From Paragordius varius (Eukaryota > Animalia > Nematomorpha), in contig OZ176056.1 of assembly GCA_964247055.1 (NCBI GenBank), positions 8,246,001 to 8,310,000 of the forward strand: a stretch of DNA of 64,000 bases, in the 5' to 3' direction. Below are positions 1-64,000 of the stretch, in pieces. Each line of letters begins with the position of its first letter. Position 1 is the first letter of the stretch. Made by a program: the position numbers and the translations under genes. Below the pieces are notes generated by a model. The model was not told the DNA's origin. It saw nothing but the letters and a program-made list of their open reading frames with translations, and did not search any database.

Positions 1-60
1 TGTAAAAGATTTAGCCAGACTTGTCTTTTTTTAAAATTTGGAAAATTGCTACATTGTAAG

Positions 61-3000
61 CTGATGTGGCCTTAATTCGTTTAATTGAATCAAATTGATA
101 ATTAAAAAAATATAAAGACATATACTGATTTTTAAATCGAAATCGTTGTCAATTAGTTTTATTTAAATTTCCTCCAAAAAACATCACAGTTTGTAAACCA
201 TTAATTCAATTGAGAAAATTTTTACCGTTTTTTCTTAGACTTTTGATACGATCTTAAATTTTATATAAATGCCTAATAGACAATATTACCCAATACATTC
301 CGGTCAATGCTACTCAAGGTTGTATTTATGTTTCCTTTTGATTATAAATTTTTAAGTATGTCTATTTACTAAAAAACCAAATTAATGTTGGTTTTAATCT
401 CAATACGCGGTATTAATTCAAATATTTTATTTGCAGATCACAGACAATTGGTAGCGAATTCAACAATGACACACTCAAACAAAGAGCTTAGTAAGTTACT
501 TTGGATAAATTTTATGTGAGAATCAATCTACCATACCAAATCAAATTTAAGTCAAAAATTATTTAAGACTTTGGCCCTACGCTTTTAAAATAATGTTGTG
601 AATTAAGAATAGCAAAAAAATTTCATCCTTGAAAATAATTTGGATATATTTCCTTTCGATACGGTTCAATGCCTAAAATCTATTTTTGCCTTGTAAAGAT
701 AATTAACAAAACCACAATAGTGCTGCATTCATAGGCAATCCGAGCGGTTATTAATTTAGGGTTATATAAATTTTATTATCTATTATCAAATTATATATAC
801 AGTGAGATGTCCTTTTATGCGAAATCCCACAAATTTTATATATGCAAATTAAAATATTCTGTCAACTCAACCATTTTTAATAAATATAAAACGAACATTT
901 TAAAAGCTTTGTATATCACTTTCTAAAAAACCGTACAGTCACAGGCTAAAACTAGATATTTATACATTATATTATCAAAAATATTTTTGAAAAATGCAAA
1001 TCGAAATCAATTATATGCCTGTTTACGTGATAAGTTTCAATTATTCAATCCGAATGACTCTTAATAAATCATGTTTACATTCTTGGCAAAATTTGTAAAA
1101 AATGTTTTGATAATTTGAAAGGAAAAAAAACAGAAAATTAATTTATTCGATCTAAATTGTTAAACTTTATAAATAACGGATATTTTACAACATTAAAACA
1201 GTAAGCAACCACAAAAAACTGTACAATACAGGGATATCTTTATGACGCACTCAAATAAATTTTTACTAAATTAATTGATATTAAATTTTTGACTATTGGA
1301 TATTGTTCCCCTCCTATTATTTATAATTCGATGAAAAAATAATTTAAAATACCTCTTAAAATTAGTAAATGACCTATAAAAAATTCATGCAATAAAAATA
1401 TAAATTATACGGGCGAAACGTAAAAATATACAATTTTGATAAAAAAATATTTTTACGTTTTGTCTCTGCATAATTTCAAATTTTACTGTAAATTATTAAA
1501 TTTTTATTTAATTTTTAGATCAAATCCAAGATTTTTTACCCGATACTATACAGTCTAATGTAGAGTCTAATGTGAGGCAAGGTTGTTTCATATATTAATT
1601 TTTAATATAAAAAAAAATTACTAATTATTTAAAATTAGAACAAATCCAAAAAATAAAAAGTATAAAATATATATGATATATTCTATAAAACATTTTTGAA
1701 AGAGTTATTGATTTATATTGAACACATAAAAATGTAGAGAAATACGGATGGGTAATTTAATTCTTCTGCTTGCAAATTTATACCGTTGTATTCGATTTAT
1801 TTATATTTTTAAAGTCTAAAAACAATTATAATGATATTTTATTTAATAATAGTTTAGTAACGCCTATATAAAATATTAATTTTTTTTCGATTCTTTTTTT
1901 TTGATAAATTTTAAAATTGTGGAATTCCATTACCCTGAAAATTTTATAATTAAAATCAAATACGGAAAAAATATTTTTTATACCATTAAATATATACCAT
2001 CAATTTAAATTTACCCTTAAACAATTTAAATTCAACCTCGAACAATTTAGATTCACCTTTGAACAATTCAAATTCACCCTAAAATAAGTTATATTTTGGG
2101 CTAATATAACTCATCATATTATGAAATATATTTTTACGACATGTTTATTATTTTTTCAGCATTATTTTAATTTTAAACAGAATTTATAATTTACAAATAC
2201 TAAAAATAAAGGTAATTTTTAATCATTGAAAAACGACATAATTTATTTTAGGGTGAATTTAAATTGTTAACTGTAAATTATATTTCATTTATATAACTAA
2301 ATATATATATGTATAAATCTAACATAAAATAATTTATTGAAACAAATATAGAATGATGTCGATGATGTTGAATCATCTGATGGTAAACATATTAATTTTT
2401 ACCATAAATGAGCCTCCTTAATAACTGTTACAAATATATTCTTTGCTAAAATATTTTTTTAATTAAGTGAATTAGTGTTTATGTTTAAAATAAATATTTT
2501 AATATTCAAATCATGATAAAATAGGATCATTTAAGATAACAAAAGTTTTATATGTATGTATTTGTTAATTTTAATGTTCGATAACTAGAAATAATAATTA
2601 ATTTTGTAAACTTGTGTTTTAATAAAGCACAATCTGAAAAATAGAAACATGGTTTGATTTTGATGCCTTTCATGTAGTTTATTTTGTATAGGCTGAAATC
2701 CAAATATATCAGGTGTTCGTATATTCTAAGTTGCTAAGATTATGCTAGACTATAAAATATTTTTTAGTGTAAAATATATTTTTAGATAAATTGATTTATT
2801 ATAGTTTTACAATTTATCAATTATTATTTTATTTAGATTTTACCACCATTCGATTCAAAAGTAATAATTCATATTTGATCCATAATAAAAATGAAATAAA
2901 TCTTAGTTTTTTAGGTAATTTTAGATATAAACAGCATAGTTGCATTTTGAAAATTATGTTACCTTATTACACCACAAAGAATTCATTCACTTTTAACTAT

Positions 3001-3381
3001 AATGAATTTATAATATTTTCACCATATAATTTCAATCAATCTTTTAACAAACGGTAAATTTTTAGACATTAAATCCAGTTTAAAGCAAAGACTACAAAAT
3101 TTAACCAATATAAGTTTATCTAACTATATTAATTAAATTTTTATAAATGATCATTTGAAAATCTTTAAAGTTTGCTCTACCATATTTAACATATAGCTAA
3201 ATTTTAGTATTATTACTGATACTGCGATATTTTTGTATGTCAAGATCTTGAATTACCTCAGAAACGCTTTTTATTAATAATTTATGGTAGTTTAAGTACT
3301 GAAGCTTATATCAGTCGATGTTAGAGCCATTTTTAACAATTCAAATTTTTTATATTATATTTACCAGATAAAGAGGACTGA
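61..3381 (+). CDS. 3' part of a putative micro-exon gene (gene 0), acidic C-terminus; 5' end outside window
   Basis: AG/GT-bounded exons that chain in frame: 61-78, 280-318, 437-490 (ttgcag/gtaagt), 735-746, 1564-1581, 1738-1751, 2352-2382, 3368-3381 (stop). Product: xDVALIHNITQYIPVNATQDHRQLVANSTMTHSNKELSNPSESNVRQEKYGWNDVDDVESSDDKED*. Exons 280-318 and 437-490 are best supported; the smallest are tentative. Confidence 0.5.
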
Positions 3382-4029
3382 AACGAATTCCGAAATTTAT
3401 GATTTATATATATTTATATATTTCTATATTGTGCTTTTATATTAAAATCATGTAATTATTTTATATTTATAGCTAATTTTAATGGAACTGAAACCGATAA
3501 AGACCCCATCGCATGATTGATTATATGGTTCTCGATTTTTGTTTAATATGTAGGAATTATATTCACCATTTAATTTTCTGCAATATAGATTAAAAAGATC
3601 ATCCATTTAATAACCAATTACCTATTCAATATGGGATCAAGGGACATTGATTTTTTTAAAAAACATGGGATTTTTTATATCAATAATTTGATGGAATGAT
3701 TACATAATAAATGAGTTAGTTTTTTTAACTTTTATTGTTTCAGCAATAACTAAAACAACAGTTTGCGCCTACGTTAAAATTAAAAAAAATGGCACATGTA
3801 ATATATTTATAATGTAATAAATTAATTAATTTATCTATAATAGCTTTAAAACTATTTTAGAAAATTAGACAACTTTCTATGTCTTAAGGTCTGTTACATC
3901 ATATACTTTCGCTTTAGTATTTGATAAGATATCTTATAGGTAGTAGACTGCCATTGAATACTCCTTAAAGTATGAAGGATATATAAATATTTCTTGAGAT
4001 GTGCCCTAAGGATGTCTTTGAATTATTTT

Positions 4030-5276
4030 GGGTGGAGTGAATAAAAAAAAGGAAACCCTTTAAGTGTTTTCTATGCTCGCTTTTTCAAAGAAAGGGTTTC
4101 CTTATAATTCACATAAAAAACACATCTGATTAACTCTCGAGTTCCCTTAAACCATGCCTAAAACCGATATAAATGTACCTGAAGAAAAATTAAGACTTCT
4201 TCTTGCAAAGTATAATATTTAATATTTTAGATATCCCATAGTTTTAAACAAATCTATGGTACCGTATATTGTAATTTAAAAAAAAGAAGCTTATAAAAAT
4301 CTACAAAATGATTTGTTGACAGAAACAAAGAATTATTATGAGATTGATCAGGTTTAGCGATAGATATGAAAACTTCAATCAAAAAAATATGAATTAAATA
4401 ATACAGGAAACGTTGTCATAAAAGATCGCACGAAATCAAAGAAAATTTTCCTAAATTCTAAAGATCACACAGAATCGGAAGAATTTTTCAATTTTTATGA
4501 CAATTAAATCACATTTTATGATATTAAATAATAAATAGATTAAAGTTTATTTACACATTTTTTTATGATAAAATAATAGTTTTTATACAAATTTTCATTT
4601 GACAAGAATCACATAAAAAACTGATTGACTTTAAATTTTTGAGGCTTGCATACAATAAGAAATGAGATTTGTTAAAATGTTTACCCCAAAAACTAGCTTA
4701 ATAGTAATTTGATTCCCGGGATCTGCGACAAATCTTAAAAAAATTCTTATTTTTGTCTCCTCAAAACTTCCTCTTCTTTAATCGAAATCAGGGAAAAGTA
4801 TTTTGTCATAAAGATTATTGTTTGATTATTAAATCGTAGAATTAGTTTTATAGATAATTGATTCTCATGCATATTATATGTTTTTTTGTTTCTTATCTAA
4901 GATCGTTGAGCAAACATTTACTACACTGTATTACAAATATACTAGAAAAATCTAAAATATATAAAAATAACTTTGAATATTGAAATTTAAACTTATCGAA
5001 TCTAATATCAAAACCGTATTAGCTCTAATTGCCTTGTTTGATCCTCTACTATCGATTGTTATAAAATTTATAAATATTTAAGGATGGTATTTAGCATCCT
5101 AAAAAATATGTAGGGTTTCCTTTAATATATTTTTTTATTCACTTAAAACAAGTGTTTCCTTAAAAATCTAATGTTAATTTTTTTAGGGTTTCCTTAGCTT
5201 TTTATTCACTCCAAATTAAGGAATCTCTTAAAAAAGATAAGGAAAGAGTGTTTCCTTTTTTTTATTCACTCCACCC
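4030..5276. mobile_element. Unclassified 1.25-kb TIR element with subterminal repeats
   Basis: 27-bp TIR GGGTGGAGTGAATAAAAAAAAGGAAAC at 4030 and its reverse complement ending at 5276; three or four GTTTCCTT...TTTTTATTCACT repeats at 5112-5276; a short decayed ORF start MPKTDINVPEEKLRLLLAKYN at about 4154. Confidence 0.6.
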
Positions 5277-6099
5277 TTTATTCTATAATTCAACTTTTAC
5301 AAAATGTTCGGTTTATTGGTTTTATACTTAATCATAATTAAAATTTAGGACAAAATACACGCTAATGAAATTAGATTACTCTAATATTACGGATTATTTG
5401 TCCATAAAAATTCCTATTATTAGAGAGACAGTAGGATGAGTTTAAAGAGTTCAAAATTGCGCGCCTAAATTATATAATTAACTTTTTAAATAGGTTGCAT
5501 TTAGGCAATATATGCGGACATTACTAAGCGAAGGAAAGGAAAGTGCTGTCTATTTTGGAGAAACATAATCAATAACAAAGTAAAAATATATTCCATACAG
5601 TTTTAATTAAGGAAATACTATCAATTCGGAGTTATCATCAAACAGTTCATGCCTAAAGAAATTTTATTTGCATGGAATTATTCATAGCGTATGAGAGTTG
5701 GAACGCAAAAAATACCTGAGAGATGGTTTGTGTTGAAAAAAGAGGCTCTTTAAATGCAATCAGGACATACGGAATTTTCTATACCGGTAAATATAAAAAA
5801 GTTGAACATTAAATCAATTTAGAAACATCGATAGATGATTTTTAAAGTATAACACTAGACAACCACAAATTTTAACTTTTTTGAAGTACGATCCTTGTAA
5901 ATTTAAAATTTATTGCATACATAAATAGTATATTGAAATAAATTGGAGCACCCAGGAATTTTTTTATTAGGTAACAGAAATTTTTGGCCCTGATTTGATA
6001 TTAACTCTTTATTCTCTTATGGAGTAGATTTATATAAACAGATTTGATATTTGAATGTGTTAAAAAGTATTCAAGGTTTTAAGCCAAATTAAAACATAT

Positions 6100-6480
6100 G
6101 CCTTCTTTAGTTTTTTAGGCGCATTATACAATTTTTTTTTGAGAAAAAACAACATTGTAAAAAATCCTCATCTCAAAAACTTTTATGTCACCTTCTTCTA
6201 TAAATTTTTTAATTGCTAATGCATTAGTTAAATAAATTTAGTTATGATTAGAAAATGTAATCAAACTTTATAAAGTGACATTTTACCATCAAAAAACGTG
6301 ATACATTTTAATTTTAATAACTGTTCGTTTCAATCGTGTTTTTAAGCTGTTTCAACTTTAGAGCTCACAAAACTGTAAAAAATATAAGCGTTTTTAATCT
6401 TTAAACCACAAAATGCCTCTTTTATAATATTTAATATACATACATGTTTAAAATTAGCTCAAAAAAACCCTAAAATTCAG
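6100..6480. repeat. Dispersed repeat family F
   Basis: Shared AAAATCCTCATCTCAAA and CACAAAACT motifs at about 6160, 11510, 13480 and 20900. Confidence 0.5.
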
Positions 6481-8363
6481 CGTTTATACCCGTACTAGTT
6501 TTTCGCCACAATATAAAATGACCATTTTGTTTTGTTTGTAAGATAGATAGATAGAGCTCTTTATTAAATGACACAGATTCAATAAAATAAAAACTTTTTA
6601 TTATAAAGTTAGATATAATTTTCTGTCAGTTTTCTCTTTTTGAAAAATTAAAAAAACCCGTATTATCACGAAAATTTGATTGGGGGAATCAAAAATAATC
6701 TCAGATTCGGATTTGGAACACTGAAGTAAGTCTAAATTTACAATTTTGAGTGGTGGTACTCAAAATAAATTTGTTGACTGGTGCTATCGATTTTAAACAT
6801 ATTTTCATTTTATAGAGTATAATTTACTCTTTCGAATAATTATAACAAATGGGGGGTTGTTGTATATTGTAAAAAAACATATAAGTAAAATTTTGATAAA
6901 GAGATGGCATAAATATACTGTACCATAACAATCTTAAAATGTTATTAATTATTAAAAAATACAAAAACTTGAGTGACAGAAAAATTTGTTGCCTAGTGTA
7001 ATAATTTAGAAGATGTTGGACTTAAAAAAGTTATAATTAATTTTGAGTTAAAACTTATTTTTACAGAATTAGCAGTTTTAAACAGTCCATATCAATGAGC
7101 TCAATTGAGAAGTAATCACTATAATAAAAATATGAATGGTGTTAACAAAAATAATTACAATTAATTAATGATTATATTTGAGAACACTTTTTTACTATAT
7201 ATATTTAGAAATGTAAACTTGTCTGAATTAAATACGAAGAAACATGATTATTATCAAATCAAGACCCTTGAAATTTTTGTTAAAGTAATTCATATGGTAT
7301 TTTAAATAGAAAATTCCAATTTTTTTCAACGTATAGAAGGAAATCCCAAAAACTTCTTTTGAGTTAATCTGCAAAAATATATAGAATACTTTCTAAATTA
7401 GAAAATTTTCATTTATGATAGATAATTAAGATTGGTAATACATCTTTATAATTTATTTAATATTACAAGGAACATTATTGTGTAAAAATATGCATTCTGA
7501 AAATACTGAATTTTATAAATATTTAAGGCCAATTTAAATATTTTTATTAAAATTATCGGTTATTCTAACTATAGCTGTTGGTATTTTATTGGAACTCTCG
7601 TTTAAAAAAATGTTAAGCAATAAACACTTTGAACAAGAAAATTTTAAACATATTAATATGTAAATATCGCCACTGAATAAATCTAGAATATTTTTTTATC
7701 ATATTTACTCTAAATAATATCAGCATTTGCATATTAATCATATTAAATCCTGGCTAAATTAATATAATCTAGAATTTTCTTAACAAATGATAATTCATGT
7801 CTATAAACCAATTTTTACCAATCATTTTGTTACCGATAAATGCCAGCGTAAAAAACAACATAGCTATCAATAATCTCATTTATTAAAATATTGTAATATA
7901 AAAAAATCACAAAATTGTTAATAATCCAAATAATAAGCCCATGATTAATGTTATAAAATTTATAAAAAAGTTGAATTTAAAGTAAGCATGTGGTTAAATG
8001 TGTCTGGCTTTTGCTATCCCTAAATACAAAATAAAAAAAATTATATTTAAATTAAAATTATTCAATGTTTTTTGAAAATGCATTCATAATTTTTTGGAAC
8101 GAATACACTTAAGGAACTGATAAATACATATTTATTATATACACAAAATCTAACGGTAATATCTATAAAAATTATCTTTTATACATACTTAACTCGTATC
8201 AAACGTTTAGTCCAAAATTTTATTTAGTTTATAAATTAGTTGTATGTGAAAATAAATTTATATCATCAAGAAATACATTGCATTGATTTAACGATGGTAG
8301 CAATTTTTAACCATTTGATTTTTTATATAACTTTAATTATAAAATAATCATCAATATTACTTA

Positions 8364-11300
8364 TTAGGAAGGTTGTTGTTGACCTTGTTCAAGACCTAAT
8401 TTTCAAAAATATTTTTAATAAGTTAAATATATATATATAATATATAGTGAAAAAAAAGTTATCTAGAAATATATATAAATATATATTCGTCTTTCAATCG
8501 GATTGTTCTTTTACATTGCTAGCAATTTATATATTATTAATAAAAAGAGCAATATTAACCCTGGGTATAAAATATTAAGACCTATGAAACTACGTTACAT
8601 AGTGGTAAAGAAATAATTCAAAAAAACCAAATATTCGCTATATTCTAAGGCAAAATGGCTGAATTGTCATATTTTATACAATAAATGCTTGTAATTATGT
8701 AAGTTTCCAAGTTAATAAAGCAAATTGTCAAATCAGGGAAATTATTTTAAAGAGTATAAAATTTGATAAATATATATATGGGCTTAAATTGTGAATAATA
8801 AATAATTAAACTTGAGAATTATATTGCACATGGTTTTACTGACTTAGCCCTTTTGCAAAAACATATGATTAACCCGTTCGGTATTTAAGATGGAATTTTA
8901 AATTTAAATTTCAAATTTAATCGAACGGTAATTATCAAATGTCGAGAACTAGCCCTATAATACATATAATTATACTAGGCATAACCGCCTTAAACCAATA
9001 TTTAAAATTCTTTGAAATACTGTTTTCATATGATCTGATTTTTGCATTTTAGCACTTTGTTATTTCGAACGTTATTGAAATATGCCTTTTAATTTATTTT
9101 TTAGTATACTCGATTCACAAATATACACCATTCCCGATTTTGGATATAATAGATAGCGGAATTTTTAAAACTGGCTACTTAATATAAGTCAGTTTAAATA
9201 TTATTATGCTCGTTTTGTGAGTTGTTTATATATATTTCTCTATCAAATGTGATATTAATTTCGTTTTAAACATATAATCTTGTATGAAAATTATTTTTAT
9301 GTACCATCACTTTAAGAGTGTTTTTGAACACTTCAAGTAGCTTCTTAACATTTTAGTTGGTCCTTGAAATTACATTATGGTCCTTTACATTTTATTGTTT
9401 TAACTTTTATAAATCATATCGTGTATAATTTAATGATTTTATTATTTTAATCTATTTTCTTTATTTAACATAAACTTTTGAATCAATATCATTTAAAATC
9501 ATTCAGAAACCGTATATCTTCTTTCCTTTCTTAGAAAATTTTTTTATAAACATATAACGCGTAAATTAAAAATATATTTCTGGGTTATTAATTAATTTAT
9601 TTTAAAAATTATAAGGTAATTAATTTGTTACATTGGGAAAAATTAGTTTTAAACAAATGTTTTTGAAGAAAAAAATAAATTTTTCAAATATATAATAAAA
9701 AAAGTAAATTGTGTTAAAAACAATAATACTTAAATAGTAATTAAAAATTTAAGAACAACTTCAAGTGTTTACCTTGATTTAAAAATCTACCTTATGTTCA
9801 CTTAACAACTTGAAGTGTTCAAGGACACTCTTGAAGTGCAAATGGTTTACATATCGTTTTATGCAATGTTTTTTATGATACGAATAGTGGTTTAATACAG
9901 CTATTATATTTATGATTATACTCTGAATGTTATAAAAAAGGCAACAAATTTTTTTTTATATCCTTTAATGCTTTGCATTCAGTTTAAGGTAAATGATTAC
10001 TCACTTTAAGTCATAAAGTTTTTTTTGGCTTATTTAACGAGTTTTAGCATTATCGGTTAATAAACATTTTATCACTTTTGTGTTCGGCAAATAAATATTT
10101 TTGTATCCTATTCTCAACATGAATAATCCTTGAAAATAATAAATTGGAAATTCAAAATTTTATGAAAATATAGGAGTAATACAAATTTTTTAAGACATAC
10201 CCGTTTGTCCTTCATCCGTTGTTCTTTCCCCAGGTAATGCGTTTCCTTCATCCTCAGCTAAAGGTGTAATACATTTTAATCAGGGGTGTTCACAAAATTT
10301 TTCTGAAGCCCGCGAGAAAACAAATACAAAAGTTTAAATAATTAGGAAAAATGATTTTAAACATTTTTTTTGAATAATCTTTTCAAATTTTGGCCATGAA
10401 CTAGTAAAATTACTTCATTATGCCTAAAATCTAAAAAAATATTTGTTTAATCCCAAAAATTTTGCGATTGCGGCCCGGGAATCCAATTATGTTGGACACC
10501 CTTGATATAATACTTTGTTGAAATAATAAATAAATTGCACATATTAATTATAGAATCGATATAAAGTTAAAACTAAAACCATTTACAATTCAAATTTACC
10601 CTTAAACAATTTATATTACCCTTGAAGAATTCGATGTCACCCTCAAACAATTCAAATTTACCCTCAAATATATTATATGTTTTTCAAGATTAAAAATTAC
10701 CTATATTTTTATTTATTTTTGTAAAATAAAATTTTTAAATTAAAATAATGAAAATATAAAAACTATGCCATAAAGATAGGTTTTATATTAACAATGAGTT
10801 AAAATGGTTCGAAAACACATAATTTATTTTAGGGTGAATTTGAATCGTTTAGGTTTAAATTAAATTTTTTCAAGAGTAAATTTGAACTGCAAATGGTATA
10901 TGTTTTACCTTGAGTGAAAACTGATGTTAGGTCATCCAAGACTTGAGTCTATATTTTATATAACATATTAATGTATTGTATAAAAAGGTAATAAATTTTG
11001 ATGTTTACATTTCCGAATATTTCTAAATAAATTAATAAATTTGGATATAGGTATTATATTATAAATAAATAAAAATATTAAATAAGTGTACGTGTCTTTT
11101 CCTCCTCAGTCATACCTAAAATATAGATATTTGTTTTAAGACAAAAATACAAAGTAAAATTAAATGATAAAAATTTAAAATAGATTATGAAATCAAAGAA
11201 AGTTTTGATCAATCCATAGTAAAATAATTAGAGTTGCAAAGTATGTTTTTTATAGAATTAAAAATATTACGATGAGGTTGATTTTCTAGATCGGCGGGAT

Positions 11301-14300
11301 TTTGGGCCAAAGTTGAATTTTGTTCTACTACAGAGATAAAATAAAAAGTTTTTAAAAATGGTTTCAAATTTTAATACTCAGTTAAGACTTTATTATCTTT
11401 TGGAGTGGCTTTGTACACAGAGCGTTTAATAACGCAATATTTATTAAAGTATTTATTTTTTTGTGTTAAATATAACAATATGTATTGTTGAGCCTTAAAT
11501 CTATAAAAATCCTCATCTTAAACCTTTTCGCCGTTTCATCATTAGAATTTCCTAAATAGCTAATACATCAGGCAAATGAATGTATATACTAAATAAATTC
11601 AGTTGATTTTCTTTTTCACCATTCATATAATCAGATGTGTGTTTGAAGCAAGATTTGGAGCTTTTTCGATTTCGGACCCTTGAAGTCAGCACAGAAAACT
11701 GCAAATATGAGGTTTTACTAACATAGGACAACAATGTTGACAAAAGTTTTAACTAAATAACTTTCAAAAAAGCTCTGGTATATCAAACAACCCCAATATT
11801 TTATGGCGGATAAAAAAACTAGAAATATCCTGAAATTTTAAAATGTAATCGGCGGAATAAAGTGAAAAGGTAATTAACCACGTGTTAATTCATACCGTCA
11901 ATGTCCTCATTCTCACCAGGTGTGTCATTGATTTCATCATCCCGGGCTAATGATAAGATTTAAAAATTTTCTTTCAGTAAATATAAAATTAAATGATATA
12001 TGGCTTGCTGGTTAAGCTAAACTTTTTTCTAGATGAGGTGTAAAAAAGGTTTTTAAATGCCAATGTTTACGCAATTTTTTATCGTTTGTATAAAACAAAT
12101 ATTCCTTTTTCAAAATAAATCATATACAACCGTTATTGTAAGTTATATTGTTTTTGAGTTTGACAAACAAGGAATAAAGATGAAAATTGGTAACTAATCA
12201 TGTTTGTTTTTGTGAATTCTTTATGACATATTATATAGAAAGAATTAAGTTAGATAATATAAAAAAAATTAGTTTGGTGCTCTTTGTATTTGTATAATTT
12301 GAATTTAATACTAGTATAAAAAGTATAAAAAATTTTTATGATAGCGTTTTAAAAGTTTATTCCAAGCAAAGCATAACCAACATTTATGTAACTGATATGA
12401 AACTTACGTTGATCAACGATTATTGTGAGATCACTTTCTTTTTCTGTCTAGAATTATAGAGTTTGCATTTTGTTAGAAGAATATGAAACAAGCAATCAAT
12501 TGTTATAAAAAGCTATATTACCCCTCCATGCGCCCCTAATCATCAAATTAAATATATATAATAAAAATTCAAATAATACGGACAAAATTTAAAATATTAT
12601 TTATTATTTTTTTAAAACCACAACCATAATTTTTAAACCTTATGCTCCCATATAAACTATTTAATTATACATTTGTAAAAATTATATTTACATCTTATTT
12701 TCAATTTTAAATCATTCATATCATAAAGGTTTAAAATGTATAGGTTGTCTTAAAAAAATACATCTTTTATACGTTTTATCCGTACAATTTAAATTTTTAC
12801 TGTATGTTTTTTCAAATATTTGTTGAAAAAAATATGGAAAATGAAAAATAATACGTATAGAATCTGTTAAACTGGGACCTAAGGAAAATATAATCATTTT
12901 ATACAATATAAATATAATTTAAATATCTGATATTGCTATTTTTAATGCAAAAAAAAATTGAAAACATAATAACAGTCAAAAAATGCAATTACGATTAGGA
13001 TATGGGAAAGCTAGGGTACTATTGTCCATTGAATTAACTATAGATATATGGTACATTTTTTAAAATATTAGATCATGTTGATTTTCATTTACGATTGAAT
13101 AAATTATACCAGATTTCGCTGCAACGTTTTCCGAAGTAGTTTGACCATTGAAATTGTCGGAACCTTATAATGTATAAAAAAAGTAGAGTCTGACAAAAAA
13201 TATAATAATATTTTCCATTCAGAATATATATATATCATCAGGTTATTTTTGTAGACACATATTTTACTAAACATAGGATTCAGGGCTACAAAAAGCATTA
13301 TAATGGCCGCATGAAGTGGCGGTTTGAGTATTACTAAGAAAGCTTTTTGAAAATAATAATTTTATTATCTCAAACTTAATTTTAATTTATAGTATTTGTA
13401 CCCCAGAGCGTTTTACAACGAATAAGCATTACTGAGCCTTTTAGGCAAAGAAGCAATAATATTATAAAAAAGGTAAAATAAAAATCCACGTCTCAAACTT
13501 TTTGATCGCCATTTTCTTAGAATTTAACACTTAAGAAAACCTCAGTTATTCATGAGGAATTAACCTGGATCAATGCAACAATGTGGAATAAATTTAACCA
13601 TTGCAAAATTTCGCATCCGCCTAACATTGACCGAAATGTAAAAAAAATGGTTCACAAAAAATTGTTAATAAATATTTTATGGATATACCAGAGAATAAAA
13701 GTTTTATTAACATATGTGCATTAGTTAAATATAAAAATAATGCAAAATCAATCATTTTTGGTAGGTTTATTGTAATTTAATTAAATCAACTTCAACTTTC
13801 GTTAGAATAAAGGTACGATAATTTACAAAAATGAATAAAAATGGCGACAAGTTATTAGATATGAATTGTTGAATGCTAATAATTATTAAAAAAACATTTC
13901 AAATTGGACCCGGCCCTTTCAATAGTTTTCTCATATATACCAGTTAAAAAAAGTTCTGGGGTCACTAGTTTCCCCAATTCAAATCAAAGTGTTAAACCTC
14001 TAATACAACCAGGAAATAGATGTATATCCGGTTAAAAAGATAAATAATAAAGCTTCAAGAACTATTTTAAATCAATTTATTCGAGTTTTTGGGGCTAGCC
14101 CATTTTCGGCCTCTTAAAGTCAGAAAACTGGGAACACCATAAGGCTAATTTTTTAATCTGATAGATAACTTTCAACCAAAATAACTAACTTTCTAAAATC
14201 ACTAATTTACTAAAACTAAAACTTTGGGGTAAAAAATTTCCTTAAATGCGATTGGCTGAACATATAAAAAATAAATTAAGCACGTGTTTTTACCGTCAAT

Positions 14301-17300
14301 GTTATCATTCTCTCCAGGTGTGTCATTGATTCCATCATCCCTGGCTAATGATAAGATTTAAGAATTTTCTTTCAGTAAATATAAAATCAAATGATATAAT
14401 GCTTGATGGTTAAGCTAAACTTTTATAGATGATGGTGTAATAAAATATTTATGTGCCACACGCAAAATCATATACGTTTTTCCGTTTTATAAAAATATTC
14501 CTTTTTCTAAAGAAACCATATTTTGACAACAACCTTAAGTGTAATATATTTTATCGTTTTTGAGGTTGAAAAATAAGGAATTGAGATAAAAATTGGTAAC
14601 TAATCATGTTTGTTTTTGTGAATTCGTTATGAAAAGTTATATAGAAAGAATTAAGTTAGATAATATAAAAAAATTTAGTTTGGTGTGCTTTGTATTTATA
14701 TAATTTGATCGAAAAATTAGTAAAATAAAGTCTAAAAATCAGCGTTTGTGTATATTTTAAGCAAAGCATAACCAACATTTATGTAACTGATATGAAACTT
14801 ACCTTGATCAACGATTATTGTATTACGACTCATAGCTTCTACCTAGAATTATAGAGTGTACATTTTGTTAGAAAAATAGTAAACAAGCAATCAATTGCTA
14901 TAAAAAGCTATATTACCCCTCCATGCGTTTCTAAGCAATAAATTAAATATATAATAATTGGAATTATACGGACAAAATGTAAAAATATAAAGATGATATT
15001 TCAAACGACAACCAGATTTTTTGAACCATTTATTTCCCATAAAAATTATTTAATTATAATTGTAAATTTATAATTATTTGTTTTGCAATTACACAACTTT
15101 ATTTCATAATTTGCAATTTTAAATTATTAATATTAACGATTCAAATTGAGATATCTAAATACCCCATACTAAAGTTAGGATTTTTTAAAAACTACTGAAG
15201 GGAACAGTCCCAATTTAAGTTTATTTTTCTATCCTGCTAAAAATTATATAAATATGCCAAAATATCTAGATAAGATTTTGTTTAGAAAACTTCCATGTCA
15301 AACTACTTCGACGTTATTTTTATTTTACAAAATTTTTGCAAAATATCGCCTTCATTTAATTTTAAGGGTAAAATTAAAGCTTATTTTTGATTTAAATTAC
15401 ATCTAACATTGATAAAAATAGAAACGGTTTATTGTATATTTTTCAATTTTACCATTGCACACATGCGTTGACTAAATTTTTACCTTTTGGTTTTAACTTA
15501 AAATAGTGTTATCCAGTATTTTTGAAATTTAATTAAATTTCGGTTTATTAATGTTATATAAATGCAAAATTTCGCCATAGTTTTGATTCCTTCCATATTT
15601 TTAAAGAATTTAATTTTAAACAGGCCGGGAGTATTTAACTGCCACAATTTGAATCGAAGGACTAAAATGAATGTGCTGTATCCAAGTGTTAAAAAAATAT
15701 GGTTTAAAGTGTGTGGTTTGTCAGTAAAAAAATACGTAAATTTTACGTTTTGTCCGTACAATTATAATTTTGCATGTTTTTATAAATATTTGTTGAAAAA
15801 ATGTTGAAAAATAATTACGTATGGTATTTGTTAGACTGGGACGATCTAAAAATTTAATTATTTTATACACCATAAAAATAATAATGCGAAAAAATTCAAA
15901 AAAAATATATAACAATCAAAAAATGCAATTACTAGCAGCATATGGGTAAGTTAAGGTCGAATTGTTTATCGGATTAACATCCAACTGTTTTTCTATATAG
16001 ATATGTGGTACATTTTTTAAAATATTTGATTGGATTGATCAAAATTTACTATGATATAATTTAAAATACCCGTAGTTTCCTTTGTAACATTTTCTTTAGT
16101 ATTTTCATCAAAATCGTGAGGATCTTATCACATATAAAAAATTAATATTTATTAGTAAGGTCTGACTGGTGACACTAAAATTAAATATTAAAACAAATAT
16201 TTTTTTTTACTAAAAGACTAACACCTAGAATTAATATATTTGACTTTTTTTGAAATGTATCTCATTGTTTGAAATTGCAAGTAAGAAATAGAGATGTATA
16301 TTATAGAAACTTAAATGATACATTTGTAATTAATTTATATGAGACAAATTAAATCTTAAAATTATAGATATTTATCAAATAAAACGTATAATTTTAACTT
16401 TTACTGTGTGACCATTTTGAGGCCCTTTTTAAAAACTGATCAAATTAGAATTTTTAAACAAGATTGGGTTAACAGTTAATCCAACCCATATTTTTACAAA
16501 TTCAATTTTTAATTAGAAATCATGAAAAATTATATTGTAATCATATTTATATAAAGGGAATATGTATAAATTTGTAATACCTTGATAGAAAATAGATGTC
16601 TTGTTATTTATCCATTGTTGCTAGTAGAAAATGAGAAAGTTAATACATTACTTATTAGCTCAATAAATTACACGTTTTGTAAATATTTAAAACTATAAAT
16701 TTGTTTTTCTTTACACCTCAAAATATTGTTAAAAATGGAAAGAAAATTGGTTAAAATATTGTTTATAATAATCAGTACATTTAATATATATATATATATA
16801 TAGTATATTTAATGTAACAAACCCCTCCAAATGGAACTAAAAAATTATATATGTAAATTGATATTATTCTAAGTGATATTATATTCTACAACATTTTTTA
16901 TAATAATTTAGGCCTAATTCTTATAGATTGATTTTGTCCTTTTAAAACAAGGGTGCTCAACACCCGGCACGCCTGCTCTATGCGGTAAAAAACTATGTTA
17001 CTCCGTAAAAAAATGATAAAATTGGCAATTTTTACAAAATACCATAATTTGCACATGTATGATACAAAAAAATTTCAATTAATTGAAACTTTATATAATA
17101 ACTTTTGAAAAAGTGTTTTCCAATGAAACTATCCCAAATTGGTAAAATAAAAACTGGTTTTATAGTAGTCTTAAAACATTTTTTATTGCTTTATGTTTGA
17201 AATTATAAACAAATTATTATAGGCTAATTGATATAATGCTTCCCGCCAGATTATGTAAGCACAAAATGACGCCTGCAGCAAAGCTATTTGTATTGAATAC

Positions 17301-17378
17301 CCTTGTTATTCTAATATTATTAGAGTATAAAAAATTTACATGGGTTAAATTGTGAGAAGGTTTGATTTTGTCCTATAT

Positions 17379-17421
<43 letters not shown>

Positions 17422-20400
17422 TACCAATATTATCTTAATAGTATTTTTTGATTTTTTCGAATATAATTTAAAAATTTAAACAAATATGTATTACCTTTCT
17501 TGATTGGTAATGTGTAATTTACTGAAAAATGAATTTGGAATAAATAAAGTTTAGTAAATTGCTATAAGTTTGGTTCAGAAAAATTATACATAAAAATTGA
17601 ACATAATATACTTTTTTGGGACCCATTAGTGACAGGGATGTATTGAGAAATGTTATCTGTTGAAATGACAATATAATTTAAAATCATTTCAGGTAATGTT
17701 ACACAGATTTACAGATAGATACTCCCGGGACATACCAAATAGTTTAAGATTAATAACAAAGGATAAATTTGATAAATTAAACGATGGATATAGTTCCTAT
17801 CAACTATGAGTAACGATAAAAAATAGTGGCAAAATCAAAGGGTTAAGAGCAAATATAATAAATGGATATCAGAAAAGAGTTTAGAGACAGCAGAAAAGAG
17901 GAAAAAAGCTAAGAGGTGATAATAATATTGTTAAAATATTTAACAAAGAATTTCAACGACAAACATGAAAGGTTTTTAAAGAGTTTCTCAATATACAATG
18001 CCTGGAAAGAAAATTAAAAAATGTTTAATAGAGCCAATGTTCCAGAGATTGAAGCAATTAACTCACAAATAATCATCCAAAAAAATTAAAAAAAAGAATG
18101 GTACCATATTCTGCAACATATGAGAAAGATGAAGAAAAAACACCCAAAACCTTTATCAGGCGCCTCAAGCAAAACGATTACTATTAACAAAGTAATACGG
18201 TGAATCAAATATATCAAGAAAGGTGAAATAGCCTTAAAAAAATTCCTAACAACAAAGTAATGGGATTAGACAATATTCCAATAGGGTTAAAAGCTTTTCC
18301 AAAACGTTAAATAAGTTATGCCAAAGTATGTGGGAAGCATGGGTGGCAAAAATACTAAATATCATCGGTATTTCTTTCAATATACAAAAAAGGTAATACA
18401 CTTCAGTGCGAAAACTACCAAAAAATAGCTCTGATTAGCCACGCTAGAAGGTCATGATAAGAATAATGAGATGCACAGTATTATACAGTCAAAACAAAAT
18501 TAGCCCGGATTTATGGAGTGAAAATGCACAAGAGACTATATGTCAAACATAAGAAGGACAGTGGAAAAAGGTGTTTCAGAAAGGATTATGCATGTGTTTT
18601 ATTGATTAGTAAAAACAAAGAGGGATTATTAGAACATCAGCGGGGGATACAGAAGAAATACCTACCTAAGTAGTCAGACAAGGGAGGTGCTTACCCCCAT
18701 ATATGTTCAATATGTGCACAGAAATGAATAAAGACAAAATTAGATGATAAGAATATGGGGGTAAAAATAATTGGGAAAACAATCAATGATTTAAGGTTTG
18801 CAGATGATACCACCCTTATAGCTGAAAGTGTAAACGATTTAATGGAATCGGTCGAAGAGATTCGCACTGAAAGTTGTGTTATTATCTTATGCCTAACCGA
18901 AATAAAACCAAAATATTAGGCACTAAAAAAACCTATAATATAGATGGGGTTTAAATATAACTATTAAATCAACTAACGCTGTTGGCTTAGTATAATTTGC
19001 GAAGATAATAGGATTGGGTAGGGAAGCGATGACGAAATTAACAATGATATGTAGAAATAAAAGTGTAGTTGATACTAAAAAAACTGAATTGTTTTCTGCC
19101 GGTCACCACATATGGTGAGAGCTGGACTCTCAGAAAAAGAGACAAATAAATTCTGATGGCTTAGGGAGCTATTGGCGCAAGATACTAGGATACACATGGA
19201 AAGATAAAATTAATAATTGAAAAGCTAAATAGACAGATAGATCATCCCACAAATATATTAGAGATAATTTAAACGTTAACATATTTTGGTCATGTTGCCA
19301 TGAGATCTAATTCTTTAGAGAACGACATTATGTTGTAGAAGAAGGGCAAAGGAAACGAGCCAAACAGAGATTTAATTAGACATGATAGAGGAGACTAAAA
19401 TGACATTGAACGAGTTGAATGTAGCGAAAGATACAAATAAGTGGAAATCAATAGTGAAAACTATATCCAACAACTCGACTTAAGAATAACCAACCAACCA
19501 TATCAAATATTTAATACAATAAAAGACCATTTATTATTTTATAACTTTGAAGTAATAATATAAATGTAAAATCCATTTTTTGTCAGACGTAAAATTAATG
19601 TTAGAACCATTATTTTATTAAAAAAATCCACCGTGTCTTATGGAACCGTAAATTTCTCGCATAAAATCGAAATTTTTGCGTAAAATTTTAGTTTTAATTC
19701 TAATATCTTAATTAAAGCATGTCTTTAATTAGTTTTTCCAAAAACATGAATTTTATTAATATACTTAGATATGGGGCTAAATTTGAGATGAGCCAATTAG
19801 TCTCGTTATCTATATGTAATAAAATAAATAAAAACTATTTATTGACATTATATTTTGGTAATAGAAAATTTAATTTTACCAGTTACTAAAATTACAAAAT
19901 ATATGAGTAAAGATTAAATCACACTATTTTAATGGATGGGAAATATTGACAAAATAAACTTACAAGTAGTATTAATGGTATAATTTTCTATAATAAATTA
20001 ATATTTATATATTGGGAACATCTATTAAAAATATAATTGTTTGTGCTAACAATATATATATATTATAAAATTTGACCCGCTATTGATCAGTTAATATTCA
20101 CGTATACCATTTTTAAGTGAAAAGCAAGAGTTTTTTTAACAAAATACAACAAAGCGCAACAATTTACAAGCGAAACTGTAAAAAATAAACTTTAGCCTGA
20201 ATGTTACATTTGGATGAAAAATTGTTACGTTTGCTTAAATATTGCGGTTTTTTTGAAAAATGATAAAATGTTTTTTCACTGAAAAATAATATATACATCT
20301 TTAAAAAGAATAATGGATCCTGTTTAGAATGAGTGTAGAAATACATTTTAATTATTTATGAACAGCAAACCGCAGTTTAACATCATTGCTTCTAATGTAC

Positions 20401-23400
20401 ATAACTGCCAAACACCAATGCTAAAACCTATTTAAACTGTTTATATACCATTTTCAATCAAAAGCAACACTTTTTCAACCAAATGCAACATTTTATACCC
20501 AAATGCAACATTTTTCCAGCAAACGCCCTATTTGGAGCTAAAATGTTGTTGAAGGATGTTGGGTTTGGATGGAAAGTTGCGTTTGCTTGAAAAAATGTTG
20601 TGGAAATAATTGCGTCTGCTTGAAAAAAATGTTGCATTTGATTGAAAAAGTGTTACTTTTGACTTAAAATGGTATATTTCGGTACATTTGCATTTACACT
20701 ATTTTTTAGAGTGCTTGGATATTTTAAAAATCCGATAATTGAAACACATATATTATTTTATATTTGTTACCTTATGCATTACTCATATGTTAGATTTTTC
20801 AGTGTTTTAATCAAAATATTATAAACACTCCATGGCCTTTGGGAGTTTATCCCGCTTAATTTAGCCATTATACAAAAAATTGTTAAAAACGTAAATTGTG
20901 TAAAATACTAATCTCAAACTTTTCGCCCTCATTTTTATTCTTTAAAAATTTTTGAATCGGTAATGCCACAGAACAATATAATATAATTAGAAAATATAAA
21001 TAATTAACTATAGAGTGCTTTCAGAGTGCATTTTACCAGAAACTTTATATATTTTTATTTTAATGGCTTGATTCCATACTGTTTGGAACTGTGATAATTT
21101 TAGAAGTCACAAAACTTAAAAAAATATAAATTTTTTATCTAATGAGAGCAATGTTTGATAAAATAACTAAAATATCTTTTAAAAAACAGTAGTTTATTTA
21201 CTAAAGCATCGGGATATAGCCCAATATGTCAACTAGGACAAATGAAAAAGTTATCAAGTGTTAAAAAAACACGCACACACTTATTTTACCTAATATTTAA
21301 TTTATAATTAATTGAAATTTATTTAGGATATTTATATGCAATTATATGAAATGTACCTGAAATGGCGTTGACTTTTAGCTGCAATCCATGGGGCAAAAAT
21401 GTGATATTTCCGCCTAAAAAACATAAAAGCTGCCGTAATAAATTGATATGGCAAATATTTGTAGATTTCCTGAATTATTGTTTTAAAATATGCTTATTCA
21501 CTTATTTATTATAGAAATGATTCATTTTTACATAATTTTTCTATGCTTAATATTAAATTTATTCTATTAAAATAGTTAAAATACCGTCGTGAGCGTAATG
21601 CAATAGTTGTTTCAAACTGATCAATTCTATTGTGTAATAACAATTTCAATTTTGCAGTAAAATTAAAATTATACAGTAAAAACATAAAAAGTAAAAATAT
21701 TTCATCTAAAACAAATGAACTTATAAACGCAATCATTTGGTTGTAAAACAAGAAAAAGTGATAAATTGGTAAATATGTAATCGTTTAGAATAAATAAAAA
21801 ATCATCAGTTTTTTAAATATTATTCTAAGAGGTTTTACGATTTGCATTTATAATTTAATATTTATAATGAAAGTTTTAGTGGTAAAGATAAATATATTAC
21901 GTATCAAGTCCTCCATACCTAATATTGTATATAAATGAGTTTTATAGGAAATCTACGGAATAAATATATATAGATAAAAATATTTACGTTTCAATGTGCA
22001 ATTCAAATCTAAATCATAATATAAAATATACTTATACATATTTTCCCTACAATATTTAATATATAAAAGTTTTCGTATATTTTAAGTCCCCTATGTAAAT
22101 ATTTCTGACGAAATGACATATACCTATACGGATTGCATTTATAGGGCATTCAAAATAATTTATTTAGTTCAAAACGTAAGATTGATAATTCAAAAACAAT
22201 CTAACAATTTTTACTAGGACATAACTGAAAAAATTATTTTAACATGTATTTTACTAAAAGATTTTTATACAAATTTTCGCAAATAATGGATCTCCATATA
22301 TTTTTCGGTCCGCAATTACAGTCTCAAAGGGCCGCGTGTTGGATTCTTGGAGTCAAAATTGTTTTTAGATATTTTGTTATACCACTTTAATATAAATTAA
22401 AAATAGACAATACTGACATATGTTTGGTGTAGATTTATAAATGCTTCAACATTTAAAAAAGTGGCGTCTTTTGAAAAGCGATTGGAGATTTTATCGTTGG
22501 GCCGATAGTTGCTTATTAAAATAATTAGGAAAAATACTTAATAACATATTAATAATGTAAAAATGATCAAATTGATTGGTAAAATTTCACTAGTTTCTTA
22601 TCCTCAAAGAGGACTCATTTTTACACTGATTATATGATTGCGGAAAATGTAAATTTAAAATAAAATCTTAAGAGATATACATTGCTTTAATATACTATAA
22701 TTTAAACTTAATTATAATAATATCTATGGATTTATTATATATTTTAATTACACAAATCAAATTCAACTTAAAAATCTTAGCACAATGTATGCCCTAGGAA
22801 TTTTTTACAGTATTTCAATTTCGTCATATAATATACACAGATTATTATGCACTCATATAATCAGATTTAAAGTAAACCCACCCCCTGAGGATTCAAAATT
22901 AGTCGCTGAGATTTTACTATTTTTTTAAATTTGCTATATAAATAAATTTATTATTTTTATACTTATTGCAATAAAATCTTTCTTTTCACTTTAATAAAAT
23001 ATGTTCGGATTGATTTAATGAAATATCGTATACTTATTCAATAGATAGCATGCGAAGTTATGTGTTTTATTATAAAATTAGTGGGTTAATGTACTAAGGC
23101 AGGGGGTTCCAACACTAATGGCTTCGAGGACCGCTATTTCGGAACATAAAACCGACAGGCGGCATTCAAATATATGTCATTAACTAATATTTTATTGGAT
23201 TTTGGAGTTAAGAATGAAAAAATAAATATATATTTTAAATTACTAGTTTCAAGCCAGAGTTCGGAAAGATTTATCGCAGTTGTAAGATTAAAAAATTTTT
23301 CTTAGATTTCGTAAAATTTTAAATAAGATTGCTCGCGGACCCTAGAAACATTTTGGAGGACCAGGTCATAAATTTTAAGCATTATTACAAGTTACAGATA

Positions 23401-23604
23401 TCTATTTAAAAATTTGTTAAATAAAATACCTATAGTTTTTGATTTCAGTGATTTCATCCAGGCTATAATTGGAATGTGTGAAAAATGTTAAAATTTTACA
23501 CAAAATAACCGTGTGTCGATTTGAAAAAGTAAATTTATATAATTAAAGCTAAGTTTTTTAAATTTTTTCATGGAGTAAATTAGTTTTGTTTTCTGATAAA
23601 TAAT

Positions 23605-23652
<48 letters not shown>

Positions 23653-26600
23653 GGTAAAAAGATTGCTCCATTTGACTATGAAGCTACATTTTAAAGTAGA
23701 GATTCACCGGGTTCGAATAAGCCCTACAGTTTTAAAATATGACATGAAACCTATTTTTATTTAATACATAGTGCGGATGTTTTAGTTGATAAATGCATAT
23801 ATTTGAATATGATCTTTAAAAATGCATGGAAAACTCGTTAATTTAATTTTTCCGTTTTTATAAATTTATAATTTTTTGATCATGAGCCGGCATTTACCAA
23901 AAGAACTCTCTATAATATATATATATATATTTATTGAAGCCTAAATTTTTGAATCGTATATTTATACCTTTAGATTGAATTATTTTACAACTTATATTAT
24001 AAAAATGCCAAAACGATATTTATTTTTGTATTTCGGCTGATATTTTTTTACAATACAGAAATTATATGCATATCATATGTTTTCAGAAATTTTGGAGCGT
24101 TTTTTCATCGGTTAAAGTAAGTAGGGATAAAATGTAACATAATATATTTTATTGTAAATTGCATTATATGCATCAAAACAAATAGATTAAAATTTTAAAG
24201 ATTGCTTAGGCTTTTTATTATAATTCTGTTTTACGATGGAAATTTAAAATTAAAATTGTCTTGGCTTCTAGCTTTTATGTAATCGTTCATTAAATATTTT
24301 AATTTTGGTGTAATATAGCTTGGAAATTAGGTTTGTGCCCTAAAAATCTCTAGATTATTTTTATAAAATTGGTTTTACATTAATAAAAATTAGAAAAAGT
24401 ATAGCTCGGTATTGCTCAGTTAGGGTCATAGTCTTCTCAAATTTTTGAGAGCTGTACAATAACATATATATCTTCTCAATAGTTATTTGTCATTAAAATA
24501 CATAAATATTATCTAACTATTCCTGCCAACAAAATATCTAGGTTAAGGATATTAAAGCTATGTATTAGAATATAATAACATTAAATTTACCTTTTAGAGA
24601 CTTTGTTTTTACTATTCAAATTGATTTTTAATATAAATTGGTTTATAAGCTAATGTAAATTATTTACTTATCATATAGATCACCGATTTAAAAAGGAGAG
24701 GGGTTGATTGATTCTTATAAGCTATATAAAAAAATTATCATATAAAAAATTAAACAAATATTAAAATTTAATTAGCGTTTGTTCTTTTTAAAATTTAATA
24801 ATTGAATTTTTTTAAATTATAATGTGGTAACTTTGAGTTAAAATTATTCTTCAAAACAAGTATAAAATTGTTACACACTGCATTAAAAAGGACGATTGTA
24901 TAAAATCTCCTGATAATCTCAGAAAAAATATATTAGGATAATCATGGGGCTTTTGGTTTTGGGCTTTACGATTGATATAAGAAATTCATTTCTCTTTATT
25001 TGGTAATTACTCCTAAAAAGTCTCAAAATTATTCCTATCATATCTAATAAATATTTGATAAGAGCTAATCTTCGCACCAAAAAACATCATTATTAAAATT
25101 TAACTTAAACTATAAAAAAGCGAAACATTTTTTATATCAAATTTAAAAATTTTAGATGGCGACTAATTTTTGTAATTCCCTCAGAAACGAGTGATTTTTA
25201 GAAAATATGCATGCCGAAATGGTGTGATAAGAATTTTTAATAGATTATAAAATCAAAAATTTTAATGAATATTTTTTCAAGCATACTTCATGGTATTTTA
25301 ACGCATATGAATGGTAAAAAATGCTTTAAATATTTTGAGAAATCTGTACGGGCTAAAGCGTGCTCACAAAAATTCACATTTAAATGTAAAAAAGTTTAAT
25401 ATAAATCTGAAATTGAAATTATATAAAAAAAAGTGTATTTATATTTTAACCATGCTTCAAAATACATAAGTACGCTTTAACATATGCAAAAATAAATTAA
25501 ATCAAAGTATACACTTTTTATATAATCTCCTAATATAACCAATACAAATTCTTATACCGCAATCTCAACATTTTTGCGTTTCTTATAAAATAACCCATTA
25601 TGAAAGCCGAAAATTTAGTATAAAGTTTTATATAAATTTGGTAATGCTATAAATTATTTTATAAAAAATTTTTCGATACACCTAAACACTTCATTTAGTC
25701 AAATGTGCGGTTAGAGAGCAATTCCTAAAAGTGCAAATAGCCTTAAAACCAAAATCACCCTAAGAATCCAGATATCTTTTCTTATATTATATTATGTTTT
25801 CCTTCAACATTGTTGTGTTATGCGTTGTGTTATCTGATTGTCAAAAAAATATTCGTTTTTAACATTATCAAATTTTATTGTTATAATTTTTTTTAAAATT
25901 CATATAAATGTTGGGGTGTGAACTCACACAATTTTTGAAAAACTGCTATCCTCTTTAATTACATCAAAAAAATATATTAATATAAGGCATTTTTTTATTA
26001 ACATATATTTTTTGTGGATTGAAAATTATAGCGATCAATAAAGCAGTAAAATAAATAATAAATATAAAATACTAGATAACAAAATTTATTTTAATTGAGT
26101 TAACTTTTACAATTTTAAAAATTGTTAATAATATTACTTTGGACTATATATATAAAATATATATTTATATACTAAAAAGGCATTTACAAGCTAAAAATAA
26201 AGTTTTTAGCATTATAAAAAGAAAACAAAATTTTTAAAAATTAATATGAAAAAATACTTATAAAAGATGTTTTATTTGTTGATTCGTCTAACAAAATAAA
26301 TATAATAGATTTAACTGATATAATATATGGCATATCTACAGCCCCAAAACAGGCAAAAATTTTATAATTTTTACATGAAAATCTATTCATGTTAAAATTC
26401 AATTTTGGTTTGTTTGTTTGTTTAGGATTTATATAGATACACTGAACAAAGGGCTTTAAGTATCCTAAAAAATTGTCTCTAAATATTATATCTAAGAATA
26501 TTTTTATATGAAGTGTTTCACTTTAATTTACCGCAAAAAACTAAAAGACAAATATTTTATATAATACTGCCCTACATTTTACACATTTATATAACGTTTC

Positions 26601-29600
26601 ATCTTTAGTGAATGTTAGAGTGTAAATTATAATAATTTTCTTGATTAACATTCAACAATATGCAGAAAAATCAAATTTCAAAAGTGTGGCTGTTTTATAA
26701 ATATTTATTAGTCTTTAATAATGAAACATTTTTTAGCAATATTTTAATGTTTACTGTATGCAAATAGAGCGCGTAATTTATGATTTAATACTTTCATCTA
26801 TAGATTTAAGTTTCTGCACCGATTTAAAATTATTTAAAAAAAGTTTTTTGCGTTAATTTAAGCAAGTAAAAATATCGGAAACCCAAGATGGTGATTAAAT
26901 ATAAGAATAAAGTTGTTAAGGTTTAATTGATTTTTAATCCCCCTAAAGTTATTTATGATTAGGAGTTCGAGTTCATATGACACCAAAATTACCAATACAA
27001 ACTAATCCAGATTGATTTAAAAATGAATAAGTATGCATTGACTTTATATTTTTCATAATATTGTAAAGTTTAAGGAGGAGATATTTCTCTGAAAATCAAA
27101 TATGTGAAAATGTTTAATAAACTGTCAAATCCGACAGGATCATAATATTATGCAGTACAGCACACTCTTCACATTCTAAATTTATTCATTTTGCAAAAAA
27201 ATAAAAATTTGTTTCAAAAGCAGGGTAATTTTAAGTGAATCCTAGAAACCCCAGAGTAGTGGAATATAAATATATCTTACTTAATTGACGGGTAACTAAA
27301 TTTTTGATCAAAGAAGAAATTATAAACAAAAATATTTTATATAAATTATTATAATGTAAAAATAATATATATAATTTATACATTTTTGAACAAATTCCGA
27401 AAAGTTTGTTTGATTGATGTCGCCTATATAAAAGTTGATAAAAATATTAATTTCTGTAAAATTGTAAAGTTCTCATAAAAATCGATATGTTACTTGTTTT
27501 ATTCATTTTCTCCAAAACTAAACAAAAAAAAAACAAATTATAACTTTGCATTTTATTATTCTTTGTCTTAATATTTAATTGAAATAATCGGCACAACAAT
27601 TTACACTGTAAAAGATATTTCCTTAAAAAAATAGCCGACATACTAGTGTACAGACGTATATATATATATATATATATATACTGTGTGAAAAAAAATTTTT
27701 TTTTAACAAAATATTTTTTTATGAAATATTTTTTGATCAGCGTATGCATTTACCGCCAAAATTACTATTTGTTGACGACCTAGTTTATGAAATATTGAGA
27801 AAAAATCGAAATCGGGCAAAAAGTGAAAATTAAGGATAATTAAGGATAATTCAAAAAAATAAAGATAAAATCTGAAATATTATCGTTTATTATCATTTTA
27901 AGAGATATTTTCAATATATAAATATCCTGAAATCATATAGTCAGGGTTTCTATAAAATTTCAGGTCAAAAGATGGCGTTTTTTATCACACTTAAAAGACA
28001 AAAAAAAATTAATGAAACTATATTAAAAATATTTTTTTTCAATTATTTACTACCTAAACTCACTATTAAAATCTTAACATTCATATTTTATTCAGGAAAA
28101 TAAACTTCTATATCAAAATAAAACCAAAATTATTGTTTTTTATTTTTGCATTTTTTTGTCATCTGGTTTATGCGTGTATAAAAAATTTATACTGTATTAT
28201 TTTAGATTCTTACATGAGTGGGAATTATAAAGTATATAATTTATGCTAATAGGATTGAAATTTAGTGGAATATCAACCAACAATCCGTACAAATCCCAAT
28301 AAAATATTAATTTGTCATAAAACAGACTTGTTACAGGAAATTGTAAGGATTGTTGGTTGATATTCCACTACTTTTAAACCCTATTTTGCATAAATTATAT
28401 ATTTAATAAGTAAACATGTAAGAATCCAAAATAAAACAATATAAATTTTTTATATACTCATAAACCTGACAAAAAAATGAAAAAATAAAAAACATTTTTT
28501 TTGTTTAATTTTGATATAGATGTTTACTATAAAAATATGAATTTTAAGATTTTACTAGTGAGTTTAACTAGTATACACTATTTTAATATAGTCATGATAT
28601 TTTTTCTCTCTTTTAAGTGTGTTAAAAAAGCCATCTTTTGTGAGTTCTAGATAGCCTAACTATATGATTTTAGACTATTTTATTGAAAATATCTCCTAAA
28701 ATGATAATACATCATAATATCTCAAATCTTATTTTTCGAATTTTATTGAGTATCCCTAATTTTCACTTTTTGCCCGATTTCGATTATCTCTAAAAACTAG
28801 GTCGTCCAAATCAAAATTGTTGCGGTAAATAAATACGAAGCTATCTCATGAAAAAAAAATTATTTTTAAAAAATTAACCCTCTTTTTTGCACACAGTGTA
28901 TATATACCATTTACAATTCATATTCACCCTTGAACAATTCATATTCACCCTTGAACAATTTAAATTCACCTTAAAATTACATGATGTGTTTTCGGCTTAA
29001 CTCATATTAAATATATTCTTATAGCATAGCTTATTATATGTTCAATATTATATTAAATTTAAATAAAATTTTATTTTTTAAAAATATAAAAAAGGTAATT
29101 TTAATCTTAAAAAACACATAACTTATTTTAGGGGAATTTGAATTGTTCAAGGGTGAATTTGAATTGTTTAAGGGTGAATTTGAATTGTTAATGGTATATG
29201 TATATATTGTTAATAATATGAAACCGATCGGTTTTTTATTATACGCCTATACCGGAAATTGAAATTTAGACAAAACACTCAACGTAACAGATTTTTATTT
29301 TTCGAATAAACGAGAAATTTAAATTTTTCAAATAACTAAAAAGATGTGAATCGATAATCTCATTTATTTTATCATGTATATATAGAGAGAGTCTAAACGT
29401 AAAATATAATCAATAAATATATATTTTTTTTTTAAAAAAAATATTAGTCTATAACTTTTTTTATCTTATCTTCAATTTAGCTTTATTTGACCACATAACA
29501 GTGGGTATGTTTGTTTACCATATAAAAAATGGACATAGGGAAAAAACTAAAGAAAAATACTTTTTTTGAAAAAACCATGACCACACTAGTTTAAACCGTA

Positions 29601-32600
29601 TTAATCAATATAATCTATATTTTTGAGTATCGAAAATTATGTTGTAAATCGTAATCTATTATAATTAATATCATAAATTTGTGGTAAGGAATTGTAAATA
29701 AGTATGGATGTTTTAAAAAATGTTTGTTAGTTTGTCAATCTAATTTAAAAATAATAATATTCTGACCGTATCCTAGTAAAAATTATATTTAGATATAATA
29801 TATTCAAAATTTTTTTAACCGTAAACGGGCAAAAAATTGTATGCAAAAACATAATACCTTTCTGAACCTGACTCGTTAGATCTAAAATATTAAAATATAT
29901 TTTTAATAATGTGCAACTTTAGAATAAGAATTTTTTTATGGATAGAGAAACTAACACTAGCTTGCTTAAAGAATTTTTCAAATTGGGGTACATTGCACAC
30001 ATGAAAATATTAACATTTAACAAATCTTTCCAGTTAATGTTTAAATAAATTATCATTTAAAAATATTATTTTAAAAAAAGTGCTGAACAAATGAACAGAA
30101 GTATTCTTAATTGCTTTTATATCAACAAGCTTAGACATTTATAAAGTATAGCGTCCAAAATTAAAATTATAGATTCTATATAATAAAATTAAATGTGTAT
30201 TTTATAAATTTTGAAAAATTTATGAGGTTAAAATGTGTTGAATAACAACATTAGTTTTGTATAACATAATTTTTCCCAATCTCTAAATTTTTTAAACATG
30301 TGACTACCACTTTCATACACAAACATAAATTAATTATATTTTTAATTTAATAAAAAATATTTTGCATTCTGGACGCTTTAATTCTTAAATGTCGAACTTT
30401 ATTGAAACTGCCTATATGTTATTATTATAGAATCAAACAGTTAGCCAATTTTATGCAATAAATATTTTCTCAAAATTTTTAAAACACATTAGAATGATTT
30501 AATCAATAATTATTTTGCTTAGATTAACCGTAACTCTTATCGTATGTAAGTTAGTTTCTCTATTTTAGTACCGTAAAAATTGAATTTACGGACAAAACGT
30601 AAAAATATAAAAAACATTTTTTTTTCTAAAAGACAACCATACTTTTTCAAAAACATTTACTTATCCTATTGAAAGCATTTAAAAACAATCGTGGAGTATG
30701 TGATTGTGTTAGCAATATACATCTCTATTTCATGCTTTTTGTTAAAACAATGAGTTAAATTTAAGAATCAAGATTTTAAAAGTATGGTTGGTTTAAAAAA
30801 ACGAGTTTTCTTATTTTTACGTTTTGTGTGTATATAATTCTATTTTTAATAATATAAAATAAAAGATTTTTTATTTGATCCTATTTAAGTATATATTAAA
30901 TAATACTTTGTATGTATTGAGCATCGTTTTTGATACCGTAGGATCCTATAGAAAATATTATTAATAATATATAGGGAAAACGTTCAATTTAATGAATCCA
31001 AGTAAAAATTTGGAAAAGCAATCTACTATTAAAGTTAGATAATTTTTCTAAATTATATTTTAAAGTTTGTAATTCTTTTGTGATTATTATTTATTTTTGA
31101 TGGGTGTTGGATCTAACCAATCCACATTAATTAGCCCTTGTTCAATTACCAGTAAAAAAAGCTTAAAATCACAAATTTAATTTATTATCTAAATAAATGA
31201 ATTTAATGTAAACTATGTGAAATGGAATTAAAATAGTAGTATAAATTATTAAACGGATTAAGATAAAATGGTCGTTAAGATAAAAATTATAATAAATAAA
31301 TACCATTCAAGAGCAGGTTTGTGGATTCTATAAATATATATATATATATATAATCATAAAATATTTATATTATATAATATTTAAATTTTCAAAATACATA
31401 AATTTTGGCATCATCAGTATTGTCTTTACAAGATAAGTTAAATAATTTATGATAAATGAATATTTTAAAACTTTTGCATATATCCTATAATGATCTCTTT
31501 ATGTGCGACAATATAATGTTTCACAATCAAAACTAATGGACTTAAAGTTTGTTAATATTTTGGTAATGAATAAAATAAGTTAAATCCATTCTTCTGAAAG
31601 ACAAAAGCCATCTTATTTTTTTAAAATTTCATGCAAAACTGCAAATTTTTCGATTTTATTTGTGACTGTCGCATACCTTTTTGATTATAATTTTAGCTTA
31701 TCATACCTTTACGATGTAAGCTTTATGTAACAATAAAATTCAGTTATGATGACCAAACCTTATTCTCTAAATAGTATTTTTAAAGCATAATTTTCATATA
31801 GAACCATATAATAAATTTAACTAAAAGTTATAACCTTATAATGGAATTGCATTACAGTTCTGACGCAAGTCAGAGAGCGATTTCAGTGTGGACAATGACA
31901 ATAAAATTTTTAACGACAGATATTTTATAATTAATTTTTTCAGGATTTAAAATTATACAAATAAACGTAATAATATAAAGATAATTTTTTTGAGGAACAC
32001 CATACTTTTACAAACCTTAATATATCCTATTAAAAGCATTTAATAACAATCGTAAAATATATCATTGATTGGGCTACCAATATACATCTCTATTTTATAC
32101 TTTCTTATTTAAAATAATGAGTTACATTTAATAAAATCAGGATTTAAAAAGTATGGTGTCTTTTAGAAATAAACATTTGACTTTATATTTTTACGTTTCG
32201 TCCGTATAAATTTATTTTAACTCTATACAAACAAATATGAGGGATTTTAGAAATTTTTCTGGTAGCTATTCAATAATGAATGCTTTATTGTAATATGATT
32301 AAGTAATTTGATTATTTAATTTTTTTAAAGCCTATGTTTCTGATATGACTAGGTCTTATAAAATAAATACTTTTCCAATCATGATTTTTATTGATATTTT
32401 ATTTGTAATAGAAATTTGCGGATACTTGCTGATATGAAACTCCTGTATACTAAAATTTTATTTTTAAAATATTCTTTTGCTTTTAATAAAAATGAGAATT
32501 TGAACATATTTTATACATATTTAATAAATAAATTAGTATTTCAATAAAAAGGTATAAAAATTCCTGCCTAAAAAATGCGTTAATTTACAATATAAATTCA

Positions 32601-33763
32601 AATCATGACAAACGTTTTAACATTAAAAATATGTTTTTTTTCTTTCAAAAATAGGCATAATTTTGTAAATCTTTTACATAAACTTTTATTTTCGAAATGT
32701 ATATTTCAGTTCATATTAAATTTCTATTACTTTATCTGAAAAAATAAGTCATATTTATAAATCCAAGTGATTAATTTGTTTGTGTTCAAAAAATATTTGT
32801 GTGTATATTTTTAATGTTTACAAAAATTTACATTTAATAATGTAAACAAGGCTAAAAAAATTACATTAACAACAATATTTTTATGATGTATATTATAAGG
32901 TAGATTTTACATTGTACATAATTTAATCACTCCAAATAAACATGTAAAAACAAAATTTTAATAAATACAATACGTGGCCTTTTTTTATTATAGCCAAATT
33001 ATATAAATAAATTAGTTAATAGTTAAAATTAAAGTTCCAAAACGATTTATAATCTAAATTTAAAATAAAAACGTATTATATCGGACCTAAATTCATATGC
33101 AATCTATGCTTTTAGGGGGCATTCATAATAACATATATTTTTAGTAAATATAATTTTGAATTTGAGCTTATACAAGATTTTTTCTGGATTTAGTTGCTTT
33201 AAATGATGGCATACAACATGATATTTTAAATATAAAAATAAATTATTTTAAATATACCTATTTAATATTATGACAGCGTTTTGTTTTTTGGAATCCTACG
33301 TTATATATGGATCAATAAGGAGCTGTCAAAAACAAAGTTATGTGCTGTGGAATTAATGTTAACATTTAATTTTTAAAAACTTATTTTAATCAATAAAATT
33401 TAAATCGTTTAATTATTTTCAAAGTCGTATTAATATACTTTAGTTTTTATCAAACCTATATGGTTATCACAGAACATTTTTTCGTCATAATTACTTTAAC
33501 TTATGTTTAACATTGAAAACTAATGCCAAAATTTAAAATATACATTATTGTAAAATTTTTAAACATATAAATTATTAACCGGATTAAACGACTTAAACAC
33601 CGTTCTTGACAAAAAAAATTGTTTGCTAACCTTTAAATTCCTTTGTCTCATCGAGAGGAAAGTCGTATTTTGGACAAACCATAGTCAAGTTACTGCTTTT
33701 ATCAGAGGCTAAAACATTGGCACCAACGAGAACAGCCAATAGAAGATATATGTAGGATATCAT
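8364..33763 (-). CDS. Micro-exon gene 1: predicted secreted protein, about 312 aa, 26 exons, acidic repetitive tail
   Basis: Exons in transcript order: 33631-33763 (MISYIYLLLAVLVGANVLA signal-like), 32426-32449, 31304-31327, 31150-31161, 30937-30945, 29858-29881, 27281-27295, 24668-24721, 24591-24611, 23898-23909, 23708-23723, 22882-22916, 21901-21918, 21585-21626, 21357-21413, 19880-19885, 17495-17521, 16823-16836, 16581-16620, 16070-16123, 14294-14344, 13110-13163, 11896-11946, 11271-11327, 10201-10257, 8364-8395 (TAA). All introns are GT-AG and the sum is 939 nt, open throughout. C-terminus ...ARDDEINDTPGENEDIDVEQNSTLAQNPADLENQPHPEDEGNALPGERTTDEGQTGLEQGQQQPS*. Confidence 0.75.
9300..9850. 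mobile_element. MITE with TACCAT termini and CTTGAACACTTCAAGT modules
   Basis: Left end TACCATCACTTTAAGAGTGTTTTTGAACACTTCAAGT, right end ACTTGAAGTGTTCAAGGACACTCTTGAAGTGCAAATGG; a second copy starts at about 63815. Confidence 0.7.
10281..10504. mobile_element. hAT-like MITE
   Basis: Ends CAGGGGTGTTC / GGACACCCTTG with GCCCG subterminal motifs; no clear TSD. Similar ends at 16948-17305 and about 23100-23390. Confidence 0.6.
11400..16220 (-). repeat. Tandem duplication of a two-exon module of gene 1 including introns
   Basis: About 11400-13270 aligns by eye with about 13390-16220 once two MITEs are removed. Exons 11896-11946 and 14294-14344 are near-identical; 13110-13163 and 16070-16123 are both 54 nt with TAAG acceptors. 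Confidence 0.88.
13528..13991. mobile_element. TTAA-flanked (piggyBac-like) MITE family E
   Basis: TTAA|CACTT...AAGTG|TTAA. Removing it restores alignment with the paralogous intron at about 11540. Related copies at about 15135-15510 and 53945-54492 (GGGGTACTTGGATACCCC motif). Confidence 0.7.
17615..19500 (+). mobile_element. Decayed RTE-clade (BovB-like) LINE, 5'-truncated, antisense within a gene 1 intron
   Basis: Broken RT motifs in order: WISEKSLETAEKRK, NKVMGLDNIP, ENYQKIALISHA, MCFID, VRQG, GVKIIGKTINDLRFADDTTLIAES (about 18770-18830), ESWTLRK, LTYFGHV. Ends in a short (ACCA)n tail. Many stops and frameshifts. Confidence 0.9.
20443..20677. mobile_element. Palindromic MITE with TATACCATTTT termini and about 20-bp CAAATGCAACATTTT modules
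   Basis: TATACCATTTTCAATCAAAAGCAACAC...GTGTTACTTTTGACTTAAAATGGTATA; a more decayed copy lies at about 20103-20297. Confidence 0.7.
27679..28898. mobile_element. 1.2-kb almost fully palindromic non-autonomous TIR element in a (TA)n tract
   Basis: Ends (c)ACTGTGTG...CACACAGTG with TA flanks. Arms match by inspection from the ends (TTTTGCCCGATTTCGAT, GACGACCTAGT) to the centre (GTGGAATATCAACCAACAATCC at about 28265 and 28350). Confidence 0.82.
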
Positions 33764-36700
33764 TTTAGCAAACGTGTCAAGAGTAGAATTAACAACTAAA
33801 ATAAAAATTTATATTATAAATGAACCTTTTTTAAATATTGAATGAATGAACCTTCTGAATTGTATTATGATATAAAATTGAAGTTTGTTGTACAAAAAAT
33901 TACCTGATCTCAGCAATAGATGGTACGCTCGTACCTTTCTCTCTTGTTATTTTATTATTAACATTAACATACCTTTAGTTGATTTTTTTTAATGTAGGGG
34001 AAAATATATGTTTATCGAACAGCAATTTTTGTCGATTTGACTGTTTTCTGCCTATCAAACTTATTTTTTAAACGAACCAGTAGTCTGTAGTATACAGATA
34101 GGGGTTAAATAACAACTTGCATAGTTTAAGGTACTTTTTAATTTTAAGAATTTCCTCTCTTGAGACTTGATACTTTTTGTGATTTATGCCAATTTTATGT
34201 GGGTTAATTTTAATTTAATAAAGTCAAAGTTATGTTATAATAAAAGACAAAAAAACTATATCAAACTATTATCTGGGGTTTTATTATAATTACAGGAAAT
34301 TTTAGAAATTATATATTTGCAGCCAAAACGGATTCATTTACTGCTAAAATCTACACCAATCATCAATAACATCTATATTTAATTGTTAAAAATATTAATT
34401 TAATTAATTATAATCCTGATTAAAATAAATTTTCCGATGAAAACTTCTCGATTTAAAATAATTTTATATACTCTCCTAACTGGGTGTTTTAAAATTTATA
34501 TTATATTTTTTTTTCGTTTTATTCCGGTTTAGGCAAAAATATATGCCTAAGAATATAAATAAGTTTCTGGGAAGGTATATCTAACGATTATAGCACAGAA
34601 AACTATGATCTAATTATAAAAATAAGTGAAATTTTTTTCCAAAATATCTAATTAGCTTCAAAAGCTCAGTATAGAGAGAGGGGGTTCTTTGAGAACTGAC
34701 GTATATACTTTAATTTAAGGGCCCTAGCAGTAACACATGAGTTATTCTAGGGTAATTTTTTTTATATTTTTGCTAAATTGAGACAAATAAAAACCACTAA
34801 TTATTTAACTTAATATAATCCTTATTTGATATTAACATGTAATCGGTTTAAGTTGCAAAATAGATATTAATGTGATAATATAAGTATTGTTTTTACTCAT
34901 TTTTGTATATGTAAATTGAATTTAACTAAATAAATTTTTAATCGATATCCCATGTAAACTAACAATTTATTTTTTTCCCTTAATCGTTTAAAAGATTCAC
35001 CTTACTCAGTGCTAAAAATAATTTTTTGTAACAAATACATTGTTTTAGGTGTCTAGTAGCTTACGATTGATTAATTTTTATATATTTACATATAATAATT
35101 TAAATGAATACTTTTAGATGGAAACAATTAAAATTATAGTCTTAAAATAATATTATAGATCAAAACACCAAAATACACAAAATCAATCGATTATTTTTGT
35201 AATTTTAAACATTTATTAAATAAAAATACCTTAGTCTTTTTTAATATATTTTAATGATTGTTTAGTTATAAAGATATTTTCTATCGATAATATTCTATAA
35301 TTTTAGATATTAATATATCTAAAAATAGAAAAACTAAAAATAAAACATTTAGCGAGACCCCTGAAAAATGAACAAAAACCATCCCTAATAATAAGTTAAT
35401 TATTGTGAGGCGTTTTCTATATTCTATAATCATAATAATCAAAAAAATATCATCATTTATGATATAAGTATTATATATCTGATATTTTTAGAAATAAATA
35501 ACAACTAGATATTTACATTGATTTTTATATTGTATTTATAGATTTTATAAAAATATATATTTGAGCTATTTAAAAAAAATTTCTTAATCTATTAACAGTA
35601 TGCACATTTTTGTTGGCAATACAATAGCGTATGGGTAAAAAACAACAAATGGATGAAATTTTACACTGCCTCTTACCTTCATAACATTAAATTTGTTTAT
35701 TTAATTATGAACAAAATTTGTTTTATACCATATGCTACTGTATATATTACCAATTGGTCAACATAATAGTGTATACTGTAATCAAAAAAAATTAAGTATG
35801 CTTTAAGACAAAAATCCGTAACCGCTATAGTCGAGTAATTATTTACCCTTTAAATTGGCGCATAAAAAAAGTCCATATATAATCGTTTCATTTAGAAAGA
35901 AATATTTCCCGAATAACACTTGTAGATCCATCCATATTCAAATGTGATAATATTTAATAAGGACTCCAATGACATATTCATCAGAAAAACTAAATCCCGA
36001 AAAATAAATTTTATAAACCATATTTCGCCCAACTAAGATTAATTATGGTTTCCGTTACTGACTTTATACAGGAAAAACGTTATTTATCTTAAGTGTTGGA
36101 CACGGCACTACCCACTTAAATTGTGCCATCTTATAAATAACCTGTTTATCTAATTGTCAACAAACTAGGCGCATATAAGTATGTTAAATTTATAAATAGT
36201 CAGGTACCACGCTGTTAAAACGTCATGATAGAAATATTAAGTTCTGAAGCTATTTAAAATGAAAAAGAATTAGATTATAGATGTTCCCCAAAGAAAGATT
36301 TAATTTGGTAAGATTGACGTAGAGGCTAAAAAGTATTTAGATTCAAGGCATGCTTCATAAAAAAGTAGTAAAACTATATTAAAACAGTTAAAAGTATTCC
36401 ATTTATTAATACTCTACTGTTTATGTATTAACTCGTATGTATGGTTTCAACTTTCGTATAATACGCTACACTATATAAAAAATTGTGTTATAAATGATAA
36501 TTCCGTTTAGCAAATGTTATTTAATGGCTAGGGTATATTCTGGATGTGCTAGCAATATTAACAGATGCACAATCCTCATTGAAATTTGCATTTTTTGACA
36601 CATATTTAAAAAAATCGTTTCATGGTGGTTAAAATACAGTAAATCAAAATTTTAGAAAGAGACAAAGATAAATATTAACAGACAATCATTTTTTTAAAAA

Positions 36701-36795
36701 ATAACCCATATTTTTAAAATTTATTTCAAAATTGTTGAATGGGGGGCCACGCGTAAAAGGAGATAACGCAAAAAGAAATAATTATTGTATATCTA

Positions 36796-37669
36796 AAATA
36801 CACGTTTGTTAACTGTATATCAAAATAATATATCTTTATATATATATATATATTAATAAGGTATAAATGTACTTAAATTTATTAAGGTAAAGTGCCTACA
36901 ACTACAGATCATTCAATAATATAATAATACTAAAACGTGGTTGCGAGGTTAATATAATAATACTAAAACGTTGATTGTGAGGTTGATATACAGTAAATGT
37001 TAATTTTTAATATCAAGAATTTTTTTTTTAATCCATGTGGCATTTTTTTTATCCTTTTAAAAGTTGTTTTACAAGCATATAAAAAATAACACTTACATAT
37101 ATATTTAAATGTACTTACATGTCCCTTTTCGGTACACATATATGAGATAATAATATAATATAAACGTTGATTGTGAGGTTAATAGTTAATATAATATATG
37201 ATAATGTTCATTCAAATGAGCATGTAAGTGTTACCACTATAACTTCACTACCCCCTTCTAACGAAAGCGGACGGGTGTTTCTGACGAATTCTTGTCGGGT
37301 ACTGTCATTCCTGTATTTTTGTGGGCAGCTGGTTGTTTGTCGTAGGTTCCTGGGTATTATAATTGTTAAGACTTGAGGCTGTTTGGATAATCGGTTCGGT
37401 TTCGTCACACTGGATTGATCGTGCTGTTTGGTTGAGAATTAGCTATATTAACACCACTGACAGGAAAGACGGTATTCGACACAAGAATTCGTCAGAAACA
37501 CCCGTCCGCTTTCGTTAGAAGGGGGTAGTGTTATAGTGGTAACACTTACATGCTCATTTGAATGAACATTATATTATATTATTATATTAAGCTCGCTACC
37601 AACGTTTATATTATATTATTATATTGTTAATAAACTGTATGCAGGCACTTTAGCTTGATAAATTTGAAT

Positions 37670-37704
<35 letters not shown>

Positions 37705-37730
37705 ATATACAGTGAACAAACGTGTATTTT
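36796..37730. repeat. Inverted duplication (about 0.93 kb palindrome) built from Gypsy pol end, PPT and LTR
   Basis: 37203-37312 is the near-perfect reverse complement of 37460-37570, and looser symmetry extends to 36796/37730. The right arm reads pol end, PPT AGAAGGGGGTAG, then a TG...CA LTR of about 144 bp (37529-37672). The spacer matches the reverse complement of 40900-41050. Confidence 0.85.
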
Positions 37731-37744
37731 TGATATAATAATGA

Positions 37745-40700
37745 TAGGTTCAAAATCATTAAATTATTTGGGGTTTAAAATATCGAAAAAGGATATAATC
37801 TCATGTAAAAAAATCAAAGCAATTTTGACGTTTCATAAACGTTTTACACCAAAATTACAAATGATAGTCGGTTCCTTACATGAATTAATTAGTAAAATTG
37901 CGAATTGGTCTTCAACAGAGAAACATGAGAAAAGCTGGATAGCAGCTAGGAAATTGTTAAGCGAAAAAGTGTTTTTAACACCATATAATCACAATAGGAA
38001 ATTGATAAAGAAACTGATGCGTCTGATTAAGGATTTCGGTTCATTTAAATCAGTGGTACTCAAACCGCAGCCCGCGGGCCGCATGCGGCCTTAAGAGTGC
38101 TTTAAAATTGCCTTATTACCATATTGATACTCAAATTATTTTTTTAATGATAAATTTTAAAAATACACATAAACGAATTTTTGCTTATTTTAATATTAAT
38201 TTATTTCTTTAGATTAAATCTTGGTAATTTTTATTTTTTACCCAATTTGAAATGTAGAAAAATTCCCTACATAAAAATGATTTTAAAATGTTGGCAAACG
38301 TTGTTTCTGTTTCTGCATTCTACTTTCTTTTGTATTTTAAAATTTTTATTGCCATCCTTTTTTGTATGTAAGCAATATCCAAACTTGCATATATATATAT
38401 ATATATATTTTTTCATTGCTATCCCGCATTATTTTTTATAACTCCTTCCCATAAAATATTTTTCAAATCAATATTATTAAATTTTGAGCTGTTTTTTTAT
38501 ACCATAATTTAAATTATATTCCTATTTTTTTTAAAAAAATTACATAATTTTTTAACATAAATTCAAAGGATGACATCTAATGCTAATAAAAGTAAATTAA
38601 AAAAACGGGAAGAAAAATTCTTTGTCGTTTTAAATAAAAATATTGTTACCTGCCTTATAACATTACTTATAAATTTAGTATTTTTACAAGTTTTTAAGGG
38701 AGCAAAAAATAACCCAATTTGATAATCAAACCCTTGTTTTGAAGAAATATAATAATATCTAAACAATATTCTATAAATAAAACACTATATTTTTCAACAC
38801 TTAAAACGATGAAGAAAACATGAAATTTACTGCGGAGATTAATTTAATAATAGACAATCATTTAGTAGTTTTATCTGATGCTTAAAACTCGTTGAAAATC
38901 CATGGCATATGGATATATCCAATAACTTGACCATTTCGGTCTTGATCAGGCGCATATATTAAAGAATTCGTAGATTATAAAAATGATTCCAATTTGGAAA
39001 TAAACTTCGAGGAGAATCGTAGAGAAAAAAGATACGTAGAGTTTTTGCAAGTATCAAAAAATGTGCTCAAGTTATCCTAATTGTTTTTCCTCAACTTACA
39101 CGCGTGAGACTGCATATTCAAAAATTAATATGTCAATATATAGAGAATTCGCTTAACCGATGATCATATGGACGACGTATTAAGATTGGCCTGCCATGAG
39201 GCGAAACCAAATTTGTAATTATTGGTTAATATCAAAATAAATGTTGTTATCAAAATATGTTAATTTTTAAACTAATGGTGCAAAACGAGTTTTTAGCTGG
39301 ATTTACATACGATCCTCAAAATATCATTGCGCTGATATATAAATATGTACATATATGTCAAATAGTTATGGAATATTTGCCATATGATGGTTCATGGCCC
39401 TCGAAAAAAAAATATTTTATTTGGCCCGTCAAATTTCTTTGGTGAGTACCACTGATTTAAAGTCATGATGTTAATAGTAAAGGGTGCCGATCGCCTATGC
39501 CTCACAAAAATGTAGCAACGCGGAATCGAATTATTTCATTATCGAGAAAGAATTGACAATATTGTTTGCGCTAAAAAGGTTTCATAGTTTCGTATATGGA
39601 GAAACTGATCATTTACCATTAGTAAAGTTAATTAATAGAGATCGAAACTTAAAAGAAATACATAATGCTAAAGTGCTAAGATGATTAATAAAATAAATAA
39701 ATACGATTTTGAAATAAGTCTTTAAAAGGGGCCTCAAAATAGAGCTAATTTATCAAGATGGCCGATTGACAAGATCGATGCCTATGATGAAAATTATGCG
39801 GTTACCAGATACCTGAGATTTTTAAATTGTCATAATGAATGGTTAAGCAGAGATGAAATTCGCAAAGAAACCGTGTTAGATCCGGTCTAACAAAAAGTAA
39901 ATAAAGTGTTTAACAACCATGACTTGAGTTCTCCAGAATCAGAGAAGTTTGTAAACCGTAAAGATGAGATGGTAAGTTTAAATGATCGGAAAATTCCAAA
40001 GCCCTTCCAAAAGAGGGTGATGAGATACCTAAACAACGGTCATTACAACGTAGAGAGCATGAAAGCGATGACCAGATTTACGTGTTATTGGCCAGAATTA
40101 GAAAACGACCTGGTGAAAGCCAGTAGTCAGTGAGAATGGTGCCAATGTAGTAGGCCGAATGTAATTCAGAATTCCACTTATCAGTGGGATCATAATGTTG
40201 CTGTGTGGGAGCGTTTGCATATTTATATAGCCGGACCGGTAGACGGTTATTATTGGTGGTTAATAATTGATAGCATCTCTAAATGGGCAGAATGGTCTAT
40301 TTGAACAAGGTAACCGCAGCGAATATGATCCATAAATAAAAAGAAAAGTTTGCAAGGTTTGGCTTTGCAGAGAAATAGTTAGCGATAAAGCATCGTATTT
40401 AAACAATGAGTACTTTACTTCAACCTTAAATAAGTTAGGGACAATGATAAGAGTAATGGGATGATATAAAGGTTAGTGACGATAAAAATTAATTACAAGA
40501 GAATAAAAAATTATGCGATATCCACCCATGAAGCGTATAGAAACTCGATACACTCGACAACCAAAAAAACCCCGGCTCAATTAATGTTCAAACGAACACC
40601 CCATACCCCCTTAACCCGAAATAGTAGAACGATATTGTTAGATGCACCGGCTCCCTGACGTCAGTTTGCAATTAATGACCCAGTTATGATAAAAAATGAA

Positions 40701-41100
40701 CTAAGTCCAGATTGGCACGCCGGAGAGATCAGGGACCGTACATGGTTATTTCCTACAAGGTGTGGGACAAAGACCGGAAGAAACTCGTGAGAAAACACGC
40801 CGATCAATGAATACACTATCCACAACAGCAAACAACCATTTCAAGCAACTTAAAGTGATGAGGACGTAACTACTGTGAGAATTGATGTCACAATAGCCGA
40901 TTGTCAACCAAACAGCACGATAAACCCCAGCGATGAAACCGAACCGATTACCCAGACAGCCAAGTCTAAACAATAACAATACCTAGGAACCTACGTCAAC
41001 CAGCTCGCTTACGAAAATACAGGAGACGGTACCCGACGAGAATTCATCAGAACGTCCGCTTTGGTTATTGTTTAGGCTTACGAAACGGGAGACAGAGATG
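37745..41100 (+). mobile_element. Ty3/Gypsy LTR retrotransposon pol remnant, interrupted by a hAT element
   Basis: RT end (SLNYLGFKIS, 37760-37800); RNase H DASD-G before the insertion and PIAYAS...NYFIIEKEL...ETDHLPL after it (39484-39620); integrase zinc finger (GHYNVESMK...YWPELEND) and core start (WERLHIYIAGP...IDSISKW); purine tract followed by TG at 41099 marking the 3' LTR start. Confidence 0.9.
38051..39454 (+). mobile_element. Internally deleted hAT (Buster/Charlie-type) DNA transposon
   Basis: Perfect 12-bp TIR CAGTGGTACTCA/TGAGTACCACTG; 8-bp flanks ATTTAAAT/ATTTAAAG (7 of 8); subterminal GGCCCGC motifs; C-terminal transposase remnant STY.RETAYSK...RLTDDHMDDVLRLAC at about 39090-39200. 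Confidence 0.88.
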
Positions 41101-44100
41101 TAAATTGGTAATACACTCATGTACATACTTAAAAATTAAATTTTGTCGTTATTTTCATTTTAATAAAAAATTTGGATTTTTGTTTTTTAAGCTATGCCTG
41201 AGTTTATTACTTTTACTGTATCTTTCACGATGGTTGCTTAAATATTGTAGCATTATATTGATGTTTATGATTGGAGTTAAAAGAATTTCTAGGAATGTCT
41301 TACAGCAGCGTCCCTTTTGTTAAATATGCCACCATATAATAAAAACTGGGCTTTTATAATAATGAGGCCATCTGATCTTCTTATTCAGAGAATATTTCTG
41401 GATAAAACAATGGTTTATCTGAATAACAAAAATTGGTATAGGCGTTTTTCAAATAAGCCCTGCGGATAGAGTTTAAGTATAATACACCACTGTATCATAA
41501 AAAACTTAACTTCATAGTTAAATAAAAGAAATTTTTACTTTGAAGGCTGGCATAACAAGCATACCACTTTTTTGAATTCGCAACTATATATTATTGACTC
41601 CATGTAAGATAAATTCCTTGTTATAAATTTAAACATAATATTTCGCGTTGAAAAAGATATTAAATGATCCGATTTATTATGGAGGTAAACATCATAGCAG
41701 CCCACAATTTTTTAAGGTTCTTGAACACACGATTCAAAAGATTTTCTGTTTTAAAAATCAATGTTTCAACTAAGGCACAGCGAAGAACCTAACACATGTA
41801 GTGTATGAAATTTAAATTGCACGAAAGCGGTGAAGAAGAGGGTTGTTATTGAAATATCTTAAAAAATATATGTTAGGTAAAAAACATATCATAGAGCTAT
41901 TAATTTTGTGGCTAACATGTCATTATTATTAATATATTCTTTAAATACCAATAAAGCGTTAAAGCAAATATTTTCCATAAATGCCAATATTTATGCATTA
42001 AATTTGACTAAAAAATTTCAGTAATAGGAATCTTGAACAGTATTAGTTAGATATAAAGTTTTATAGGTTAAATATACGACACATGCGCTTAAACATAATT
42101 GTCCCCAATTTAAAATTTTTAAGCCAAGTATAAAAAATTTTAATCGTTGGTCTAAATAATTGACATATATGAAAATTCTTATCACATATTCTCGGCACTT
42201 TTGGTTTTATTTTATAAAAAAAACAAACTAATCGATTATAAAAAGCATAAAACATGGAAACATTCGGACACATATAATTTATATATTCTCTTTATATTAT
42301 ACCATTTAAAATTCGAATTAACACTTAAACAATTAGAATTCAATCTTATTCAAAATCACCCTCAAATAAATTACTTGTTTTTTAAGATTAAAAATTACCT
42401 ATATTTTTTAATATTTTTAAAACAATGAATTTCTGTATAAAATTAAAATAATACTAAAAAACATAATAAACTATGCCAATTAGATATATTTCATATTAAT
42501 AATGAGTATTATTAGTTCGACACAAAATTTATTTTTAGGGTGATGAATTGTTAAAGGGTGAATTTGTGTGAAGGGTTAATAAATTAGATAAAATAGTTTG
42601 ATTGCTCTATCAAAAAAATTAATATTATAACAAAATATGCGCTTTCTGCGAATAAGACCCAAAACAAACCTGAATGAATTTTTTTATCAAAATATTTATA
42701 TTTCATCGGGCATATATTTTTAATTGATTTTTAAATTTTTTAAATAGGATTTAACTCGTATCTAGCCTGATTTTAGAATTTTATTTAAGGAAACAAACAT
42801 TAGATTGTATAAGTATCAGCATTCATTTTTTCCATGCAATTTAAAACGATTTTTAAATTTTGAATATGGATGAGTTTATGTTATAAAATTTCTAAACACT
42901 TCAAATATAAATTAATTATTTTCTTGCTTCATATTTTGACACCTTTAACCTTTTATAACAACCGCTATATTAACATTAAAACATTCCTCTCATATAGTAA
43001 ACCATACAATAGGCCTATAAAATAAACTTTTTAACTAATTTATGGCCTCCAATTTCAAGTTTAGTTAAAAAGTTGATCAGTTATTTTAAAGCGGGTCGTC
43101 ATAAGAAACGGATAGTTTTATAAATAGGGACAGTAATCAAAGACATGGCAAACATCCCCTTTAATATCTATTTTGGTATATAACGGTATTTGGACTGTAA
43201 ACTTTTAGAGTTATTGGACAAAATTGATAAATCGCGAATTTATACATTATTAAAATAAATATTTGATGGATTATAAAGGCTTCAATTATTATATACGGAT
43301 AAATTAAAAATATTTATCTGCAGTAAAATTTAAAATTTAAGGGACAAAATGTAAAAATATAAAGAATTTTTTCAAAAGACAGTATTTTTTTTAAATTTGC
43401 TTTTTTATAATATAATTCATTGTTTTTAACTACAAATTAAAAAAACAGCTATGTATCTGGGTAAGAAATATAATTATATATTTAACAATTTGTAACTTTA
43501 AAGAGAAAAAATATGGTTTTTGGAAAAAAAATTTGTTTTTATATTTTTATTTGCATTCTTGGGCTATAGTCCTTAATTTTTTTATAAAATAGCAAAAAGT
43601 ACGGTTAAAAAGTTTAATTATTATTTCAACCAAATTCTGTTTTTGAAATTATTGATTATATACACAAATAGAGTCAGGATAAAAATTTTATCCCGTAACT
43701 GTTGAGTATACCCGATATTTCACTTGCGAATTTTCAAGTATAACCTGATTTGATAACATTATTATATACCTCGAATTTAAATTTTCAGTTAGTAACTGCT
43801 TAATATATATATGTATATAAAAGACTCTCTGTAATGCTCCAAAAATCTGATAGTCAGCTAAAAATAATTTTTATCAATCGACCCCATGTCATTGTTATAT
43901 GTTTTTACAATTTTTAATTAATATTAAACAATCTGACTAACTTATACTTCTAAACACAGTTTAGATGAAAATGGTACCTAACTTGTGCAGAAATAAAAAT
44001 TTATTTTCAGTATGTAAAAAATTATAATATTAAACTGATTAAAAATAAGATTTCTTTCATAGTAAATCAACATTTTGATTTTTCTTAAACTATAGAAATG

Positions 44101-45167
44101 CTGTGCCTTTGCTAAAAATAATTAATGACAGGATTTAATGATTTATTTATTAATACCATATTTTTAAATTAATATATATATCAAATAAACATATTTTAAA
44201 TCACTTGGTTGAAATGAAAAAAAATATTATTAATTTTTATTATTCAAATTTTTTTTATCTACAATGCTAAAATCTACATAACATTTAGACCTGATCATAA
44301 AAAAATCGCCATACTATTTGATCGTCCCTTGATATTTTACACAGAGTTTTTTATTATAGTTGTCGCATCTAATTAATTTTGACAGTAGTCTTATAGTTTG
44401 CCATTTATATTTCAAATCCTCTACAAAAGTTAAACATTTCCAATTCACCAAAGAAACATATGTAATTGGGATTAATCTAACTCATTATTGATAAAAATAT
44501 GTTTTATGTTATGGCAAAACCAATTATTTTTTCTGTATTTATGTTTTTAAACAAATTTCAATGTTTATATATATCAACCATTATATTATTTGCTATTTAA
44601 CATTTTATATTTTATAAAAATATCCAAAATATAGTATAAAAAAATTATTTTAGCACAAGAAATTTAAGCATAATTATTCAAGATTTTTTTAAATTATTAC
44701 CTATTTTTAATGAATTAATTTAGTCTAATTATTTTAGCTGCTTCGTTTAAATACAGGAGGTATAATATAACCATAATTATCAGTTAAATTGAAAATCATA
44801 AAGTAACCCGTTTTAATATAACTACTCCATTTATAATTAATTAAACCAATATATAATTTCAATGAAAAAAACTTAATTTCAAAGCACGTATATGTATAAG
44901 ATCAATTCAACTGATTCTTTTATTAAAAAATATAATTAAATTTGTTTTTATATGTGCATAGTAGATTTTTAATTAATATAAATTGGTGTATCCTTATATA
45001 TTAATTTTCATCTATAATCTATATATTTATCACAATAATTATATAATTTTATATAATGATGTTTTAAATCTTAAATTAGGTAGGTATAAAAAACTTTAGA
45101 AATATTTTAAAATAATACTTTTATTAAAATAAAAAAAATGCATCATTTATTTAGATATTTTAAAAAA

Positions 45168-48100
45168 TCAATCCGTGTCGGAAAATTCAGAACCTATATA
45201 TATATATATTATATTACAGTAAATATATCATTTATAAAGACGAAAAATTAAAACTAAAAAACATATTTTATGAAATCATATTTTATCTTTAAATGAATTT
45301 TCCATAGTTAGCTATTATTAATTGAGGTTCGTGTAATCATCATAAATTTTTATGCTTTATTCCAAAACATCCGATAGAATATTGAATAAAGGTTAAAAAT
45401 TAGTGATATTAATTGAAAAGGTTGGATATTTACTTTTTTATATATGTATTTTATTATAATGTTTTAATATACAAATTTCTTACTATAGATTTCAGCTATA
45501 TAAATATGGGTATAAAAAAATGGCATTTTTTAGCTTGTAAAATATTAAACGCATTAAATCCAGCCAATAACTTACAATATTTACAACATGAAAATTAAGA
45601 TTTTATCCTATTAAAATCTGCTCAATATAATTTACCACACATATCATAAATTTTAACTCAATTAGTAACATTAATGTCCAAAATTAAAATAATAATCAAA
45701 AATCCTTGCACTTCTAAATTTCTCCATATAATATATATATATTATTATCGAAACTTATAATATGAATAAATTTAATTATTGCATAAAAAACATTAAAATA
45801 AGTATAAATTTCTCGTGAGTATCATTGAATTTATAATTTTTTGGGACTGTTTTTTACGTTCTGTAATTATAAATCAGTTATAATCGTTTATTCTCAAAAA
45901 CACTCGTTTTAATGGATAATTTAATCGACCAAATTCATAAAAGTGGAGTATTAATAAAGAAGGCAAAAAAATATTTTACCCTCTTCCTCGATATCCGAAA
46001 GCACTGTGTAAATATACACATTTAAAAAAATTGTCAAAAAAATTGAAATCGAACTATTTGAAAGCGCCGTTATATTGGAATAACCAAGGATAGTAATGCA
46101 TTAATTTATAATTAATTTAAATATTTTTTATTGAAATTTGTTTGTCTTTTACTTTGCAAATCAAAATGGTGAACTTTAAAAGAAAGTTGTTGAAAGTCAA
46201 AAACTGTCACCAAAAATAATATAACCTACTTAGAGAAGAGGTTTCAGATGCATCCTCTACAATAAAACAAATTTAATTAATAAAAATAATATTTTATAAA
46301 ATAGCTCACCGGCGGGAAATTCTCCTTTTACAGTTAAAATAATATATATACATATTTTTATATAACGTTAAAATAATCAAAATGTGTAAAATACTTGCAG
46401 TTGAAATAGCTTTAAATTAAGAACATTGATTAATTTAAAATTCATTATAAGGAAAAATAAAATAAATTAATTATACCCTCGTCAATCTGTTGACTCACTG
46501 AATTGGGTTGAAAAATAGTTTTATACAATTAAATGTAAAATATTAAGTCATTTATCTTGCTTACTATCAATAGATTCAGCCGAGGCTACATTAATTTAAT
46601 ATTTCTAAATTTTTAGTAATTCCACAAAATTTTAAATTCGCAGTCAATTTTTTATATAGAAATCTAATTTTACAGTAAAAATTAAAATTATACGGACAAA
46701 ACGTAAAAATATAAAGACAAATATTTTTTGAAAAGGATCACTGTACTTTCAAACATTTATTTTTTAAAACTTATTATTTTGTATGAAAGGAAATAACACA
46801 CTTAATTACAAACTTAAAGTAATAAAATAAACTTATGTGGGAAATATAAAAGATTAACAGTGTGTTTTTGTTTTTAAAAAAAATTTGTTCTTATCCTTTT
46901 ACGTTTTGTTCTAATTTTAATTTTTATTGTAAATTTAAATTCAACTTATGTTATGAGATATATATATATATATTTATTTAAATATATGCTTACAAACAAT
47001 ATTAGCATCTTAGATATATATATATATATATATAATTTAAACAATATTAATATATATATTTCAATAAATATTTAATACCTGAGTTGAGTAACCTTGATGT
47101 GCCTAACAAAAAATATATTTGTAGATAAAAATAATTTTTTTTAAACAAGTTAATTTGTTACGTACTTTTTAAGCCTTCATTGAAATCTGGATATTAGCCA
47201 AAACAGAATATTAAAATAGATGTATGAAAATCCACATTTTAAAACAATTAGAGTATTTTTTAAAATATATTTTGCGTCAGCTATGAAAAATATTTTTTGA
47301 TCTAAATTATAATTTTAGCTTTATTATCCACGAAAAATTAACAGACCTTAGAGAAAAAATAATATTGGAATTCATCTGTTTGGGAAATTATTTGTAATAA
47401 ATTTTTTCAGCTATTTTTTGTAGTGTCAAATGAAAAAATCATTTTTGAGATTCAGGTAAATTCATGTTTAATTTTGAAGTTCTCGAGATTAGATATATTT
47501 ACTTGCGACATCGGCTTCCAGACCTAAACAAATATATCAAGTATATAAAAATTTTATTTGTGAATTTTATATTCCTTTAAACTCCATCCCCCGACTCTAA
47601 AATAATTTATGCGGCCAGCAACGTTAGTCTTTAATTCTAAAAATTTAGCTTAAATCCAATCTTAAATTAATAAATGGTTTTAATTTAATAAACAGAAAAT
47701 TAAAAGCCAAAATTTTTATATAATAATATTATAAATTGAATTAAAAATTGAAGCTATACATTTTATCAAAAGCTCTTATTTTTTAACATAGTTTTTTAAA
47801 TATAACTCATGGTAACACAAATAATGAAATAAATTACACTGTGAGAAAAAATTTTGAAAAAGTATGGTTTAAAAATATTTTTTTCTTTTTACGTTTTTAG
47901 TCATTTTGTCTGTATTATTTTTATTGTAATTACTATTAAGCAATATAATGAATTTTTTGATTCTTACAATATAGCATTTTATAGGTTGTCATTAAGATTT
48001 AAGCTAAAATCGTACTTTCGATAAATCCTTTTGCCTCTATATAAATATAACATTAAACGGCTATATACATAGTGTTTCAAAAAAATCCTGATGAAATATA

Positions 48101-51088
48101 TATACTAATAGAAAAATCTTTCAGGATTATCATGGTGCTTTTGCCTTTGGTCCTACGAATAATTTAAGAAAATTATTTACATTTGTGGTATATTTTTAAG
48201 TTTGGTCCATTTAATATTTTATGAGATTTTTATATTTAAATGGCCCTGGAGTATAAAACCCAAAAGGTTGTGCTATTATAAAAGGATTAGTATAATACGA
48301 AACATATTAAACTATTCAATTAATCCGATTAACTCTGTTTAAATTAATGCTGTTTTGTAAAAAATTCATATTTTTTTACTGACCTTTTTATACTAATGAT
48401 TTTTATATCAGAAAAACAGGATTTTCTGAATAGGGAAATACGGCAGTTTGGGCTTAATGTTTAATTCAATAAAAAATAAATTTTGTGCATAGCCCGAGAA
48501 TTTATAATCATAATACAATAATTAAAGATAATTTTTTGCAGATGGTCAAATTCACTTAATAATTATAAGAAGCATTAAATAACAATATACTTTCGATATA
48601 TTGACGCATTTCTAGGAAAATATTAGATTAAACAAAAAGTTTTACTTGAAATCTTTCCTGCGCACAATAATAAAATAATGTATTTGATTATCAAACAGAC
48701 AATATGAAAAACACAAAATATCCTGTTTAAATTTAGTCGTATTGTGATATAATCAATGAATTTAACAATGTTTATTTTAAGATATCAATATGATTGAAAA
48801 TTTCCCTGTTAACTGACTAATCCATTTGACCTTGCCATTAATTATAATCGCACATCATTGTTAACTTTTTTTTAACTTTCATATATGAGAAATTGTTTTT
48901 TAACTATCATATCTTACATATTTTGTCAAATTGGTTAAATATGCGTTTTAATCAAATCTTTATTTAATCTGTTATGTTGTAATGCCACCATAAAATTTTT
49001 AGGCGATCAGCTTTTTTTCAAGAACCAAATTGCTATGATTAATTGGTTTTTATCAATAAACTACTATATTTTTGATATTATTGTGAGTAACTAATAAGCA
49101 AATATTATGGTTTACTTTAAATAAAAAGCCAGTTTATTATAATTTGACCTGATATTTTAAGTGTTTTATATTTGTTTAATACATTTTGACCCAAATTTAA
49201 ATGAGAAATGCCGTCTGGCCGGAGAATTTTATTTAAAATGTAGCCAGCATAGGAGCTATTCCTTTTGAAATTGGGAAATTATTTTTATGAATCAATTATC
49301 ATATTTTTTTATTTTAATGATAAATTTAATTAAAAATTATTTAGCATAATTTAATTTTAATTAATCTCTAACAGGGTTACGAAGCACAATTGAGGCTAAA
49401 TTCCGACAATCGGGCTCATTATGAGTATTCAAATAAAAACCTATAAACCGTATCCAAAGTATAGAGTGAAAATAGTATCAAACAATAACCTGATTGTATA
49501 ATTCCTGCCGCATATATAAAAAAAATATTTTTGACAAAAACTATAAATTTTAAAAATGCAAATGTAATTTTAAGTAAACGAAATATACTTTCAATCATGG
49601 ATGAGGATGTATCTAATCAACAAAATTTAGTTTAACAAAATTAATTCTAAAAACTTTTAATTATATTTTATTTATATTTTAGAAAAATATATTTTATAGA
49701 GATTACCTTGTGATTCTATTACTGTTTATTATATTTTATTTTAATAAAATATCATGGGAATACTTGCTGAAAAGTCGTCACTAACTGATATTTATTTATT
49801 ATATAAAAAAATATTTTCAAATGTGCCTCTTACTGCCGAGCATACGTTCCCCCACTAATAATTTACAAAAAATTAAGATTAAATTTTGTGTTTTTTTACC
49901 TGTAATTAACCCACGAGTTTCTAAATTTATACGATAAAAATTATTTTTGGTTCATAAATTATTTTATAAAATTTTAATAGCGCAATACGATTAAAAATTT
50001 AAGATAACAGGAAATATTTGTCTCCCATTAATACCTAATTAAATAATAGGTTCATCACAATAAAAATAGCTAATTTTTTTCCATTTTATTTAATAATTTT
50101 TTTCTACGAATATACCCTTGGTCTATTTTGGGGCAGAGTGTGATAAATATAGGCAATTCAGCAAAGAGCCTTAATATTAAATTTTAAGCCAACAATATTG
50201 TCATTTTCTGTATTTGTTGCAGTAACAATATACGTTTCTTATTTTTACTCTAATCAACTTTATATATACCATTTACAATTCAATTTCACCCTTAAACAAT
50301 TCAAATTCACCCTCAAATGAAATATATGTTTTTTAAGATTAAAAAACACCTATATTTTATATATGTTTATGAAAATAAAAATTTTGTTTTGAATTAAAAT
50401 AATACTGAAAAAATAATAAACTATACCATAATATTTCATATTAATAATGAGTTATATTAGTTCAAAAACGCATGATTAATTTTTAGGGTGAATTTGAATT
50501 GTCCAAAGGTGAATTTGAATTGTTCAAGGGTGAATTTGAATTGTTCAAGGGTGAATCTGAATTGTTCAAGGGTAAATTTGAATTGTTCAAGGGTGAATTT
50601 GAATTGTTCAAGGGTGAATTTGAATTGTTCAAGGGTGAATTTGAATTGTTCAAGGGTGAATTTGAACTGTAAATGGTATATATAGTTATAAGTAGCACAT
50701 ATTTGGAGAATATATATAGGTTAGACTTTAAAAAGAATAAATTAATTTTGAGCAAAAATTACTATCAATGACCATTAATTTTGGTTGTCGAAACAAATCA
50801 ATGTCGGCATAAAATTAAAATACCTAATTATTAATTTCTTAAAACTAAAATATTTCTAATTAGTAGCCAAATCCAATATACTACAAATATACCAACGCTT
50901 CATATACAAATTAATGTAAAATATAGCGCATAAATGTCATTTACAAATGAAAATTTTAGGAATGGTCAATTAACATTGTCATTAATCTAATCACTAAAAA
51001 TTTTCGTTAGTGATTCCCAAATGCTTTAGTCGACTTAAATAAGGAAACGGGCTTACGGTAAAATTGCAAACAATTTTCCAGAAAACAT
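45168..51088 (-). CDS. Micro-exon gene 2: predicted secreted protein, about 184 aa, 21 exons
   Basis: Exons: 51057-51088 (ATG, gtaagc donor), 50116-50169, 49900-49920, 49834-49854, 49764-49780, 49707-49721, 49490-49504, 49381-49440, 49191-49214, 48591-48611, 48016-48036, 47583-47636, 47503-47523, 47166-47186, 47079-47102, 46565-46585, 46477-46497, 46310-46324, 46230-46256, 45980-46003, 45168-45193 (TGA); 555 nt open. MFSGKLFAILPLFAELPIFITLCPKIDQG...LKTNVAGRINYFRVGGWSLEADVANFNEGLKSTSRLLNSASAESIDMSQQIDEGEFPAEDASETSSLMLSDIEEEGSEFSDTD*. The first exon is the least certain. Confidence 0.7.
50263..50682. mobile_element. Foldback-type MITE family A with arms made of 21-bp tandem modules
   Basis: Termini TATACCATTTACAATT...TGTAAATGGTATA; right arm has about 9 copies of AAGGGTGAATTTGAATTGTTC. 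Other copies at about 1991-2283, 10578-10900, 28901-29199, 42297-42575 and 59405-59615, with the same internal segment in either orientation. Confidence 0.85.
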
Positions 51089-51167
51089 TTTTTAAATTGA
51101 TATTTATAGATTCTTATAGATATTATGATCGGCTAATTTTGCATACACTTTTTAATAGTTTAATAAA

Positions 51168-51211
<44 letters not shown>

Positions 51212-51491
51212 TAAAATTTTACAGAGAAAACATAAAAACATAATGACTGATGTTTTTTACCGCTGTTTTTTAACTTTAATCTCATATAAATAAAATTGTA
51301 ATTTATTTATATGAGATTAAAGTATGGTTGTACATGTTTTCAAGTTTGGTTCAATGTATAATTTTAATATTTACTGTATATTATCAATTTTTATCCATTA
51401 AAAAATATTGACATTACCAGTATAAAAATTGTGCAAAAATTTATATAACTACCTAATAATATATTTAGATAGATTTATTTTAAGAGTCGAG

Positions 51492-52054
51492 TTAATGCAT
51501 TGACGCTAGAATTTTTTTTTAAAAAAAACTTCATTAACTTTGATATAATTATCCAGAAAACTAAAATTCTAATTTACATACCGATGTAAAAGAACAAAAT
51601 TTATATTATAATCATTACATACTTTGCTCTACCAAAGATGTATCTATAACAAAAATAAAAAATTAATATTTTTTTATTAATTTATTTATAAAAAAAATAA
51701 ATTTTACATGTCCTTAATTGAGAATTGGCTAAAATACAAAAATATATGATTTAAAATCTAATGAAAAATATATCACTAAACTGCATAATTTATTTTTTGC
51801 AGAATTTTACAGCATAGACCAGTGAAACCCGTTAAAATTTTTATCGCCTCAAAAATATTTAGCTAGTCTCAAGGGCCTTGCATCCTATAATATCAATAAA
51901 AATTCCATAGATATTTGAATCATGTGCAGATAATTTACTCAATATCAATACATCAAAAAATTTAATGAATAATTCAGAGCTATAAGAAAGAACTTTTAGG
52001 ACTAGGCCGTTTGAGTACCATTGTCATAGAATAAATTTGTACCGTAGAAAGATT

Positions 52055-52095
<41 letters not shown>

Positions 52096-55000
52096 ATATT
52101 TTGAAGGTTGTCTCGGTTAAAATTTCCTCTATTGGGTGTCAAAATATATCGAAAAAACTTGGAGACAGCTCCAAAAATTTGCTAAAACTTTTTTAAGGCT
52201 TGCTAAGAATTATTTACATTTTTTAATAACCATATTATTATACATTTTATTTCTTGTCTTATTTGTATTTTAAATAAAAATAAAGCAAAAAATAACACAT
52301 TTTTAATATTCTGCGCAATATTTAAATACGTGCTAAAATATTCGTATTACTATTTCACTGGGCTACACAAAACGTAAAGAAGTGTCAATATGGTTTTATA
52401 GAATCCCTGAAAAAATATCAACACAAACTATATTCAATATCATAATTTTAAACATTAGAGAACCAAAAAAATTTTAAAAAGTTTTAAAAAGGGTGTATTT
52501 TTAAGGTGTTTAGAATATTTATATTTTTTTTTAAAAAAATTCAAAAAGTTTACCCCCAAAATCTATAGTTAGGCGAGCTGCTCAATATAAATTGTGATTA
52601 CTAATTGTTTAAAACTTAATAATTTTAAATAAAAATTATTTAGTTAGTAATACCTCTTGATTCATCTTTCAAAGTCTGTTGAAGATCTAAACATATTATT
52701 TTATTTTTATAATAATATTTTTATCAATACTTTCATTGAATTTTGCACGTTTGGGTGATTTATCTAAATATGGATTTTTTTATCCTTTTTGTGTATACCT
52801 TCAAAAGATGATTTCCTTTTCAAATCTATATATGTATATATATATATATATATTAAAAATATGGATTGATATATTAACTTTGCGTGGATTCTGGGTTTTC
52901 TAAAAAAAAATTTATTATATATTATATTAAATTACAGAAAGGTGTTAGCTAAAATTCAATACAACTCCTCGGGAAAATATCAATTTTTGATGTTCGGAAG
53001 AATATATTTTTTTATGATTGTCGGCATAAAAATTAATACTAAGAAACATTTTATAAAGCTTTTTTATCAGTTATGGATTATAAAAAAGATATGTAGCTTA
53101 AATTACAAAAAAAATTGCGTAAATGAGGAACTTGTAGTAGTAATAAAAAATATTCTAAAAATATATCAATGAAAAAATTCTATAATTAATGGGTAAAAAA
53201 CTATTCTTAAAAAATAATTTAAATGGAAATTGTAAATAATGAGATGACCCCCTTTAAAGGATGAGTATTGGGTTAATATTTTTTAAAAATGAATTTTTTG
53301 AAAAAACAGGTGAATTCTTTTAGATTTATATAAGTTTCTACCATATTTTAAAAATTACAAATGTTTTTAAATATTTTTAAGCCGGCAATAATTGGAAATA
53401 TTATGTTGGAATATATAAAAAATATTAATTTTTCAAATATAAACATAAATATTTTTATAAAATATAGTGTATACCATTAGAGGGGCCTGCCTCAGGCTCT
53501 AACAATATGAGAAAATTTTAATTTTTATTTTAAAAAAATTTAATTTTTATTAAAAAACTAAATTCATAATTTACCATTTGAGGGGCCTGCATTAGGCTCT
53601 AACATATAATATACCATGTAAAATTATTTAAAAAATATATTTTTTATACTTTTAAGAAAAAAAATATTTACCTGTTATTTCTGGTTGGTTTACGTTAAGA
53701 TCTAGACAGGTAAGCTTAACATTACTTAATTCGGTTTCTGCGTCTAAGAATATAAAAGTATAAAATAAAAAGTATTTAAAAGTACTTTTTTTATTTTATT
53801 AATAGAGATCCAACCTTAAAAAATCTTAAATGCCATATGATTCACTAATACTAGTATGCAAAAATTTGGACTGCATTGAGTTTAAAATCACAGACATTTT
53901 TAAATGAAAAATCTAATCACTTAGATACAAGGCATTCATTTCAGTCCTTTGATTAAAATTGGGGTACTTGGATACCCCAGGCCTGTTTAAAATTAAATTC
54001 TCTAAAAAATATGGAAGGAATCTAAACTATGGCATAATTTTGCACCTATATAACATTGATAAACCGAAATATATATTAAAAATGTTATTCTAAAATACTT
54101 GATATATCTTTTTTTAATGTAAAACTCAAAGGTAATAGCTAAATCAATATAACATATGTACATTGGCTAAATTGAATAATAATACAAAATAAACCATTCT
54201 TTCTATTTCTATCAATGTTGGATGAATTTAAATAAAATATTAGCTTTAATTTTAACGTTAGAATCAAATAACCATAGATATTTTGCAAAATTATTGTAAA
54301 ATAAAAATGGCGTCGAAGTAGTTTGAATGAAACTTTTTCTCAATTTTATTTAGATAATTTGGCTTTTCTATATAATTTTAATTAGGATAGAAGCATATAT
54401 TTAAATTGGGACGGTTTCCTTGAGTAGTTTTTTAGAAATATTATTTTAAATTTAGTTTGGGATATTTAGATACCCCAATTTTAATCGAAGTGTTAAAAAA
54501 ATACTTTCAGATGTTTCCACAAGGGCACTAACGGTCTCTGCTGCAGGCATAATACTAGCGCCTTCTGAAGCTCCTGTCAAAACTATTTGTGTAAAATAAA
54601 ATAAATTATTCTACAATTTATGATTTTTTTAAACGCAATTATTTATTATTTTTTGGAAAAATTAAATGATTTTATATTAGGAATTTATATAATTGAGTTA
54701 TTAGCAAAACACTACCAATAAGATATTTAAAAACGGTTTAAAACCGAAAATTGTAAAGTTGAAACGGAAAGTGAGGGGTTTAATGGTTATGTTTAACTTG
54801 ATTTGATTCGAATATTTTTATTTTTACTTTTTAAATTTTATAGTAATAATATTATTATAAGGAAAATTTCATAAATTCCTTTTAATAATTCAAATATAAT
54901 AATATAAGACAGTAAAGGGTTTGGTTTTCACTGATCCCAGAAAATTAAAATATATAAATCTTTATAAAGACATACTTCCAACACTCAGAAGGCCTATGAT

Positions 55001-57730
55001 TATAATTGATTATAATTTAAACAAAATCTTTAAAACTTTGTATATATACAAGTTCATAATTTAAATTAATCCGATATACCCGTTTTTAAATTTGTATAAA
55101 ATTTTGTAATAAAAATTGGAAATTTAAGAGTTACCAAATAGGTTTATATTAAATAATTCGATAATAAAAATAGGGCGGATTTAATAATTATAGAAAGGTA
55201 AAATAATTACTTTTAACGTTATAAAAGTCGAAACTTTTTTAATTATTTTTTAATTAACCTCAATGTTTTTTGTTAAAATATATTTTCAAATCGCAATTTT
55301 TTCCCTAATTAAAATCTTATTATATATTATTAGACATACCAACAGCTCCCCCGAGCGCAACTATATTTAAATAATAAAAAGTCAAATTATTTAATTTTAT
55401 AATTTAGAATATTACTCATTGGTATTTTCTAGTAAAACAGGTATCACTGTTTTAACATGTGTTCTCATACAGTAAAAATTAAAATTATACGGACAAAACG
55501 TGCAAATATAAAAACATTTTCAAAAGACAAGTATACTCTTATTTATCCTATAAGCATCATTTAATTACAATCGAAGATGCACAATTGATTATGTTACAAA
55601 TTTACATCTTTATTTTTAACTTGAAAATAAAGATTAAAAAGTACGGTTGTCTTTTAAAAAATTATGTCTTTATATTTTTACGTATTGCCTGTATAAAACG
55701 AATTTTTACTATAAGTTATTATCGGTTTAAATAAAAGACGAAGTGAGATAAATGCGCGCAGACGATCGATTTGGGGCCCCATATTGATCATCTGACATAA
55801 AATGTGAGTTAGCCAAAATCTAGCATCTTATTTTTATCATGCAGTAACCATGTCGAAATTGTGCCTGAAAGAAAAAATTTGAGGCACATCGCCATCAGAA
55901 AAAGAATGGGTATGTCATTGTTTGCTGTCCAATACATATGGAGAACATTCTCTATTAAATGACATCTGCGATCGCTTTCAAAATATTAAAAATTGCGATA
56001 GTATGAGCCATCTGGTACTCTACATACTGCTAAGAAGCTAAATGCTAGTGTTATTGATGATGACACAATTCAAGCTTAATCACAATTCAAAAAATAATCT
56101 ATAGATGTTTACAAGCAATGGGAAAAACCAATTTCGATAAATGGGTCCCACATAATTTAGATAAACTTAAATTAAAATCGCAAATAACTAGGTAATGCCT
56201 TAACAGGAAAAGATACCTTTTTGCATCTTGGGGCAAGGGATGATATTTTGTTAATCCAAAGCAGGACCGTGACTTTCATTTTACCAAGTCTGTTATCAAC
56301 ACCAATGCTGATAATCACTTTGGCAAGAAAATCGTGCGCTCTATGTTTGCTAAAATCAGGCGATATCGTGTATCATGAACTTTTATAACTTGGAATATTA
56401 ATACCTAACATTATGGCCATTAAATGATTAATTTACACCAATTAATTGATTACGCTCCTGAATTCGGCAGAATGAAATGGCAAAGTTATTCAATACTCCG
56501 TTTCATATACAACCAAACCAGGGAAAACACCTTCAATTTGCTTGGATGGGAAATTCTTTCCTATCCGCTAAACTCTTCTAATCTGGCGCTAATACATTTT
56601 TACATCATTGGGGAACACTCTTGCAGAGCAGCCAGCCCTTCCATAATTTTGAAGAGACGTCGGATATAGCTTAACTAATGGTTTTCCACAAAAGACAATT
56701 AGTTTTTTGGGCACGGCATTACTAATACCTAGAGATTTGTCAAATGTGTAGAAGCCGATGTTCAACATTTTGAATGAAATCCATTTCCTTTAAAAATAAA
56801 ATTTTTGTACCAAAAACCGGTTATATAACTAGACCAGGTATATATATTTTCATTATTTAATTAATTTATTTCATTTTTTTTGAAAAAATTTTGTTTTATC
56901 AAATGACTGCGTCACTCAAAATTTTTAATTTATTGTTAGGGTTGTCAAATAATTCTAATTATTGCTAGCGTCAACTCATGCAACTTAAACTTCGGTTGTA
57001 TCAACCTGTGGATCCAGTATATCGGTTAGGCTTATTTATAACAGAGAATGAGTTAGGGATAAATTGATTAATCTGTAACAGGCAACATGAGATCGCCATA
57101 TTTTCCAAAGTGTTTTTATTTCTAAATATCGTAACACACTTACTCTTTCCATTGGCTTGGTGTCGATTCCCGCGTTTTTAGCATATAACATAATTCAATT
57201 ATTTAAAATTCACGTTAGTGGTCGTGCCATATATATTATTACCATGCTTACCTGTAAAATCAGAGAAATTTGTTATTTCTTTATTTACAATGCTCCCTTT
57301 CAATTTCGTTGTAAATGGTAAGATTAAATTGAGGCCTTCTAAATTTGCTCCATATAACTTTTTAAAATTAAAATATTATAGATTCTAGTAGTATAGATTA
57401 TATGCTTAAATCTTAGATAGCTTTACATCAATAACCAATAAAAGTGTTAAACCAAATTTTCAAATTGTTTTAGATCTGATACTGTATATTTTATAACAAC
57501 TTGTAAAATATGTCTTTAAAACCGGCATTATTTACTGCAAAAAATAGCTGACTTTTCAATCCCGATTAAGAATTACTAAATTACCGCTTATATTCATATA
57601 GAAATTTTATCATTGAGTAAATAAAATAATTTCCTTTAAAAAATAGTTTTTTGGATTACCTGATGTCAGAGGGGTAAGCGGTATTGAAGAATTTTGAATT
57701 TGAGTTTGCATTTGGCTGGATGGGTATTTT

Positions 57731-57761
<31 letters not shown>

Positions 57762-58619
57762 AAATAAAATGGAATTTACTATCTTCCTTAATAAATGTAG
57801 TGTTCGGCTCAGGTTTTTCTATTTCTAATTTGAGGTTTTTGTGAAATTTTCTATGGATAATAATTAAATATAAATTATTATTAAACAGCAAAATTGGTAG
57901 ATATATCATAATCCCAAACCATCTAAGTTTAAATTACAATAATTTTTTGAAGATGAACTTTTATATATTAGGGGTGTCACCATAAAGATTGACAAAATTA
58001 GGCTGATAAAGTCGCGTAGTAAATTAATTTCTTAAGCAACTTTTTGGAATATGTATAATCTTATTTTTGATCTAAACTAATACTTATGAACACAAATATA
58101 TAATCATTTATTTTCTACTAGCCAAATTTTTGGTCAAGAATATGGCGTGTGTGGCTATTTGTCGGACAACCCTGGTTTAGATTATAAAATACGCAGATTT
58201 TAAGGTAAATAGTAATTATTTACATATATAATTTATTTGAACATCAAATACTTTGTAACATTTAAGAGTATGTAATTTATTTAGCTATATCCAAAAATTT
58301 TGACAACAATCCAAAAAAGAAATTTGATAAAGGAGAGACGATCTTTAAAGATTAATAAAAATATTAAAATCATAAAGCTACCTATCTATAATTTTTGTTT
58401 TTTTAGGAATTATTGGAAGAACAAAGGATTATATATATTACGTAATAATAATAAAAATATTAAAATCTCATAATGCTACCTATCTATAATTTTTATGTTG
58501 GGATCTTTTGAATTGTGGTCATCTAATGATTGTTGTTTAAAAAAATTTATCATACCTTTATTAATTAAATTTTCCCTTGCTACATTATGAATAAATAGAC
58601 AATAACGATTTATATATGA

Positions 58620-58650
<31 letters not shown>

Positions 58651-60027
58651 AAAAACTGGAAATAATTTTATTTATATATTAATTTTTTTTCCTAGAAATA
58701 AAATTTTTACATAATATTATGAATGAAATAGATGTAGAAATGTTTGTTTTCACTAAATAACCAATAAAATTACACAAGTTGTTTTAATTACAATCAATAA
58801 TCAATTACGGTTTTCCTCAAAATCGGAACTGAAAATACCGAAATCTAATTTTTAGTTTTTCGTTCCTTAAATTTAATTTTTTAACAAAACAATATTTTTT
58901 GAAACTTGATGCTAATCTATTGTAGACACAAAATTTTTTTCAACATATTTTTTGAAAAGATAATTAATAAGGTGGAATTAGAATCGTTTCTTTGATTTAT
59001 AGCAGGTCTTAATTAATTTAATTTGTGTTATTAAATATTTTCTTATTTTATGTAGTTTTTAGTTTTTAAATTATTTTCATTAAAAACACCATTGTTAGGG
59101 TATTCGAAATTTTGTAAATGAAATTATTTTAAGCCTGCCACAATAATTTTAATAAAATTACGTAAATAAAGTTTTTCAAAAAATTGAAATATTTTTAAAT
59201 CAAAATGGGCCCAAAATTTTGGGCAAAGACTTAAAACGGGATTTAAAGAACTAGGAGAATCACTGATTTATTCAGTGAATGGATAATGGTTTAAGAATGT
59301 CATTACTAATTATAATATTGTGTGGAAAAATATATATATTTATATATATACCAGGTCTGTCATCTATATATCCATCTATAAACAATATTTATTAAAGTAT
59401 TATTGATACCATTTAACCCTTGAACATAATTTATTCACCCTAATGATGTATTGTGTTGTTGAACAAATCCATAACAAACAATCATTGATATTAAATATTA
59501 ATTTATGGCACATAGTTTATTACTTTTTCTGTTTATGTTAATTTTCGAAATTTTACTTTTTAATTGGGGGAATTTTAAATGTTTAAAGGTAATTTTGAAG
59601 TGTACAAGGGTGAATTTTTTGGGCAAAATTATCCCGAAAACGTGTGGACCCATTCAAATTCAAAAACTTTATTTATTTAACTATTTTGCCAAATATAATC
59701 GGGTTTTTTTGAATTTGAGTCCGTATTTTGCCATTATCCCCCAAAAAACTTTTTAAAGCTAATTTGCCAAAGTTATGAAACTATAAGAAGAATTTATTAT
59801 AGTTATTTTGGATGATTCCTCTATAAAATTGATTTTGGCTTAAATATGAATCTAAGAGTGGACTGGTTTTAAAAACAATTATATAATAATAAAAAAATAA
59901 AGTCAAAAAATAAGAATGTTTTAAACTGTTAATTATTCATTGGATAAATAAAATTTGATGGATTTATAAATAAATTAATATAATTACCTGCAAAGATGCA
60001 CAATGTAATCCAAACCAATAGTTTCAT
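51492..60027 (-). CDS. Micro-exon gene 3: predicted secreted protein, about 215-218 aa
   Basis: Exons: 59988-60027 (MKLLVWITLCIFA), 59352-59375, 58809-58844, 58556-58579, 57780-57818, 57660-57734, 57252-57338, 55340-55360, 54976-54993, 54505-54582, 53672-53743, 53575-53598, 53475-53498, 52799-52825, 52654-52686, then either 51623-51643 plus 51492-51505 (stop) or 51859-51884 (stop). Every internal exon is 3n nt and phase 1-1. Optional candidates at 59782-59820 and 57144-57155. Confidence 0.72.
55470..55712. mobile_element. Tc1/mariner-type MITE family B
   Basis: TIR CAGTAAAAATTAAAATTATACGGACAAAACGTAAAAATATAAA with TA flanks. Further copies or fragments at about 1395-1490, 12570-12805, 14960, 15640-15780, 30575-30850, 31955-32225, 43300, 46673-46930 and 47820-47930. 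Confidence 0.8.
55780..56790 (+). pseudogene. Degenerate mariner transposase inside a gene 3 intron
   Basis: KWVPHNL (WVPHEL motif, about 56140) and LGWEILSYPLNSSNLALIHF (decayed GWEVLPHPPYSPDLAPSDY, about 56540-56600); stops and frameshifts; TIRs not clearly resolved. Confidence 0.8.
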
Positions 60028-60315
60028 TTACTATGATATATAAAATTTTAAAAAAAGGTTTTGATTGTTTCAAGTCGATGAAAACAAGTACAATAACCTT
60101 TCGTACATTATTGGTTTTTTACCCGAATTAAACGTTATAAATGTTAAATTAATAATAATTAACTATATCAAAATTATTTTTAAACATACCAATTCGAGTT
60201 GAGTCTAACCAGTCAATGTAAACAATGTTAAAAATAATCAGTTATTAGTCACGTAAAAACAAAATACATACATAAAAATGTTATAAAATATTTGATATAT
60301 AAATAAAGTGAACTA

Positions 60316-60484
60316 CAGTAACGAGCTATTGTAGGCATTTCGTTTTTAAATGGCTAAAAGGGGATATTATATGTCTGTCGTGTATAAAATTTACATTTAA
60401 TTAGTTACATATGTAATTGATCACTGTAAATTTTTTCCACTTTTTTTAACATTTAAAATACAGATAGGGCTTAGCTCGTTACTG
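60316..60484. mobile_element. Short Tc1/mariner-type MITE
   Basis: TA|CAGTAACGAGCTA...TAGCTCGTTACTG|TA, a 13-bp perfect TIR with TA duplication. An analogous element with CAGTATACAC-type ends lies at 35596-35778. Confidence 0.75.
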
Positions 60485-61374
60485 TATCGAAATGATAAAT
60501 GACATTGAAATACGGTGAAAAGTATTTTTTCTGTTATTATCCAAAATTAAAAAATTATTTTTGTAACATATTAGCTCGAAATATAAATTTTATTTGTGAA
60601 TATGTATTATGTGATCTGAATCGCAAAATATAAGAGGTAATCTTTTCAGTTGGCGGACTTACAGGTATATAAGGCGAATCGCAATTCTCCGTTAAATTTG
60701 AATCAAAAAATTTGTCATTATGGGGAAAAATATTTTATTTTTTTTTTTCAAACTAACTAATATTTATCATACCAATATATCAAATTAAAAAGGGATTAAG
60801 GCTACGAATTTTGATAATTTGCATCTAAACGGAAGTAGAGTATCATTTTTGCAAAACCTCCAATATATATATATATACTAAGCTTACTATAATATTGGCT
60901 GCAAATAAAAACATCTTTTAACTCAGTTTTTATTTGGAATTTACATAAACGAAAACTGTAATTAAATGTTTTGGTATCATTTTGACTTTTGATGGAAAAT
61001 CATACATGATAGTTAATAAAAATAAAAAAATTTTAAACAATAACATTTCGCATTTACCTACAAAGTGCTATTTTCTTTATATAAGCTGTATTTCCTTAAT
61101 TATTCTCTGAAAATATGTAAATATTTGTTTACCTATATTTAATTTTTCTAATATGCGATTAAAAGAAATTTTCTGATTTTGGCAAATAGAATAATTTTTT
61201 AGTATTTTACCACATTAATTAGTTCGATCAAGCTTTGATCTATAAAAAGATATAATTGACAATTATTTATTTCTTTATGCACTCTTTTGTTGTGATTTTT
61301 AACTTAATTATAGCACAATGATTCTTTTAGGTTTGATAAGATTTAATGCCTTGCTCTCTATGTGTTTACATACA

Positions 61375-62440
61375 CAATGTCCGTAAGAAGATAACCTATT
61401 GAAATATATATTCTGATTAGAATATATCATTATAATCATGGTGCTTTTGGTTTTGACCCTTATGAGTGTTTTAAAAAGGCTATTATACTTTTGTGGTAAT
61501 TACTCCATATCAGAAATGAAATTGCGCCCACAATAATATACACATAATCAGCTATATAAAATATCAAAACAATATTTTTAATTATTATTTTGACGTAAGC
61601 CAACAAATCCCAAAATTTTTCGCTCTTCTATAATGGCTAGTTCACTTAAAATAAAAGTGAAAATGCCGAGATTCCAACATAAAAATTTCAAATATATGCC
61701 AAATTTTTATATTGAAACAATTTTCAAAAACGCAAACCTTTTTTCAAAAATTTAATTTTTAGCAATATTTTGATGAAGCGTGCTTTATATTTTTTGTTGG
61801 ATGCAAACGGTATAAAAACGCTTTAAGACATTATAAAAATACATTTTCATTATAAATCGATGATGCTTAACATTTCTATCACCTTAGGATTCCGATAAAT
61901 ATAATTGTTTAAAAATCCTTTAATTCAAAATTATGAGGTGATAGAAAAATTCAGCATCAAATTATATAGAAATACTGTTATTATTATCTAGCATTGTACC
62001 GTTTGCATCATACCTAAAAACAGTAAAGTACGCTTCAACAAAATTTTGTTGAAAATTAAATTTTAAAAAGTATGAATTTGCAAAAATATTTTTTTTATGT
62101 CAAAATATAGTATGTTTAAATTTTTTATAACGCGATCCCAGCATTTACGTTTATTTTAAGAAAAACCCATTTTAGAAGAGCGTTTGGGAATTATGGAGCC
62201 CACATCTAAGAATCCTAAAAATATTGTTGTGCTTTTGTGTGTAGTTTATGATATATTTTCGTGATGTTTTTGGAATGAAGCCTCTAGCTACAAAAAAAAC
62301 ATATTAAAATCTCAAATTTTGCCATTTTTTGATAGGGAGAACTTACCACAAAAGTGTATGTAACTTTCTTAAATCATTGGTAAAGGGCAAAACCAAAAGC
62401 ACTCATGATATTTTGAATCATTGGAATTTTTGTACCTATC
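61375..62440. mobile_element. About 1.07-kb long-TIR foldback element family H
   Basis: ATCATGGTGCTTTTGGTTTTG near the left end and its reverse complement near 62390; inner arms 61700-61830 and 61990-62090 also pair. Related copies at about 24875-25790 and 48065-48330. Confidence 0.7.
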
Positions 62441-63250
62441 GATTTTTGACGCAGTATTCGAAAACCAAAAATTTAAGAATCATTTTTAAGGTATTTATTT
62501 AAAAAAATTCTTCTGTTATTACTACTCTTTCAATTTTTTTTTACAAATTATAACATAAATTCTCAAATATGATATTTCCGATTGCTTTTTATAAATTAAT
62601 TTTGTTTTTAATTTTATTCGAAAAGAAAAATGATTTTATTTTACATATTTTTTCAAAAAAGTGGCCATAATCAAAATTAAAAATTGCTAATAACAAATCT
62701 AGATATTTAAACCTTAACATTCAAAGTAAATAAACTCTGGAGTACATTTAATTTTCATAAACCATATTTTTTAGCCTTAAAAAATCCAGTAAGACAGCCG
62801 AAACTCCGAAAAATATAAAAACATTATATATACTAATTCAGATAATTAATCAACATAAAAGATACCATTTTAAAATATTTTAATTTTGTAAACCCAAATA
62901 TCAGTAAAATCAAGTTATATAGTAAAATTAATTATATTTATTATAGGGCAGTATCAAAGATGGTCAGTTATTGATGAGATGCTTTTCATATAAAAAAAAA
63001 CAATAAATTATAACAGATGGGTTAGTATATAGGTTATAAAACAGGTTAATTAACTTTTATTACAATACTTTATGGATATTTTTATAAAATGCATATTTTC
63101 CAACATACTTTAAACCAAAATATATTAAACAATTTCATTATGTGATTGTAGAGTTGGAATTTTACTATTGGAAATGCTAGAAAAATGCTCCGTTAAATTG
63201 TTTTTTTCAATAAAATCCCTCTTAAAAAGGCAAAAAATATTGATAGGAAT

Positions 63251-63743
63251 TCAATAGTGTGGATATTCTAACCAACGTAAACGCTGTTCCTCAATCTGTG
63301 ATGAAAGCCGTAAGGATAAAAAGATTGCCAGGAGCTGAAAAACAAAAATAAAAAAAATGTTAAAAAAACTAAACAATTTAAATAAAGGCATAACAAAAAA
63401 AATTTCATTTAGCATAAATGGATCAATTATTACACAAGTGCAAAAAAATTTGAAATATAAGGTAAATTTAAGAGAAATATTGAAAATTTTTTATATTGGA
63501 ATTATAAAAATGTATTAATCCTGCCTATAAAATACTAAAATATAAAGTTAATTACTTTAGTAACACTCAAAAAACTAATAAAAAAATTATTTGAAAATTA
63601 TGTAAAAACTAAATATTTTCATAAACCAATGGTATAAGAATTGCTAAAACGACAGTCCCCAACGTAACGGCATGTTCTTCGATCCATTTGGATATGGCTT
63701 TCAAACAACCCGCAGTAAATATTTTATCCTTAATTTCAGTTTC
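63251..63743 (-). CDS. Tetraspanin (TspanC8-like), last two coding exons; remainder beyond right edge
   Basis: Exon 63627-63743 encodes ETEIKDKIFTAGCLKAISKWIEEHAVTLGTVVLAILIPL (end of large extracellular loop with GC motif, then TM4). Exon 63251-63334 encodes LLAIFLSLRLSSQIEEQRLRWLEYPHY*. Strong acceptors, phase 0. The tail resembles the Tspan5/14/33 and Drosophila Tsp26A-type C-terminus (from recall, not a search). Confidence 0.88.
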
Positions 63744-63774
63744 CTATTAAAAAGTGAAATGAAAAGGAATTTTT

Positions 63775-63818
<44 letters not shown>

Positions 63819-64000
63819 TTTGTACTTCAAGAGTGTCCTTGAACAGTTCAGTTGGTCCTTGAACAGTTCAAGTTGGTCCTTTGACTTTTTTGTTTTGTTT
63901 TTAACTTTTATCAATCAAATCGTAAATAATTATCTATTTTATTGTTTTTAACCGTATTTCTATTATTTAACATAAATTTTAAATCGATATCAACTTTTAA

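Follow-up and report, generated by a model that had tools for sequence, protein, structure and literature searches.

A cluster of putative micro-exon genes in the genome of the horsehair worm Paragordius varius

Micro-exon genes (MEGs) are regarded as a peculiarity of parasitic flatworms, in which they are numerous, fast-evolving and secreted at the host interface. As originally described, most of their coding sequence lies in symmetric exons of 36 nt or less. The exon-shuffling rule (cf. PMC3632108), for its part, concerns modules with symmetric phase 1-1 exons in extracellular proteins, which usually are folded domains of 40-130 residues. The MEGs of Schistosoma (Berriman 2009; DeMarco 2010, as summarised in PMC4350168 and PMC10526429) possess exons of 6-81 bp in S. 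mansoni, and MEGs have been described as apparently restricted to platyhelminths (PMC4350168). An operational definition (Olson et al. 2020, PMC7653826) calls for seven or more exons, of which half or more are below 70 nt and divisible by three, with four or more of these in a row. A tandem cluster of ten MEGs is located on Hymenolepis chromosome 6 (PMC7653826).

Gene models and exon architecture

The window analysed here is a stretch of 64,000 nt of very AT-rich animal DNA from Paragordius varius (Nematomorpha; contig OZ176056.1, positions 8,246,001-8,310,000, forward strand). It probably harbors a cluster of real protein-coding genes with a micro-exon, MEG-type architecture, a reading to which we assign a probability of about 0.8. 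In this reading each gene would open with a leader exon that resembles a signal peptide. Twelve or more very small exons would come next (9-75 nt, median 24), almost all of a length divisible by three (3n) and bordered by phase-1 introns, and a short last exon bearing the stop would close the gene. The coordinates are collected in Table 1.

Table 1. Gene models and duplicated elements in the window (window positions; exon coordinates in order of transcription)
Feature	Position	Strand	Exon lengths (nt)	Description
Gene model C1	52394..60027	-	40, 24, 36, 75, 21, 18, 69, 18 (72 with alternative donor), 24, 24, 33, 24, 13	13 exons; product 138 aa, pI 4.3
C1 exons 1-7	59988-60027, 59352-59375, 58809-58844, 57660-57734, 55340-55360, 54976-54993, 54505-54573	-		
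C1 exons 8-13	53726-53743 (alternative 53672-53743), 53575-53598, 53475-53498, 52654-52686, 52554-52577, 52394-52406	-		
Tandem exon pair in C1	53475..53598	-	24, 24	PEAGPSN / PNAGPSN, 100-nt period
Gene model C2	45168..51088	-	32, 54, 21, 21, 17, 9, 21, 21, 24, 21, 21, 15, 27, 24, 26	15 exons; product 117 aa, pI 4.05
C2 exons 1-8	51057-51088, 50116-50169, 49900-49920, 49834-49854, 49764-49780, 49707-49715, 48016-48036, 47503-47523	-		
C2 exons 9-15	47079-47102, 46565-46585, 46477-46497, 46310-46324, 46230-46256, 45980-46003, 45168-45193	-		
Gene model B, 5' part	29858..33763	-	133, 24, 39, 24	first exon and three tentative 3n exons
B exons	33631-33763, 31304-31327, 30907-30945, 29858-29881	-		
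Gene model A	8364..16836	-	14, 40, 54, 60, 27, 14, 40, 51, 54, 45, 24, 14, 40, 51, 54, 24, 33, 57, 32	19 exons; 241 aa read, pI 4.07, 8 NxS/T motifs
A exons 1-7	16823-16836, 16581-16620, 16070-16123, 15933-15992, 15819-15845, 14917-14930, 14803-14842	-		
A exons 8-14	14294-14344, 13110-13163, 12993-13037, 12855-12878, 12522-12535, 12408-12447, 11896-11946	-		
A exons 15-19	11271-11324, 11092-11115, 10909-10941, 10201-10257, 8364-8395 (stop TAA)	-		
Duplicated cassette in A	11896..16836	-	54, 45/60, 24/27, 14, 40, 51	two full copies and a partial third
Gene model D, partial	280..3517	+	39, 54, 63, 14, 31, 45	6 exons; 80 aa read, acidic, 4 NxS/T; convergent with A
D exons	280-318, 437-490, 1519-1581, 1738-1751, 2352-2382, 3473-3517 (stop TGA)	+		

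The number of genes is uncertain, between three and five: the minus strand bears C1, C2 and B/A as a tandem array, D on the plus strand is convergent, and C1/C2 as well as B/A may form a single gene or a pair. The four genes proposed in an earlier note on this DNA are one of several readings, the C1/C2 and B/A borders being uncertain, and its count of about 70 exons is reduced to some 57 that are supported. The end points that it had placed are real, namely the hydrophobic ATG exon at 60027-59988, the ATG at 51088 and the stop-bearing last exons at about 8364 and 45168. The 57 exons of the curated set (all five models) have a median length of 24 nt; 41 of the 50 internal exons are 3n and the remaining nine stand in compensating arrangements. 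All five models are open, and four reach a stop codon in their final exon.

The first exon of C1 encodes an ATG and a 13-residue hydrophobic leader, followed by a GTAATT donor in phase 1. The internal exons of this model are all 3n and phase 1-1, the chain is open up to the stop, and blind support comes from matrices trained on gene A. Its last exon (10 coding nt) is weak, and the chain may instead run on into C2. The two tandem 24-nt exons of C1 are identical at 21 of 24 positions and keep the TGTTAG acceptor and the GTA donor; the introns flanking them align no better than AT-rich background, having decayed while the exon was conserved. In C2, the first two exons (32 and 54 nt; 50116..51088) jointly form a 28-residue hydrophobic N-terminus, exon 2 being open solely in the phase set by exon 1. 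Exons 1-4 are in phase 2, the 17-nt exon then switches the frame to phase 1, and an acidic tail closes at a TGA with an AATAAA about 15 nt beyond. To note, a candidate alternative donor (53672/53726) and a candidate alternative acceptor (49780/49784) may hint at a choice of splice sites.

Exon 1 of B lies within a 121-nt island of 39% GC and contains an ATG, a 19-residue hydrophobic leader ending in VLA before SDK, 44 open codons and a phase-1 donor; VLA before S is a textbook small-residue site. No terminal exon was identified for B, which may continue into A. Conversely, no first exon with a leader was found for A at 16.9-19.7 kb; the A product is highly acidic and has zero cysteine. The 5' end of D was not found in the window and may lie outside. 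D and A have in common a rare pairing, in which a 14-nt exon (phase 1 to 0) precedes a 3n+1 exon (phase 0 to 1). In both, a downstream exon opens with NFNG; their pairwise protein match reaches just E 0.001 and is not exon-collinear. The introns are crowded with repeats as well as LINE, LTR and MITE insertions.

These features bear on whether the models could be pseudogenes in decay, or remnants of a formerly active family that is no longer expressed. The five RNA-labelled runs of the same species label returned 0.00 of the sampled words for both queries, and run X9 matched nothing at 12620-15036; since the runs are very small and exons below 31 nt escape indexing, the lack of matches carries little weight. 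The missing first exon of A, the missing last exon of B and the insertions in the introns would also suit decay. However, the approximately 2 kb of joined coding sequence contains no in-frame stop or frameshift in the five models, GT and AG are intact at all 52 junctions, and the duplicated 24-nt exon of C1 has been conserved next to decayed introns. Decay is an improbable explanation.

Statistical support and controls

A filter written before any model training counted non-overlapping candidates that had AT-rich flanks and an interior GC of 0.34 or more, lay between a [TCA]AG acceptor and a GT[AG]N[GTA] donor, and had one frame open. On the minus strand, 58/120 candidates were 3n and 49 of those 58 were open in phase 1; the plus strand gave 27/108 and 15, reversed DNA 30-35 of about 120 and 17-18, and shuffles 26/98 and 16. 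When splice-site matrices were built from gene A exons only and applied to 42-60.1 kb, 15/22 minus-strand candidates were 3n, 14 of them open in phase 1 (controls: plus strand 3/13 3n, reversed DNA 6/19 and 10/21, shuffles 3.7/10.9). Matrices trained on A and C and applied to 19.5-37 kb, where no training exons lie, yielded 13/17 3n on the minus strand; the B region exhibits this excess, yet weak periodicity. The opposite direction, with C as training set and A as test set, failed because it had too little power. Among the controls (plus strand, reversed DNA, shuffles), about one third of the candidates are 3n.

Codon usage adds a further line of evidence. The blind 3n candidates of 42-60.1 kb display codon periodicity in the phase-1 frame (chi2 34, p 5e-6), and their controls display none; the exons at 17-30 kb have weak periodicity (p 0.04-0.09) and weak support. 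For the joined curated models chi2 amounts to 150, compared to 16.9 +/- 6.9 (maximum 44.8) when the exons were shuffled individually 300 times with the frame kept free of stops, and G occupies codon position 1 at a frequency of 0.335 vs 0.215 +/- 0.013. Seed exons were chosen partly by eye for 3n length and acidic translation, a choice that may have strengthened periodicity in the curated models but leaves the blind candidates unaffected. At the junctions, donors carry A at +3 in 47/52 and G as the last exon base in 32/52 (background 12%), and acceptors carry T at -3 in 40/52.

Could AG and GT around slightly GC-richer patches of AT-rich DNA always be strung by chance into an open, phase-consistent chain? 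A permissive dynamic-programming builder does produce open chains of 70-92 exons from the shuffled or reversed window, so that chain length proves nothing; hydrophobic ATG exons with a donor are common here (about 55 in the window by chance), and early stops are frequent as well. Under a strict penalty, however, the real window retains a chain of 39 exons with a score of 181, whereas controls never exceed 11 exons and a score of 50. Chance also fails to account for the strand-specific 3n and phase-1 excess, for periodicity far beyond shuffles, for paralogous exons that keep their length classes and frame, and for splice features that were never selected for, such as the G at the last exon base. 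It is already disfavoured and is the least credible of the explanations. The shuffled control put forward in the earlier note therefore divides: shuffles reproduce chain length, and do not reproduce score, 3n excess or periodicity. The micro-exon pattern reported there is present where it was placed and exceeds chance by its 3n and phase-1 excess, cross-validation and codon periodicity. Taken as a statistical class, the predicted exons exist and are read in one frame.

Predicted products and growth of the genes

The predicted products have a pI between 4.0 and 4.3, one cysteine at most and as many as 8 NxS/T motifs, and are probably N-glycosylated, disordered, secreted or surface proteins. They would be small, acidic, cysteine-poor chains, for which the search made with exon 1 of B detected no relatives, and secretion is suggested by the leaders. 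No known domain had been recognised from the sequence, and the acidic products indeed lack a recognisable one, their models opening with signal-peptide-like exons. In C1, C2 and B (at 60027, 51088 and 33763) a hydrophobic leader comes after the ATG, although ORFs of this type are frequent by chance. B exon 1 (44 aa) has no match at E <=0.001 among 1.84 billion representative proteins and belongs to no Pfam family. Collagen-like genes, built on 54-/45-nt exon units, were considered and rejected, as the 54-, 45- and 27-nt exons of A and D have no Gly-X-Y periodicity. Because the leaders of the different models are unrelated to one another, the cluster is not one recently expanded family, with A and D as a possible exception.

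As judged from the modelled exons, single exons and a cassette of six have been duplicated in tandem and in frame, which has enlarged the genes. The direct repeats of the cassette are spaced by 2395-2957 nt, and its aligned units differ in exon length by +15 and +3 nt, both in frame. The compensating pair of 14-nt and 40-nt exons occurs three times in gene A; the third pair (16823-16836, 16581-16620) has equal lengths and phases and the same TGGAGGG and ATCAAG ends. Since almost every internal exon is symmetric, skipping or duplication keeps the frame, and the locus could yield protein variants through exon skipping.

The same genes, equally real, might instead encode ordinary structural secreted glycoproteins of a surface coat, egg-string or cyst-wall matrix, with one product per gene, no diversification by splicing, and short exons as a by-product of duplication. 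The DNA itself reveals no mechanism other than in-frame duplication of exons and cassettes. As in matrix or coat proteins, the products are repetitive, acidic and rich in glycosylation sites, and the exons of gene A are mostly 40-60 nt long, those of up to 36 nt making up only 25% of its coding sequence. Nothing tested contradicts this explanation, which differs from the main one only in the use made of the architecture; the candidate alternative splice sites of the preceding models are an unproven hint in the other direction. It is a strong competitor, at somewhat less than even odds. For a diversifying micro-exon gene cluster, a role at the parasite-host interface or in a surface coat appears most plausible, in a life stage outside the available RNA data.

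Comparison with described systems

The MEG architecture proposed in the earlier note agrees with the operational definition (PMC7653826) for C1, C2 and A as modelled. With 13, 15 and 19 exons, these three reach seven, while the partial models B (4) and D (6) stay below. Exons under 70 nt and divisible by three make up 10/13 in C1, 12/15 in C2, 12/19 in A, 3/4 in B and 4/6 in D, and the longest consecutive micro-exon run is 8 in C1, 9 in C2, 5 in A and 3 in both B and D. The share of coding sequence in exons of 36 nt or less is 0.85 in C2, 0.56 in C1, 0.25 in A, 0.22 in B and 0.18 in D; by this older measure C2 would qualify, C1 is borderline, and A, B and D fall short, their short symmetric exons being mostly 40-60 nt.

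The suggestion that this is a separate case, not derived from flatworms, fits the published view of MEGs as apparently restricted to platyhelminths, and no paper in the library searched connects micro-exon genes to Nematomorpha. The likeness to flatworm MEGs would then be convergent, not homologous. More speculatively, and rather unlikely at present, horsehair worms may possess an independent, genome-wide system of flatworm-like micro-exon genes, stage-specific in the insect host, in which combinatorial skipping of exons, together with rapid duplication of cassettes, would diversify secreted or surface proteins that meet the host's immune system or contribute to manipulating the host. A second, unrelated origin in another parasite phylum would mark the architecture as a convergent solution, and the link of symmetric micro-exons, secretion and parasitism would become testable by comparison. 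Genes of this kind escape the usual gene predictors and RNA-seq aligners. Published nematomorph counts (about 10,000 genes) and claims of 'gene loss' may therefore omit a whole class of secreted proteins, candidate factors in immune evasion or in the well-known control of the host's behaviour.

Schistosoma MEGs likewise combine a leader exon (putative in the present models) with 10-20 very short, mostly 3n exons separated by far longer introns; their products are small, poorly conserved and of low complexity (secretion here being predicted), and they are invisible to ORF finding and difficult for gene predictors. They differ in their host phylum, Platyhelminthes as opposed to Nematomorpha (Ecdysozoa), and no sequence similarity was detected, B exon 1 being the part searched in large databases. 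The modal exon is 21-24 nt here and 15 nt in Schistosoma, and the strongly acidic products of P. varius contrast with the hydrophobic, 'sticky' S. mansoni proteins with basic C-termini. Alternative splicing, gland expression and secretion have been shown in schistosomes, whereas the present locus is known from DNA alone. The tapeworm clusters of Hymenolepis microstoma and Echinococcus multilocularis (PMC7653826) resemble it in tandem arrangement and, for C1, C2 and A, in the operational definition; their members have a conserved leader motif in common, whereas the leaders here are mutually unrelated. Compared with the phase 1-1 modules of extracellular proteins, the modules here are only 3-25 residues long and form no domain, but both rely on symmetric phase-1 exons, which here would encode disordered extracellular segments that can be duplicated or skipped in frame.

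Gene models and their exons

Short GC-richer patches can be recognized by eye on the minus strand, between TAG or CAG and donors of the GTAAGT, GTATGT or GTAATA type. The curated set, whose seed exons were picked partly by eye, comprises 57 exons in five models: C1, C2, B and A, in tandem on the minus strand, and D, a partial model on the plus strand whose 5' end was not found in the window. Among the internal exons, 41 of 50 have a length divisible by three (3n), and the median exon length is 24 nt. The nine non-3n internal exons all belong to combinations that compensate the frame: four times, a 14-nt exon that takes the phase from 1 to 0 precedes one of 40 or 31 nt that returns it from 0 to 1, and one 17-nt exon comes after a phase-2 start. 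The introns measure 45 to 2303 nt (median 379); their donors carry A at +3 in 47 of 52 cases and follow a last exon base G in 32 of 52, while acceptors display T at -3 in 40 of 52. The joined coding sequence, ~2 kb long, contains no in-frame stop. In C2, 85% of the coding sequence lies within exons of at most 36 nt.

Gene models and neighbouring features, in window coordinates
Feature	Position	Strand	Description
C1	60027 to 52394	minus	13 exons; hydrophobic 13-residue leader; internal exons all phase 1-1 (both flanking introns phase 1)
C2	51088 to 45168	minus	15 exons of 9-54 nt, modal 21 nt; acidic tail followed by AATAAA
B	from 33763	minus	4 exons: the first, of 133 nt, encodes a textbook leader; the other three are small and tentative
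A	16836 to 8364	minus	19 exons of 14-60 nt; terminal TAA
D	280 to 3517	plus	6 exons, convergent with A; terminal TGA
Tetraspanin-like gene exons	62000-63750	minus	upstream of C1
Degraded LTR-retrotransposon pol	37200-41350	plus	stop-broken; RT_RNaseH E 7e-9, integrase zinc domain E 5e-4
LINE reverse-transcriptase fragment	17600-19250	plus	motif RFADDTTLIAE; Pfam RVT_1 at just E 0.18
Foldback (MITE-like) elements	1986-2300, 10571-10914, 28899-29212, 42273-42574, 50240-50694, 59544-59648		arms of tandem 21-nt units GGGTGAATTTGAATTGTTCAA
Recurrent short intronic element	12543-12603, 14933-14993, 32148-32218, 43305-43365, 46657-46717, 55454-55514		core GTACGGACAAAACGTAAAAATATAAAG

C1 may continue into C2 as one gene, because the three exons at 49.8-49.9 kb can be read through in either phase; likewise, B may continue into A, since A is devoid of a leader exon and B of a last exon. 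Two exons possess paired splice sites. The C1 exon 53672-53743 (minus) has a second in-frame donor (53726 or 53672, yielding 18 or 72 nt), and exon 49764-49784 (minus) a second acceptor (49780 or 49784, yielding 17 or 21 nt); as judged from the sequence, both pairs are possible alternative splice choices. To note, a leader-like ORF at 7879-7819 (minus), with 20 hydrophobic residues and a GTAAAA donor in phase 1, was attributed to chance, as no exon chain lies behind it. The window holds ~55 hydrophobic ATG-plus-donor segments, and a lone "signal-peptide exon" is therefore weak evidence in this DNA.

The exon pattern compared with control DNA

According to the earlier note, shuffled AT-rich DNA giving equally long phase-consistent chains would refute the claim of a MEG-type locus. 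As far as length is concerned, it does give them: a permissive phase-consistent chain builder returns open chains of 70-92 exons from shuffled or reversed copies of the window, so that chain length is no evidence. Low-penalty dynamic-programming chains also fuse adjacent genes and TE fragments. With a strict penalty, the real chain reaches 39 exons and a score of 181, as compared to at most 11 exons and a score of 50 in the controls. Real and control DNA are separable only by score, 3n excess and periodicity, and a criterion of chain length would falsely reject a real locus.

Three tests were run independently of the hand-picked exons: a filter for exon candidates fixed before any model training, cross-validated splice-site matrices, and a blind analysis of periodicity. 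On the minus strand, the filter returned ~120 candidates without overlap; 58 are 3n, and 49 of these 58 are open in phase 1. The corresponding numbers are 27 and 15 on the plus strand, 30-35 and 17-18 in reversed DNA, and 26 and 16 in block shuffles. The prevalence of 3n, phase-1 exons described in the earlier note is thus borne out as a minus-strand excess over plus-strand, reversed and shuffled DNA. Matrices derived from the exons at 10-16 kb alone, applied to the minus strand at 42-60.1 kb, yielded 22 strong candidates (15 of the 22 are 3n, and 14 are open in phase 1), as compared to a 3n share of about one third in every control. When matrices from both exon sets were tested at 19.5-37 kb, a segment free of training exons, 13 of 17 candidates were 3n. 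In the reverse cross-validation, trained on C and tested on A, most A exons score poorly, the 15 training sites being overfitted; support for exons at 17-30 kb is weak.

At 42-60.1 kb, the blindly selected 3n candidates exhibit three-base periodicity in the phase-1 frame (chi2 34, p 5e-6), with a frequency of G at codon position 1 of 0.30-0.32 versus 0.13 elsewhere, and no such periodicity is observed in their reversed controls. For the joined curated coding sequence, chi2 amounts to 150, as compared to 16.9 +/- 6.9 (maximum 44.8) in 300 exon-wise shuffles held open in-frame; this value may be somewhat inflated because of the partly visual choice of seed exons, a bias from which the blind test is free. 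We estimate the probability that these genes are real at about 0.8.

Words sampled from the locus were absent (0.00) from five RNA-labelled runs of the species, all very small; the other runs returned for the locus were DNA-like, and no RNA contigs were placed on 12620-15036. Because these RNA sets are tiny, their stage is unknown and exons shorter than 31 nt are unindexable, the empty runs represent an absence of data and say nothing about silent genes. Exon-versus-intron conservation in X5, X6 and X14, three sequencing runs under other organism labels, provides no usable contrast, these runs combining low-depth near-identical DNA with very deep intronic repeats.

Duplicated exons, predicted products and genomic setting

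Two full tandem copies of a cassette of six exons (54, 45/60, 24/27, 14, 40 and 51 nt) lie 2.4-2.95 kb apart in model A, with a third 14+40 exon pair upstream; a nucleotide search of the window revealed no more copies. The exon lengths differ between copies by +15 and +3 nt, which keeps the frame, and the 14+40 pair is retained in each copy. In C1, two neighbouring 24-nt exons are identical at 21 of 24 positions and have kept their splice sites, whereas the intron around them is no longer alignable, a pattern that would be expected with constraint on the exon and not on the intron. The predicted structures show that these genes grew as exons and cassettes were duplicated in-frame. When the cassette copies are compared, 14 of the 40 positions of the 40-nt exon are different, versus 14% in introns (p 8e-4). 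Diversifying selection is not claimed for this exon, as some 40-column intron windows are equally divergent through indels, and a cluster of differences in it from run reads was discarded as a cross-mapped paralogous copy.

All predicted products are acidic (pI 4.05-5.0; in A, 47 D+E versus 15 K+R), contain no more than one cysteine and are hydrophilic past the leader; they are probably secreted. NxS/T motifs number eight in A and four in D. C2 is a string of acidic seven-residue modules, and C1 possesses in mid-protein a 14-residue Gly/Ala/Val/Leu-rich stretch that could be a membrane segment. No domain was recognized in the products; the database homology search covered exon 1 of B alone, which returned no Pfam family and no phmmer match among 1.84 billion representative proteins. 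Relatedness among the five products is undetectable, save for a weak, structurally suggestive A-D link: paralogy of A and D by protein alignment (E 0.001 over a very small search space, not exon-collinear) was rejected, and the pair is kept as a structural resemblance.

The GC content is 22-26% across the whole window, in which no ORF above 130 aa and no tRNA were found; its repeats are plainly eukaryotic. This composition and the repeat richness agree with the published values for the Gordionus montsenyensis genome (26.9% GC, 64% repeats). The LTR-retrotransposon pol sits between the B and C genes, and the LINE fragment is intronic, or intergenic between the B and A models. The foldback arms display up to 95% complementarity, with nine 21-nt units in the 50.5 kb copy. 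At 14969-15036, the short intronic element reaches a word depth of ~9,800 in the DNA run X5, versus 3-5 in adjoining unique sequence, and it is therefore among the most abundant repeats of the genome. The tetraspanin-like exons have ordinary sizes, unlike their micro-exon neighbours; a 39-aa exon (63627-63743, minus) matches positions 178-210 of Pfam Tetraspanin with an E of 0.004, under the curated cut-off.

Relation to known micro-exon genes

Micro-exon genes (MEGs) are defined by a signal peptide followed by numerous tiny, symmetric exons, and are said to be apparently restricted to platyhelminths (PMC4350168). In S. mansoni, their exons measure 6-81 bp, mostly 15 bp, with introns of up to 5 kb (PMC10526429). 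According to Olson et al., MEG clusters of a tapeworm arose by tandem duplication; their rule defines a MEG by at least seven exons, at least half of them shorter than 70 nt and divisible by three, and by a run of at least four such exons (PMC7653826). This rule takes in C1, C2 and A: the models have the MEG-type architecture that the earlier note had claimed. With a stricter criterion, most of the coding sequence in exons of at most 36 nt, C2 is the only clear case. In the literature searched, we found no paper tying micro-exon genes to Nematomorpha or hairworms, which, together with the reported platyhelminth restriction, fits the earlier suggestion of an independent instance. The likeness to flatworm MEG families is one of cluster architecture and probably not of membership by descent, and the locus is a variant of MEG-type architecture, probably convergent with flatworm MEGs.
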